Part shown: positions 1 through 64,000 of the stretch, one piece after another
How positions within the stretch are numbered: position 1 is the first letter of the stretch
Layout: every line of letters starts with the position of its first letter
DNA from: Blastocladiella emersonii ATCC 22665
Taxonomy: Eukaryota > Fungi > Blastocladiomycota
Assembly: GCA_025594325.1 (NCBI GenBank)
Contig: JANHCV010000008.1
Location: 1,488,001 to 1,552,000 of the forward strand
DNA length: 64,000 bases
Direction: 5' to 3'
Program-made: the position numbers and the translations under genes
The notes under the pieces: model-generated
What the model was told of the DNA's origin: nothing
Seen by the model: only the letters and a program-made list of their open reading frames with translations
Database searches by the model: none

Positions 1-1811
1 TCCGAGTGGCCGCGCTCGCCCTTATCTGGGTCGGCGACGAAACCGCACCAGTAGCACGCGCCGCCCGCGTCAGGCGCGGTCTTCTGCTTCTTCCCCTTGC
101 GGGTGCCAAAGCGGTTACCCTTGGTCTTGCCCAAGCGCAACAAGCGCAACGAGCGCTCCTCCTTGTCCTCCAACAACGAGTTGGAGTCGTCAGCGCGGCT
201 CTTGCGCTTGTTGACGCCAGTCAAGGGCTTGCGCAACAACGACAAGCGGCGAACAATGGGCCACGAGTCGCTGCCGAAGTGGGCAACGATCTTGGCGCAC
301 AGCTTGGCAGTGGTGCTCGACTCGTTCACGGCTTTTGAGATGCAGCCGCGCGCGTAGTCGTTCTGCCCAGCGAACATGCCAATGACCAGGTCGCTGACCT
401 CCTCAAAGCGGAGCGGCGAGTCAGGCAGGGTTGCGTCGAGCGTCTCAACACGAGACCCAAGCTCGTTGGCAAAGAACAGGGCCCCCGTATAGTCGGCGGG
501 GTCCAGCGCGTGGAGGTGCTTACGGGCCGCCTTGCGGCGCTTGCGCGTGGCGCTTGGGTCTGCGCACTCCTGCAGGATGTACTTCCACACGTTGCAGGTG
601 TGGACAAGGTGCGCGTAGTGGGTGCCCGTCTCAATGGAGCCAATCAGGCGGAGCAGCTTGTTGCAGAGCACGCAGTCAAGGTTGTTGAAGAAGACGATGC
701 CAACGTTGTTGCCGAGGAAGACTGTGTCGTTGAGGTACGTGGGCGGGTGGTCGAGGAAACCGTGCTGGCGAGCAGCGAGCAGTTTGGCCTCAATGTCATC
801 CTTGGGGAACGTGTGCCACCCCTTGGTGCGGACCCACTTGTACGTGTCAAGCGACGCGGGCATCTTGTTGGGCAGGAGGAGGGTCCAGTTGGTCGATGCC
901 GCGGTCGGGTTGCCGGAGCCGGCGGCCGCAGCGGCTGAGGCGGAGAGCTGTTTGCAAAGCAGGCCGTCCGTGATCTTGAGCTTGCGCTGCAGCTTCTCGA
1001 CGTCAAGACAAGAGGACTCGAGCTCCTTGGTGAGCTTACCTAGCTCGAGCTTGGCGGCGTCGAGTTTCTTAGTTGCCTCGGTGGCCTTGGCCTCGGCGGC
1101 CATGGCCCTGGCCTTGGCGGCCGTGGTCTTCTCGGTGGCGATCTTGAGCTGGTCGTCGGCGACCTGCAGCTTGCATACGAGGTCGGCGTTGTTGCGCTGG
1201 GACTCGGCGAGGTCCATCTCAAAGCGCTTGGCCTCCGACTTGCTGTTGTTGCACTCCGGGATACCGTGACTGGCCAGGAAGGCCATGGCAGCAAGCGTGT
1301 GGCCCATGTCGTGGGGCAGCGGGGCGAACTCGTACGGCGGCGGGCGTACGGTGACGAGCTTCATGCCCAGCAGGACCAGGCCAAGCTTGAGGTAGTCATT
1401 GGGCTTCTTGGGCTCGACTGTCTCCAACGTTGAGGTCAGTGGCAACGGGATGAGGAACTCAAGCATCTTGGGCAGATTGTCAGGCGAGCAGACCAAGAGC
1501 GTCATGCCGTTGCGGATCACAACAAATTCGCCGTTGTCGGCCTTGTCCATGAGGGACGACGCGAGGGCCTGGCGGGACTGGCGGATGTGCTCGTCTGTGA
1601 GCTGGTTGGCGGGGAGCCCAGTAGCGGTGGTTGCGTGTTTGAGGACCATGTCGGGGGTTGGGACTATGAGGACGCGCTTCTCAGACTCGGCGCGAACCTC
1701 ATTGGCGAGCGACGGGACCATGTTGGTGGTCCTGAGACAAAGAAGGTCATGCAAAGACAAAGGTGAGCCACCAGTAACGCGGGAATCTCTCAACAATCGA
1801 GATCTGTACAT
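1..1811 (-). CDS. Ty1/copia Gag-like ORF, 3'-incomplete (runs off the window edge)
   Basis: Stop-free minus-strand frame from ATG 1811 (or 1721) to base 1, more than 570 codons; absent from the ORF track. Has a coiled-coil segment (about 950-1250), a basic stretch (RKGKKQK) and a zinc-knuckle-like CYWCG...GH at 6-56. Lies downstream of a copia-type PBS. Confidence 0.8.
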   Translation of the reverse strand, partial: MYRSRLLRDSRVTGGSPLSLHDLLCLRTTNMVPSLANEVRAESEKRVLIVPTPDMVLKHATTATGLPANQLTDEHIRQSRQALASSLMDKADNGEFVVIRNGMTLLVCSPDNLPKMLEFLIPLPLTSTLETVEPKKPNDYLKLGLVLLGMKLVTVRPPPYEFAPLPHDMGHTLAAMAFLASHGIPECNNSKSEAKRFEMDLAESQRNNADLVCKLQVADDQLKIATEKTTAAKARAMAAEAKATEATKKLDAAKLELGKLTKELESSCLDVEKLQRKLKITDGLLCKQLSASAAAAAGSGNPTAASTNWTLLLPNKMPASLDTYKWVRTKGWHTFPKDDIEAKLLAARQHGFLDHPPTYLNDTVFLGNNVGIVFFNNLDCVLCNKLLRLIGSIETGTHYAHLVHTCNVWKYILQECADPSATRKRRKAARKHLHALDPADYTGALFFANELGSRVETLDATLPDSPLRFEEVSDLVIGMFAGQNDYARGCISKAVNESSTTAKLCAKIVAHFGSDSWPIVRRLSLLRKPLTGVNKRKSRADDSNSLLEDKEERSLRLLRLGKTKGNRFGTRKGKKQKTAPDAGGACYWCGFVADPDKGERGHS

Positions 1812-2063
1812 GGTGGAGGTGCTTGTGGCCTGCTAGTGTGAACACTCGGAGCAGCTGGTCGGTACCGGAGGGTGGCGATGCAGAGAACTATGGACAAGCG
1901 AGGTGATCAAGAGTGAGTGAGCGGGTTCGGAAGTGAAGGAATGAAGGGCCCTTGCGTTGCGCAGCACCGCCTTGTCTTGTCCCACAGCCCAATCGTCCTG
2001 CGCTGCGTGGCTGCAAGCCCACGCATGCGATTCCGCACACCCAGCACACGCACGCACACACAC

Positions 2064-2144
2064 CCACCCACGGCGGGCGCTTGGCGCGACCCACCCATGG
2101 CGGGCGCTCGGCGCGACCCACCCACGGCGGACGCTCGGCGCGAC
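2064..2144. repeat. 3 x 27-bp tandem repeat in the retrotransposon 5' leader
   Basis: Unit ccacccacggcgggcgctyggcgcgac at 2064, 2091 and 2118, with 1-2 substitutions between units. Confidence 0.95.
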
Positions 2145-2242
2145 CCGCCGCGAACAAACTGTCACGGCGACCGAGGTCACGACGAACGGGTGCCTGCGAC
2201 CGCCAATCAGGATTGACGACGTCACCGAGTGCAATAGCTGGC

Positions 2243-2489
2243 GCGCCAACAGCAGGTCGCGGCGCGCCGTGTGGGTGCGCGCGCCGACAGCAGGCCGCGG
2301 CGCGAGGCACCCACAAGACAACGAACAGCGACCGCTTGACTGGGTGCGCTGTGAGACGATGGCCGCCTGATATCCGGTGCGCCAACAGCAGGTCGCGGCG
2401 CGCCGTGTGGGTGCGCGCGCCAACAGCAGGTTGCGGCGCGGGACACCCACAAGACAACGAACAGCGACCGCTCGACTGGGTGCGCTGTG
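2243..2489. repeat. Two ~111-bp direct repeats (period 136 bp) with an internal gcgccracagcagg sub-repeat
   Basis: 2243-2353 and 2379-2489 are near-identical. Confidence 0.9.
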
Positions 2490-2690
2490 GTGTGCATAGG
2501 TGGCGACTGGCTGGTGCGGAACGCCATGCGACGAGAGGAAGATGGGCTGCAGGCTGCAGACGCACACGAGGCGACGTCCAGGCCCAAGGTGGCAAGGATC
2601 AAGGGCAATGCGAGCACCGCGCAGCGAGCGCGCGGGCGGATCGCTTGGTGTCGAGGAAGAGCTGTTGCTAAACATGCGCGCATCCGAGCC

Positions 2691-2704
2691 CAGGGCTCAT
2701 AACC
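2691..2704 (-). mobile_element. Primer binding site complementary to the initiator tRNA-Met anticodon arm (copia/Ty5-type half-tRNA priming)
   Basis: Minus strand reads GGTTATGAGCCCTG; the plus strand cagggctcataacc equals the anticodon-arm sequence of yeast tRNAiMet. Confidence 0.9.
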
Positions 2705-3019
2705 TATAGAAGGAAACAGAGTAGCGTACTTGACAGGGAGGTGGAAGCTAAGCTGGATGCGCAGCCGTGACGATACAGAGAGGAACAGAATGTATTGACA
2801 ACGGCTAGACTAGCAACTGAACAATCAAAGGAACAAAAGAGGAGGGGAGAAGCGGGGACGACCGGTCGAGATGAGCGGTGCGACGGTTGGGCGGGCGGCC
2901 GCTCCCCCGGGGCGGCGATCAAAACAGAACAAGTGGTCGGGATGACGCGATTCTCACGTGCATCACGCGCGGCTGGTCCTAGACGCGTCTCGCACTCAGT
3001 CCCCGCGTGTGCGTGTACA
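2705..3019 (-). mobile_element. 5' LTR of the Ty1/copia element (outer boundary approximate)
   Basis: Abuts the PBS; non-coding, with a pyrimidine-rich stretch on the minus strand; candidate TGT start at 3019. The 3' LTR is outside the window, so the boundary cannot be confirmed. Confidence 0.55.
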
Positions 3020-3685
3020 CTTGAACTTGCTCGCTTAGGCTTGTAGTGTTAGTCAAATTTCAGTGTATGGACCTCAGATTTGGACGCGTCGGCGATTGTC
3101 CTCAGATTTGAAGGGAAGATCCAGCGCCTGAGTCCTCCGTTTGACTGGCTTGTCTGGACCGTCTGGAAGGATGGCGTGGGCCCTTTGGAGCGCCATGTTT
3201 TGGGCCGGGGTGGCGCAGCAAGCCCGCGGTGAGCTGGCGATAAGGATTATCTGGGCTGGAGCCACTGACGTCAGCAAAAGGTTTAGCCGCCTAGGTCAGA
3301 TCCTCGGGGAATTCCAACCGCTGCACAGGACCTCGCTCCCCTCAAAGTGAACAGCCTCGAACTGTTGGGGACTAAGCAAAGCACAGTCCAGATTTACGTT
3401 GCAGGGGTCGGAATGAAGTGAAAGCGAAAAACAACGGAACTCGTCGCGCGACGAAAATCGAAAACGGTCACTGAGCCACTCATGTGACCACAAGAGCAAG
3501 GTTGATGTGCCTGATAGGTTTCAATTGCTCCCACAGAAACTCAGCTTCGCTAAAGCTACAGCTGAGAATTGTAATCAGTTGATTTTTATTGCGGCGAGGC
3601 GTGGAACGCGGCTAATGGTCACGCTAAATGTGCGTAGCAAGATGCCTTGCCTCAAGTGGCGCGGCGCGCTTTGCTGACAGACGCC

Positions 3686-5776
3686 TTACTCTGCGAGAGA
3701 CGGAGCAAGGCGCAAAAGCGCGGCCTTCTGCTCGTGTCTTGTCCCAGGGACGTTCGTGAGCTTGGCCATGTCCGTTGCAGTGAGAACCGAGTCAAGGGCA
3801 CCTTCTTCAAGCTCCATGAGCACACTTGGAACGGGCGCGACGCAAAGGTAGAGCTCAACAATAAGACGTGGGTCTTCCTTGAGCCAGACGGAAAGAATCC
3901 ACGGTGTTGTGCAAAGAGAATTGCTTGCCTCGATCTTGGGCGCGCAGCAGGTGTTGGAAAGCTCCCTTGTGCTGGATTTGATTATGAGCTTTTTGGCCAA
4001 ATCGAAGCAATTCACCAGAAGCCGTGGCGCATTGACCTCGTCGGTCTTGGGCAGAAGCTGGCGGAGCGATTCAAACGCCTCCCGCCACACGATGTGGTAG
4101 GAGAGCGGGCAGTTGGAGCATTGGGTCAACTCAGGCGCATCGTCCATTGAGCCATGAATGCCGCTAGAAAAGTGGGCAGCTGTCATGGCACTGAATGGAC
4201 GGGATGCGGCACCCGTCTCGCGCACGATTGAGTGAGCGCCGTCCCTGATTTCGGGATCCGGGTTTGAGAGGACACAGGTGAGCAGCCATGAGATGGCTTG
4301 GGAGGCCACGAACCCCGGCATATCGTTTCAAGTATAAGCTGTCACAAGGGCCTGGCACACGAGGTAGAGAACGTGGAGCGGGCTTGTCATGGGTTCGCAG
4401 TTAAGCATGATGCGTAAATCGTAACCGCGGTCAAGCGCACTGGGCTCCCCAGGAAAGGGGACAAGGCGGTCCAAAAATTGCGTTGAGACAGTCCGCACCG
4501 CGATTTCAATCACGCGCTGCGTCATGCCACTCGCAAGATCATCCCGTCCAAACTGTACGCAACGGAACGCTACAGCTTGTTCAAAGGTGAGCTTGGACCT
4601 CAAGCAGCACGAAGGATATGTGAACAGCCCGTACCCTCCACGAGAATCTCCTCTCATGAATCAGGGCCAACGAGGTCGCGTAACTCAATGAAAGCAGTAT
4701 CCTTGTCACGACTCAAAGCACCGACGACTGCAACCGCCCAGTCAAACACGCGAATGATGCCGTGTTCCCAGAGCGGACCCAACAAATGTAGCTGACTGGA
4801 TGATCGACAAGGATTCGCGTCAGCAGAACAGGGTTACGCCAAGCTAGCGAACTGATCAGCGAACCTCGAGGCCTGAGCACGGCCGTATCCGTCCAGCTGC
4901 GCGAAATGAGCCAGTTAAGCGAGGCAATTTGCTGATCGTCGCCGGCAGGTTCGATTTGTGAAATTGCCAGCTTCGCGATCGGCGCAAGCGAAATGAAGGC
5001 GAGGATGCCGCTCTCGTCAAATGAGTTCCGACGAGTTGCAATCACGTCAAGCGCAGGACGTTGCCAACGCACGATGGCAAGGAAACCCAGGAAGTCAATG
5101 AGGCGAGGCGCGTAAGTCGACTTGGCCGCAGCAAGCTCCAGTTCGTTACCAGCAGTAGACCAAGGTAGTATAACGAGCTCCTTGAAACAAGACAAGTCGT
5201 GCCACTCGATCCAACCGAGTCAAAATGCGAGAACAGCGGGGGAGTGCGTTGTGATGCTGTCAAGGCAAGACTTGAGGAGGGAGAGTTGGCCACATGAGAC
5301 TGCGTAGACTAGCATGAGAATGAGAATTGCGAGAGAATGCCGAAATGGTGAAATTGAAGACCCCAATCCCGCGAGGTTGGTCAGTTCGCGAAGTCCAGCA
5401 TCCGCAGACTTGGCAGCCGAGATGCGTGTAAGTGCCCAAGAAGCAATGATAGTGAGGTGCGTTAAGTGCGAGCCTGGACTGTGGTTACAAATAATAGCGA
5501 GAGCGACGCGGAGGGCATCTCGAAAACCAAGCGGGGCGCTGTCGCGCTTGGTACGGAGCCGATAAGCGCGTGCAAACTGAACAAGATCGCGAAGAGCCCA
5601 AAGGACTTTGGCATGAGATCGGTGGCCACCGAGTGCACGGCGCGGGAAGCAGCGGCAAGCGCGGATCGGGGCTTGGCGAGCTGCAAGACCGCGACGGCGA
5701 GTTCGAGCGGGAGGTCGCCAATGCCCGCCAACATGATGCCGTCTATATTCTGAGTCGATTGCATAGAGTGATTCAT
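3686..5776 (-). pseudogene. F-box-like family copy F1 (frameshift plus premature stop)
   Basis: N-terminus GDLPLELAVAVLQL...AAASR fits an F-box-like pattern and is colinear with F2-F4. Frameshift near 5610; TGA at 5220-5222 where F3 has Trp. Confidence 0.8.
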
Positions 5777-5933
5777 GGTAGCGACGTGCTAGCCGAGGGG
5801 CAAGAGAGAGTGAAGTCGGGACGGACCGCCGCGAGCGAAGCAGGCCGCCCGAAAAGGGCGCCACACCGTCGCGAGCGGCTCTCGCTCTCGCAACGCACCA
5901 GCCACGCAGCACGAAAATTATTACGCTAATCAG

Positions 5934-7703
5934 ATGAACCTGTCTCTTGCCCATATAATCGAGCGCACGCTCATCCACGCAGTCTACTTACACGACGACC
6001 CGAATGACGTCGCTGGCCTGCTTGAATATGCGCGAGTACTGCCCAAGCCGCTGGCCCCTCGCGTCGCCCGCGCCATATTGAAGCGGTCGCCTGCCCTCTC
6101 CATGGACGCTGCGAGTGCGCGTGATGCGGTCAGAGTGCTCGACAAGTGGCGTGATTCGGGCCTGCCCCTCGTCTACTCGCACGCGGCCCTCACGGGTGCA
6201 AACGGCAAGTCGCTTGAGACCATGGAGTGGTGGGGCCGCTCGGGTCTCCACTTCTCACACCCGCAGTGCTTGGGTGGCTCGACCATGGACGTGCTGACCG
6301 AGCTGAATCTTGACGACCTCGCCCCGCTCTTCTTTGTTGATGTACGCTTGCGCTCAACGCTGAGACGTCACTCGTTCTAACCCGACGTGATGTAGATGCA
6401 ACATATAGCAGACGAATTATTTAACCAAATTATCTCGGACATTGCTACCGGGCAAGCGAGCAAGGTTGTTTTCCGTTCCTTGCACTTTTCTCTTGACAAG
6501 GTTTCTGCGCTCAACGAGGCCATGGCGAGCCCCAGCCAGGCCCTTACCTCACTCAAACTCACGGCTTGCTCCATCGACGTCCCGCGCTTCATGCTTCTAC
6601 GCTTTCCCGAATCCCTTATCAATCTCGAGTGGTCGCACGGCTGGGCTTCGCCTAGCATCGCTCACGAGCAGCTCAATTCGTGGGTTTGGCCTCATCACCT
6701 CGAGTCGTTGACTGTCTTCTACCTCAACCCTCTCAATCGCGTCGAAACTTATTTCCGCGCTCGCTCCGCGGTTCCCGAATCCACCTCGCAGTGCAGCAGT
6801 TCGCACGGTCCGTCAATTCAACCGTTCCTGGTCTCGCTTCCCTCAAGCCTCACCAAGTTGGAACTCTTCAGCTGCTCACTTGACGCTGAAGAATTCGCTA
6901 TACTTTTCCCACACCTTCCGCCTGCACTCGTGTATCTTGACATCAGCAACAATCGCCTGTCCGCGACGCAACTCAGCAGCGGTCACCTCCACCTGCCGCC
7001 CACGCTCCGCTTACTAAACCTCTCTGGCAACGAACTTTACCGGGCCACAAACGACGCGCCACTTGGCTGGATCTTTCCGGTCGGCCTCGAGTCGCTTGTC
7101 ATGTCATCGTGCACGCCATACGGATCTGCGGTTCGGCCTGACGCGGTGGGGCGCCAGCTCCCGCCTCTTGAGCTTGCTGCACTTTTCGCCACATCGTTAC
7201 CACCCAACCTCCTCTTGCTCGACCTCTCCATGAATCCCCTTTGCGGGGAACCGCATCTCACCATGCACGAGCGGTACAGGACGCGCTCGAAAGACTTTCA
7301 TCGGGCGAGTGGAGCGTCGCCAGCTGCGATGGCTCTACTCGCTCCTCGACTACCGCCCTCGCTGCAAAAGCTGTATCTCCTGTGTACGTGCGTTGGGGCG
7401 GGCGGGGCGCAACATCTTGCCGATCACATGCCTCCGCGCCTCGAAATCCTCGAACTCTCGCAGACCGACCTTGACGACGACGCGGTCCGTGCTCTTGCCC
7501 CTGCGCTGCCGCAGTCGCTCAAGGAGGTTTCGCTGAACTGGAATCCGTTTACTGAGGCGGTCGCGGGACTGCTTGCTGCACACCTCCCCGACGAGCTTAC
7601 TGCGCTTGACTTGGACCTTGTCGAGCTCAGCGACTCGGCTCTCGCGCTGCTGCGCGGCAAAGTTGCGCGTTCGGATGGGTTTGTTTCGTCACAATTCTTG
7701 TGA
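5934..7703 (+). CDS. F-box-like/ankyrin-like + RNI-type LRR protein L1, join(5934..6341,6396..7703), ~571 aa, apparently intact
   Basis: 54-nt phase-0 intron (gtacgc...ctaac...gtag). N-terminal LAHIIERTL...SMDAASARDAVRVLDKW...LETMEWW; repeated LPxxLxxLxLSxN units. Confidence 0.8.
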
Positions 7704-7981
7704 CGAATGTTCACGCGATTCGGTGAGCTCAGGCCCTCTCGCAGGGTGTTAGCCTAAACGATGTAGACGCAATTTAATTTCTTGATGCTGCTTATTCAAC
7801 GAGGCGATGACCGGCACAGTGTTTGACCTGGCAGCCTGTTTGTGATGTTTGTGCAAGGCGAGAGCGGGAGGGTCCCATGATCGTAGAGCCGACCGAGTGC
7901 TGGTCAACCAAAGTGAGACCCGTAAACCTTCGTATTTATCAAAGGATTGCAACAATCGCGATGAGGTATATATACAGCGCT

Positions 7982-9563
7982 CTACCAACGAACGATGAGA
8001 ATTGGAGGAGTAACCGCAGCTTCAAGCGCTGCAAAACCAGTATCGGTGACGCCAGTACCAATCAAGTTGACGAGCACAAGAGACCGGGGCAAGTTCTTGG
8101 CTAGGACAAGCGCGCCGGCATCTGTGATCCTATTCAATCCCAGATACAAGTCTTGGAGAGTGGTCGGAAGCCGCGGCGCGAGAATCGACACAGCGACATC
8201 CTCGAGGAGTACCGTTGAGATAGAGGGGTTGAAGAGCAGGTGGCATGTGCTGGGCTAATCCCTGAACAGCGGCGTAGTCAAGTTTACAGCTGGCTAGATT
8301 GAGGGAGGTTAATGAGCGCGCGAGGGTCCTGATCAGCTCAAATGATTGTGGGTGGGAGAAAATGTTGCCAACGTGGATGCCAAGCACAACAAGCTGTGGT
8401 GGAAGCATGCGAATGAAAGAAGGGAGTGCGTTCTCGTCCACTGAATCGAACGTGAGCATTAAGGTATAGAGCGAGGAGGCGAGTGCTGTGCCAAACGAAT
8501 TGGCCACATTGACAGTGAGCTTTGGCCCGTGAATGATGAGACGGGCGAGCTGCAGAGGAAGTGCGTAAGGCACCGTTACCAATGGTACCGCGGTGACGGT
8601 TACTGTTGGTGAGTGATGGCGGTCGTCGATCAGTTGCCATACGACGAGTTGCTGGAGCACTGGGGGAGGAGCGACACAAGAGATTCGAAACAAACCCTCG
8701 GTATCGAAGTAAGTAATACCTCAAGTCGCTCGAGCGATTCGGGAAGAACTCGACCAAGTGCAAGAATTGCAGCGCTGTCAAGGGAGCAGTGCTTGATTAG
8801 CAGTACTAAACCTCAGCGACTGAAGGCGTTGAGGCCAATTCATTACTGGCAAGTCGGCGCTCGACGTGGGAAGGCTCCCAAGCCAGAAGCCTGCAAAGTG
8901 GACCGAAGCCAGGGTCAAGGGCAGCTGGAACGCCGAGATTCGAGGAAGGTCGATTGTGCAGCCTTCAATGGTGAAAGTATCAAGTGCTCGTGGACTACCC
9001 GCCATTGCATCATTGAGCGTAGCAATTCCAGCCATCGAAAGGGGCCGTGGCTCGACATTGAGGTTTTCGATTTCGCCGCGCCCGATTCGAGCGCACAAGT
9101 CGTCGATGCCCTCGTCTACAGCAAACGGCCCGTCGTGGTCGAAAGGTTGGACCCCAAGCGCGACGTGTGCGTCTGGATCGGCCTCGCGCTCGTCCAGCCA
9201 CGCCTTGACCTGGTCCAGGTTGAGGACGCGTTTCGTCCGCCACCATTCGAGCACTTGAAGATCAAGTCCGTCAATAGCTGTCCCCAGCGCATCAAGCGAG
9301 TAACTGAGAGGGAGGCCAACCGAGGCCCACCATTCAAGGACGCGGATGTCGCCGCGAGCTGTTGCATTATCAAGCGAGAGATGCGACACGTGTTCCAGAA
9401 GAGTGGAATCGATGCGGCGGGCCAGGGGTCGAGGCACAACACGCGCATATTGAAGGAGGCCATCCACGTCGGCGGGGTCGTGCCCTCGGATCACATAAAC
9501 AAGAATCCGCTCAATGAATTCAGGGACGTGCATCGCCCTGAACATGTTGCATGAAGTTTGCAT
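7982..9563 (-). pseudogene. LRR family copy L2, broken over three reading frames
   Basis: MQTSCN...PEFIERILVYV...LQYARV...RGDIRVLEWW start; LRR tail LPTTLQDLYLGLNRITDAGA; stops and frameshifts between the segments. Confidence 0.75.
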
Positions 9564-9658
9564 TGTGCTGCTCCGGGCCTTGCGCGGGTCGGAGGGAGAG
9601 CCGTTGTGGAGCGAAGCCGCCGGCCGAACGCGCACGACGGTCGGTGTGGCGGCGGCCG

Positions 9659-9681
9659 GTCACATGATACTTCGACGCGTC
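9659..9681 (-). promoter_or_regulatory. Bipartite motif GACGCG-N7-ATCATGTGAC, 96 bp upstream of the L2 ATG
   Basis: Minus strand reads GACGCG TCGAAGT ATCATGTGAC; same spacing as six other copies. Confidence 0.7.
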
Positions 9682-10121
9682 TCGCCTAGTTCGCTCGCTT
9701 GGTCGCGTCGCCGACTGTTGATGTTGCTCATCTCAATAAACAATTCCGTGAGTTTGGTGTCGCTGTGCGGCGATATGATGTGCTACAGGGTCACCAAGCA
9801 CCGGCATGCGGTGGTCGGGGTTTGGGCGGGCGAGCTCAAAGGTCGTCGGTGTTCGAATCCTACCGAGGGGAGGGACCCGGGGCCCTTTTGCTGCCCGTCG
9901 CAAGACACTGGATTATTTTTCCCGCGCCGAGAATTGCCCATAAAATTCACGATCGCAGCCGACCTTGCAGCATGTCTGCCCGGGTTCATTTCCGCTTGTC
10001 CGTTGCGCAAACTAGGCTGACATGAATTTTGAATAGTTGATGGCCGCCATCTTGCTCAAACGAGATCTCTACACGGCGCCATTCTTCGAAATCGCACTGT
10101 GCACATTTTCAGGCTGTATAT

Positions 10122-10620
10122 TCAAACTCGCACCGCCTTTGGTGCAACGGCGCGGTTGCGGAACACGAACCGGTTGAAAATCTCGAGGAGCTCGCGCCGC
10201 CTAAACGATATCCACAGCATCAACTTGCCTTCGTTCGCTCCGAGAACTGCAATGAGCGGTGGCGTCTCGAGAATTTCGGGCAACCCATCCTCGGCAGCGC
10301 GCAACAGGCAGTTGAGGGAGACGCGAACGGGCCCCGCGGCGCGGACCAGATAGTACGCGTAGAAGGCAGGGTCGATGGCCCGATACTCTCGAGGCGCGGT
10401 ACCGCGCGTCGGGTGCTGGAACTGGGCGCCCTCAACGTGCTGGCGGATCGCTGGGTTGACAGCGTGGATCCACCGAAGGAGCGGGTATACGAGCTGCTCG
10501 GCGGCCGTCGGCGCCTGGCCGAACCGCCACACGCGATCGACAGCGCGGCCGAGAAGTAGCTCGCCCGTTGTGGTGAATGGTCGTGCCGCGTGGCTCAGCG
10601 CGAGACGTTTCAAGTCAAGC
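10122..10620 (-). CDS. ORF remnant of unknown function
   Basis: Protein-like composition, contains RAVDRVWRFGQ; no clear start codon; the upstream part of the listed ORF is a tandem repeat. Confidence 0.3.
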
Positions 10621-10628
10621 CACGTCCC

Positions 10629-10685
10629 ACGCGACGCGTTTCCCATCGCGTCACGCGACGCGTTTCCCATCGCGTCACGCGACGC
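10629..10685. repeat. 2.4 x 24-bp tandem repeat acgcgacgcgtttcccatcgcgtc
   Basis: Perfect units at 10629 and 10653, plus a partial unit at 10677. Confidence 0.95.
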
Positions 10686-10911
10686 CACTCGGACGCGTTC
10701 CCTCTCCGCGTCACCGCTGCGCGACGCGTCAACTCGGCCGCGGGCCTCGAACCGAGCCTTCTCTCCGTCTGCTGTTCTACGAATCACACGTAACAGTCGA
10801 TCGGAGCGTCGGTTCGGAGCTCGAGTGCTCACGTCGTTCGTCGCGCAGATTCTGTACTAGACCTCTTGCAGTACCTCTCGGTCCCCGGTCCCCCAACACC
10901 GTGACCGTCAT

Positions 10912-12250
10912 TTACACGTCGAGCGCGTGCCCTTGCGATCGCGCCGGCTCGGGAATCCAATCGAGGTGTGATCTGCCAGCATTAAGGACATCTCGCTCCT
11001 CGCGGACAGGTGAGAGCACTTGGTTGGGCACCGCGTACGAGTCGGGCACGGCGGAAGCAGGATCAGCGTGCAACGCAAGCTTAATGAGCGGATGAGATGA
11101 TGCGGTGGTGTAAGCATGAACGGAGTCAGCCACACGAGACGCGACAACTGCAGTAACACTTGGGTTTTGGATGTCAGCGTTTGAAGAAGCCACGGAACCG
11201 GTCGATTCCTCGCCACCCTCGCCCTTGCGGTACCTGGCAAAGTCGTTGCCGGTGACTCCATCCAACCTTAGTGCGTGCAGCGTCAGCCGAGACATGGACG
11301 CCTCGCGGTGGTCGCAGAACGGGCACTTTTAAAACGCCGGCGCGTGAATTTTGAGATCGTGCATCGCGAGGTTCGACGCAGCCCCCCTGTTTTTGGACGC
11401 CACGGCATTGCAGCCAGGAATAAAGCACGCGAAGCCCATGAATGACGCGTCGTCGCTCAACTGCTTCGGGGTACGCTGGCGGTGCCCAAGCTCGGTCTGT
11501 TTGCGCTTGAGATGGTCAGCAAAGTGCTCGTACATGTCGCGCAACGCGGCCACCTCGGTGCACCCGGGGATCGTGCACTGCAGCATGCCAGGTGCGAAGC
11601 AGCCGGTTGATGCAGGCGGAGTGGAAGCAAGAAGCGCTGCCGTGGCAGACTCTGAGGTCGGACCGACTTGGACCGCGCGTCGGCGGGGCGGGTTGAGCTG
11701 GACCGTCGCCGTTTTCTGGAAGGGGTGCACCGCGAACGCGTGCAAGGCGATTCAGCCAGCATGCGGATGGCAAAACTCACAAAAGCGGCACTGGAACAGC
11801 GGCGGGCAGTGCTTGGTAACAAAGTTATGCGCGATCGATGTACACGGTTTGTGTTTCCGCATCCGGGCATGGCGCGGGTGAAGTCCCTCGTTTCGCTGTG
11901 TTTAGCGTGGTCAAGGAGCGATTTGAAGTGGATCATGAACTGCGTGTGCGGGAGGTCCCCGCGGTCGCAGCCCGGGAACGTGCATGCAATTGTGGCTCTC
12001 GCGCGCACGCACCAATCGTTCGGCGAGACAGGCCCAGCTGGGTCCGCTGGCGCAATTGAGAGTTCAAGTTCAGGCTCGGATACGGCTTCCGACTCGGATT
12101 CAGAGGTTGAGTCGTCCGAGACTTCGAAATGGCCAGGTAGGTCCGAATGGTTGAGATCTCGCGTGGCCGTAACACTCGGTGTATCAGATACAGGCGCGGC
12201 CAAAGTCGATACAAGCGTCGAGGAAGCATGTGCAGCAGGACGGGGGCGTG
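10912..12250 (-). pseudogene. Multi-C2H2 zinc-finger pseudogene (two modules of three fingers)
   Basis: Module 1: CTFPGC..H..H / PGCG..H...H / FQCRFC..LH...H. Module 2: CTIPGC..H...H / CFIPGC..H...H / KCPFC..LH. One frameshift near 11840, in-frame TGA near 11760 and TAA at 11329-11331. Confidence 0.7.
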
Positions 12251-12499
12251 AAATGGAAGCAGGTGGCCCACCGCTCAAGCACGGCAACGTCACCGCGGGT
12301 CAGGGCCTTGCGCCCGGGCGAGGCTTGGCGCAATGCGGAGGATCGCGCGCTCGTCGGCCGGGATGGCAACGCGGGGCGCGACACGCGCGTACTGGTAGAG
12401 ACCCGCAACATCGTCAGGGTCCGCGTGCAAGTAAATAGCGCGAACTAGAATATCCTCGATGACGACTTAAGGGAGTACAGGGCTGCCGCGGCGGCGCAT
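12250..12499 (-). pseudogene. 5' fragment of an LRR-family gene (N-terminal domain only)
   Basis: Minus strand gives LP*VVIEDILVRAIYLHADPDDVAGLYQYARV...RGDVAVLERW, matching the L1/L3 N-termini (AVYLHDDPNDVAGLLEYARV). This frame is not in the ORF track. Confidence 0.75.
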
Positions 12500-12747
12500 G
12501 GGCTCGCCGTTGCCAGGAGTCTTGCATTGCATGGTGGGTGTGATCATTGTCGGACGTCGGCAGCAAGGAGAGAGCGCGTGCTTGAAGACGACTGTGCGCA
12601 TGACAACGACCCGACCTGGCGACGCGTGTGAAGGGCGCGTCACGGGATAATTCGAGTGAGGTGATCTGGCCAGGCACGCGATTCCCACGGCCGAGGGACT
12701 TGAACGCGTCGCGTCCCGCTTCTTTTTAACTCCCCAACTCGCCACCC

Positions 12748-15123
12748 ATGAAGCACTCTGTCATGACACACTCCATGCATTGCGATCAGGGACCGCCTGC
12801 AACGCAGGCGCTGTCGTTCGCCGATCTCCCGACCGAGGTGGCCGCCGTCGTCTTGCAGCTCGCTAAGTCTGGCACCGACATCCCTGTGGCATCGCGAGAG
12901 CCTGTAGTTGTCTGCCGCGACTGGTCGGTCCTTTCGTTCTGGACTACGGGCAAGCTTGTCTATCTCAGCAATCTGAACAGGCGTCGAGCAGGAGTAAGAT
13001 ACGGGACGCGGCCGCCTGAGTTGATCTTTGTCAAAGCCGTTTCTCAATTGCAGTACCAAATGTACCAGACATGCGGCAATGATTCTGAATGCTGCGACGA
13101 CGAAGACTTCTGCGAGGAAATTGATGCCCTCTTGCGCGCCATCTTCTCTTGCGCTAGTGCAAGTTCCCGCGTCCACGCCCAACTCGATGGCCGGACCGCC
13201 GATCAGGTCGCCTCGTGCTTGGATGACGCTCTTGGACAACTCTCGGACTTGCCGCAGCGGGCCCTAATCTATCTGAAGCCACTGGTTACAATTCTTCGAA
13301 CTCTCTCGGCGGCAGTCGTGCTCAACAACCGGAGTTTTATCGCACACGCACTCGAGTCAATCGAGCTGCGGTGGCCTCAGCTGCTCGCTACTCGGCTTCC
13401 CTGGCACAAATGGGATGCCCTCGCTCTTTACCGTGCTTTTAGCCATGAAAACGAATTTGAATTTCCTGGAGCAAATATCGCATCATCGTGCGAGCCAACT
13501 CTCACCGACTTCCTTGCTTTTGCCGCAGCCGCATCTTGGAACTCGAGTCCGCTTGAGCTTCTTCTTTCTCCGCGGTTTGGTGCTACGGCGATCCAGGTCT
13601 TCAAGTTTCTCTCGCTTGAACCGGTACTCGAGCTCATGTGCGATACGGTCGCGCAAACTGATGATGAGATCTTTTTTGTGGTAGCGACCATCTTTTCGTG
13701 CGGCTGCACTGTTCCCAATTCGCTTGTCTTCAAGCTCGTGTGCAGCATTGCCGAGGACGACCCGAGGGATCTTGCGAAACTCATGCCGCAGTTTGCCGAC
13801 CAAATCCTTGCGTCGCTAACTCCCCGCCAGCTCCGCCTCGCCAGTCGTTCTATATCCGAGTGGTTCGAGCCCCCGGATTCTCAGGACCAGGATGGGAAGC
13901 GGAATTACGAGCTCGAGATTGAGGCGTGCAACGAGGTGATCCGGGACGCACTTTCGCCACTCATTGTTCACGGCTTATTGCAGTCACGCGACGTTGGTCG
14001 AATCATTTCCTACCTCGTGAGTGACCGGCACTTGCGGAAGGTAGCGGATGGACTTCGATCGATTGTGCCTTCGTCCATGTGGGACGATGCTCTCGTTGCG
14101 GGTACGCTTTGCGCCACTGTTTATTTCCATGAACGCGGTAAAAAGCTAACCCTTACTCATTGTTTTTGAATAGCTTTCAAGTACACGCATGGACCCAATC
14201 GCGACGGGAAGCATGGACTCATCGCTCGATTTGCACGCGAATCCAACAACTTCCATCTCCTCTCTCGACTCAAGCCGTTCTTCGATATTTCAGACGGCTT
14301 TCACGTCGAGGACTTCCTTCTCACCTTCTACAGCAAGTGCGACAACTCGGACGAGGAACTGCTCGAACTCCTTTCGATTGTCGTACCGCATCTGCCGAGG
14401 ATGCCGCCTCGTAAGTTTTCTTGGGATTTTGAGATGAGCACCTTGACTACGCGGCTCGCAGTGGCCGTGCTTTCTCGTCCGCTGCTTCGAGACCGCGCGC
14501 TTACGATTGTGCACGAAGCGGCCGCCGCTTGCCACCTGGTCATGGTCATGGTTTTCGTCCGTCTCAAGTATCCTGAGATTTTGCCGGAACAGCCTTCGTC
14601 ATTCCACGAAAGTCGTGCCTGCCTCACCTCCGCTTACGAGACGGCGTGGCGCGAGACATTCATGCTGCTTATTCCCGCTCCATCCACCATGGCGAACGAG
14701 ATCGGATTAGCGCAGCTACTCTCGAACGTTATGCGATCGTCCAGAGACATTAATCTCAGCAGAAGCTGGAAGCGATACGAATGCCTGAATTGCTGGTCGC
14801 GCGACCCAACCCGCGGGCTGACCGAGTTTGTGCTCACTGCGTTGCTGCAGCACGACGCGGCGGTGATCGTCGCCCTGTTCGAGTCGCTCAATCCTTTCTC
14901 CACCAAGTGCTCGAGCTTCTTGCCTGCCGGTTCGCTTGACGGCGCAATGACGGTAAAACTCATTCGAACCCTCGCTTCCACTCGAGCGGCCAAACCCAAT
15001 CACTTGGTCGAACTGCACCGCCTCGCTCCTAGCAAGTATGCGGAGGCGGGCTTGCTTGAGCCGTTGGATGAATGGAAACGCCATCAGCCGCAGTGGCAAG
15101 TCTATGTATACTGCAGCAATTAA
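12748..15123 (+). CDS. F-box-like family copy F2, join(12748..14101,14174..15123), ~767 aa, apparently intact
   Basis: ADLPTEVAAVVLQL F-box-like motif. A 72-nt intron (gtacgc...gctaac...tag) removes the apparent stop at 14169. C-terminus HRLAPS matches F1/F3. Confidence 0.8.
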
Positions 15124-15421
15124 TCGTAAGCAGGTTGGGTCAGGTCGCTGGTTCTGGCGCCGTTGGTCAAGCGGCTATGGTGTCGCTGGTAATCGTTCTG
15201 CGTGCTGTTTTTCCCATAAAATGATCTTGATGGCTCATTTCAAGGGATAAAACCCTTCTTTTGGGACGCGTCTCGGCGGGGGCAAGGCGATGAGCAAAGG
15301 TAAGCGAGGCTCATGTAACTCGCCTGAAAATGGACGACGGACGCGTCGTTCATGACCTCAATCTCACCAGAGGTGTTCTGATCTTATTATAGACCCCTGG
15401 GCGCAGCGGGGCCGTCGAGTC

Positions 15422-15465
15422 GACGCGTCGGGAAAACATGTGATATGCGGTGCGGATCATGTGAT
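15422..15465 (+). promoter_or_regulatory. Bipartite motif variant GACGCG-N7-AACATGTGAT plus a second ATCATGTGAT, upstream of DUF4470-like copy 1
   Basis: 15422-15444 and 15456-15465; ATG at 15537. Confidence 0.65.
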
Positions 15466-15536
15466 GTCAAGTTTGACTGAGATCAGCGCCGCGCTCGGTC
15501 CGCCGGCGCTTCCTCTCCACGCACATGCTACCAACC

Positions 15537-18500
15537 ATGAAGCAAAAGTAAAAGACTAACCGCAAAGGCGGTCCCAAGGGCCATGAAGCTGCCTCAGCCG
15601 TCTCGGGACCGCCGACCCCGTCGCTGACCTGTGCGCCTCTCCTTCCCAACGACGCCACGGACCCGTACTATCCCTACGGCCGCACTTACGCGTGCGACCT
15701 CTTCTTCCACCACAACCCGCGCGTCTTCAACCGTCTCGATGCGCTCGTCTTCCAGTGCGGCGATTTGCGCGACGTTGCTTACACGTTCTGGAGGCCAAGC
15801 GCAAGTGGGCTCGCGGCGCCGACTTTCTTTTTGTCCTTAGTGACACGCATCCCGAGGTGATTGCGCGTAACCTGCTCGTTCTCCAGGCCATCGCCATCCG
15901 CAATGCCACAACTTTGGTGAACGATCTCGTGCGCCACATCGTCCAGCTCACTTACTCGCTACTCCTCGAGCCCGACGCTCGTACCTTCTGGCTTGCACAG
16001 ATGCGGGCCTGCTTGAGCGCCAAGTGGGATCGTAAGGGCGCCTCGGTTTACGTGCTTGACGACGACACACTTCGTGCCGTGCGCCGGTGCTGGGAATCGT
16101 GGCTCGCGTGCGACTGGTCGGCTGAAAAGCTTGCGACGGAACGCGACGCCTACTTTGCCAGCATTCGCGTCGGCGACAAGGTTGGCCGCGACCACGCGCA
16201 GGTCGCCGCTGATCGGTTCATCGAGACCGTGCGCCATGGACACGGTAGCACTTGTCCCGATGATGCGACACTCAAACGTCTGTTTACCCCGCTCTTCGAG
16301 AGTGGCGCTTTTTTCCTGGATGACCCGGCTGCCGCATCGTCTGGTGCCCTGACCGCCAATCCGACCACGCTCCTCGTGTGCTAAGATCATTCGCTCAAAT
16401 TTTCTGCCCCCCTTTGGATTGTCGCCACTCGACGTTTTCACGATTTACCCTCACGACGTGGAAGGGACTCTGGATCACGGCTTGTACCAGTACGTCGAGG
16501 CGCTCCTCGAAGCCTTTGGTCCAGGAAGCGGCCCCCATCGCCGCCGCGCTCCCTTCATTAACATCAGCGATTGAAACGAGGAGTCGATGCTTGCTCCGCT
16601 CATGTGCAAGCTTGCATTTATTTCTGGACATCCGATCAAGGTCATGGAGAAGCTCGTATCCCACTCTCAAATCTGCCATCCACGACTTCCGAAACCGGAG
16701 CTCTTCCCTCAGCAGCGGCTTCAGGTCGAGCAGCAGTTGCTTCGCTTCAACATCATCGAGACGGGCAACCTGATGGACACGTGCGGCCTCCTTAGCTTGC
16801 TCGTATACGCGTCGCCCTTGCTCTCGACGCAATGGGTCCATGGTCGCAGGCTCATCCGCACGTGGACCGATCACGGCCACGTCTACTCGATCGCGCTCTC
16901 GCGGCTCGACTTCCTTCGCCGCGTTACCGGACTTTCAATCGAGGCTACTCCCACGCTGCTCGGCTTGAACCTCCTCGAACGGCCGGGCGAAGACACTTGG
17001 TTGTCGCACGTCACGCGCCTAGTGCGGAGCGCTGGCCAGGTAACGCGTCGCGCTGGCTGCTCACGTGAAGAGTTAGCTTTCTACAATCTTGCCGCTCCGA
17101 CTGTGCCCATCACTCTCCATGAATCGCCCTTCTTGCTCAACGCGCTCGTTCAGTGCATCGAGGAACTGTGCGGTCCCGACTCCGCGGATCTCGCTGGCAA
17201 GTCCGGTAGGTTCTCTTCGCTGAAACCACGAACCCGAAATGTTGACTCCGCTGCTCGCACGTGTAGCTCGCCCGCACGCGACTGGCGCGCTGCTCGCCAA
17301 GATGCTCTCGTTTGCGCTTGCCTCGGGCCGCTTGACTTGGACGGGCGGTGCGCAGCTTTCGTCATTTCCGTGGTCTGACAAGCGCGAGCTGTGGTTCTCA
17401 ATTCATGCCAGCCCGCACCTTGTTTCGTGTACGGTTGAGATTTTTGCCCAGGCGCAGCTCTACGGCTTCCCGATCAACGTCGATGAGATGCTCAATGACA
17501 AGCACCTGTTTCTTGTGGAAGGCACGCTTGTTCATGCATCCGTCACCTCGGCGAGCGCTCCGCTCCCGTTCTCCGACACGGCGCCCACCGGTTCCGCAGC
17601 TTGATGCTTGAACGCGTTGGGGAAACTGGTCAGCAACTTCGCGTCGCCACTTACGTTCCGCAGTTTGTCCTCGGTGGGTCCTCAAGCCCCAGCGACGTGA
17701 AGATTTGGTTTGGCTGCGGCCCGACTGATCCGGCCCGCGAGGCGGGTGACGCCCGCATGTCACTTTCCTCTGTTTCGACGACGCTGGTACCCTTTGGGTC
17801 GTTGACGACCGCATCGACGAGCATCGGATCGTTTGCTGCAGCGACGCGCTACCTCGACTTGAACAACAGGCGTACCGTTCCGCTGACCGCGCGCCCGCTT
17901 CTGCCGCCGATGCGGGCGGTTGAGACCGCGGACAAGGTCACTCTTTCGATCTCAATTCCCCGCCAGTCTTTGGGCGCCCACATCTTTGTCTCTCATGATT
18001 CGGGCAGTGACATGTGCTGCTTGCAGGTCTTTGTCGACAAAGCCGCGCTTGTGTATTGCCTGCCGTGTCCTGTCATGGCCGGCTCGACAGACCTCGACCT
18101 CACGCAGCGCGTCATGACGGTGACTCTCACCCGCGGTCTGGAACCATTCATGCTCTCGGTTAGCGTCGGATCGCTTGTTGCAAACGTCGGTGAGTACAGC
18201 GATTTGTACCAAGTCGGCGCCTCTGGGAGTGCCGAGCAGCTTGCGGCACTTGGAGCGCATGACTCTGCGGCGACCGCGGACGAAATCGCTCGCGTGCAGG
18301 TGATTATGGAATCGAGCCCGGCTGCCACTTTAGATGCCGAGTCGAACCTGTCAAGCGCGGACTCGGCGAGATTTCTCCGCGTTCTCTCGAAGCAGATTTT
18401 TGACGGTTACGGCCGCGGCGTGCGCGTCATTGAGCTCGTGACGGAGGGCCTTGCAACCGCGCTTGGGGACGGTAGCGATCACCTCGCCGTTCTCGTCCTG

Positions 18501-19026
18501 CATCGAATGATGGTGCTTTCTCCGCCGGACGCGTCGCGCGGACACACGCCCGTCCTTGACATGTGCTTTTTGCCGAACCCGTTTGCAAGCCCTTACGGGC
18601 TCCTCGAGCCAAAGCCGCGGCCCGATAACATATCTTTCCTCGCGCAGCTCGCCGACCAGTACCGTCCGTGCAAAATGCACCCTTCGGACGCACCCAAACT
18701 GCGCATCGAGATTCCGCACGAGTACGTGGCCAGCGTGACTGGGTGGCTCGAGGTCTCGCACCTCTCAGCTGCCAACAAGTATGGGCAACGAGGGGAACGT
18801 GTTTGACAAGCGCTTCTTCGCCAAGGTCCAGCCGCACCTGTACCGCTCTTCGCTCCTCCCGCTTTACCCTGCCCATGGAACTCAGTACCGTGTGCCGCTC
18901 CCGCCCCATCTTGCTTTGGCCGTAGGACCGAGTGAAGCGGCACGGGGGCTTGAAGCCGCGCGCGAGAATTTGCTTGGAAAGGGTAGCGAAGACGCGGACG
19001 ACGCCCGGATTGCTGAACTTGGATGA
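15537..19026 (+). pseudogene. DUF4470-like protein, copy 1
   Basis: CGDLRDV..T and SDTHPEVIARN motifs typical of DUF4470. TAA at codon 5 (15549), frameshifts near 15790, 16410 and 18780, stop at 16382. Colinear with copy 2, including intron positions. Confidence 0.7.
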
Positions 19027-19974
19027 ACCATGCTTTGTTTTGATTGACTCCAACCTGTTTACCGTGCTCATTTTGGAGCGGCGAGAGAAAGCGGGTTTGC
19101 TCGACTGCCAATGAGAAAACACGAGAGCACACACTTGGCACAGGTGAACCAGGTAGTGGTGCTCAGGACTTAGTCGAAGTCAACCGTTACCTTGTCGTGG
19201 CGTCTGATTTGAACGGGCAGAGATGCCCGCCCGCCATTTATGGCGCAGAGAGGCGACTTTTCCAGAGAGCGTGCGAAGGACACGATTTCACCAATACCCA
19301 AAAATGACGACTGGCAGCCGCTTTTTTTTGCCATCAGGACCAACACGGCCGGGCCTACGTTCAGCGCGACACGCGACGGCTCGAGCGGCGGGACGCTGGG
19401 AGGCGCGGCGTGAGACGCGACGATCAAACACGCCATGCCACGTGACCGAGTTCGCAAGCGAATGCGGTCGATCATCCGTGCGCCGAGTCGCACTCGCTGC
19501 TCTCTCCTAACCGCCTGCACTACCATGAAGCAAAAGAAAGGAAAGTCGTCCAAGACTAAGCGCAAAGCGGCCCGCAGTCCCTCTGTCGGCGCTGCCCGCG
19601 ACGACCCGTCGCCCCCGCCCGCTTCGGAGTCGCCGATGCCATCCGCTGCCGCCTCGGTTCCGCTCGCACCGCCGACGCAGACCAGCGCGACACTTGCACT
19701 CGACAACGAGACGGACCCGTACCTTCCCTACGGCAAGTCGTTCTCGCGCGACCTGTTCCTGTACCACAACCCGCGTGAGAGCAAACACCTCGGCGCGCTC
19801 GTCTTCCAGTGCGGCGACCTGCGCGACGTTGCGCACACGGTCGGCGAGGCCAGGCGCAAGTACGGCACTGCCAACCTCGATTTCGTGCTGAGCGACACCC
19901 ACTTTGAGGTGCTCGCGCGCAACCTGCTCGTCCTCCGTGCCGTGGCGCAGACCAAGATAACCGATCGTGCCGCC

Positions 19975-20862
19975 GTCTCGGCGCTTACTCGTCATGTCGG
20001 CCAGCTCACCTACTCGCTGTACCTCGACCCAACGACGCGCGCGTTCTGGGCCGAGCAGATGCGCGCGTGTCTCGCGGCCAACTGGACCACACCCGACGCC
20101 CAGGTCCGCGTCCTCGACGATGCGACGCGCCGCGGCGTGCGCGCGTGTTGGGAGTCGTGGCTCGCCGTTAGCTGGTCGCCCGCTAAGTTTGACCAGACCC
20201 GGACCGCGTTCTACAACACGGCGGTTCGCCCCACCGAGGTCCCGAGCCACATGTCGCACACCAAAGTCGCGGTCCACCGGACGATGCAGCGCCTGCGCTT
20301 CGAGAACATGACCAAGATGGAAAAGTTTGACGAGCCCGATAGCCTCGAGCGCGACGTGACCGCGCTCGCAACCACGGGTCACTTCTTCCTCGATTACGGC
20401 GGTATCGACAAACCCAAGGCGCCTTGTCTTGGCGCTCACTCGCCATGTCGGCCAGCTTTCCTACTCCAACTACCTCGGCCCGCTGACACGCGCTTTCTGG
20501 GCCGACCACATGCGCGCCTGCCTCGCGACCGACTGGCCCGCGCCTGACGCCCAGGTCTGCGTTCTCGACGACGCGGCGTACGCGCGTGCTGGGGGTCGTG
20601 GCTAGCCGTGAGCTGGTCGCCCGCCAAGTTTGACCAGGCCCGAACTGCTTTCTACGACACGGCGCGCTCCCGCAAAGTTGAGGATACCACGTCGCACACC
20701 GAGGTCGCAGCCCGCAACACGATGCAGCGCCTTCGCTCCGAGAACATGACCAAGCTGAAGAGGTTTGGTGCGCCCATTAACCTCGAGCTCGAACTGCGCT
20801 CAATCGCGACCGAGGGTAACTTCTTCCTCGATTGCAGCGGTGCCAGCAACCCTACTGCGCTC
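19975..20862 (+). repeat. Intragenic tandem duplication, period ~451 bp, roughly 80% identical by eye
   Basis: gtctcggcgcttactcgtcatgtcggccagc at 19975 versus gtcttggcgctcactcgccatgtcggccagc at 20426; colinear for about 430 bp. Confidence 0.9.
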
Positions 20863-23190
20863 GTTGTGAACCCAACTATGCTTGTCGCTGCTTACCGGTA
20901 CGCGGGCTGCGAGCCTGGCCTGGTCCGCTTCTCCGCCCGCTTCGGCTTGACACCGCTCGACGTGTTCCGCCTCGACCCATTCGAAGACCTTCACATGTGC
21001 ATGGAGCGCGAACTTGCTCAGTGGGTCAACACGCTTGTGGACGTGTTCGGGTTCGATGCCGCCGCCGTGCCGCTTACGGGATCATACCCGCCCGTTGCGA
21101 CTTGGTCGGAGCTCCCGCACCCGCCGCGCGCGCAGTTCCGGTGCTGCCTCGCTGTGGTCAGCGGGCACCCAACATCCGTCATGGAGCAGCTCGTGGCGAT
21201 GCAGACCGAGGGCCAGGACAGCTTCATGGAGATCGAGACGGACCGCGTGATTCCGCTTTGGTTCAACGTAGTGCAGACGGGCTCGATCATCGACACCTGC
21301 GGTCTGCTCAGTGTCCTCGTGCACGCGTCGCCACTGCTTGCCACCAACCGCGAACCCGACCGCTCGCTCATCTTCGCGGCCACCGAGAACTTGACGCTCG
21401 TCGCCAAGAACCGGCGCGAGTTCCTGCGCCGCACGACTGGTCTCCCGTTCCAGGCGCTGCCGACGCTGCTGGGCGTCAACTTGTACGACCGCCCGCACAT
21501 GGACAACTCGCTTACGCACACGACGTCCTTTTCGTGGAGCCGCATTCAGTGTTTCCTCAACTCGCAGGGCGAGGCTCTTTGGCCTCCAGGAGTTTACCTT
21601 TTACAAACTCTCCACGCCAACAGTTCCAATTTAGCTGCGCGAGTCGCCGTTCCTCGTCGCCTCGCTCGTTCGGTGCGCCGAGCCGCTTCTTGGCTCCGAT
21701 TCGGTTGCCTTGGCCGGTCATCGCGGTACGCCCCTTCGCCGTTGTGAAGCTCAGCATGAACGTAAGCTAACATGCGCTTTCGTGTAACTGGTCCGAACGC
21801 AACGGCGGCCCTGCTCATCAAGCTCATTGGCTTCGCCATCGCCGCCAGCCGGCTGACGTGGGCGGGCGGCGACGCGCTGCCGTTCGCGCCGTGGCCCGCG
21901 ATGCCCGAGCTGTGGGACGCGCTGCGCGAGAGCGGGGTCCTTGCCCCGCACCTCGCCGAGTTGCAGGCGCAGGCCGCGCTGTATGGCTTCCCGATCGACC
22001 TCGGCGGCCGCAAGCAGGGCGTCGAGACGGACGTGTACCGCGTCGAGGGCGTCTTCAACATGGCCGTGCTTGACGCAGTCCGTGCCGCGGCGCCTCTCTC
22101 GTTCCTCATACTCGAGATTGACCAGGGCGGCATCGCGCACCAGTTCCGCAGCTTCGCCACCAAGCCGGCCGACAACGGCAAGCAGCTCCGCGTCGCCACG
22201 TACGTTCCGCGCTACGTCGTCTCGGGCGCGGCGGGTGACGGCGGCGAGCTGCGCGCGCGCATCCGGTTCGTGTGCGGGCTGCAGCAGTCGCTTCCCGCGA
22301 CGGTCAAGTCGGTCCCGCTCACCGAAGTTGTCACGGACACGGTACCCGTCAACTCGCGCGCCGCCGTGTACGCAGGCATCGTTTACTTCCCCAACGTCAC
22401 GCGGTACCACTGGCCGCGCTCGAACGTGCCGTCGGTGCTCAGCCCAGTCCGCGACCTTACCGTCGTGCACGCGGCCGAGCACGCGGGTGAGATCCACCTG
22501 ACGCTGGCGCTTCCGCGCGCGTATCTCGACGGCTCGCTCAAGGGGTGCGACTTCGAGGAGCGGCGGCGCGGCCTGGGCGCCGTTATGATCGAGTACGGCC
22601 GCGGTAGCGGCAAGAAGATGCAGGCGATGCAGCTGCCGTGCGGGCCCGCGCACCTGAAGGTCATCAAGACCCTCACGGTGCACCCGCACAACCGCGTCAT
22701 GCTCGTCCTCCAGCGCTATCTCGCGCCCGTCTCGCCCGCGCTCGGCATCTACCCGCTCGCCCCCAGCCTGCCCGACCTGTACACGCCGGGCGTCTTTGGC
22801 GTCACGTCGGCGCAGTTCTCGGCCGTCGACACGCTGCAGCGCATCGGGTCGGTCGAAAACTCCCAGGAGATCATCGCGCTGTCCCGGCGGTCGCCGCCCA
22901 ACGTGCACGCGGCGCTGAAGATGTCGATCATCCAGATCTCCGTGTTTGGCGCGCTCGTTGAGCAGTTCTGGAAGGGTACGCGCGTGGTCGAGCTCATCAC
23001 CATGGAGACGGGCAAGCGCGCGGCCGTGTTCCTGCTGCACCAGCTGTCGGCGAACCCGCCCGCCAACCTGTTCCGCGGGTACACGCCCGTCCTCGACTGC
23101 AGCTACATCCTGCACCCGGACCACTGCGGCCCGTCCGCCAACCAGGCCGACGCGGCGCTGCTGCCGCAGATCGTCGCCAAGATGAGCCCC

Positions 23191-23292
23191 GGCCGCAAGG
23201 ACGCGTTCCAGATCCGCCAGCCCAGGACCTGCATGGTCGCCGGCCGCAAGGACGCGTTCCAGATCCGCCAGCCCAGGACCTGCATGGTCGCC
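23191..23292 (+). repeat. Perfect 51-bp in-frame tandem duplication (GRKDAFQIRQPRTCMVA x2)
   Basis: Identical units at 23191-23241 and 23242-23292. Confidence 0.95.
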
Positions 23293-23910
23293 ATCTTCGA
23301 GTACCTCGGCGTGGCCAAGAAGTCGGCGCCCGTCACGGACGTGCCCAACGACTGCGGCATCGACCCCGTCTTCTTCGCCCGCATCAAGCCCAAGCTGACG
23401 CGGTGCTCGATCCTCCAGCTGTACCCGACGCAGGACCGCGACCAGAGCTTGTACCCGGACCTCGACCTGCCCGAGGCGCTCCAGGCGCCCGCGACGGCGG
23501 GTTCTCGCGTCCAGCGCGCGGCCGCCAGCGCGCGCATGTCGGGTCGCGGTGGAAACGTGGACTCGCGGATCCAGGAGCTCAACTGAGGGCGTCGTAGAGT
23601 CGCTTTTGTTTGCAATTGATTCATTCTGCTTGTGTTCACATCCGTAGCCATTGTCGTTTCTCTCCCCGCTTCATCAGCTCGAATCAAACGGAGCGCGTTT
23701 CAATGAGCACGCCGGGTCGCGCCCAGCCGCGATGCTTGAGCTTGACCTGACGCGGCTCAAATTCGTGGATCTGACGACTCGCGACGCGCCGTGCGCGAAG
23801 CGTTCCTGGATTGTGACTTTTCGAATGGCGAACGAGCAATGGTACGCCCACGATACGCTTTGCACAAACTATGCTTGATATATTCCGCGTAAAACAAGGA
23901 TTAATAGACA

Positions 23911-26081
23911 TTAGGGCAACGCGAGAGAAGGTGCAAGGCGTACGAGCGCGACGCTATGCGATGCTTTTGAACCCTTTGCAGTCAGGATCAAAGCTGCGTC
24001 GTGGACGGTGAGGACCGATTCAAGCGCGCCGCTCGGAAGAAAGTGCGTCAAAGAATGTGGAATGGGAGCAAAGCAGTAGTAGAGCTCGACAATGAGCCGC
24101 GGAGCTGCGGCGAGAAGGCGGGAAAGAATCCACTGGGTTGTGAGCTCACGTCGAGCTGTCAAACCGCAGCAAGTGGTCTGCAGCTCCGATGCGATTGATT
24201 CGTCCACCATGTGCTGGATCGGTTCAAGAAACCGCACAAACAAGCGAGGGGCGACCAGGCTACTACTTGCGAATGCAAGCACCAACGGAAGGAGTAGATC
24301 AAACGCGTCCCGCCAATTCATGTGAAATGTAGGCGAACATCTGCGGCAATCATTGTACCGAGGCGCGTGTGCGAGGACGCCTTGGCTGCTACTCGAGAAG
24401 TGCGCTGCCAACATTGCGCTCAAAAGTTGTGGTGCAGCGCCAGTCCCGCGGACGATGCCAAGAGCGGCATCCCTTGTCCCAGAGCCCTTGAGCAGTTTAG
24501 TCGTGAGCCACGAAACGGCATGCACTGGGTTAATGAGGAGCCCGTTGTTGTGAGAAGCGGCGGCGACCAGGGTTGGGCAAATGATGGAGAAGACATTGAG
24601 CAAATCGGTCGCCGGCTCACAATCGATGAGGGCAGGGATCGAGACGTGCAACTCGAACTCGTTGAAATCGTGAAGCAGGTCCGCAAAACGGCTCAGCAAG
24701 TTTGTCGAGCTGGTTGTCGTTGCAAGCTGGATGACCCGTTGAGGAAGGCCAATCACAGGGTCCCTGCGAACAACAAGCACATTGCTAAACGCTGGACATT
24801 GGAGGCTGGTCAGCACGTGTAAAGGAGATCACAGTCTGAGCGGGACGTACTCTTAACAAGAATCTCATTCCATGCGGTCGCGCCGACGATCCCACGGACG
24901 TCGCCAAACGTCGCGTCCTTGTCTTTTCCAAGTGTCTGCGCGACCGCTATCGCACATTCGGACTCGGAAAGAATGCCGTGCTCCCACAGCGGGCCAAGTT
25001 GGCCAAAATCGTATGAGCGATATTTGAACTGCGAAACAAGTGCGTTGCGAGCTGAGGCAATCCGCCCCGGCGACATAGTGGCCACGATCTCGTTAGGGTA
25101 CTTGGCAAGCAGCTGCACAAACAGCGGAGGGTTTCGATTGCACATTGTGCCGACAAGCGGACTTTCGTCGCCATTTACAGATACGTCAGTCCACCCGTTT
25201 GTGATGAGCCATTCGAGCGGAACAAGGGACACGCGCTCGTTGTCTAGTATATCGAAACGATGGGCGAAGTTGTACACGAGCGGCGCAAGCGAGAGTATGG
25301 AAGCTACGCCAGACGCGTCCACGGCGAAGCGATGATCCGTGAGAAGCTCGAGCGAAGATGGCTGCCACCGCATGACGGCGATGAGCCCCAGAAATTCGAC
25401 GAGACGCGGAGCGCGCAAAAGCTCGGCGATACTGAGTTCAAGCTCCTCGAAAGTAGCACCGTCAAGTTGCTCAACAAGTCGGTCGAACCAGCACAATGTG
25501 CGCCACTGGGACCAGCGAAGCCAAGTATCGAGAAGCGCGTGATGCTTGAGGAAGCCAGTGAGACACTTGGAAAGCAGGGCAACATGTCCCACGGCAGTCG
25601 CGTAAGCTGCAACGAGGATAATGGTCGCGAGAGGCTCACGGAATGGGTAATGAACACGGCGTGTGCTTGCAGCGTTTAGGTAATCTTGTACGTGAGTGGA
25701 CGAGCGGCACCCGTATGGCCGCCTGATGTGCGCGAGAGCCCAGTCGGCAATGATTTCGATGTGCGCGTCGTGAGAGTTCAAGTCATCGATGCAGAGTCCA
25801 GTCACTGCCAGGGAGAAGGCATCGCGAGTGCTCAGTGGAGTTGGGTCGCACTGGTACGCTATTTGATAGAAGCGCGCGAACGCAACGAGCCGGTCAAACG
25901 CCCAAAAGGCTTTGGTGTGATAGTCACAGGCGGTTGAGAGGAGGAAGCGGGAGGCGGCCGCAGCCGCGCCTCGGGGCGTCGATAACAGCAAGACGGCGAC
26001 AGCGAGCTCGTGCGGAAGGTCGACAAGTGTCGCCACAGCGCTGTCGCCCGGTTCATGAGTCGATTGCATAGAGTGCTCCAT
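23911..26081 (-). CDS. F-box-like family copy F3, complement join(23911..24791,24851..26081), ~703 aa, apparently intact
   Basis: VDLPHELAVAVLLL motif. A 59-nt intron (gtacgt...gctgac...ccag), at a position equivalent to the F2 intron, joins the two listed ORFs in frame. Confidence 0.8.
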
Positions 26082-26206
26082 GGAAGTGATGTGTTTACTG
26101 TAGGGGCAGGGGGAGGAGACATCGCGGGCGCCCTGTCGCCTCGGCCAAATATCGGGTCACGCGACCGCCGCCCGAAATTTGTTTCGTGACACGTCGCGAC
26201 ACATAC

Positions 26207-26536
26207 AACATCCTCGAGCCATCGGATGTAGATGCACTCGTGGCGTGACTACCACTGGCTGAGTCGCTTCGAGTGCTTAAAATCGCATCCTGCTTGTTTG
26301 ACACGGCGATCATGTCAGCCATCGTCCGCGTTCTGCCAACCTCAATCGAGATGTTGGATCTCAGCGAAAACCCCGTAGGCGATGAGGTTGTTGGCGTGAT
26401 CCAGGAGGCTCGACTTCCGTCGCTTACGAAAGTTGTCCTCGTCAAAACGAACGTTACGAGTGCGGCGAAGTGTAGACTTGCACAGTTTCTCAGGTCGAAT
26501 GCGGCCAACCAGGAAGACACTTCGACTGTTTTTTGA
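26207..26536 (+). pseudogene. LRR gene fragment (C-terminal repeats only)
   Basis: SLRVLKIASC...LPTSIEMLDLSENPVGD...LTKVVLVKTNVT; in-frame TGA near 26246; no N-terminal domain. Confidence 0.6.
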
Positions 26537-26599
26537 AGTCAAATATTTTTGCTGAAACCAAATGAACAACGAGGTCAATGACGAGTCTGGATCAATCTC

Positions 26600-28051
26600 G
26601 GGAGATTGAATGCCGCTGAAAGAACGTTGGCGCCGCTCCTTCCAGCGCTGCCCAACCCGCGTCCGTTATGCCGTTGCGAGCCAAGTCCAGGGGTTTCATG
26701 CCATCGGGCACGTACTAGGGGAGGTCCAGCGCTCCGACATCCGTGATGTGGTTGCAGTTCAGGTACAACTCGTAGAGGATCGACGGATGCGCTGGCCAGG
26801 ACCGGCTTTCGCCAAGCGACGAGACTTGTCCGCCATTCATGGCCGCTTATGCAGCTGTGTCGTCCGGCGGATTCTTGGAGCAAGGCGGCCTCAGCAACAT
26901 CACTAATATCCGTGTTCCAATTGGATTCGCTCCTGGACGGCGTTTTGATGCCCCTCTCGTTCAGCCTGCTGCCACTATCCCTGAACCTCAGGTAGGTCAG
27001 TCGGAGGCTGCCGAACGCGGCCTGCACTGGATCGCCATGATGCCGGCTGCGGATTCCATGGCAGTCGACGCCGCGAAACTGCTTTGCCTTTCTCCAGTTT
27101 CGCACCCTTCCGCGTCTCGCGCGGCAATTTTCTCTCCCACCATCCGTCGTGCTCTCAAGCGTGTCTTTGACGATCTCACTGCGCGTCGCCATTTTGGCGA
27201 GCTGCTGCGCGGTTTCCCTGACACGCGCGACCTTGATCTGATGCCGCCGCTTGGCGAGTTTTGTTCGATTGACGAGTACAAGGTCATCTGGGTGACAGTT
27301 GGACCAGCCACGGGATCAGAGCTTACGCACACTGACTTGGCCGAATCGACTCTGACGAAGACGGTATTCGCGAACTTTTACCGAATGATCGTCCTTCTCG
27401 CGTGTGCGGCCGACCATCTTACCGTGTTCAACGTTTCTTCTGTCGAGCTTCCGACCTGCATGCCCAAGCTGCAGGTCATGCTCTCCAGTTACCGCCCGCC
27501 ACACGCTGAGTGGACGCGTGTTCTCTCATGGTTTGCGGCGACCGTTTCGTCCGTCGGACTCGCCGACCTGGATCCCAAGACGGTGCGAGCGCCCAATAAA
27601 CACCCGGCCCCGCGATACTCGCTGCTCACTTGCCGACCTGCGCGGCTCGCTTGACGCCGAACGTGCTATCGCGGCGACCCGCGAGATTCTGCAGATGCCC
27701 GAGCTCGCGCCGTGTATCCGCGTCGTGCTTGAGCTCGCGTGCGCCAACGTTCGATTCTCGTGCGCGCTTTAAGTGAAGCCCGGACGTGTCGGACTCGTTT
27801 GCGCGGATCCACGCGGCCAGAATGGGACCGCGGATGTCATGAAACGGCTGCGATGCAGTGGGGACAAGCTGCTGACGCTCGCGCCCGGAACAATCGAACT
27901 GCGCGGGTGGGACGAGTTCAAGGCGCATCATGCGGCCACTTTCGATGTTGTCGCGAACAGTGGCACCGGTGCGGTAGCTTCGCGGGCTGGTGAGGTGGTG
28001 ACTGAAGAGAATGCGGCGTGTGGGCAGGGTGCCGCAGAAGATGTCGAGTAG
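26600..28051 (+). pseudogene. Large tandem-array gene, copy gamma (3' part only)
   Basis: AADSMAVDAAKLLCL...ELACANV...IELRGWDEFK is homologous to 35574-36782 and 39081-41655; stops and frameshifts near 27650 and 27770. Confidence 0.75.
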
Positions 28052-28744
28052 CGATTAGATCTGCGTGATATGAATATGGGATCCATGCGTATGTGATACC
28101 GAAGATGAACTGCCACCAAAAATCCTGCACACGTCGTTCTTCGCTACTTGCGCCGCGATGCGGCCAATTAAATCCGACGCGTCAGACATTCAAGTGACGA
28201 GGCGGCAGATGGGATGCGCGAAAGGCCGAGTAATAGCTCGCGTGCGACCTGAGCACGCTGCTGTCATACTGGATCTTGCATCGCTCGCCTCGCTTTCTTG
28301 CCCGGGTCCTGCGCTAGGCAACATCAAGGCAACCGAGTTCGCCACGACAAGAGGTTTACAGACTTGACTCTAAGGGAGCGCACCTAACCGACTGGGGCGC
28401 CGCTGTTCCCGCGAAAGTTTTGCAAGTTCGTCCCAGCGCATGACAGTCCGCTTCGCAAACGTGTGCCTTACTGCTCAAACCCTTCAATCGATTCAGCTCC
28501 CCAAGGCCGTGCGCAAGATCAATATTACCACGCCCATTCTCAGTTACCGCAGCAGACAGGTGATTGCTGCTTGGCTCCCGGACCCGGCTGGAGACCCTTG
28601 CATTTTCAACAACGTTCACGCGCCTCGCAGCGGGTGCTCGCTTCTCTCGTTGCTGCCCCGCCAACTCTCGCAAGTTTTTTATGCATACCTCTGGGATCGC
28701 TGAGCGCCTTTGTGGTTGCCGTCCGCGTTCCTCGCGGGATGCGA

Positions 28745-28778
28745 GACGCGACGAGAAATCACGTCAGCATCACGTGAT
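28745..28778 (+). promoter_or_regulatory. Bipartite motif variant GACGCG-N7-ATCACGTCAG followed by ATCACGTGAT, upstream of array copy beta
   Basis: GACGCG ACGAGAA ATCACGTCAG; ATG at 28851, 84 bp downstream. Confidence 0.5.
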
Positions 28779-30773
28779 GTGGCTGGGATGATTCGTGCGC
28801 CCTTTGACACCACGATGCTCCCTCCGTCGAGCCGCTCGCGGCACGAAGCAATGGCGACCCCGTCGCGTATGTAACTGCGTGCAAACGGCAAGGCTGGTCC
28901 GTAGCTAACTTGCTCACTATGTATATCGCGCCGACGGCGTCAAAGTGGAGTCAGTGCGCTCAGTCGCCGACTTGCTCGCGGCGCATCATGACTCGCAATA
29001 ACTTGATGCCTTGCCCGGTACCGGCGCTTCGATCGATGCCGACGCGCTCCATGCCTTCTTGGGCACCGCTTGTTCTCTCACCCAAGCCCTTGCTGAGCTT
29101 CTCGCTCAATCCGTGGTCGCTTCTCTCCCGATGCACGTTCGCGAGCGCGTCATGGTCGCCCCGGTCAATTCGCTCGAGAATGCGTTTGTCTATCCGACCT
29201 CGGGCACTGCTCGACCCGATGCTGCTACCGCTGCCGCACACGCTTCGAGCGAGCTCACGCGCTGGTTTACGGACTGCCTACGCGGCTCGCGCGACCTGGT
29301 CGTTTTCCCTTGCGTACGACAGACCCATGCTGCCGTCACCATCGTTAGCCTTCATCGCGAGCCCAGCGACGACGAGACTGGGTTCTGCGTGTTCCGTGCG
29401 GGGCACTCAGCTGATGGAAGCGACGAATCCCTTCGAAACCTGCTTATAGCGGCGACAGGATGCGATCCGGCAGTCTTTTTCATCGACGCGCGGGCGGATT
29501 GGGTGGACGCGGCCGGCTTCCATCGCGCGCTTCGGCTCGTATGCGAGAGTGTCGAGGCGGTCCACTTGGCCATGTACGCGGGCGAGTATCCGCTCGACAA
29601 AGTCGTGCTTGGCGACCAGTCGGATGCGTGGCGGATCGACGCTTTTTGCTCGTTGCTTCCGCGGCTTGTCGAGTTTGCCGAGCAGCGTCGACCCCTTGGA
29701 CCTGAGCTGGCTGATGCGGTGAGCAAGCTCGGGGCTTCGGTTGGCCAACGCTTGGAGTCCGCCATTTATCGCTGAGTCCTGCCGCTTGAGGGTACGCATT
29801 CAACTAGTCGCACCCGGAAGCGAACAGCCGTTCTGACAAATCGTTTTCACAGGGCCGGTGCGCGGCGACGCTGTGGATTCGCTTGTGTCCGCGTCAGCTT
29901 CCGTAGCCGAAGGTCTGCCATCAATTGCTTGTCAAGACGTGCCCGTCGCGAATGCTCGCCTTGACATGTCGACTCGGTTCGAGGATACGACCACCGCTGC
30001 GCCCGCGATAGCTTCTTTGGCCGTGTCGGACTGCAGCGCTTCCGGCGATCCTGGGACCACTTTCTCCGCGGCCGCTTCCGATCTCAGCACCACTCTCTCA
30101 ACACCCGAGCTCGACACAGCTTCTTCTCTTTCCGAGGGTCCCCTATTGCACGTTGCGCGTCCCGCTGCGTTTCGTTCGGAATCGAGTGATGCCCACGCGA
30201 ACTCTTTCCCCATCGATGACGCCGCTGAATTCTCAGCAGTAGGCTGAGTTTCTGTGGAGCTGAATTCGCGCTCAAGCTGGGCCATTTGGCACGCCTGACT
30301 TTTCTGCCACTCCCATCAACACGCGTCGCGACGCGCCTCGGTCGAGCTCGAATTATCTTCTCCTCAATTTTCTCCAAATCCTCTCAATAAATCTACCCTC
30401 TAACTCTATGCAACTCAACTAAAATCGTCTGGGGCACAGTTCGACGTCGGAATACTCTCCGTGAACCTGACCTCTCACTCTTCCCGCTCCTCCCGCGGCC
30501 ACTGTGCATATCCTCTACATTTCCTCCGTCCTTCATGTCCTACGTGGGCATCCACACGCTTCCCTGACGCTTTGATTTAATTCACCGCTTGCGCGTATTG
30601 TGTCTCGCGTTTTTTGTCTCGCGTCTCCTGTCTCGCACTCGTTGCGTGCGCAAAACACATCGCGTCTCTTGTGTCTCACTAGCACGAGACGCGCACGCGC
30701 GTTGCCAGACACGCGCGTGAGAGCGCGTTCGTTGCGCGGACGGCAAATTCCCACGCGTCTGGACGCGTGGGAG

Positions 30774-30833
30774 CGCGTGTGTGCGCGACGCGTGTGTGCG
30801 CGACGCGTGTGTGCGCGACGCGTGTGTGCGCGA
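30774..30833. repeat. 4 x 15-bp perfect tandem repeat cgcgtgtgtgcgcga within H1
   Basis: Units at 30774, 30789, 30804 and 30819; flanked by a ~40-bp imperfect direct repeat (30711 and 30874). Confidence 0.95.
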
Positions 30834-31354
30834 CGCGTTGACACGCGCGTGACGGCGAATTCCTACACGTCGACACGCGTGCGAGCGCGTCTGGTGCGCG
30901 GACGGCAAAATCTCTTGCTTCTTTCTTCCGTGCTTTCTCATGTCCCCCACTGCGTGTCGACCACGCGAGCTTGCACCGCGAATCCCACGCTTCATCGCTG
31001 CGCGTTCACTCCTTGCAACGGCTTCCCCCTCTCCGTTCTGACGTGTCCCGCTCTTCGCCGGCGCGAGATTGCCTAATTTTCGAGCCCATGACGTGCTACG
31101 TGCACACTTCCTGCTTCGTCCCGCTTCATTTTTCGTTTCTCCCACCGGCGTCGTCACGCGCCTTGTGACGCACGCCAGGCGTCCCGGGTTTTTTTTCTTT
31201 TCGTGTCCGCCTTCCGACCTTCCGACCGCCAGCGCATCAGTTCTTCTTGGCATCCCTTGAGTTCCCTTCGAACGACGCACTGGACACACGGGCAACTCAA
31301 ATACCTTTGACGCCCGCCACGACGCAGTTGATCCAGTTGCTGCCCGCACCAAGA

Positions 31355-33296
31355 TGTCGCTCACCTCGCCGTTCGCAATACGATGCTACTTCCAGGCGAC
31401 GTCGATCAGGCCGCACCCCACCACCCGCAACCATGAAATCGCGTCTGGACACATCCTCGCTCCTCACACCTATTCCTTGACCAACAACTCCTTCACCACT
31501 CCCGCGACCCTCCATGCGTTTGATCTCAAACTCGCCATCAACGTGATCGCGTACCGCGGTCGCATCTACCCAAACTCGTCCTACATCATCTCGGGTCTTC
31601 TTCAATCGGACGGCGTTCACGCTGGATCCTAAGTCCCTCTTCTTGGCGTAATGCTTACGCTGGACCGCACTGACTCGCGCGCTCCCTTTATGTAGTCATT
31701 TGCTTGTTGAGCCGAGTCCTCCTCTTCTTCTACCTCCTGAGGTGTCTGGCTTTGTCACCGTTCCAAGTACGTCGCTCAATTCTATCGCCACCTCCCCCCT
31801 CTCCCTTCTCCTCCTCTCCTGACCTCCCCTCCTCTGGCGGTTGTTTGATCTTGGTCTCTCGCTGACTTCTTGTGACCTCCCACAGACCGTGATAACCGCA
31901 CCATGGGCGATTTCACGCTGATTCCCGCTCTCATCGACAACTCGAAGCACCCGAACGTGCCGTTCCCCGTCGTGATCTTTGTACGCTCATCACGGTACGT
32001 TCATTTCGAGGTGTACGCTTCTCACTCGAGCGATCGCTGACCTGCAGTGTGTGTAGGGTTACGAGCAGCACCGGCGGCGGCTACTGGCCCAGACCGGGCT
32101 CTCGACTCCATATCACGGGCATGATCACGCGTGTTCTCGATACGGAGGCGAAGCAGCTCCACCCGGGCGCCCAGTTTGTCATTGCCGTGGAAAACCTTCT
32201 CACGGCCCCCTCCTGTGTCCGGCCAGTTCATGGCGTCGGGTACGTTTTCGATCGCGTCAAATGCGCTCGAACGGGTTGCTAACTCTGCATCGCTTCACGA
32301 TAGCCTCATCTTCCACTCCGACTCGCGACCAGCACGCGGCGGTCGAGCACAACGGGTTCACGGCGCCATGTACGACTTCGGTCGCGTCGACTGCGCTCGA
32401 ACAAGTCACTAACTCTCTATTGCGTCACGATAGCATCGTCGTCCACTCCGGCTCGCGGTCAAAACCCGCAGGTCGCCGCGTTTTCGGCCCTTGGTACGAG
32501 AGATTCCGCCAAATCGCGCGTCCGGTCGAGTAGACGCTGACATTTTGACATTCGTTCAGAGCCGCCGCGAGGGCCTGACTTTTTGACCAACTTCTCGAGT
32601 CGTTCGAGCCATTTCGCGCACCACGACGGGCCGTTCGAAGCCAACATTTCGGCGGCGGTCCTCGACGCGCACATGGAGCGCGGCGGATCCGTTGACGATC
32701 ATCTTCGTCGGCCAGCGTCTCGCTTCACTCCGCGTTCGCGCTTGGCCTCGGATTCACGCGCCTTCTCCTCCTCCTCGTCGTCGATTACCTCGCCCACGTA
32801 CTCGTCGTCTGGAAGCTCGCGCATCGACCAACCGACGGCCAGCAACACGTTCTTGGCTTCTGCACCGGCCCCGTTCCACGGTGACGGCTTCACCCGCGAG
32901 CAGTTCTCCGAGTACTCGCTCCACAAGCAGCGCGCCGAGCTCGGCCTCGATTCGCACCACCTCGTGCCTGCTCCTCCTGCCCTCGCGCAAGGCGTGCGCC
33001 AGGCCACTCGGCGTCACCTCCCGCCGCGCGAGAACGTGGTGTTCAACGGGAGCAATGATGCTCAAGACGACGACGAGGAGGAGGACGACTTGCTCTTCTC
33101 GTCGATCAAGCTCGCGACCGAGGTGTGCCATCAAGACGACTCGGCCAACGACGATCTCGACTCCGAGGTGGACGCCGAGCCCAAGAAGACCCGCGTGTCG
33201 TCTAAAAAGCGCAAGGTGTCGTCGTCGGCCTCGGCAACGTCGTCGGCACCTGTTCCTGTTCTCGCACCTGCGCCCGTGCCACTCGCCGGCAAGTAG
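31355..33296 (+). pseudogene. Multi-exon Helitron accessory gene of unknown function (acidic/basic low-complexity C-terminus)
   Basis: Several GTAC..CTRAC..AG introns (about 31981-32048, 32240-32303, 32370-32433, 32494-32559); NLS-like KKRK; the frame is not continuous. Confidence 0.45.
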
Positions 33297-33873
33297 AAGC
33301 CATCTCGGCGTCGCAGCTCAGACGGGCAAGCACGCGGCGCTGTCTCGGGCGGTTCTGCGCGCGGCAACGTTGATTCCCAAGCTGATCTCGATGCCGTGGC
33401 TCACGCTGACGAGCCAACGGACGAGGCTCCCGAGCCGCCAGACACGACCACCTCGACTCGCGCGCTGCGCAAGCGCACTGGTGCGCGCAAGGGCTAAGCG
33501 CGTGTGACCGCTCTTTGATGACGCGCGTCAAGACTTGTTGCCGTGTTCGACTTGTTTGTTCTTTCCATAAAATCAGTCCTTCTTCTTTTCAAATGTCTCC
33601 TGTGTCGTGCTTGTTACACATCCATTGAAGAAAGTTCGATTACCCTGACGTCCCCCTTTGCCGAAACTCGTTGAGTACAGTCAAAGCGTCTGATTCGAAA
33701 GGCCGCCAAGGTTAACACAGCTCACGCAGTATGTTCCCTTGCCTTCGATGAACAGTCGATGAATCTGAAGAGTTGGATTGTAGCGTTGGCCGTGTAATAC
33801 AAGTACGGCAGAGAATAGCTCGGGAAACGACATTGATACAGTCATCATCCGGCCCAACAAGGATCTGGGTCGC

Positions 33874-34251
33874 ATGCCCAAGCTACCCGGGATCCCCGAC
33901 GGCTGCTTCCCGCTGCGCCGCGAGATCGCCTCGTTCCGCCTCAAGAACAAGGTGGCCGGCACCTCCAAGACGATCCATCGAGCCCAGTTCCCGCTCGAGC
34001 TCGCGTACGCGCTGACGGCGCACAAGGCCCAAGGGATGACCCTCAAAAAGGTCATCGTTGATCTCGTCGACATGACGCGTGGATAGTTACCGTCGCGCTT
34101 CCTGTACATGATCCTATCGCGTGTACGGCGCGGTGACGACATCCTGATCCTGCGTGATCCAGGTATCCAAGGCCTGAATCAAACACAGGATCAACATTTA
34201 CTTGCCGAGTACGCTCGACTGCAACGTCTGGCAGAGGCAACCACTACCTAG
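33874..34251 (+). pseudogene. PIF1-family helicase C-terminal fragment (Helitron RepHel tail)
   Basis: RAQFPLELAYALTAHKAQGMTLKKVIVDL and LYMILSRVR match PIF1 motifs V/VI; in-frame TAG at 34084-34086. Confidence 0.9.
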
Positions 34252-37175
34252 TCCTTGGCTCATTAATACATAGCGATTTTGACACGTCATTCACTACTCG
34301 CCTTTCCACGCGGACGGAACTTGACGTCCAGCATATGTTCAAGCCAGCCTAGTCGCCTACTGCTGAGACAGAGTGTGCAAAGCACACATCCCTAGTCCCA
34401 GCATCTGCTTCTGCGTGATAATCTCGGCCGAACCTGCGCCGTGACTGCCACCTCGCTTGACCCTTCCTTCGATTGGAGCACGGCTTGCGTTGTTCCTGGA
34501 AATGTGCCTGTCTCACCTCACTAATGTCTTTGAGATATCCGCAGGCATCCGCTGACCCGGTTTTCGAGTAGACGCAGCAATCAGGCAGTCGTGTCTCGCT
34601 CCACCGCCCACTCTTCCTGTCCCTTCGACCCATGCCGCTTCATCTCATGCAGGAGTCTCGACTGGAATCACTTCCGCCGTGCACACTGTTCAGCATGGCT
34701 TTGCTCCCGCCACGCCCATGTTCCACCAGCTTCCTGTCGCGCATGGTCACTACTACCCCGGACAAGCGCACTATGTTGCTTCCTTTTACGGCTATCCGTA
34801 CCACGGGTATCCGTACGCAGCTGCCGCTGCCCCGGCCGCGTATCCGACTACAGGCTATCCACCGATGCACACGCATGCGCTCAACGGGTTCTTGCCGTCG
34901 TCGCCCTCACCGTGGCCCGCACCGATTGCACCATGGGTAAAACATGAGTCTGGCCATAGGTATTGTGCTTCGCTGACACGAACGGTGATGTTTAGCCCGC
35001 TCACACGGCATATTCTCCCAGTCAGGGCGCGTTCTACTCCCTGAAGCAATATCCGTACCATCCGCTGCAGCTCGCACATTTGAACCCTGCTTTGTTTGCC
35101 GCTGACGGCGTGACCAACGGGTTTCCAACCTCAATTTCACCGCGGTTACCGAATTTCTTCTCTGGTCCTACAACGCTGCTGCACGGGTCCCCGCAGACCG
35201 TTGCTCCAAGCTTAACACTCTCTGTTCCGCCTGCTCCCAACGCGACAACTCAACAAATTTCTGACTTGCTACTGCCACTGCGGTCGGCCGTTGTCGTGCC
35301 TCCTCTGTTGCCATCGGCGCCAAGCGCTTCGCCTCCGGCACCTTTGCCCGCTACGCCAAGCACGACGGTACCGCTTGCGTCCGCATCTGACCCTCCAGCG
35401 GAGGCTCCGTCGACCTTCCTCCCGCGGATCCGCCTTAACGTTCCGTCGCCCGACCATCAGCTGGCGGATGACGTCGCGCTTGCACCACCAACACGCCGAC
35501 CACAGACGTTCTGCCCGCTTCAACCCGACCTGCGAAACGGATTCAGCTGCAGGCTCCCTCCCGGTTCCAGTTCTTGCCGAGCGGCGAGACTCGCCTGCTG
35601 TTGACGCCTACTGGCGGGCAGTCGCAGAGAAACTTGTTAACTGATCATCAAACCTTTCAATCGGAGGTGGCTGAACGCAGCAGGAAGTGGGCGACCGTGG
35701 CACCGGCTGCGGACTCCATGGCAGTCAAGGCCGCCCGCCTACTTCACTTGTGTCAAAAGAAGCACAATGCCGCGCCTCGCTCGGCCGTCTTCACTCTCAC
35801 CATTTTGCGCGCTCTCGACCGCATCTTTGATGAGCCTGTTGCGCGTCGCCAGTTTTCCGAGCTGCCGTGCGGCATTTCCGACACGCGCGACCTCGATCTC
35901 GTGCCACTCCTCAGCGAGACTCGGTCGATTGACCAGTACAAGAGAATTTGGGAGACGGTTGGCGTGGCAACGGGCTCAGAGCTTGCCCATAGCCACAAAT
36001 TCGAGTGGACGCTGACTCGGACGATTCTCGTGAGTATCCACCAACTGGTCGTCGTTCTCGCGTGTGCTGCAGACCATCTCGCTGCGGTGTTTGGAGTTGC
36101 ATCTGTTTAGGTCCCTCTTGGCACGGCCAAACTGGAAATCATGCTCGCCATTTATCGCCTGCGGCATGAAGGATGGGCGCGCGTTCTCTCGTGGTTCGCG
36201 GCGACTATCTCGTCCGTTGGCGCTGACTTGGCTTTGAAGGCAGCGCGAGCGCCAGCCGAAGCGACCAACGGCGCTCGGCGCCGCGGTACCTGCCGCGCTG
36301 CTGTCAACTTGCGCAGCGCACTCGATGCGCACCCGCTTACCATGTTTCTGTCGTTCCTCAACCGCCCCCGCATTGCCAAACAGTATCCCGAGTGCGTGAC
36401 CGTTGGCCGTGTCGTGGGTAGCGTGCTTTCGGATTCAAGCCAAGCCAGCTTCATCATCGCGTTTGCTGATCCCGCTTTTGCTCACCGCGTTCTTGCGACG
36501 ACCCGCGAGGTTCTGCAGCTACCCGAGCTCGCGCCCTGTATTCGCGTCGTTCTCGAACTCGCCTGCGCCAATGTCAAGCTCTCGTACACGCTTGATATCA
36601 AGCCCGAGCACGTCGGACTTGTTCATTTGGACTCGCGTGGCCATGGTGGAGAAACAGGCCCTACTGAGCTCATCATGCGAGTCCGGAGTGGTAGTGGCGG
36701 CCGAATCAAGATTTCACCCGGCCCAATCGAGTTGCGCAGATGGGACGAGTTCAAGACGCGCATGCGGCCGCTCTCGACGTGATCGCGCGCGGCAGTGACA
36801 CCGCCGCGCGCGCCAACGAGGCGGCGGGCGAGGAGATCATGGCGGACGCCTTGTGAGCGGCGGAAGCACTCCGTCAACAATGCGCGTCTTCGAGTTGAAC
36901 TACGAATAACGCGATGCATGTATAAATTATCAGCGTTGGTTCCTTCTCTGGAACGGTCGAGCGAGACGTCAAGGGCGACGGCAAGCACGAGTGAGGTGAC
37001 TTTTTGACAGAGGATGCTTGCATTCGTCGAGAGCAGAGCCATGGACGGGGCGACAGGCAGGGTCGGCTGCGGACACGACGCTCATCTTGACCCGCCATCA
37101 CGTGGCTGTGGCTTGCTTGACCCGCGCGCCTGAACCGAGCTCGCTTCTCCAGCCCCGTGAATGCAATCCATGTCC

Positions 37176-40100
37176 ATGGCGACTTTTTCGCGTATGTAAC
37201 TGCATGCATTAAGCGCTTTAAACGTCAGTTGACCTCTCACTTCTTGTATTATGCTCGCGTCCTCGAAGTGGAGTCAGCGGTCGCCCTGGTCGACCTGCTT
37301 GCCAGGCACCATGCCTCGCCCGTTGTGTTCAGCTCGACAGAGACCGGTAGCACGGTCGAATCAGTGTCTCTTCATGGATTCCCGAGTCCGACTTGCGCCC
37401 TTGACCCAGCACTCGCTGAGTTACTCTCACAGGCGGTAGTCGCCAGTTTGCCTCAGCGCCACAGAAAGCGCATCTTTGTCGCGCCCGTAAACCTCCTCGA
37501 GGGTTCGTTTGCCAACCTTCGCCAAGGTGATGCCCAACCCGGTACCGCCAACTTGCGCGAATCGACTCCGCTTTCTCGCTTGCTCATTGATGCTGTACGC
37601 GACGCGTGCGACCTCGTCGTGTTCCCTTGCGTGCACGAGAATCGTGTTGCTTTCACTTTGGTGAGCCTTCACCGCGAGTCTGGTGTCGGGGAAACTGACT
37701 TTTGCGTGTTCCGCGCGGGGCACCCGGTCGGTGGTAATTTCGACGACCTCTTGCGTGGTGTGCTCGGAGCCGCGGTCGATGGCCAACCAGCTGCTTACTT
37801 CATGGAACCTCGAGAGTCGTGGACGGATGCGGCCGGCTTCCACCACGGGCTTCGCAGGTTTTGCAAGCATGTGGAGTCCGTGCACTTGGACATGTACGCG
37901 GGCGAAGACCCGCTCCAAGCACTTGGATTGGACGAAGTAACGCTGGACCAGCAGATCGAGGCCTTCGTTGTAATCCTTCCTCGGCTTGTCGATTTCGCTG
38001 AGCGGGTTCGGCCTCTTGATGCGCAGCTCCCGGCGAGGGTGAGCGAGTTCCTTGGCGTTGACGCAATTGAAGTTCCGACCACTTTCGCGGATGGCAACTC
38101 GACTGGCACGGCGTCGTTGGACACTGACGTGTACGGGATTCTTACAGGCACGGCTCCTACTCTCTTCTCGATCCGCGTCAGTCTTCCATGAGTTGGCCTT
38201 GACCCGCTCGTCCTCGTAGACGATGGCGGAAGACGCGCTTCGGCCCCTGCCCCCGAGCCCGCTGTCGTATCGATTTTCGCGTCCAGCGAGCCCGCTTCCG
38301 ATCGAGTCGACCTTCTTCAACCCGCAGCCAGCGCCATCAACGCTACGAGCGCAACTGCAGCACCTGCTCAGCGGATTGCGGATTATTTTCTGACTGCTGC
38401 GCGAACAGATCCGGCTGTCAGCGATTTCCGCGCATGGCAGGCCGACGATGGTCTCTTGACGCGGCTCTTTTTACGCGACAGCAGTGGTCGAGCGTGTATC
38501 GCCTCGATCACGCCTTTCACGGGCTCAGTTGACAGTAACACAAACTTGGCTGCGTTTGACCGCGTTACGACCGCTATTTCCAAACCCGATGAGCACGCAG
38601 GCCATCGCGCACCCGCGCATAACGCCACAACAGCGCAGTTGTCAGCGCCGTCGAGTCTGTTGTCAATCGCGCAGGCTTCAGCGACTGATCCTGTTGCCTT
38701 ATCACATCAACCGCTGATTGGGTCGAGCGGTGCTGCCTTGGCACTCGACGATAATAATTTAGCTAGTTTGCGCAGCTACTACCAGAGCAATCCGTACCTT
38801 GCGTGGCACGTTGCTTCGAAGGTCGGCGGGCCACCATGGACCTTTTTTTTGTGGTCTCAGGCCTACGCCAACTGGGTACGCATTGGTCGACCGTGGCTTC
38901 AAAAATCGCCGAGCTGACTCGCTGTGCCTTCGGTAGCCGTTCCCGCCAGCGACTCAGAGCACGCTGAACCATCCGAACCAGGAGCCGCGCTTCCTCTTAC
39001 CGCACGCCGAGCCGCTTGCCATTCAGCCAATTAATTCGGCAAACTGCATCGCTGCGGCTGAGTCAACCCACCGTGTCCTGGTGGCAACTGACTCCCGCTC
39101 CGTTCCAGCACCGCAGGTTTTGAATCCCGCTTTTATGTTGTCATCAACTATGGCGCAGCTGCATGGCTTTGCCGGGCGCGTCAATCCACTACACGCTGTC
39201 CAGCCCACACCCATGGCTGCGGACGCGCTCGCCCCGCTCACGCATTGCCCCGCAGTAGTTCCGCCAAGCACCGAGCCGCTGTCAAAGCGGCTTCGATTGC
39301 ACAAACCTGACCCGGAGCAGAAATCCTCCAGCCCTTCTCATGCTTTGGCGCCACTTTTGGGACGCCCTCGCGTCATGACACGCGCCGCGGCTCGATCTTT
39401 GGTTGCAGCTCAGTCAATTGTGTCGTCAAGCACAACTGAGCACTTTGAGTCCGTAACACAGGCGGCCGAGTCCATGTCCGCTGACGCCGCGCGTTTGCTT
39501 TGTCTTTGTCCGACCACACACCCAGCGGCGTCTTTGAATGCAGTGTACATGCTTGTAGTGCTTCGTTCAGTTGACCGCGTCCTCGACGACCCAGCCACGC
39601 GCCGCCAGTTTGCCGAGATTCTTTGCGGGTATTCGGACACGGGCGGTGTTGACCTCTTTCCGCTGCTGCGCGAAGCGCGGCCCATTGAGGCTTACAAGGA
39701 CATCTGGACGATGGTCGGAACGGCGACGGGTGCGACGCTTCACTATCGCAGCGTTGAAGGTGCCGCGATCCGGATCACGCTTGCGGCCTTGCACCGGCTG
39801 ATTGTTGTTCTTGCTTGCGTCGCAGACAATCTTTCCGCGGCGTTCAACGTCGCTGCTGCCGCCGCCGTTCGAGTCCCGCTCGGCAACCCTAAGCTGCAAG
39901 TCATGCTCGCCATCAACCAACCGCAGCGCGATGAATGGAATCGCGTCCTCGCGTGGTTTTTGCAGGCCGTCTCGCCAGATGGTCTCGCCAACCTGCGGTT
40001 CAAGAAGCCGCAGGACCCAAAACCCGCAAGCAAAGGCCCGATTCCGCGCTGCTGCCTCGCCGACCTTTGGCACGCGCTTGACGCGCACCCGCTTACGTTA

Positions 40101-41655
40101 TTCCTGCCGCTTCTCCGACGCAACCCGATCATCAAGCAGTACCCGGCGTGTGCCGCCGCCGGCCACGTCTCGGCGAACATCTTCGCGCACTCGAGTTGTG
40201 CCGCTCACATGATTGCATGGGCCGATCCCGTGGTTGCAACGCGCGCCATGACGGCATCACATCAGATTGCCCAAACGCCTGGCATCGTGCCGGCTATCCG
40301 AGCCGTTCTCAAGGTTGCGTGCGCGAATATCGTATCGTCAGCAGTACTCCACCTCGGCGTCCGTCAACGCGCCGTCAGGTGGCACCACGTCGGGCAGCAC
40401 CACGTCCGGCAGCGTCACAACGCCGTCGGGACCCGCGGCGTCGGCCGTCGTCCAGGAGCTCGACATCAACCTGCAGGAGTGGGACGACGTCGGCAGCGAG
40501 TCCGACATGACTGTGGTTCCCGCGTCGTCGTCCGCCGTGACCAAGAACAAGAACATCACCAAGATCGTCGTCGACTCGGAGGCCGATGAGGAGGTCGACG
40601 CCGACGAGGAGGAGAGCGAGTGCGAGTTGGGCCCGTCGTCGTCGTCAAGCCGCGCGCGCAAGATGGCCACCAAGGCCAAGGGCCGCGACAAGAACAAGAC
40701 GGTCAAGACCCCGCCGGCCTCGCCCACCAAGCGTACCCACACGTCGGCCGTCAAGGGCAAGTCCGGCGCTGCCGTCCCTGCCGCCCAAGACGACGACGAG
40801 GCCGACGACGACGACTCGGCGACCCCGCCGGCCTCGCCGACCAAGCGCGCGCGTCGCGGTCCCGCCAAGGGCAAGGGCAAGGACCGCTCGGCCTGATCCT
40901 GATCCTGTTCCTTCCTTCGTTTCTTTCGAAAGTACTTCCGCTGTCTGATATATTCCAAACTCTTTTTCTTCCAACTGGTTACTACTCGAATTTGTGAGGT
41001 GCTCGTCGACTGGCGAGCTCAAAGAGTTTACCCCTGAACTCTGAGAACGCGTTTCAAAGACGCGTTGCGTGACGCGTTGCGTCGGCGCTCGCGTTTGTGT
41101 TCTCACAACGATGACCCTGAACAAGGTCATTGCCGACTTCGGCGACCCCAAGCTCCCGCATCGTTTTCCTGCCCGGTACCCGTACATGGTCCTCTCTCGA
41201 GCGCGCAGGACCGAGGACATCCTCATCATCAGGTTCAACAGTCGGGTTCTCGTGCAGAAGGCATTACAGCACGTGGCGAAGGACATGGAGCGACTGTCCC
41301 TGCTGAGCAGGATTGAGAATTGATAAACTACTTCACTTTCACCAACTGAAACAGTCTCAAGAAGCCAAGTAAAACTACAGCTGAGACCCAAGTGTGTGCG
41401 CAGCACACACACCTAGTGTTCTTGAAGGCCGAATCGCCCGGGCAGAAGGACGGGACCGGCGTCGCGGGTGTGATGAAACGCGTTCACGACGCCAACTGTC
41501 ATATCCGTTTGGCGCCCAGAACCATCGAGCTGTGCGGTTGGGACGATTTCAAGACGCGCCACGCAGCCGCATTTGAGTTCATTGCGAGCGGCGGTCCGCA
41601 GTCGACGCCTCCGGGAGGCGAGGAGACGAACGAGGACGCATCCGTTGTTGATTAG
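37176..41655 (+). pseudogene. Large tandem-array gene, copy alpha, split by Helitron H2
   Basis: Same exon 1 and intron as beta; in-frame TGA at 38189-38191 between the Ulp1-like part and the linker; intron 38876-38936 joins the linker in frame to ORF 39081; C-terminal homology (IELCGWDDFK) resumes at 41417. Confidence 0.7.
40330..41416 (+). mobile_element. Short non-autonomous Helitron H2
   Basis: 8-bp hairpin gtgtgtgc-gca-gcacacac (41392-41410), then CTAG (41413-41416)|T. Helicase motif VI remnant YPYMVLSRARR at about 41178-41210. The 5' A|TC at 40329/40330 restores the frame but omits ~13 codons seen in paralogs, so the 5' end is uncertain. Confidence 0.65.
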
Positions 41656-41957
41656 CGCAGCGCTACTGAGACGCGGTCTAGTCCAGAGTAGGATCGCTTT
41701 GTGCATGTTTTATGAGCGTCCAATATAAATATTCGTAATGGAACAAGCGTGAGAAAAACTGAACAAGACGCGTAGGGAAATCATGTCAATGTAATTTGAG
41801 CTGACGGCTCCCAATCAGTCAATTGTTTCCCGGCTCGAGTTCTGGGTTGCAAGTGTAACGATAACGCCGTCGGCTCAACGCCAATTTAGCATATCTTTCT
41901 TTTATTGACTTTTATGTTTGAGCTGCTCAATCAGCTGGGCGGACATATGGTGTACGA

Positions 41958-41980
41958 GACGCGACGAACTATCATGTGAC
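41958..41980 (+). promoter_or_regulatory. Bipartite motif GACGCG-N7-ATCATGTGAC with no intact gene downstream
   Basis: GACGCG ACGAACT ATCATGTGAC; the ATGs at 42052 and 42066 open only tiny frames. Confidence 0.55.
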
Positions 41981-42964
41981 GCCCACGTGAGGAAGGCAAG
42001 CACGTGAACAGCGTCGTTTCGCCGCGCTCGTCACCCCTCTCCTTTGCGACCATGTAAACGGCAGCATGGCAATTGATCAGAATTTAAATGCATTTTGAGA
42101 TATAGGTCGGAGATTCAACGTTATAAAAGCTAAACACTCTGTCACATCCATCCCCAGAGGATGGTCTCTGTCTCAAACGCCAACTTCATTTACCGTGAGC
42201 CGCTTCCTACATACTCAGAGTCTACATTTGACGTGGTGCGCGACAGGACGAACGCAGGGATTCAACGGTAATGCGTCCAGCGAGACAAACCTCTGCTCAT
42301 AAACACAACAGTGAGGTAATCGAAGATCTAGCGCAACAGGGAAAAGGGGTGAATGGTGATAGGAATCGAGCTCTGCGGGGCGTGAAAACAGGCGGCATAA
42401 GTGGAAGGCAAATGAGCCACAAACAGCGAGCAGTGTGGCACGCAACGGGGCAAAGGTGAAGGCCAAGTATAAAAGACGATTGACCGTTACTTGCAATCGA
42501 TTAGTGCGCTCACAAAGGAAAGCAAAGAGCAAGCAATCGCAGGAAAAGGAAAGAAAAAAGAGGCGTCTCGCGCACGGAGAAGACTCAGCTGGAGCGTAGC
42601 TCCAGCTGCAATTTCTGAAATCGTCCCAAAGACGGCGTGGTTTGGCAAATGAGAGGATGATAAAGAAGCCGAGCGGTTGGCGCATGCGATGGGACGGCGA
42701 TAAGCGTGTGTGTGTGTAGTTGCGGCGCGGCGGTGGTGATGCGGGGGCGGGGCTGGGGCCGGGTGTGAAAACGTGAGAAGCCGGCGCGTCTGGGTAATAG
42801 GAGGAGTAAAATATAGAGCCAAGCCGGGGAAGCTGCACATAAACTACTCTAGCAGGACGTGCGGCTTGTGGGAGCGTGCGTGTGGTGCGCCAGCCGTGCC
42901 CGCGCCGCGGCGCTTTCCAACTCATTCCCGATTTCGACTTTGGTGGCTCCCACAGGTGCATTTG

Positions 42965-43876
42965 AGTCGCGTCATCAACTCGGTTCGAGACATGTTCGCC
43001 GCCAGAGGCTGGGAGTTTGTGGCTTAGAATCTGCTCGCTAACTGAGGTAGACGCGATGCCCATTGGCGGATCCAAGATCCACGCCGTGTGCGGTATCGGT
43101 ACGACCGTTTCAGCAACCAAGTCGGTAATCAACGCAATCAAGAAGAATATGGAGTCTTTACGCCATGTCTACTTCATCCTCGTTGACAAAAGCTCCATGT
43201 TGGCACCGAACTCCTTGCCGCGGCGCATCGTGTTTGGAAGCGCTGTATCCGAGCCGCAACCATTGTCCATTTGGTGGCCTGCAAGTCCTCGCGGGGTTCG
43301 GCTACTTATTCCAGTTAGAGCCTGTCATGGCCCGCTCGCTCACGGTTCCATCCGAGCAGCTGGTCAATCGTGAACCAGAGCGCGAGGTGGATGCAGCTCA
43401 TGATGGAGACTTGGTGCAGGTCGACGGCGAGCCTCAGCAGCAGAAGAAGAAGCGCGGGTCGAAGCTTAAGGAGTGGCCAGCGGTCAGCAAAACTCGAACC
43501 AACGCCAACATTGGTCGCGATCAGTGGCTCGCCTTCGACTCGGTCTTTTCCCTTGTCCAGCAGATACAGCAGTCGACCGACGCGGAGTTCCTCAACGTGC
43601 TCCAGGACCTGCGCAACTGCAACGCCTCGCAGCGCGTGATCGAATTTCTTTGCTCGCGCCGAGCAAACGTTGTGTTGGGCCAGCATCCAGAGTGCATCGA
43701 CGATTGGAGCGACCAGGTCCTCAGCACGGCGCAAAACTCGGTGCGCGACGCGTGGAACTCGATGGCCGCCGCGACACACGCGCGTCGCCTCAGACTCAAA
43801 CCTGACAAGTTTTTCGACCTGGAATGCGTCTAGTCGCCTACTGCTGATACAGAGTGTGCAACGCACACACCCCCAG
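42965..43876 (+). mobile_element. Helitron H3: degraded PIF1 helicase plus 3' terminus (5' end not located)
   Basis: LSRVINSVRDMF, PIGGSKIHAVCGI, FILVDKSSML and PFGGLQVL..GYLFQLEPV resemble PIF1 motifs I-III. The last ~48 bp are near-identical to the H1 end, with hairpin 43854-43868 and CCAG|T. Confidence 0.75.
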
Positions 43877-44726
43877 TCGAGATAAAGATGGGATCAACCG
43901 AGAGGAATGCGAGAACACGCGGTTCATCCAAGGCAAACTGTGGCTGCGAGAGCACTTTGAGCGCGGGGAGTTGGAACGTAGCGAACGCAAGAAAGCCCGG
44001 GTAGTCGACGAACTGGGCGGGCTCGGACCACTCTGGGGCATCAAAGCCGTTCTCGTCCCATTTGTTGGCAGTGGGGTTCTCGGCGAGCAGGTTGAACAAG
44101 CAGAGCGCGTGCCACTCTCGCCATTGCAACCGGGTCACGAGTAGCGCAGGGCAGTGCTCAAGGAGGATAGCGGGGCAGCTGTTGAGGACAGCGACCCGGC
44201 CCGTGGAAACAGCGCACACGATGACGACAATGAAGGCTGGGAGCGGTTGCTCAAATGGCGAAAGATCGCGCTGACCCGTGACGCTCAAGATCAAGACTTA
44301 GAGTTTGACTTCCAACGCCGTAACGCCTTGCGCAGAGCGGGATTTCTGGTACGCGTAGTCGTCAAGACGCAGTCGTGTGATGTAAATGAGAAGCTCGCTG
44401 TGGTGCTGACGCATCCATCGGCATAGTACATACAACGCAAAGCCGACCGTATTCTTTGGAAGGCTGCCGAGTTGAGGCCAGCACAACAAGGATCGGCGGC
44501 ACTGCTCGCGGTGCGCCAGTGCCACGTGCGCAAGGCGGGAATGGAACCATATTTCACTGACCTCCCAGTCTGCCGACAAGAAGTGGAGCGAGCGTGATGC
44601 GGCTGCGAGTGTGGATCTCGGGTCCGCAATTTCCAGGACCAAGTCTAGCTATTTGCACGGCAGGTCGCCAAAGCCGCGCACATGATTCATTGACGCGTGT
44701 TGAGCGTATTGCATCAAGTGATTCAT
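43877..44726 (-). pseudogene. F-box-like family copy F4, truncated at the H3 3' end
   Basis: MNHLMQ...GDLPCK*LDLVLEIADPRSTLAAASR; in-frame TAG; homology to F1/F3 stops exactly at 43877. Confidence 0.8.
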
Positions 44727-44860
44727 GGCAGTGAGAATGCAGCGAACTCACAGGAGAGAGATTGATCAGAACGTGACGCGTCGACGCGTGCTCAAATTCG
44801 CGTGACGCGCCGCGGACAGTTCGCACTCCCCCCGCCGCCCACCAGCGATCACGGAAACAA

Positions 44861-46646
44861 ATGAAGCTGGCCCTCGCCGAGATCATCGAGAAAGTGCTCG
44901 TCCGCGCCGTGCACCTGCACGACGACCCCAACGACGTCGCGGGCCTGAGCGAGTATGCGCGCGTCCTGCCCGCGGACTTGATCCCGGGCGTCGTTCGAGC
45001 CATCTTGAAGCGCTCTCCTAAGCTGTCCATGGACACAGCGAGCACGCGCGGCGCCGTGAAGGTGCTCGACAAGTGGCGCGACTCGGGGCTTCCACTCGTC
45101 TGTCTACTCGCACGTGGCGCTCTCGGGCGCGAACGGCAAGTCGCTTGAGGCCATGGAGTGGTGGGGCCGCTCGGGTCTCCCGATCACGCACCCGCAGTGC
45201 CCAGGCGGTTCGACTATGGATGTGCTGAAGCGCCTCAACCTCGGCCAACTCGCCGCGCTCTTCCCCAGCTGCGTACGCTGACTCGTCACACTGATCGAGT
45301 CACGTCCACTCACACTCTCTCGACTGTCTAGCCTCGCCCTCCCGTGGAGGCGCCTTTCGTCTCCATCAACGACGCGGTGGCTGGCATCTCATCCGGCCAG
45401 CTGACCAAGGTCGCCTTCCGCAACGAGTACTTTTCGCTTGATGCCGTCGCGGCACTGAACGAGGCCATGGCGAGCCCGAACCAGGCGCTCCGCTCGCTCA
45501 AGCTTGAGCGCTGCGCCATCGACATGCCGCGCCTCATGCTGCTCCGCTTGCCCGAGTCGCTCACCAAGATTGAGTGGTCGCAGGGCTGGAGCGCGCCGCA
45601 TGCCGATCCCGGCCAACCCAAGTCGTGGTCGTGGCCGCCGCACCTCGAGTCGCTTTCCGTCACCTGGTCCACGCCGCGCGGGCACGCTTTGCTCCTCCTT
45701 TCGTCGCTTCCCTCGACCCTCACCTCGCTTTCGCTGTGCAACATCTCGCTCGAGCGCGACGCGTACCCGCACCTGGCTTCGCTCTCGCCCAGCATCACCA
45801 GTCTCGCCATGTCCAACTGCTTGCTCACGGACGACGCGTTCGCGGTGCTCTTCCCGCACCTGCCGCCCGGCCTGGTCTCGCTCAACATCAGCAACGACCA
45901 GCTCACCGCCACGCAGCTCGGCGCGCTTTACCACCATTTCCCGCCGACGCTTCGCTCGCTCGACTTGTCCGCGAACCATTTGGACCGCAAGACCAGCGAC
46001 GCGCCACTCGGCTGGTCGTTCCCCGCTGGGCTCGAGCGACTCGAGATGTCGTCTTGCACGCCATACGCGCAGGACCTTCCCGAACGCACCGGCACGCTTA
46101 GCGTTCCGCAACTCGAGCTCGCTGCGCTCATCGCGGCGTCGCTCCCGCCCAACCTCGTCTCGCTCGATCTCAGCGTCACGCCCCTGTGCGGCCAGCCCCA
46201 CTTTGACGTGTCCGAGGTGATCACGATGCTGCAGCTCCATTTCCACGAGGGCGGGGCGTCCTCCAATTACATGGCGCTTATCGCTTTGCGTCTGGCGCCC
46301 ACGCTGCGCGAGCTCAAAAAAAAACCTCAAGTGGACGTGCATTGGCGCCGCGGGCGCACAGCATCTCGCCGAGCACATGCCGCCGCAGCTCGAGTCGCTC
46401 GACTTGTCCCAGACGAATCTCGACGACGCCGCGATCCAGGCCCTCGCCCCCGCGCTGCCTCAGACGCTCAAAAAGGTGTGCGTGAACTGGAACCCGTTCA
46501 CCGACGTCGGCGCGTTGGTGCTCGCCGCATATCTTCCGAACGAGCTCGAGGAGCTTCGCGTGGATATCGTCGAGCTCAACGCCGAGTCGATTGAGCTGCT
46601 TCGCACCAAGGTCGCTGACGGCGGCACCTTCACGTCTGGCTTTTGA
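44861..46646 (+). pseudogene. LRR family copy L3 (closest to L1), two frameshifts
   Basis: 4-bp gtct duplication near 45100; intron about 45273-45330; frameshift in an A9 run at about 46316-46324. Confidence 0.8.
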
Positions 46647-46740
46647 TAAGCTATCTTGATCGCACCTCGAGTCAAGTCGTACAATACCACTCGGTATCCT
46701 CTCATCTATTCACTGCGTCGATCGTGCGCGCTACTCGCCC

Positions 46741-47344
46741 TCACTTGGGGTCCAGCGGAGTGCTAAAGTTGGGAAACAGCGGCGGCAGCACCGCGCGCTT
46801 GAGCTCCGATTTGAGGCCCGCAAACGACACGGCCGTGGTCGCCGCAAACGGCCGCGTGCCCGGCCCGGTCTGCGGGTACATGTTGATGTCCGGGATCGAC
46901 TGGTCGACCATGGCCGCGCTGCAGTACTCGAGATACTCGGCAGTTCGCATCAGCATGCTCGCCGGACCACTTGATGATCGGGAACAGCCGCTTGCACATG
47001 CGAAAGTACGCGGTTTCCGACATTTCAGCGACCTTGCGCAGCCGTTGCACGTTGGCGCGCGCGGCCGCAGTGCCTGTCGACTTAGACTGGAGCCCCGGCA
47101 CGTACAGGTTGCTGACATCAAGCGCGGGCGTGAGGCCCTCGGCCTTGCCCTGCGGCGGGATCACGACGGGGCGGTTCACGATTATGACGGCGATCAGCCC
47201 GCGCAGGGTCTCGGGACTGGCGAGCTTGATGGCACACGAGCCAACCATGCGGCCGCGGAGTCCATGATCTTGAATATGAGCGCCACGAACAGCTGCTGCT
47301 GCTGCTGCTCGTCGCCCTCGCCACGCCACGTCCCGTTCTGTCAT
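46741..47344 (-). pseudogene. Degraded ORF of unknown function
   Basis: Two overlapping protein-like frames joined by a frameshift near 46970, with a poly-Q stretch upstream; no recognisable motif. Confidence 0.3.
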
Positions 47345-48700
47345 TACGTAGCTAGCCTCGCGCCATGGCCAACGTCAAGCTCACGCGCACCCACGTCGGC
47401 CATCAGCTTTGACGCGCCGCGTCTCTCTTGTCAGTTTACGCCGCAGACACAGCCGCAGACACACACGCAGCCGCGTAATTTTCTCCGCGCATCCTCGCCT
47501 TGGCCACCACGATATTGCAAAAGCCGTTGTTCCATGCAGCGATGCTGCGGCAGGCGATCAACCAAAACTGGATTGCAAACAGTACGCGCACGGCGGACGT
47601 GCAACGTATCCGCAAGGCAGCGGCCAGACGCGGCCGGACAGCCGGACTCGGAGCAGTGTCAAGGACGCCAAGCGCGGCCGGCCCTCGAGCGCGCGGCCGC
47701 GAGAGATTACGCGCAGCAGCGAGGTCTTCGCGAGACTAAGGTCGAGGAGCAACGCGATGCACCCCTGCCTCGTATTCGCACACGTTGGCGCGACGTCGCA
47801 CGTCCCCTTCCCCTGACATTGCGCGCTCACCCACCGCTACCACCTTGAACGGTCGGATCGCTTTTGCCTCACGGGCGAGCAACACTCGCCGTGGGCGCTG
47901 CATACTACGCCGACGCGGGCAAGCGGTGACGCCACGGCTGTGACCAAGAAATCGACCCTGCATGTCGGTCGCGGAGCGACTTCGAGCCGGCGAACGCGAC
48001 CCCCAAGCGCGAAGCTGCGTACGACACCGATACAGGCGATCAATGAAGCCGAGCGTATGAGCGAGAAAGCGGCCAAACACATCGGTCGCAGAGCAACTTG
48101 AAGGCGGAGAGCGCAACCCGCTAGCGCGAGGCCGCGGCGCGTGCCCGCTCGCGGAATGAGGTTTGCGGGACCGTGGCTGTCGAGAGGTTCACGGAGTTGA
48201 TCCGCTGCATTAGCTCTCGTGAAAGCATGCTAGGACGACGTCTCAACGCTGCGGCCCTGAGCCCGCGCACTTGAGCGCCGCTACCGCCGTGAGCGGTCGG
48301 ATCGATTTCGCCCCACGAGCAGTCTCCCGCAATGATCGCGGCGCACGGCGCCGATGCAAACGCTCGGTGAAGCTGCGGTCCATGAGCGAGAGAGTGTCCG
48401 AGCGCTGCCGGCAGCGGCGCGGCCTCGCGGCGGCGGCGGCGGCGGATGCGAGCCTGGACCGCGACGCAGCTCAAGTCGGCTTCCAACAAGCTCTCATTAG
48501 GACCGCACGGCGCGCTTGGTTGATGGCATAATGCAGCAAGTCGTTCAGCTTCATGGTTCACGGTTCATGGTTTCTCATAGTTGGGTCGAGAGCCGAGATC
48601 GCCAGCTGGCTCGCCCACCACTTCGCTCACCGCGACAACCACGTTGCAAGAAATCGGCCCCGACCCCGCCCATCCATACATTCCAAACCACTCCTCATCA

Positions 48701-50467
48701 TCATCCGTGCATCTGCTGCTGCCTTGCGGCCTTGAACTTGGACACGCGGCGGGGCGGGGACTGCGTCGTCGCGGTCGCGCTGGCCGGCTGCGCCTGCGCC
48801 GTTCCCGCCACCGTCTCGGCGACGGCGGCGCGCTCGACGACCGCGCCACGGACGGGCCCGACGTCCTCGCGGGCGGGCGCGTCGGGCGACGAGACGACCG
48901 TCGACGCCCCCGAACTACTCCCCGCATCCCCACCACCACGCACGATCCGCGCATTTCCCACGGCCTCGCCATCACGCAGCACCGGCGTCTCCCCATCCTC
49001 GCCCTGGGTCCACGCAAACTCCTCGCCGGCGACGAGCGAGTCCCAGCGCGGGGTATCCTGCGGGACCGCGTGGGCGGCGACGTCGTAGACGGTGCGCGAG
49101 AAGCTCTTGTGTGGGGTCTCCGGGTCGGCGGTGGTCGGGTCGGCGCGCGCCATGAGCTGCGAGACGAGATGCGACTTGCGCGCGTGGTACGCCGCGGCGA
49201 TCTCGCGGCGGTGCATGGCGTCTTCGACGGCGCCCTCGTCGAACTCGGTTGCGGGCGGGGTGCGTTCGACGACGTCGCCCGTGACGGCGGGTCCGCGGGC
49301 GGCGGGTTTGGCCTGGCGGGCGAGCGTGGCCGAGGAGAAGGACGGCGGCGGGGGCGGGGGCAGCGGGGAGTCGCGCTCGACGACGTCCGGCATCACGGTG
49401 AACGCCTGGCGCACGGGCAGGGGTTCGCGGTCGTCGCCGCTCCACTCGTCGTCGTCGTCCTCGTCGTCATCGCCCTCGGAATCGGTCTCGCCGGCGGTAT
49501 CGGCCTCGTCGAGGGCGAACCGGACGTGGCGCGCGGACCCCGCGCTGTTGAGGCTGCCGGTGGACCCGGCGCGGTCGCGCGCTCCAATCGCCCCGTTGAG
49601 CGAGGAGAAGGACGGGGTCTGCTTGAGGCTCGACTTGCGCGGGCGGAGGGCCGGGTCAACGACGGGCGCGGGCGCCGGGGCGGGGACGGCGGGTGGCGAC
49701 GAAATACTTGCGCGCGACACAGGCTCCTCCCCCTCCTCCTCCTCCTCCTCGTCGGGCAGCGACGCGAACAGGTTGTCGAGGTACTTGCGGTCCTTGTTGG
49801 ACGCGACGGCGCGCTGGGCGCGGTCGAGGAGGCGTGCGGCGTCGGCGAGCGCACGCGCCTTCTGCGCGGGGTGCACGTTGGCGGCGGCGGCGGCGATGGT
49901 GGCGGGGGCCGTGTACGCCTCGTGGATCGCCTGGAACGGCAGGCCCTCCTCGTTGAGCTCGACCGAGCCATCGACGATGCCGGCGGCGGAGGCGGGGGTG
50001 AGGGTGCCGAGCGGCGCGTGCGGCGGCGGCGGCGGCGGCGGGACGGCGTTGGGCGGGAGGTGCAGCGGGGTTCCCACATCGTCCTCCTCCTCCTCTTCCT
50101 CTTCCTCAGCGGCAGGCGCAGCGGGTGCGTCCTCGCCGAGCACGGCGCGCGCCTCGTGGAGCTTCTCGTCAATCAGGGCGATACGGCGGTCGACGATCTC
50201 GACGGCCTGGGCCGCGGACCGCTCGACGAACCAGTTGTCGCCCAGGAGCACGGTGATCTCGTTGGTGTGGACGAGGGTGCCGGGCATGAAGGCGAGCGGG
50301 CCGAGCGGGACCATGACCGGGTGCGCCGTCTTGGCCGGCAGCGCGGCGAGTGTCGGGCGCAGCGCCGCGTAGTCGTCGCGGAACCCCGCCCACTGCGCGA
50401 GCGTCGCCGCGGCCGACTGGCGCGCGCGCGCGTCGGGGCCGTGTGTAGTCGGAGAAGGTTGATTCAT
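48701..50467 (-). CDS. URI1: Unconventional prefoldin RPB5 interactor (URI/Bud27), 588 aa
   Basis: Alpha-prefoldin core VMVPLGPLAFMPGTLVHTNEITVLLGDNWFVERSAAQAVEIVDRR, acidic tracts, C-terminal RRVSKFKAAR. True start taken as ATG 50467, not the ORF-track start at 51322. Confidence 0.92.
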   Translation of the reverse strand: MNQPSPTTHGPDARARQSAAATLAQWAGFRDDYAALRPTLAALPAKTAHPVMVPLGPLAFMPGTLVHTNEITVLLGDNWFVERSAAQAVEIVDRRIALIDEKLHEARAVLGEDAPAAPAAEEEEEEEEDDVGTPLHLPPNAVPPPPPPPHAPLGTLTPASAAGIVDGSVELNEEGLPFQAIHEAYTAPATIAAAAANVHPAQKARALADAARLLDRAQRAVASNKDRKYLDNLFASLPDEEEEEEGEEPVSRASISSPPAVPAPAPAPVVDPALRPRKSSLKQTPSFSSLNGAIGARDRAGSTGSLNSAGSARHVRFALDEADTAGETDSEGDDDEDDDDEWSGDDREPLPVRQAFTVMPDVVERDSPLPPPPPPSFSSATLARQAKPAARGPAVTGDVVERTPPATEFDEGAVEDAMHRREIAAAYHARKSHLVSQLMARADPTTADPETPHKSFSRTVYDVAAHAVPQDTPRWDSLVAGEEFAWTQGEDGETPVLRDGEAVGNARIVRGGGDAGSSSGASTVVSSPDAPAREDVGPVRGAVVERAAVAETVAGTAQAQPASATATTQSPPRRVSKFKAARQQQMHG

Positions 50468-50658
50468 TGCGACCAGTGGCGTGGGGAGAGGGAACGGGGA
50501 GAGCGGGAGGGAGGATGAGAGCGAACTCTGACGGGAAGGCGGGCGGCCGGCCGATCGCTCGGAGACCGCGTCAGGTGACCCGACGGCGCGTCTTTCGTCG
50601 CGTCTCTGTCTCTCTCCTGTTCGGTTGCATCCCCTCCATGTAAGCGCTGAGAGAAAAC
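50468..50658. promoter_or_regulatory. ~190-bp bidirectional promoter between URI and the Reeler-like gene
   Basis: Divergent ATGs at 50467 and 50659; purine-rich and pyrimidine-rich tracts on opposite sides. Confidence 0.6.
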
Positions 50659-51272
50659 ATGATCGGCTGGATGAACCTGGTGCTCGCCGCCGTTCTGGCG
50701 CTGGCCCCACTCCTGGCCGCGGGGTTTTCGGGCAGCCTCTCGTTCTGCGAGACGACCGGTCCGTCGCTCTGCCTTGCAACTGCCCTCCCGGCCAACACTC
50801 GCTCCATGTAGAGCAGGACATGGTGAGCGACATGGGCGGCCGCGGCTCGTCAGCGCTCGGCTTCGCCCTGCAGACCACCAACGCGACGTCCAACGGGACT
50901 CTGACCACCATCGCCCTCCTCGCGACGGACCCAGCCTCCCAACTCCTGCGCGGCCTGCTCCTGTGGGCGACCGACGCCGACGCCAAGCGCGTCGGGACGT
51001 GGAAGCTGCGCGACGGGAGTGCCGGGTACACGCTCGTCGACGCGTGCTCCGGCGGCGCCGTCTCGCACACGTCGTCGGCCGCCAAGTCGTTTGCGGCGGG
51101 CGCGGCGACGAAGCCTGACGGGTTCGTGCTCACGGTGCCTGCGGGTGCCAAGGCGCCCGTCGTGGTTCGCGCGGTCGCGGTTGGGGAGGCGAGGAGCAAG
51201 TGGCAGGTCGTGCAGCCGGTCGCGGTGGCGGGTACGGTTGACGTGCTCGGGGGAAGCGGTGAAGGGGGCTGA
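50659..51272 (+). CDS. Secreted Reeler-domain-like protein, join(50659..50758,50812..51272), 186 aa
   Basis: Hydrophobic signal peptide; 53-nt intron restores the frame; RGLLLWA..RVGTW..C..VSHTS pattern. Confidence 0.65.
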
Positions 51273-51552
51273 AGGGGCTGTGTAGTGCTTGGGACCGTGC
51301 CCAACACGACCACCAACAACAACTCGACGACGCCGTCGAGCGCGACCCGGCCGTGGGCTCCGCCTCCTGCGCTTCTTGCCGTAATCGTGGCCGGGCTCTT
51401 GACTCTATAGACTCGCCTTCTTCTGCTCCCTGTTCTGCTCCCCCTGAGTTCCCGCGCGAGCGACGCGTTGCCGCGATGGGCGGGACGCGGTCACCTGATT
51501 CTTCGCGATCGACCCGCCTCCTCCCCCGCTCCCCCCACCCCATGCACACACC

Positions 51553-53052
51553 ATGAAAAAGCCGTTCGCACCACCTGCAACCCACACTCAGACCTCGGGC
51601 GCATCCTCCTCCGCGGTCGGCCCGTCCGCGCTGCCGCCCCTCGCGCGCGCGCCGACGCGCCCCCACCGCCCGGCCACTCCCCCGCCACCCACTCAGCCCA
51701 CGTCGACGACCGCGCTCTCGGCCGTCTTCCTGCTGCAGGGCGTCGGCATGCTGTTCCCGTGGAACGCGCTGATCTCGGCCCCCGACTTCTTCCGCGCGAA
51801 GCTCGACGGGTCGCGGTTCGCGCACTCGTTCGAGAACTGGTTCTCCGTCACGTTCCTCGTCGTGAATCTCGCCACCATGGCAGTCGCGCTTGCGCCCGTG
51901 TCGCCGCGCACCGACCGGATGTTGGCGGTGGGCTCGTTTGCGGTGAATGCGGGCGTGTTTGTTCTCTTGCTCGCGATTGCCGTCGGGTTTCTCGGGGTGA
52001 ACCCGGAGCTCGTGTTTGGCGTCGTGCTGGCGGGCGTCGCGGCGAGCGGCAGCGCGACGGCGCTTGTCCAGACGCACCTGTTTGCCGTCGCGAGCCGGGT
52101 CAAGGGGGCTGCGTACACTAGCATGGTACGCTTTCCCCATCAACTCACTCGCACGGCGACTTACTCGAACCCGCACACCTAGCTCCTCGTCGGCCAGGCC
52201 GTCTCGGGCGTGACCATCTGCCTGGTCCAGCTCGCCCTCCAACTGGCCCACGTCGAGCCCAAACCCGCCGCCGTCTTCTACTTTTCGTCCGCCATCGTCG
52301 TCGTCCTCGCCTGCCTCCTGCTCTACCTCCCGCTCGGCAAGGCCGTCGCCGCTACCGAGATGCCCGACTCGGACGACGAGGGGGACGACGACGACGACGA
52401 CGCGTCCTCGCTCGCTACCTCGTCCATCACCGAGCACCACACCCTCTTAACGGGAACCGACCTGGTGACCCGCCGCCTCGCCCTGTTCCGCGCCGCGCAG
52501 CCGTACGTGTGGGCCGTGGTCCTCGACTTTACCGTCTCGCTCGCGCTGTTCCCGGGCTTCACGTCGCTGCTCCGCGCGACTTCCGGGACCCAGTCGACCT
52601 TCACCGCGGCCGCCTTCCTCGTCTTCAACCTCGGCGACACCCTCGGCCGCGTGCTCCCGTCGCTCCTGTCCCGCATCTCCCCCGTTTTTGGGGAAGGCGG
52701 CGCCGCGTTCAATTCGCGCACGCTGATCGCGGCCTCGCTCGCCCGGTTCGCTTTCCTGCCCGCGTTTCTCCTCCTCCCGCTCATCGACAGCGTGCGCAAG
52801 AACCCGCTCGTCCCGACGTGGACCGGCGCGCCGCCCGCGGTCGTGCTGCTGATGATCGGGGCGTTGGCCGCCACGTCGGGGATGGTGCCCACGCTCGCGC
52901 TCGCGGGGGCGGCGAATGTGGAGGTCGCGGGGAGAGCGATTTCGGCGGCGGACCGCGGGGTTGTGGGGAGGATTATGACGTTTGCGATGTTGCTGGGGCT
53001 CGCAGCGGGTGCGGGCTTTGGGTTTGTCGTGGTGGGTGCCGCGACGGTGTAA
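51553..53052 (+). CDS. Equilibrative nucleoside transporter (SLC29/Fun26 family), join(51553..52125,52183..53052), 480 aa
   Basis: GVGMLFPWNALISAPDFF, VGQAVSG, FTVSLALFPG and FNLGDTLGR motifs; about 11 hydrophobic segments; 57-nt phase-0 intron. Confidence 0.92.
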
Positions 53053-53325
53053 ATATACGAGATCGCATGGCTTTGATGGTGAAGGGAGACGGTGCGCTCG
53101 CGAGCAAGGTCGGGACGCGCCGCGAAATCACGCGCGGGACGCGTGCGCGTCCCGCAACTCTCGCGTGGGTGCAGAGTCCCCCGCCCGCCCGCTCTCCCGT
53201 CCCGCGAACTGAATGTAACCCATGCAACCACCCGCCGACCTCCCGCTATTTGTGCTTGAGAACACACTCGCGCTCGCCGCCCCGCGGCCGATGCTACCCG
53301 CGCAGTGAAAAAGGTTTGACTATAT

Positions 53326-53510
53326 CACTTTGGGGCGGTCACTAAGTCTCGGCGCTAAGGGTCGCAAAGTGGCTTAGGGCGGCCAAAGGGTCGCTAGGGG
53401 TCGCTAAGGGAGGGGAGACTTTGCGCGGCGGGACAAAGGTACTTTGAGCGGCGAGCGAACTTTGGGGCAGCGCAAAGCGGCTTAGCGTGTCCGCGACAAA
53501 GTCGCTTAGT
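53326..53510. mobile_element. Probable DNA-transposon terminus with subterminal repeat array (CACTA/EnSpm-like)
   Basis: Begins CACT; caaagNNgcttag x3 (53365, 53473, 53497), actttggggc x2, gtcgcta(a/g)ggg x2, in both orientations. No matching other end found. Confidence 0.5.
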
Positions 53511-53671
53511 CTCACTCTGCTGAGGGCCGGCGGCGGTCGCGCCCGCTCAGTCTCGTCGTGCTGCTCAGAGTCCGTTGGGCGTGGTGTAGGAACCGACTAT
53601 TACTACGATCCATCACTCGATCATCTCAATCATCACCATCACCACCGTCGTCGCTGTCCTCCTCGCCACGG

Positions 53672-54862
53672 TTACCGCGGCCGTGGCCGCCGCTGCGGCC
53701 CGTTGTGCCGGCCCCACGCTCGTCGAGCGGCTCCATGTTCGGGTCGCCTGCGCCGGCCGTCTCGAGCTCGCCGCGCTGCGGGATCAGGTACGAGCGAAAC
53801 GATCCAGACAGTCTCGTTCGGAGCGGGTGCCCTGTCGGCCGCCGGCGGTGGCCGCTGCTCGTCAGGGCACACGCACACGCGGTCGCGAAGAGCGCGGACC
53901 GGTACGACGATCGGCTGCGCGACGGGGACGTAGCACGCGCGGCCAAGGCCCGCCGTCTCCGCTCGCGCCTTGTCCTGCGCGCTGAGCCGGCGGTGGTCCA
54001 CCGGGTACACGGCGATCGGCCACAGCGCAGCGAACACGACGCCGCCGAGCTCGAAAAGGTCGGAGATGTAGCCAAAAATTGACGACATGGCCGGGTCCGC
54101 GTCCGCGTTAGGCACCACAAAGCGCGCGGAGCGCGGCAGCGCGGGGAATGCACCAGGAACCGCAAACACCGCGTTGGCCACCGTCGTTGGGATCACGGTG
54201 CGGACGACGGCGTCCTTGCTGCACTGCAGTGGAACACCGGACCGCGTCGCCGAGTGGAACACGGACCCGGCGGTCGCGGAAGGCCTGCGGTTGAGCACCA
54301 TGCCGTCAAGTCGCAGCATGCGGATGAACCACGAGTACCCGGCCGAGGAGGTCGTAGCGGCCGATCCATCGGGCTCGCGGAGCACCGCACGCGCAAACGC
54401 CTTGAACGCCGTGGCGAGGTGGTTGGGGAGCAGGCGCGCGCGCGTGCTCCGGTGCTCGACGAGGGCGTCGCCCGAGTCCGACCCCCGTCGACCGGGCAGC
54501 AGCGTAGCGACGCGCGGCTTGGCGGTCACGGCGGCGCGGATCGTCTGGTCGAGCCGCTGCATGCGGCCGAAGCTTGACGGCTTCCAGATCCGGCATGTCG
54601 CGGCCGCCCGGCAGGCGGGACTTGATACCGCGCACGGGCCACGGAGCGCCCTCAACGGTTCATTGGAGTAGGGGATCGTGACGCAGAGCTTGACTTTATT
54701 CGCGTCCTCAACCGTGTACGGCGTCCAGCAGGCGCGGCACTGCGGCAGCCTGCCGATGCATACGCTCATGGCCGCGCGACGGCGGAAGAATGGGCGACGG
54801 TCGCGCGTCGGAAGGCGGAGCGCGGCGAGAGCCGGATGGCCGCTGGCATCGTCGCGGGTCAA
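53672..54862 (-). pseudogene. Possible C-terminal remnant of a CACTA (Tnp2-type) transposase-like protein
   Basis: WFIRMLRLDG..., IFGYISDLF..VFAAL.., CY..QPIVVPVRALRDRVCVCP resemble the C-terminal pattern of fungal CACTA proteins; points toward the repeat array; no catalytic core seen. Confidence 0.35.
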
Positions 54863-55228
54863 ACGGGGCCCTGCGCTTCCCGATGCCCTTGGCGTTGTTC
54901 ATGGTGTCGATGCATAGTTTGCAGCAAGTGGTGGTGCATTCGGTCGACAAGTGTGTCGGCGGCGGGGGCTCGGTGGGGAGAAGCGGCTGGCTGGCGAGGT
55001 GAGCGGCGCGTCGCGTTTCGGGGCCGCGCCAACGCCAAGTCCCGGCGGACTCTGCCGTTTTCACCGCGCCCTCGGCTACCCGCGGGCTCTCGCTCCCCCG
55101 TCGCGACTACGGAAACCATGAAACCACGTATTTGAGCTCTCCCAATTCTTGCAACGCACGCAGCACACGCACCGGCGACTGGACCAACCACGGCCGAACA
55201 GGCCTTCGTGGACTTTACGCAGCGTCAT

Positions 55229-56416
55229 GCGCGACGAGCTACCGCCTCTCGTCGCGGCTTCCGTCGCCGAATCGGTCGACGACGCGGTTGCACCACTCGG
55301 AGAGCAGGCTCACGGGCGGGGCCGACCATGTCGCCGCCGCGGGCGCCCAGGCGCTCGAGCTCACTCAACTCGGAGCGGAAGAGCTCAAGTCCTTCCCCTC
55401 GCGCGTCCTGACCCGCGTCGTGGAGCGCACCGGCGCCGATGCAGACGAGCAGCGCAAGCAGACGCTTAAGACCAAAAGGTGGAGCGCCGTGCCAAGAAGT
55501 ACTTGGACGCGGCGCATCGCGAGGCCGAGAGCGCCAAGTCGCGGGGATCGCACCACGGTCCCGCGTTCGTGACGCGCATCAAGGCGAGCGCCAAAGGTCG
55601 CGCGGCCGCCACTTCCTCGGCCGTGCGGGACGCCGCTCGGTCGCCCTTTGTTCTGCGCACCTGGGCCGCCCGCATCATCCGCTCGGTGACCCTGGAAACT
55701 TACATTGGCGACAGCAGCGAAAGCGGGCTCGAGCTCGACGACACGTACCCAGGCTCGCGCCAGCTGCAGATGCCGTTCGTCTGGTACCTCAAGACGCGGT
55801 TTGACGGCACAATGCGCGACGGGTCGTGCGGCGGCGGCGACGTGCGGGCGCACCCGTTTTCGGCGCCGGTTCTCGCGTACATCTACCGGCCCGCGCAGCC
55901 GCGGAGCGGGCCAGTTGTTCAGGCGTTACACCCGTTCGCCGACGCGCCGCCGGGCTCGCTGCATGCGTCGTTCGGGCTGCGAGCGGTGCCCGAGGGCCTC
56001 GGGTGTCGTGAAGTCCGCACGCAGAGCCTTCAGCGACAAGCGCGGAAACCGCGGGAATTGGTCGCGTTGTGGCGAAGCTTGTGGTCAAGGTGCCCGAGTT
56101 TGTTGTGCGCACGTTTAATCCGCGCGCGATCCTGGTTCCGTGGGTCTTCGTGCTTCTCGAGCCGCTGGTTGATCGCAGCTCTCTCGCTAATCGAATCTCC
56201 AATCATGCGGACGATGCGCTTTACAACGCTGTTGAGAACGGCGAGTACGCGTTCGCGCGAGCGTTGGTCCGCGTCCGTACGCCGTCAGCCGCGGTTCGTC
56301 GTGAGATCCGTGCACTTTATTGTTCCAGTGAGCTTGGCGACGCGGGCGAGGTATTAGAGAGCGCTGTTCGCGGCTTGCCCGACGTGATTGAAGAGGTTGA
56401 GCGGTCATCTCAATAG
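55229..56416 (+). pseudogene. Frameshifted ORF of unknown function
   Basis: Three successive protein-like frames (55132, 55479, 56069) linked by apparent frameshifts. Confidence 0.35.
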
Positions 56417-57053
56417 ACTACTAGTTCCTGCAATCAAGAGTTTCCCTAAGAGAGCGCGAAGCGATGGAGGTCGTCGTGACAGAAGGCGTGTGTCAACTAA
56501 CTCCTAGCGCAACAAGTCGCCGTAGGATCGGTCGCTAACGGCGATGACCGCCATGAGTTGCTGCTGACCACGACGGCCGCAGTAGTCATGGCCGGAGTCC
56601 GTTGTCACTGTACTTGGGGATGATGATGTAGTGGGGAAAACGGGAGCCGATTCCCAAGCTTGATGAGCATGGACCTGTGATCGATCCATATCGGACATTT
56701 GTCACTGCGCATTAATTTGGACGGGCTCTAGCGAGCCTCGCAATGACAACGCCATCCCCGGCGGTCTGTGAGGAACCGCGGCATTTGATTTTGCATCTTC
56801 TTTTGACATTTGAGCCTTTTAAGCGCGCTTATTTGGGTTCTTTTCGAAACGCACGCGGTGTGTGCCTGGGAGAAAAAAGACGCGTCTCGCGTGCGTCTCT
56901 CAACGACTCGGCCGAAGTGGGGGACGCGTCGCACCACCACCTGCCTTACGCTTTCGCCTCACCGCGATGCCAAATTTAGCCTCGACTCGCTTGAGCTGAG
57001 CTGAGCTCGGCGGTGCTGAGCGCGGCGGCGGTGCGCGGAGAGCAAAGTCGATG

Positions 57054-57076
57054 GACGCGACGGGAAATCATGTGAC
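57054..57076 (+). promoter_or_regulatory. Bipartite motif GACGCG-N7-ATCATGTGAC, 78 bp upstream of L4
   Basis: GACGCG ACGGGAA ATCATGTGAC; ATG at 57154. Confidence 0.7.
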
Positions 57077-57153
57077 CGGGGTGAGACAATCGAAGAGGCC
57101 GCGATCGCGCTCGAAGCGCCACGCTCCCTGCTCCCTAGCAATGGCATGACGCC

Positions 57154-58925
57154 ATGCAAACACATGTAACTTGTCGCAACTTGAACTTGAGCATCCCGCA
57201 CATCGTTGAGCGCGTTCTGTGCTACGCCGTCGAGGCGCACGACGACCCGAACAATCTGACGGGCCCTGCGCAGTACGCGCGCGTCATGCGACGGGCCGAC
57301 GTCCCAGCCGTTATCCGCACCATCTTGCTCCGTTGCCCGCTGCTTTCCATGGACGAGGCGAGCAGACGCGGAAACGTCGCTTTGCTTGACCTGTGGCTCG
57401 AGTCGCAGCTTCCCTTGTACTATACGGCCGAGGCGCTGGAAGGTGCAGGCCGTGCATTGCAGTTCCAGGCCTTGAATTGGTGGCGCGACTCGGGGCTTCC
57501 CCTTCCGCTGTACACAAATCGATACGGCCCTATACAGCCGAATAAAGCTGTCAAAGGCATTTTGGGGGCTTCCCTCGTTACTCAGAACGTTCACGGCACA
57601 AAGAACGTGTTTTTTGTGCTGTTCTTTTCGTGTGAAGGGATTCAAAAGCAGAATCTCACCCCTCGGGCGGCGGGGCGCCTTTGTAACTGCCGCCTAACAC
57701 GGACCCCGGCGACAACGACATACTTGAGAAGCACTCTTGGCTCCTTCGATGGAGTTTCACAACCGATCTTGTTCGGATTTCGAGTGGTCGCTTGACGGCC
57801 GTCGGAATCTCGGCCATCAACGAGTTTCTCACCTCTGTACATGGTCAATCGGTGGATACCATGATCTTTGCCCCGTGCAACATGACGGTTGCCGGCGCTC
57901 GGTCACTTCGACTTACGGATCGTGTTCGTTCGCTTTCATTCACATATATGCGCCATGATTTGCCGCTCGAGGCTCCGAGGAATGAATCGCTTCCGCCGGG
58001 GCCGTCGTTTCCCGCTTCCATCACAAGCCTGAATTTCAGTCGGTCCTGGATCGATCGTCGCTGTGACGTGGACTTCGGCAGCCTGATTCCGGCCAAGCTC
58101 GAGTCGCTGACCTTCACCGAGTACAACTTTTCTCTGCTCCCCAGCTCGACCGCCTTCTTCGCCTACTTCCCGGAAACGCTCCACACGCTTCACTTGGAGC
58201 GGTGCTCGTTCGGGCGCGACTTGGCTTCCAATGCTATTCAAGCGAGTCCAGTCTTTGCCGCCTTGGTCCGCTCGCTTCACCGATCGATCAAGTCCGTTAA
58301 ATTGGCTTCGTGCGGGTTGACCTCGGCCGATATTCAAGTACTCGTACCACGACTTCCCTCCGTGCTACAGGATCTCGACCTCTCTGGCAACAAGCCTGCT
58401 AGCGGCACGGTTCGGTTCCTGGTGCCGTATATCTCTCCACCACGCTTCGCTCGATAGACCTCGAGTCCTGGGTGCTCAACGAAGTCGATCTCGTGTACCT
58501 TGCGCGCGCTCTCCCGCGTCAACTCCACACAGATAAGCTCTCAAGCAGTACCAACGACAAGATGGTCATTCTCGTGCAAGCTCCAGCTCGACGGGGATTC
58601 GTCCTCGCTTTGGGAAACTTGCCGAAACTTTGCCACGTTTGGCTGAGCGATCTGGGCATCAACGACGACGACCTCGCGCTACTGCTCTCCTTGCTACCCA
58701 AGCGCCTCGACTCGCTTGTCGTGCACTTCAACCCGATCACCGATGCGAGCCTCCGACCCTTGCTTGACTTTGCTAACGCGCGATCTCGAAAGGTGAAGTT
58801 ATGCATCAGCGACACCGAGCTTTCGAAGAGTGCCATAGCGAGGAGGAAGCGGTGCAGGAAACTGGCCATGGACGACTCGACCGACGATTTCCGCGCGGTT
58901 GAAGCCATACTTGGGATTAATAAAC
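57154..58925 (+). pseudogene. LRR family copy L4
   Basis: IPHIVERVLCYAV...SMDEASRRGNVALLDLW...LNWW N-terminus; LRRs in frames 57792 and 58472; frameshift near 58440. Confidence 0.75.
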
Positions 58926-58997
58926 TCACATTTGCCTCTACGAGGTTGGGAGCTCTCAACGAAGGCAGGTCTCGCCCTCGCGCGAGGACACACGGAC

Positions 58998-59020
58998 GAC
59001 GCGACGAGAAATCATGTGAT
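58998..59020 (+). promoter_or_regulatory. Bipartite motif GACGCG-N7-ATCATGTGAT, 124 bp upstream of the SNF2-like gene
   Basis: GACGCG ACGAGAA ATCATGTGAT; ATG at 59144. Confidence 0.7.
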
Positions 59021-59143
59021 GCAAGAAGGGGGGAAATGCGTCGCCGCTCCGCGCACTCCTCCGCTCCCCCAGCCCCCATATTCACCCTCTAACGCATCGA
59101 ATGAACTAACTAGACTTGCTGCAACGAAATCAGCATTGCTATT

Positions 59144-62100
59144 ATGACTTTTACACACGCGCCGCCGCCCCGCAAGTCGGCCCGCCTGCTGGCCAAGTCT
59201 GCCGCCACCTCGCGAGCAGTTCAGGCCGGAGCCGAGCCCGCTTGCGAGACACCGGACATCACCGCCGCTTCCCGAACTGCCTTGTCACCGGCTCCTCCGC
59301 ATGAACCCCTCTCGTCAGCGAAACGCACCATGGGATTCTTTGGCGAGATTGTTAGCGATAGCGACTCGGAGTCCTTGAGCGAAGCCGACGAGCTTGTCTT
59401 CCGTTCTGCAGCTTACGGCCAGAGCTTTTTGAAATCTCCTCGCTTGAATCCCGATCCAGATGCCGCCGCCGCTGCTGCGCCAGCCCTATTTGTGCGGTGC
59501 GCAGTTGATGCGCCCGTACCTGCAACCTTCACTGCAGCGAGCTCGCCGGAGTACCGCGCTGCCCGCTTGCATGCTGAGCGCGCTGCTTGCGGTTGGTGAG
59601 TCCCCTTTGACGCCGAACAGTGCCTTGACTCGAACTGTGAACCGCTCATGGAAATGCCGGACGCGCTTGCGCCCGAGACTCTTGTCAGTGAGTGGATCGA
59701 CAGCCAAGTTACGCGGTTCGACCAGCCTGGTATGCAGCTCGCTGGGACTCGGTGCAACGTACAACTGACACTCGTCCACTGCGCTATTAAATCTGTTTCT
59801 CGGTATGGATACGGTCGTGCTTGCGAACCGCTTTCCGATGCCCGAAGCGCTTCTTGACAGGGAGAAGAAGGTGTGGCTTGACACTACATGCCCCGTCCTT
59901 TCCGAACTAGATGTGCACCGCGAGGCCGTGTTCCGCCTCGAGCGCGTGCACCACGACGGCCTTCACCAGAACCTTCGCGTCTATGATCGCACCGCGGTCG
60001 AGTACGTGAAGTACCGCACTGCCAACCTCGCACCACATAACCCGTCGCGCAACTACACGCTTCGCGACTTTATGCGAAACATCGAGGCCGACCCGTACTT
60101 TCGGCCGCGCCACCGCCGTGGTTGGGGTATTTTGAAGAAGGCGGGCTCCATTGCTGACATCAACGTGTTCTCGCTTGCCTCGGACGCTCCCTTTCCATCA
60201 GCGGCTTTCAACGAGCCGTACGATTTTGCGCCTTGGAATGTGAATCTTCCGCCTGGCTCACCTAACTACGAGCCGCCGCAATCGTGCACTGCTGGCTCGG
60301 TTCTTATGCCAGCATCTCGGGAGCTCTCCAGCCGCCCCTTTCTCGATCTCGACCCAAGCTGCTCGCGGTACCTCCGGCTGGTGCTCCGGTTGGTCTACGG
60401 CGAGCAGTACCCGCACTCGGGCAAAATGTTCACGTACCACCTCGCCGCGTATTTGTGAACTGCCACCGCCAACCGCGATCTGTGCGATCCAGGCCGACGC
60501 GTGGCAGCGCGTCAACTTCTGCGCAAGCTTTTCCGAGTGTATCCTCCCGCTTTGATCTTCGATCGCGATGCACCGAACCACCATGAGCCTGTGAAGAAAG
60601 ACTTTCCCTTGCACCCACTTCCGCCTGGCGCGAGTCTATCTGGCTGGCTCGATGAGCTCGAGACGAACCCCGCGGCGAGGACCTTGCAGCTTGCTCCCCG
60701 CGACCGCACGGAGCCTTACATCCGGCTTGGCCCCGGCGGAATGGTGTACAATTACCTCACGGGCGAGTTCACATCCTCCTGTCCTCCGACTTGGCTGCTT
60801 CCGCCTCCCACGCCCGTGCCATTGAGATTCGGGTCGCGTTTGTTCGAGCGACTCGCGGCACACCTGCGGCTTACGCGGGGGTACTTGGTTTATCCGCGCC
60901 AGAATTTACGCCCGAGGTTCCTGCGCGGCTTCGCGGCGATACCGCTTTGCCTGTTCCTTCAAAGGCGATCCTTGTGCTGCTTCCTTCAGCGCTGGCCATG
61001 GATAAATGGAACGCGGCAGCGCAGCAGATTTTTGGTCCTGCTGCTCGGATCATTCTCTTACGCGACTTCGCCGAGTATCGCACCGCGACGCTGCAGGATC
61101 TTCAGGACGCTGACGTCGTGCTTCTGAATTCGTCCATCCGTCATGGTGATGATGATAGTGTCGCATCGACTCATGATTCGAAGCAATCTGGAGCACGCGA
61201 TCTCGTCATCAACGAGTCCAACCTCGGTTGGGCTAAGCTGACAGCGCTTTACTACCGCCGAGTGATTTTCGGTTCCAAGGCTTCGTCTTTCTGCGGCCTG
61301 CGGGCCAGGCTCACAATCGACCTCGCGTTCCACGGTGCTTCCATGTTCCACGGTGTTTCCGTGACCGTGGGAGACATTCAAAAACGGATTGCCCACATCT
61401 CCGAGTTCTACTTGTCTATTGATCCTGAAATTGCTCAACGCTTGAGGGAGCAGTTCACTCGAAAGCTCGCGGCTCCTGCTCAGTTTCATCGGACCAAGCT
61501 TGTGTCGAGTGCTTTGGGCCCGCTTGCCGATCGTTCGAATAACGACACTTGCAGCTCGCTTGCCCTGCGCCAGAGCCCGCTGCCCTCGCCAACTTTAACG
61601 CGACTTGGCACCATGTTCTGCGGCCGTGTGCCGCCTGGGAAACACGCCACAGCCGATCTCGTTGCCTTCGCGGTCGAGCAGCTGCGCCAGCTGTCCCCAA
61701 TGCCGCACGATCTCGAGTGGGACGACTGGCTCAAGTGGGCCCGCTTGGTCGGGCTCGCCCGGTCCGACCTCCCCGTTGCGCGCCCTGTGAGAACACCAGA
61801 CGTGCCGGTCGCTTTCACGAATAACGCGAGGGACAACCAGATGAGGTTCCGGCGCAACCACATCCCGTTACGCCCGTTGCCTGGGCCGAACGCGCGGTTC
61901 TTTGACTTTGCTCAGCTGCTTGTTGAGGCGCGCGCCGCACTCGCTGCTGGGATCACGTTGGTCTTTGTTCCTGGTGGGATGAATCCCGAAAATCCTGGTC
62001 TCGCTTCCGCCGCGCTTTCCGCGCCACATCTTGACTACGGCGCCAAGGTGCAGGCCGTGCAAGACGTGTTGCGCGGCAGCAACGGCGAGCGGACCGTCGT

Positions 62101-62506
62101 TTGGTGTCAGTCTCCGGTCCTCGCAGCGCTCATCTCGCGCGCGATCGCCACGACCACTGACCTGCCCTTCATTGACAGTTTCCCGCCAATCCTCGCCGTG
62201 GCGGAGCGCGCCATGACCGAGTTCAACGAAGGAATGCACCCAGAGCCCCGCGCAATCATCCTGCCGCTTCCCGACGACGTGCGGGCAGCTGTCAGTGCGC
62301 GACTCTTCCCCAACCGACTCAACATGCTGTTCGTGCATCCAGTTGTCGGCAGTTCCGAGTCCGAGACGCTCCAGCTCGTCTACCGGGCGTTGCGCATCGC
62401 AAAGGACGATAACGTCGCTGTCCGGTGGCTCGTGGCCAAGGGTACAGTTGAGGAGAGCCTGATACGCCCGATCGTGGCCAAGTTCCGGTTCGGGTTGCCG
62501 GAGTAA
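59144..62506 (+). CDS. Degenerate SNF2-family (Rad5/16-like) protein; multi-exon, exon structure unresolved, possibly a pseudogene
   Basis: In SNF2 order: YNYLTGEF, AILVLLPSALAMDKW (Ia), DADVVLLNS, YYRRVIF (II), YGAKVQAV..ERTVVWCQ (IV), QLVYRALRIAK..VRWLVAKGTVEESLI (VI and C-terminal). No GKT, DExH or RING visible. Apparent frameshift near 60830-60940. Confidence 0.6.
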
Positions 62507-62593
62507 AGCCTTTATCTATCCGTACAACTTGTATAAACATCGCTTTGCTTTCTGCCCGCAATACTTGCCTGAGGAACACAGAAGCACGCTTTC

Positions 62594-62616
62594 GACGCGT
62601 TCCGATATCATGTGAC
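62594..62616 (+). promoter_or_regulatory. Bipartite motif GACGCG-N7-ATCATGTGAC upstream of L5
   Basis: GACGCG TTCCGAT ATCATGTGAC; the position homologous to the L4 start codon is 62692. Confidence 0.7.
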
Positions 62617-62691
62617 AGGCGTGAGACGAATGCCGCCACAACTCGGACGCCGCGGCCGCCAAGCAGCCTTCCCTCCACCACTCTGAACACT

Positions 62692-64000
62692 ACGGAAGCA
62701 CATGCAACTTACCGCAACTTGAACTTGCCGCACATTGTCGAGCGTGTCCTGCGTTATGCTGTCCAGGTGCACGACAACCCAAACGACATGGTCGGACTCG
62801 CGCAGTACGCGCGCGTCATGAAGCACGCGGACATCCCGTCCGTCATCCGCGCCATCTTGCTCCGATGCCCGCTGCTTTCCATGGACGAGGCGAGCAAACG
62901 CGGGAAACTTGCTGCACTGGACTTGTGGCGCGAATCGCGATTGCCCTTGAACTACACGGTCGAGGCGTTGCTGGGCGCTGGTCGCGCGCTGAAATACCAG
63001 GTGCTGGACTGGTGGCGCGACTCGGAGCTTCCAATCCAGGGACTATTGGACTCGATGGATGGTAACGACGGTGCGTCTGAGGTTGTGGTTGGCGTGATCG
63101 GAGCTCGCGTAGTCTCTGAAAGGGGGAGGGTTCGTTAGATTCTCGCTACGGCCGAGTCGATTGATGATGGTGCTAACTGTAAATTTAGGCTTGGCTGCGC
63201 AACCTGGAGCCGGGTGACGCACAAGTCGTACAAATCGCATCCAGTATCTCCCACGGCAAGTGCAACACTGTTAATTTAGCTGCCGGACGACTCACCCGAT
63301 ACGGGATCAATACCCTGAATTGTGCGCTGGCGAGCGACCGCCAGGAGGTTGAATCTCTGTACTTCGGCCAGTGCAACATGACCGTCGATATTGCCCGGTC
63401 CCTCGCCCTTCCGTCAACGGTGACCTCGATTACCTTCGAAAGTATGCGCCACGACGTTCCGCGCGCTGCCTCGCCCACCGCCACACTCTCCCGCCCGGTT
63501 CCCCGTTTCCTGATTCGGTGACATTCCTACACTTCGAGCATTCCTGGGTCGACCCACGGTGTGACGCGGCGTTGGGTAGTCTCTTCCCGGTGCGTCTCAA
63601 GCGTCTCAACATGTTCAGCTATGACCTCAGTCTGCTTGACGCCTCGACCACGTTCTTTACTTACCTTCCCTCGACGCTCAAGTCTCTCAATTTCGATCAA
63701 ACCTGCTTTCGGCCTTCGAATTTGGCTGACTCGGCGATGCCAACCCCCGCTTTTACGGCGCTCTTGCGCTCACTTCCGCGCTCCTTGGAAGGACTACGTC
63801 TCGACGCGTACATGCTGACTGCCGCGGACATTCAAGTTCTTGCACTAAAGCTCCCTAGCTCGCTTGCAGAGCTCGATCTCTCAGGCAATAAGTTCAACGG
63901 AGCCATGTCAGCCCTTGATCTGCCTCCAAAGCTACGTGTTCTCAAACTCGCGTCATGTTCTCTCTCTGATTCTGATCTCGGGATGCTTGCAAGCGACGTG
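62692..64000 (+). pseudogene. LRR family copy L5 (start codon reads ACG; frameshifts; runs off the window edge)
   Basis: Close to L4 (NLNLPHIVERVLRYAV...SMDEASKRGK); ACG at 62692 where L4 has ATG; LRR tail LPSSLAELDLSGNKF near 63850. Confidence 0.75.

Follow-up and report, generated by a model that had tools for sequence, protein, structure and literature searches.

In the window (the whole 64-kb stretch analysed here, from the water mould-like fungus Blastocladiella emersonii ATCC 22665) all four genes of a family that we call F stand head-to-head with sequence of a second family, L, and the arrangement recurs elsewhere in the genome more often than chance would produce. The explanation that we consider probable is that one ancestral divergent F/L pair was amplified about ten-fold by segmental duplication, under neutral linkage, and that its copies are decaying by birth-and-death.

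Using tblastn and iterated HMM scans on six-frame translations, we found that every F gene of the window has a divergently oriented stretch of L-family sequence 134-285 bp upstream, so that the four head-to-head adjacencies described in the earlier note are all real. The partners of F2 and F3 are short scraps only, a 49-aa N-terminal piece and an 83-aa C-terminal LRR piece, respectively. The former, separated from F2 by 248-285 bp, has an in-frame stop after codon 10; the latter, seen by the HMM scan and missed by plain tblastn, has an in-frame stop immediately upstream, and the remainder of the L gene is missing. F1 is broken and retains the N-terminus MNHSMQ. That no pair has both partners intact was correctly noted for the window; elsewhere in the genome we found one pair with both frames open, at locus L010 (C5:709-712 kb), encoding an F protein of 487 aa and an L protein of 548 aa. 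The whole F4/L3 pair is present a second time, as an inverted 3.2-kb copy with 99.8% identity at C20:1602740-1605979. The claim that the unpaired L genes form a separate subfamily held for L4 and L5, which fall in a starred clade of their own, but not for L2, which groups with the paired L genes.

Table 1. Positions of F-family, L-family and associated features in the 64-kb window.
Feature	Position	Strand	Description
F1, F-family pseudogene	4660-5776	-	Four shifted-frame pieces, HMM 1-86, 54-185, 188-345, 355-402
F1/L1 spacer	5777-5933		157 bp; homologous to the C20:1678k and C5:507k pair spacers (z 8.4 and 3.9)
L1, intact L-family gene	5934-7703	+	Faces F1
L1 exon 1	5934-6344	+	Helical cap and two ankyrin-like repeats
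L1 intron	6345-6395	+	51 nt; GTACGC..CTAAC..TAG
L1 exon 2	6396-7703	+	RNI-type LRR
L2, L-family gene	8012-9635	-	No upstream F partner; tail-to-tail with L1; LRR part fragmented
L N-terminal fragment	12317-12499	-	~50 aa; HMM 8-56, E 6e-18; divergent from F2
F2, F-family gene	12748-14169	+	Intact 473-aa ORF; F2-like clade, whose other members are unpaired
F3, F-family gene	24810-26081	-	Intact 423-aa ORF; sister to F1
F3 upstream spacer	26082-26254		Homology with the spacers of the C5:507k (z 6.8) and F4/L3 (z 3.6) pairs
L C-terminal LRR fragment	26255-26503	+	Gap of 174 bp to F3; HMM 319-401, E 1e-18
Helitron-like 3' end	43830-43878	+	Hairpin GTGTGC..GCACAC plus C(T/C)AG; 92% identical copy at 34349-34397
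F4, F-family pseudogene	43884-44726	-	HMM 29-269 only, truncated at 269; stop at about codon 18
F4/L3 spacer	44727-44860		134 bp
L3, L1-like L gene	44861-46637	+	Frameshifted near 45100; intron position same as in L1
L4, L gene of a separate clade	57181-58840	+	No F remnant upstream
L5, L gene of the L4 clade	62716-63988	+	No F remnant upstream; extends toward the edge of the window

Beyond the window, contigs C5 and C20 yielded another five to seven pairs, giving a total of about 11: eight are divergent with gaps of about 135-495 bp, a ninth has a gap of 1.5 kb, and two involve fragments. Paired genes are nevertheless a minority in both families. At most 11 of the 79 located F genes have an L partner (2 of 27 where 10-kb loci were fully sequenced, 47 F loci being judged by coordinates alone). 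Among the L genes, roughly 500 in number, about 11 have an F partner; for this count the L side comprised 148 listed of ~527 N-terminal candidates, and pairs whose L gene does not resemble L1 may be underrepresented in it. Unpaired members thus make up at least 85% of the F family and at least 97% of the L family, and upstream of 11 unpaired L genes no F remnant could be detected even at permissive thresholds. The earlier note had named a genome-wide majority of unpaired members among the outcomes that would refute its proposal, and this majority is what the census returned.

Since F and L are both large families found together on C5 and C20, their adjacency could be imagined to be fortuitous, the more so as F and L genes also stand in tandem (loci L003, L008 and L016) and F genes also stand head-to-head with other F-like genes (L012). 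However, local density predicts only ~0.13 pairs in the divergent slot of 135-495 bp, roughly 0.4 kb wide (79 F starts, 148 listed L N-terminal starts), against the eight observed, while the 26 other cases of F and L within 20 kb of each other show an even spread over 2-20 kb; moreover, the spacers are homologous. The pairing therefore exceeds chance, and coincidence as its cause is refuted by the slot count and the spacer homology, although the eight pairs are not independent events, because the copies are related by duplication. Over the 11 pairs, both partners are open in one, a single partner in about seven and neither in three, as expected if the partners decay independently.

Evidence for a common origin came from the trees and from the spacers. 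Seven of the nine paired F genes placed in the tree fall in one starred clade of ten (SH-aLRT 98); for the tree, the pieces of each broken F gene were aligned one by one and combined by profile column, every break being left as a gap. The two exceptions are F2 and the long-branched F gene at C5:533k, so that a strictly single origin is unproven and would need either a replacement of F or an error in the tree. On the L side the partners are L1-like, and L1-like L sequence adjoins members of three F clades. The core pairs have homologous spacers, that of F3 included (z up to 8.4), and between F1/L1 and the pair at C20:1678k the DNA homology extends from the 5' end of F through the spacer into that of L. 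The idea that the juxtaposition of F2 with its L fragment is ancestral to the F2 clade was rejected: its paralogues share only ~70 bp upstream of the ATG, which makes the F2 pair secondary or a one-off.

The linkage is also easily lost. A 90% identical copy (L031) of the L gene at C5:507k lacks an F gene, its similarity starting only 28 bp into the coding region; L025 has only 130 bp of upstream sequence in common with its paired sister L026; and the L gene of the intact pair has a duplicate at C5:565497, which follows another L gene rather than an F gene. As for the proposal that a two-gene unit spreads together, the unit does occur outside the window, and the homologous spacers, the largely monophyletic F genes and the 99.8% copy indicate that it is old, has diverged and was propagated as a whole, but what has spread appears to be mostly one ancestral unit carried by segmental duplication.

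We envisage that in this ancestral unit F and L diverged across a spacer of ~135-235 bp, which presumably holds the promoters, and that segmental duplication would have produced its copies in those parts of contigs C5 and C20 that are rich in duplications and transposons. The two genes would travel together because they are only ~150 bp apart: a duplication taking one promoter-proximal end would nearly always take the other, and few rearrangements would hit so short a spacer. Linkage may then persist for mechanical, neutral reasons, and with segmental duplication of one ancestral unit no selection on linkage is needed. The features by which segmental duplication can be recognised (homologous spacers, partner monophyly for seven of nine F genes, and a young copy) are all present. 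Besides the two F genes outside the main clade, two observations count against neutral duplication: the spacers can still be aligned despite dS >1, which could mean constraint on a bidirectional promoter or simply on L's own promoter, and the arrangement has survived deep divergence, the F proteins being ~30-40% identical.

Both families consist of real, fast-evolving but constrained coding genes under purifying selection, with dN/dS of 0.24-0.45 for F and 0.19-0.24 for L and dS of ~1-2 between old copies. F proteins, of a family with at least 80-200 copies, consist of an N-terminal MxHSMQ...DLPxELAxAVxQL...W motif followed by an all-alpha solenoid of ~400 aa. In the motif consensus, DLPxELAxAVxQLAxPRxAxPAASRxL...VLxxW, P28, V35, Q37 and L38 are nearly invariant and W65 is invariant. 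Of the label "F-box-like" given to these genes only a motif-level resemblance is left, Pfam supporting an F-box in neither family: F2, F3 and the F1 pieces had no Pfam match, 21 aligned F proteins matched no F-box model (PF00646, PF12937) even at E up to 10 nor any other family consistently, and none of the 47 PF12937 matches in the genome lies in an F or L gene. The F profile aligns to the F-box of FBXW7 (5ibk_B) with LPxELA in register, at a sub-threshold E of 0.69, and its matches to PDB sequences were all sub-threshold. In the AF2 model of F the motif region is of low confidence (pLDDT ~50), and Foldseek with this model returned only generic designed, PPR and ARM solenoids (TM ~0.2). Ankyrin proteins were frequent among the matches of the F model, at Z 5.5-7.7, a range under the noise level that the tool gives for helical repeats, and the Atlas neighbours of F were Ank clusters, a weak signal (0.89).

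L proteins, with a copy number of ~500, combine a three-helix cap, two ankyrin-like repeats and RNI-type leucine-rich repeats. The Pfam model PF13516 (LRR_6) was matched above its cut-off of 23.4 by L1 exon 2 (27.5 bits, the L1 exons having been searched separately and not as a spliced protein) and by the L gene of locus L010 (38.9 bits), and among PDB sequences the best match of L was a GALA protein (1.5e-9), followed by NLRP (NLRP5) and ribonuclease-inhibitor LRRs. Pfam found no F-box at the L N-terminus, and residues 1-57 of the L AF2 model (pLDDT 87) matched miscellaneous helical pieces, with no F-box chain among the matches listed. For residues 54/58-118, ankyrin repeats made up most of the matches listed (best Z 6.6, rmsd 2.3 Å over 61 residues); the Pfam Ank models gave no match in L. 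The idea that F and L have one N-terminal domain in common was dropped, since hhalign found no relationship between the F N-terminus, or whole F, and the L N-terminus. A word-indexed search of 5.8 billion proteins with F2 and the L N-terminal domain returned no match. Both families would probably serve in protein-protein recognition, possibly as substrate receptors of ubiquitin ligases.

Could the pair nonetheless be a functional module, in which for instance an LRR recognition protein and an F-box-like adaptor are expressed from a shared bidirectional promoter and selection maintains their linkage? The persistence of the arrangement in at least seven old lineages with short, constant spacing, the conservation of the spacer at dS >1, the purifying selection on both families, the presence of L1-like L genes beside three F clades and the one pair with both frames open would all fit such a module. 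Nevertheless we regard it as unlikely, since at least one partner is dead in 10 of the 11 pairs, young sister L copies do without F, most members of both families are unpaired, the F-box of F is unconfirmed, and no NTPase, toxin or enzymatic domain was found in the F and L proteins scanned. The analogy drawn in the earlier note with NLR pairs and toxin-antidote systems loses its footing on the same grounds: the scanned proteins carry neither an NTPase (NB-ARC/NACHT) nor a toxin nor any other domain that would link them to such systems, and the jointly intact partners expected of a toxin-antidote system are seen in a single pair of 11. A role in self/non-self recognition, defence or drive is speculation; the note's surmise of an early-diverging fungus, on the other hand, was correct for B. 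emersonii. Less likely still is the fullest form of this view, a co-regulated two-protein recognition module of a zoosporic fungus, with an LRR-ankyrin protein as sensor and a divergent F-box-like solenoid as adaptor. Both would be driven by one bidirectional promoter and diversify by duplication, and the module would correspond, without NLRs, to paired immune receptors or to an incompatibility system.

We also considered whether the pair was captured and spread as the cargo of a mobile element, be it a Helitron or some other large transposon, a scenario suggested by the recurrent Helitron-like 3' end lying 6 bp from the truncated end of F4. This 49-nt end, however, occurs only beside F4 and its 99.8% copy and is absent at the other pair loci, F1, F2 and F3 included, and its orientation places the Helitron body outside the F4/L3 pair, so that it reads as an insertion that truncated F4. 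A Helitron was accordingly rejected as the vehicle of the pair, and we hold transposon cargo in general to be very improbable. Neutral segmental duplication of one ancestral pair remains the reading that we favour.

If this ordinary reading is right, the value of the findings is descriptive: B. emersonii carries ~500 LRR-ankyrin genes and 100-200 genes for F-box-motif solenoids, two huge and undescribed families, fast-evolving and clustered where transposons abound, that are for the most part absent from the protein collections searched. They matter for genome annotation and for understanding how large recognition repertoires are assembled in early-diverging fungi. Were the module true, it would represent a new NTPase-free two-component recognition system in a lineage whose innate immunity and incompatibility have hardly been described.

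In nematodes and plants, F-box and other families of substrate receptors have undergone lineage-specific expansion by birth-and-death (C. elegans, bioRxiv 10.1101/2020.07.09.194670 / PMC8120010; Caenorhabditis survey, PMC8665587). The F and L families resemble these in comprising hundreds of clustered, fast-evolving, species-specific paralogues with many pseudogenes, and in joining a short N-terminal helical motif to a C-terminal recognition repeat domain. In contrast to them, F and L reach no Pfam F-box model, their repeat domains are a novel alpha-solenoid (F) and ankyrin plus RNI-LRR (L), and they include an amplified fixed divergent pair, which is not a described feature of the nematode and plant expansions. 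L resembles the FBXL-type F-box/LRR proteins (Skp2 and the FBXL family, and the bacterial GALA effectors), with which it has in common RNI-type LRR_6 repeats preceded by a short helical N-terminal domain, but it differs in having no N-terminal F-box match by Pfam or fold search and two ankyrin-like repeats between cap and LRR. With the head-to-head NLR genes of plants (RGA4/RGA5, RRS1/RPS4) the F/L pairs share divergence over a short intergenic region, one LRR partner, and the duplication and divergence of pairs, whereas they have no NB-ARC, NACHT or signalling domain, have mostly lost one partner and belong to families whose members are mostly unpaired. Finally, short constant distance, co-duplication and a homologous spacer are also seen in segmentally duplicated bidirectional-promoter pairs of compact eukaryotic genomes, among which the ~ten copies of one pair, drawn from two lineage-specific families, are unusually many.

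All four F genes of the window had been described in the earlier note as F-box-like and as standing head-to-head with an LRR-family (L) sequence, and all four adjacencies proved real, two of them joining full genes and two joining an F gene to a scrap of L. Features were placed by tblastn and by iterated profile scans over six-frame translations, in a window of ~60% G+C that spans C20:1488001-1552000 of an assembly of 32.65 Mb in 21 contigs, whose spliceosomal introns are short and of the fungal type (GTACGC...CTAAC...TAG). Upstream of L2, L4 and L5 no F remnant was detected, even at permissive thresholds.

Genes placed in the window, with their state and the distance to the facing partner
Gene	Position	Strand	State and neighbourhood
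F1	4660-5776	-	four pieces in shifted frames; 157 bp from L1
L1	5934-7703	+	intact; exon 1 of 137 codons, exon 2 of 435 codons; 51-nt intron at 6345-6395
F2	12748-14169	+	open; 248-285 bp from ~50 aa of the L N-terminal domain, which contain an in-frame stop
F3	24810-26081	-	open; faces 83 aa of the L C-terminal LRR at 174 bp (+ strand, E 1e-18)
F4	43884-44726	-	stop at ~codon 18; ends at profile position 269; 134 bp from L3
L3	44861-46637	+	frameshift near 45100
DUF4470 protein	19435-20547	+	conserved ordinary gene
URI1-type prefoldin/DUF3835 protein	48701-51322	-	conserved ordinary gene, in a 70% G+C block

Genome-wide, the F family gave 75-89 significant places among 185-212 candidates; for the L N-terminal domain all 150 matches scored, of 527 candidates, were significant, and for the LRR part 217 of 563 candidates. 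The census combined a full reading of 200 kb of loci and of twelve 3.2-kb loci with coordinate matching elsewhere, 47 F loci being judged from coordinates and the L census covering 148 of ~527 N-terminal candidates. When 79 F starts were compared with the 148 listed L starts, eight divergent pairs had gaps of 135-495 bp and a ninth a gap of 1.5 kb; the other 26 co-occurrences closer than 20 kb were spread evenly over 2-20 kb, so that local density predicts ~0.13 divergent pairs at the short distance. The pairing thus departs widely from randomness and extends beyond the window, and chance adjacency is excluded. Within the families it is the exception: at most 11 of the 79 F genes and ~11 of 500 L genes are paired. 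In twenty loci of 10 kb, each with an F gene at its centre, only 2 of ~27 F genes have an L gene facing them (L010, gap 476 bp; L015, gap 1.5 kb), the remainder having no F or L neighbour, another F gene in tandem or divergent arrangement, or an L gene in tandem. L1, L3 and their nearest relatives divide into six paired genes (L1, L3, the L3 copy, C20:1678985, C5:507077 and C5:533607) and two unpaired ones (C5:687855 and C5:648804); the more distant L genes of loci L028-L032 are unpaired.

A second kind of divergent pairing exists within the F family itself, in locus L012 (C5:788-791 kb), where an F3-like gene (1258-2385, minus strand) faces a member of a very divergent F-like subfamily (2608-3882, plus strand) across 222 bp; this subfamily (branch length 2.2) also occurs at L010:38-799 and L013:1170-2591. 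An F gene in L015 (5001-5705 and 8188-8784; C5:287-291 kb) is split by a ~2.5-kb insertion between profile positions 202 and 226.

In the F tree, for which the pieces of broken genes were aligned separately and gaps left where they break, seven of the nine paired F genes fall in one starred clade of ten (F1, F3, F4, the F4 copy, and the genes at C20:1678k, C5:506k and C5:710k); F2 lies inside a clade of 12 unpaired genes, and the gene at C5:533k forms a long branch in another part of the tree. L partners are L1-like, in a tree whose deep nodes lack resolution. The core pairs have mutually homologous spacers, and the one upstream of F3 is homologous to them too (z up to 8.4), which marks the scrap next to F3 as what is left of a once complete partner. 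DNA homology between the F1/L1 and C20:1678k units extends through the 5' end of F, the spacer and the 5' exon of L, and the F4/L3 unit has an inverted copy 70 kb away that is 99.8% identical. The closest paralogues of F2 share ~70 bp of upstream sequence with it and have no L scrap, indicating that this juxtaposition is secondary. Young inverted segmental duplications were seen between L021 and L022 (C20:1531-1535 and 1603-1606 kb; 99.8% over 3.2 kb) and between L006 and L007 (C5:1125-1135 and 1141-1151 kb; 99.5% over 5 kb). Many matches in searches of the genome against itself came in mirrored pairs with equal scores, which suggests large palindromic duplications.

We consider it probable that segmental duplications, under birth-and-death evolution, multiplied a single ancestral divergent F/L pair; the spacing of 150 bp would have kept the two genes together through duplication, and the copies would then have decayed. 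The earlier note had instead proposed a two-gene module for recognition, defence or drive, and had observed, correctly, that no pair in the window is intact on both sides: F1 is dead beside an open L1, F2 and F3 are open beside fragmentary partners, and F4 and L3 are both dead. Elsewhere, a dead F accompanies an open L at C20:1678k and C5:563k, an open F accompanies a dead or fragmentary L at C5:507k and C5:533k, and both are dead in the second F4/L3 copy and at C5:285k; both partners are open at C5:709-712 kb only. Decay thus strikes either partner, as independent decay predicts. Moreover, L copies occur without F: L031, which copies the C5:507k L gene at 90% identity, begins 28 bp into the coding region and has neither spacer nor F; L025 and its paired sister L026 have only 130 bp of upstream sequence in common; and the L gene of the intact pair has a duplicate (C5:565497) that is preceded by another L gene. 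Together these observations point to a linkage that is not maintained. In favour of a selected module are the persistence of the arrangement deep in time, the still alignable spacer and the one intact pair; however, the alignability can be explained by L's own promoter and the persistence by how small a target the spacer offers, with no need for selection on linkage, and we regard the module as improbable.

Transposon cargo is also unlikely. Two Helitron-like 3' ends (49 nt, 92% identical; hairpin GTGTGC..GCACAC followed by CTAG or CCAG) lie at 34349-34397 and 43830-43878, the latter 6 bp from the truncated end of F4, but no other pair locus has this end, so Helitrons broke the F4 copy rather than carried the pairs.

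F2 and F3 are 24% identical over their full length and belong to one family, with the N-terminal signature MxHSMQ...DLPxELAxAVxQLAxPRxAxPAASRxL...VLxxW. The label F-box-like fared less well: Pfam gave no consistent family and no F-box in 21 members, none of the 47 PF12937 matches in the genome falls inside an F or L gene, and the FBXW7 F-box was the second-best PDB match of the N-terminal profile at E 0.69, with LPxELA in register. The likeness is thus at the level of a motif and falls short of established membership. The AlphaFold model from 21 paralogues (pLDDT 80, pTM 0.79) predicts an all-alpha solenoid, for which Foldseek returned generic helical repeats only and a structural aligner many ankyrin proteins (Z 5.5-7.7, within noise for helical repeats); the Atlas neighbours of F are ankyrin clusters, weakly. 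Profile comparison found no relationship between the F and L N-termini.

Both families are coding, constrained and fast-evolving (dN/dS 0.24-0.45 for F and 0.19-0.24 for L; dS ~1-2 between old copies). A word search of a 5.8-billion-protein collection with F2, F3 and the L N-terminal domain found no counterpart. Nearly all matches in an exhaustive HMMER search, made with the F profile only, were B. emersonii ATCC 22665 'hypothetical proteins' (KAI91xxxxx) on contigs C4 and C6, the best reaching only E 3.5e-39, and outside the species there were repeat-level matches only (for example in Catenaria anguillulae). The deposited proteome thus seems to lack the high-copy F2/F3-like and L genes, which may have been masked as repeats. 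A literature search found no publication on either family or on the pair.

In the L proteins, for which L1 exons 1 and 2 served as separate queries, the N-terminal domain of ~118 aa is predicted (pLDDT 87) to comprise a three-helix cap (residues 1-57), for which no F-box appeared among the listed matches, and a part (58-118) that superposes on a pair of ankyrin repeats (best match over 61 residues: Z 6.6, rmsd 2.3 A). This ankyrin-like half (profile 45-106) is partly matched outside L genes (L006:1932-2720, L007:7264-8121, L009:7811-8599, L019:2044-2919), so the 'EWW..SGL' repeat also occurs in other gene families of the genome. Intron presence varies: L1 and L3 (~45266-45331) have a short intron between N-terminal domain and LRR, and in the intact C5:710k pair the L gene (L010:5477-7123) is a single ORF of 548 aa. 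The LRRs are of the RNI type, with LRR_6 above cut-off, and their best PDB relatives are the LRRs of GALA, NLRP5 and ribonuclease inhibitor.

Follow-up and report, generated by a model that had tools for sequence, protein, structure and literature searches.

The locus raises the question of what a two-part sequence, GACGCG-N7-ATCATGTGAY, is doing upstream of genes that belong to unrelated families. The window, by which we mean the whole 64,000-nt stretch of DNA that was analysed, comes from Blastocladiella emersonii ATCC 22665 (GCA_025594325.1, JANHCV010000008.1, positions 1,488,001-1,552,000) and was supplemented with 153 kb from elsewhere in the same genome, for a combined total of 217.6 kb. 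The extra loci were picked via LRR and DUF4470 paralogues, which biases the sample, and many of the motif copies are therefore not independent. No published description of the composite motif was found in the literature, and to our knowledge next to nothing is known about the promoter architecture of zoosporic, early-diverging fungi. The sequence is probably an orientation-fixed composite promoter element of B. emersonii, and it most likely serves as a promoter switch shared by several unrelated, species-specific gene families.

Architecture and spacing of the composite motif

The five exact copies and two variants listed in an earlier note on this DNA are all present in the window (Table 1). 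The variant at 15422 has one mismatch and that at 28745 has three to the strict pattern, or two if Y is permitted in the E-box, and the 7-nt spacing between the halves is exact in each copy, as claimed. The list was, however, incomplete, missing the copies at 41767, 19414, 28176 and 50570; the last of these also corrects the statement that the box at 50567-50579 has another spacing, as this copy is N7. Five exact copies in the window compare with none in 100 dinucleotide shuffles, and with up to three mismatches allowed there are 12 matches against 1.5 expected. The spacing histogram of the window has five matches at N7 and none at the adjacent gaps, and over the 217.6 kb a gap of 9 between GACGCG and CAYGTG occurs in 16 cases versus ~0.36 expected per gap. 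This peak upholds the proposed fixed-spacing composite element: two distinct cores stand at an invariant distance far more often than expected by chance.

Table 1. Motif copies in the window and the genes that follow them (positions are those of the window)
Feature	Position	Strand	Remarks
LRR-family ORF, F-box-like N-terminus	8778-9563	-	family by tblastx
Exact composite	9659..9681	-	95 nt to ATG 9563
Composite, one mismatch (AACATGTGAT)	15422..15465	+	92 nt from composite to ATG 15537
Second full box of 15422 copy (ATCATGTGAT)	15456-15465	+	21 bp after first box
DUF4470-family pseudogene	ATG 15537	+	TAA at codon 5; Pfam DUF4470 weak
Degenerate composite	19414..19444	+	GACGCG intact, first box decayed, CACGTG 10 bp further
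Intact DUF4470 gene, 340 aa	19525-20547	+	Pfam E 2e-10; ATG 88 nt after 19414 motif
Weak copy, two mismatches (ATTCAAGTGAC)	28176..28198	+	no convincing gene found within 240 nt after it
Composite, first box ATCACGTCAG, second box ATCACGTGAT 11 bp on	28745..28778	+	
Gene without Pfam match	ATG 28851	+	83 nt after 28745 motif; likely GTATGT...CTAAC intron follows
Copy with two mismatches (ATCATGTCAA)	41767..41789	+	191 bp upstream of 41958
Exact composite and second CACGTG 11 bp after first	41958..41989	+	
Truncated LRR-family 5′ remnant	ATG 42052	+	71 nt after 41958 motif
Duplicated 5-kb segment	starts 309 bp downstream of 41958 copy		
Three-mismatch copy	44677-44699	-	opposite strand to 44775 version
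Diverged version: GACGCG twice, then CGCGTGAC displaced outwards by one base	44775..44806	+	
Annotated LRR gene	ATG 44861	+	~55 nt after 44775 version
URI1/prefoldin-like gene, annotated	48701-50467	-	ATG 50467, 102 nt from 50570 motif
Degenerate N7 copy GACGCG-N7-GTCACCTGAC, E-box CACCTG	50570..50592	-	in 190-bp bidirectional promoter
Nucleoside-transporter gene	50659-53052	+	other side of 190-bp bidirectional promoter
Exact composite	57054..57076	+	77 nt to ATG 57154
LRR-family gene, two ORFs in different frames	57154-57795, 57792-58457	+	
Exact composite	58998..59020	+	123 nt to ATG 59144
Fragmented gene, no Pfam match	59144-62506	+	weak SNF2/Helicase_C lead
Exact composite	62594..62616	+	75 nt to 62692
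LRR-family paralogue	62692	+	ACG where 57154 has ATG

The consensus is (G)nGA-GACGCG-WCG-N4-AT-CAYGTG-AY, with a total length of 23-35 bp. The distal half, GACGCGTC, resembles the MluI box and is nearly palindromic, as is the proximal half, a TCAYGTGA E-box; their centres lie 14 bp apart. A palindromic tendency, seen here in both halves, is characteristic of sites that dimeric proteins read on double-stranded DNA. A subset of copies carries a second CACGTGA box 11 bp, or one helical turn, further on. In terms of known cores, 15 of 23 copies have ACGCGT in the distal half and six have ACGCGA (position 7 is T or A), and the identification of ACGCG as the MCB core checks out, MCB being ACGCGT (PMC4862756). 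The proximal half was said to fit RTCACRTG; the reverse complement of ATCAYGTGAY does match it, and the opposite strand of every exact copy reads RTCACRTGAT.

Promoter position and downstream gene families

In the window, the start codon follows the end of the motif by 95, 92, 83, 71, 77, 123 and 75 nt, which agrees with the range of 76-124 bp given previously except at the 41958 remnant. Elsewhere in the sample the distance is mostly 100-125 nt, a few copies falling outside this range or having no clear ORF. The E-box half faces the downstream gene wherever such a gene is identifiable, and where public gene calls exist (L001-L007 and, in the window, 50570), no copy was found inside a called CDS. 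Gene-oriented placement about 100 bp before start codons is supported: the element stands upstream of genes, always in the same orientation and with a fixed spacing to the start codon. Pyrimidines are enriched 70-100 nt after the first base of the motif (0.65-0.69 versus ~0.48), and a C-rich tract about 50-75 nt downstream of the element is probably the transcription start zone. As read from the sequence, the element would have promoter activity and transcription would begin at this tract.

A fixed orientation and a location within ~125 nt of the start codon would also suit a 5′-UTR element that acts on the transcript, through its translation or stability, rather than as a DNA-binding site, because a motif so close to the start codon would be transcribed if UTRs were long. 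However, the C-rich tract, a usual feature of start zones in fungi, sits downstream of the motif, and the two halves are DNA palindromes that match known protein-binding cores (PMC4862756), so that a role in RNA appears extremely unlikely.

The downstream genes of the wider sample fall into about nine groups by tblastx clustering, with at least four unrelated families in the window, consistent with the earlier claim that the motif is common to sequence-unrelated families. Pfam searches of these genes returned DUF4470, ankyrin and weak LRR matches, and the families that could be labelled are DUF4470, F-box-like/LRR, ankyrin and diverged SNF2-like, several others having no known domain. The labels "Ulp1-like" and "SNF2-like" used previously find no Pfam support even at E 5, the latter keeping a weak Atlas lead. 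The copy at 41958, thought to have no intact gene, is indeed without one, but what follows it is another LRR-family gene, cut short to its 5′ end (a call made by reading its ATG and 5′ sequence against 57054 and 62594, with no separate alignment). Because this remnant is an LRR-family 5′ end, paralogy covers four LRR copies, together with two DUF4470 copies (15422 and 19414), and not only three copies as had been proposed. A paralogue of the 59144 gene at locus L007 has a variant motif at the identical distance to its ATG.

Several motif-linked genes look decayed, with a codon-5 stop at 15537, ACG for ATG at 62692 and truncation after 41958; frames are split at 57154 and 59144. This makes it doubtful that their motifs are under selection, and the perfect copies may just reflect a recent origin. 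The motif could have been inherited passively, copied along with duplicated genes or a small mobile sequence, functionless now and too recent to have decayed. Such a history would fit the observations that most sampled copies precede members of two expanded families, that several downstream genes are pseudogenes or fragments, and that very recent duplications are found (the 5-kb segment, at 99.7% identity, and the pair L004/L006). The promoters themselves argue against it. DUF4470 paralogues have 42-60% protein identity and promoters that are unalignable save for motif islands: in 12 such diverged promoters, only the motif, the second E-box 11 bp on and the start-codon context are conserved, with mean top-base frequencies of 0.76 in the motif, 0.60 in the second box and 0.42-0.46 in the flanks. 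The motif is thus conserved where the surrounding promoter has diverged. Spacer bases vary while both halves are retained, the LRR paralogues at 57054 and 62594 having kept both halves around an entirely different 7-nt spacer, and the nine or so downstream groups are unrelated in sequence.

Flanking homology, which the earlier note had named as a refuting observation, is absent among independent copies. MAFFT alignment of the window copies revealed no shared flank homology, BLAST of the flanks of 16 copies (250 nt upstream and 70 nt downstream) recovered only the recently duplicated pair L004/L006, and no flank similarity was found by BLAST in the 1.5-kb upstream regions. An origin as the remnant of a small transposon or a terminal repeat was rejected, because the flanks are unlike and homology beyond the motif is absent. 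With neither flank homology nor transposon-like structure, passive inheritance seems very improbable.

A further reading, to which we assign a very small probability, is that the families (ankyrin, F-box/LRR, diverged SNF2-like and orphan genes) form a selfish or foreign gene set, descended from a giant virus that became endogenised or from another large mobile element, whose conserved promoter motif came along with it. Expansions of repeat proteins are typical of giant viruses, and the gene content resembles them. The nearest Atlas clusters of a 571-aa ORF are viral SNF2 helicases, with weak scores, and the GC content of motif-linked genes is 0.59-0.65 versus 0.66-0.74 in conserved genes. Giant viruses also infect zoosporic fungi related to Blastocladiella, although the mycodnavirus paper mentions neither Blastocladiella nor a promoter motif (PMC13533422). 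In about 45 ORFs and all called genes, however, no viral hallmark domain was detected; the copies lie among host genes on at least three different contigs, and one motif-linked gene has an apparent spliceosomal intron.

Specificity of the two halves

The E-box octamer is hardly ever found away from GACGCG. Fourteen of the 24 TCAYGTGA octamers lie exactly 8 nt after GACGCG; among the others, three are scored second boxes of composites, one follows a degenerate composite, one is a gap-10 variant and two adjoin AACGCG. For comparison, we took 250 nt of upstream sequence from each of 30 annotated genes outside these families. GACGCG alone occurs there 40 times versus 22.8 expected (1.8-fold), in front of 19 of the 30 genes, whereas TCAYGTGA was found before none of them. 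Because GACGCG alone is common before ordinary genes, the E-box half is the specific one.

The caveat that the motif might be a general promoter grammar accordingly stands for GACGCG alone and falls for TCAYGTGA and the full composite. In its broad form, the caveat would make the halves sites of constitutive promoter-opening factors used genome-wide, like yeast Cbf1, Reb1 and Abf1, with the exact composite merely the strongest version and no specific regulon marked. Besides the enrichment of GACGCG, this reading can draw on the degenerate N7 copy and C-rich tract at the usual distance before the housekeeping URI1/prefoldin-like gene, and on the C-rich tracts that precede the ATG in non-family genes too. 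We consider it unlikely, as the E-box half is missing from all 30 promoters, the best full-motif matches there have 4-7 mismatches (5-7 in conserved-domain genes), and a 21.7-kb housekeeping-type locus (L003) has no N7 copy. A general element of all genes was likewise rejected, the full motif having at least four mismatches before every one of the 30.

Proposed mechanism and comparison with known systems

At the sequence level the element is solid, and in kind it would be ordinary, a composite transcription-factor site. We infer that two dimeric DNA-binding proteins, one for each palindromic half, bind cooperatively and that the downstream genes are co-expressed. The distal partner would bind CGCG boxes, in ordinary promoters as well, and the proximal partner would be a bHLH-zipper protein of the Cbf1/USF/MiT type. 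Direct protein-protein contact would account for the rigid spacing, the E-box factor being active essentially only beside the CGCG factor, and both jointly would switch on lineage-specific, multi-copy gene families. A bolder and quite tentative proposal is that young, species-specific families with fast turnover form a regulon of their own, marked by the composite, in which a bHLH protein acts only when docked at a generic CGCG-box factor and at a single life-cycle stage, e.g. zoospore formation.

If the regulon proposal is true, it would provide, in an early-diverging fungus, a simple, dissectable case of an obligate transcription-factor partnership through which newborn genes join a developmental programme. 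The easily recognised element offers a handle for finding both binding proteins, and its strict spacing and orientation and near-exclusive pairing could allow the regulon to be defined genome-wide. The element may also yield tools for regulated expression in B. emersonii, which is under development as an optogenetics and phototaxis model, and it illustrates how a shared control element can be gained or kept by gene families that have recently expanded.

Among known systems, MCB is bound by the fungal APSES factor MBF (Mbp1-Swi6), and SCB (CGCGAA) and E2F (GCGSSAAA) sites overlap with it. The distal half resembles MCB in its ACGCGT or ACGCGA core, its palindromic form and its proximal-promoter location. 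Many copies also have CGGGAAA or CGAGAAA as the spacer, which differs by a single mismatch from an E2F/SCB-like site. In Blastocladiella, however, the core is longer (GAGACGCGWCG) and stands in rigid register with an E-box, and there are no recognisable cell-cycle genes among those downstream. The extended E-box is identical to that of the M-box and CLEAR elements (TCATGTGAC, GTCACGTGAC) of the animal MiT/TFE factors MITF and TFEB, and this extends to the flanking T/A, the feature that sets this bHLH-zipper class apart. MiT/TFE is, however, a metazoan family with no known fixed CGCG partner.

The giant-virus early promoter (AAAATTGA) and the family-specific upstream boxes of parasite surface-gene families resemble the present element in that a single short motif stands a fixed distance ahead of many species-specific genes that are unrelated to one another. 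In contrast to these, the Blastocladiella motif is GC-rich and bipartite, consists of two classical cellular transcription-factor cores, and is dispersed among host genes.

In the yeast Cbf1-Met4-Met28 composite, a cofactor motif beside the E-box sets the target group. The partner in yeast is RYAAT 2 nt off, whereas in Blastocladiella it is a CGCG box 8 nt off; yeast Cbf1 also binds lone sites, whereas the Blastocladiella E-box hardly occurs outside the composite, and the host is a blastoclad. The opposite strand of the proximal half, RTCACRTGAT, is nevertheless a full match to the Cbf1/CDEI site RTCACRTG, and in both systems a second recognition element at a fixed distance selects a subset of promoters.

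Motif copies and spacing

The bipartite motif GACGCG-N7-ATCATGTGAY, in which a distal GACGCG box is followed by a proximal E-box half (TCAYGTGA, with a CAYGTG core), is present in the window in the five exact copies that the earlier note had claimed (Table), whereas no exact copy occurs in any of 100 dinucleotide-preserving shuffles. With up to three mismatches allowed, the window holds 12 matches compared with 1.5 expected; these include the two variants that had been noted at 15422 and 28745 and four copies that had not been listed, and a position-weight scan of the window brought up one more, at 19414, which is degenerate. The window contains nine ATCAYGTGA boxes; five of them follow GACGCG at a distance of exactly seven bases, and the neighbouring gaps of the window spacing histogram are empty. 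The distance from the motif end to the start codon in seven window copies is 95, 92, 83, 71, 77, 123, and 75 nt, in line with the 76–124 bp previously given. The motif observation in the window is confirmed as real.

The sample was enlarged by seven further B. emersonii loci (L001–L007, 153 kb) retrieved via LRR and DUF4470 paralogues, bringing the total to 217.6 kb. A histogram of the gap between GACGCG and CAYGTG, in which the N7 arrangement corresponds to a gap of 9, contains 16 pairs at gap 9 versus ~0.36 expected per gap, and none of the copies in the annotated loci L001–L007 lies inside called coding sequence. Lesser peaks at gaps 20–21 correspond to a second E-box situated 11 bp, or one helical turn, past the first; this second box precedes four unrelated gene groups (window 28745, window 41958, L005 6934, and the DUF4470 family). 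A gap-10 class with a conserved spacer, GACGCG-NN-GCGCCAC-W-CACGTG, occurs in four copies on three contigs, none of them in the window, and may, judging from its sequence, be a distinct sister motif built from the same two halves. The secondary peak at gap 24 (six copies) was rejected as an artefact of antisense coding sequence conserved in DUF4470 paralogues, a case in which paralogy alone mimics a spacing peak.

The consensus of 23 non-redundant copies reads G-n-G-A, GACGCG, W-C-G, four variable bases, A-T, C-A-Y-G-T-G, and A-Y. Both halves tend to be palindromic (GACGCGTC in the distal half and TCAYGTGA in the E-box), a tendency that points to recognition of double-stranded DNA by dimeric proteins. 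A pyrimidine-rich, mostly C-rich tract lies 70–100 nt past the first base of the motif (0.65–0.69 versus a baseline of ~0.48) and gives way to A-rich sequence at the start codon. Because C/T-rich tracts mark the transcription start zones of many fungal promoters, the motif probably sits ~50–90 nt upstream of the transcription start site.

Positions of motif classes, linked gene families, and uncalled open reading frames (window or locus L001–L007; strand in brackets)
Feature	Position	Remarks
Exact copies	window 9659–9681 (-); 41958, 57054, 58998, 62594 (+)	
Additional copies, at most three mismatches	window 41767, 28176, 44677 (-), 50570 (-)	
Gap-10 composite	L002 4214 (+), L002 6937 (-), L003 12786 (-), L007 17568 (+)	
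GACGCG-N24-CACGTG	window 16813 (-); L004 11313, 6677 (-); L005 13357, 2483 (-); L007 7426 (-)	
F-box-like/LRR family	window 9659, 57054, 62594; truncated remnant after window 41958	Remnant grouped elsewhere by tblastx
DUF4470 family	window 15422, 19414; seven copies in L loci	Proteins start MKQKKK; Pfam E down to 2e-11
Fragmented gene	after window 58998	No Pfam match even at E 5; weak SNF2/Helicase_C lead
Ankyrin-repeat ORF, 627 aa	after L007 3090	
ORFs without recognised domain, after five more copies	window 28745; four in L002/L005	One tblastx group each
Uncalled intact ORF, 1143 aa	L004 1734–5162 (+)	MKQKKK start of the family
Uncalled intact ORF, 549 aa	L006 3982–5628 (+)	DUF4470 domain
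Uncalled intact ORF, 627 aa	L007 1091–2971 (-)	Ankyrin repeats

Conservation of the motif and divergence of its flanks

Extended flanking homology had been named in the earlier note as the mark of a small-transposon relic. The flanks of independent copies are without such homology, and the reading of the motif as a transposon or repeat relic is rejected. In MAFFT comparisons of 400-nt stretches round the copies, nothing aligns past ~25–30 bp, LRR paralogues excepted, and a BLAST search with the flanks of the 16 best copies (250 nt upstream, 70 nt downstream) returned one related pair only, L004 13805 and L006 3846. The 23-mer is also found on an independent genomic contig in DNA reads of the source sample, and the sequence that follows it there is unlike. 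Both members of the related pair are DUF4470 promoters that arose by recent duplication, and motif and flanks are the same in the two; the MKQKKK start codon lies 334 nt from the motif at L004 13805 versus 114 nt at L006 3846, the L004 interval being ~220 bp longer.

Promoters were aligned for 12 genes of the DUF4470 family that encode proteins only ~42–60% identical to the window copy, and three islands prove to have been kept: gcGAGACGCGTCGggAaATCACGT, a second CCCACGTGA box, and the start-codon context CACTACC-ATG-AAG-CA. With these promoters anchored at the motif, the most frequent base reaches a mean frequency of 0.76 within the motif and 0.60 within the second box, but of only 0.42–0.46 in the flanks. 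Between the LRR paralogues at window 57054 and 62594, both halves are perfect and 7 of 7 spacer bases are changed. These comparisons show that the motif is conserved under divergence of the surrounding promoter.

Window 42289–47281 and L001 7429–12421, which lie ~110 kb apart on the same contig, share a 5-kb segment at 99.7% identity. Its boundaries are sharp, an annotated LRR-family gene lies inside it (window 44861–46646), and it starts 309 bp (window) or 135 bp (L001) downstream of motif copies with unlike flanks. The segment is a segmental duplication or, alternatively, an unclassified mobile element.

Downstream genes and ordinary promoters

When the 2-kb sequences downstream of 24 copies are clustered by tblastx, ~9 unrelated gene groups result. 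The LRR label is based on weak Pfam matches and an Atlas lead, and the fragmented gene after window 58998 has a paralogue in L007 that carries a variant motif at equal distance to the ATG. The names “Ulp1-like” and “SNF2-like” that had been given to linked genes, and “Helitron” to a neighbour, find no Pfam support even at E 5 among the ORFs tested. At least four unrelated families in the window do carry the motif, as had been proposed, but paralogy covers more of the copies than was then allowed.

Several linked genes are decayed: a TAA stands at codon 5 (15537), the gene after 41958 is truncated, the reading frames at 57154 and 59144 are split, and the start codon of one LRR copy is replaced by ACG at 62692. 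The inactivating changes at window 15537–15551 and 62692 sit behind perfect or near-perfect motifs. An exact match of the URI1/prefoldin-like protein puts the window at ~1,488,001–1,552,000 of contig JANHCV010000008.1 (GCA_025594325.1). The public annotation of B. emersonii comes from ab initio prediction with funannotate (PMC9730499); over window ~38.7–60.5 kb, the part covered here, it has only seven gene calls and misses most motif-linked genes. Three long intact ORFs of 1143, 549, and 627 aa, each starting ~100–120 nt past a motif copy, are also absent from this annotation, and genes of this motif-linked class appear to escape ab initio prediction. The GC content of conserved-domain genes is 0.66–0.74 versus 0.56–0.65 for motif-linked family genes and their surroundings (window 48000–56000 versus the rest; L001–L007); a lower-GC genome compartment therefore holds lineage-specific families.

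The earlier note had cautioned that the motif may be a general promoter grammar. In a comparison set of 250 nt upstream of annotated genes, GACGCG occurs 40 times before the 30 genes outside the linked families versus 22.8 expected (1.8-fold; 19 of 30 genes), whereas TCAYGTGA occurs before none of the 30. The best full-motif match before these genes has 4–7 mismatches (5–7 for genes with known conserved domains). TCAYGTGA octamers number 24 in the 217.6 kb: 14 are spaced exactly 8 nt from a preceding GACGCG, three score as the second box of a composite and a fourth (L005 9739) comes after a degenerate one, one is part of the gap-10 variant, and two adjoin AACGCG at most two bases off the canonical distance. 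On these counts the distal half appears to be a generic promoter element in this genome, and the E-box is the specific half, practically never found alone. The caution thus applies to GACGCG by itself, but not to TCAYGTGA or the full motif.

Housekeeping genes provide one case only, the bidirectional promoter of URI1 and the nucleoside transporter (50570), where a degenerate copy with a CACCTG box keeps the N7 spacing; the “other spacing” previously ascribed to this site was wrong. At window 51484–51499, GACGCG abuts GTCACCTGAT (gap 0) within the annotated nucleoside-transporter gene span, and this site could be intronic or part of an internal promoter. DUF4470 forms the N-terminal domain of DNAAF3, a dynein assembly factor (PMC8565470), and URI1/prefoldin-like complexes, too, are linked to dynein assembly (PMC6727741). 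The DUF4470 family and the URI1/prefoldin-like gene (window 48701–50467 (-)) each have some form of the motif, which may be a coincidence or a hint of a zoospore/flagellum programme.

Relatives and proposed mechanism

The homology searches found no orthologues of the motif-linked families outside B. emersonii, all matches being paralogues from B. emersonii ATCC 22665. Near the orthologues of a Suc_Fer-like gene in B. britannica, Catenaria anguillulae, and Allomyces arbusculus, neither a motif copy nor a gap-9 pair is present in 42.8 kb, a comparison of gene-dense housekeeping loci that has low power and is weak evidence of absence; in B. emersonii, four copies (two exact, two weak) occur round this gene, each in an unannotated gap. 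Full-text literature searches found neither a description of the motif nor its sequence strings in a relevant context, and the B. emersonii genome paper does not discuss promoters or use the word. An origin of the gene set from giant viruses was weighed, given that mycodnaviruses infect related fungi (PMC13533422), and rejected, as no viral hallmark domain appeared among the ORFs and genes examined; Blastocladiella and promoter motifs both go unmentioned in the mycodnavirus paper.

The best-supported reading is that the motif would be a composite proximal promoter element held by two dimeric factors in direct contact. The first would be a CGCG-box binder that ordinary promoters also use, and the second a bHLH-zipper protein of the Cbf1/USF/MiT type dependent on the CGCG-box binder; the optional second E-box, on the same helix face, would add to the composite. 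We infer the identity of the proteins, their cooperative binding, and co-expression. The interpretation in the earlier note is partly supported: sequence evidence supports the composite promoter element, and the regulon and the transcription factors named for it are putative. The consensus matches given there hold: the distal half matches the MCB core ACGCGT, which SCB and E2F sites overlap (PMC4862756), and the proximal half matches RTCACRTG. The motif is best described, at the level of sequence, as a putative fixed-spacing composite cis-regulatory site, a known kind of element.
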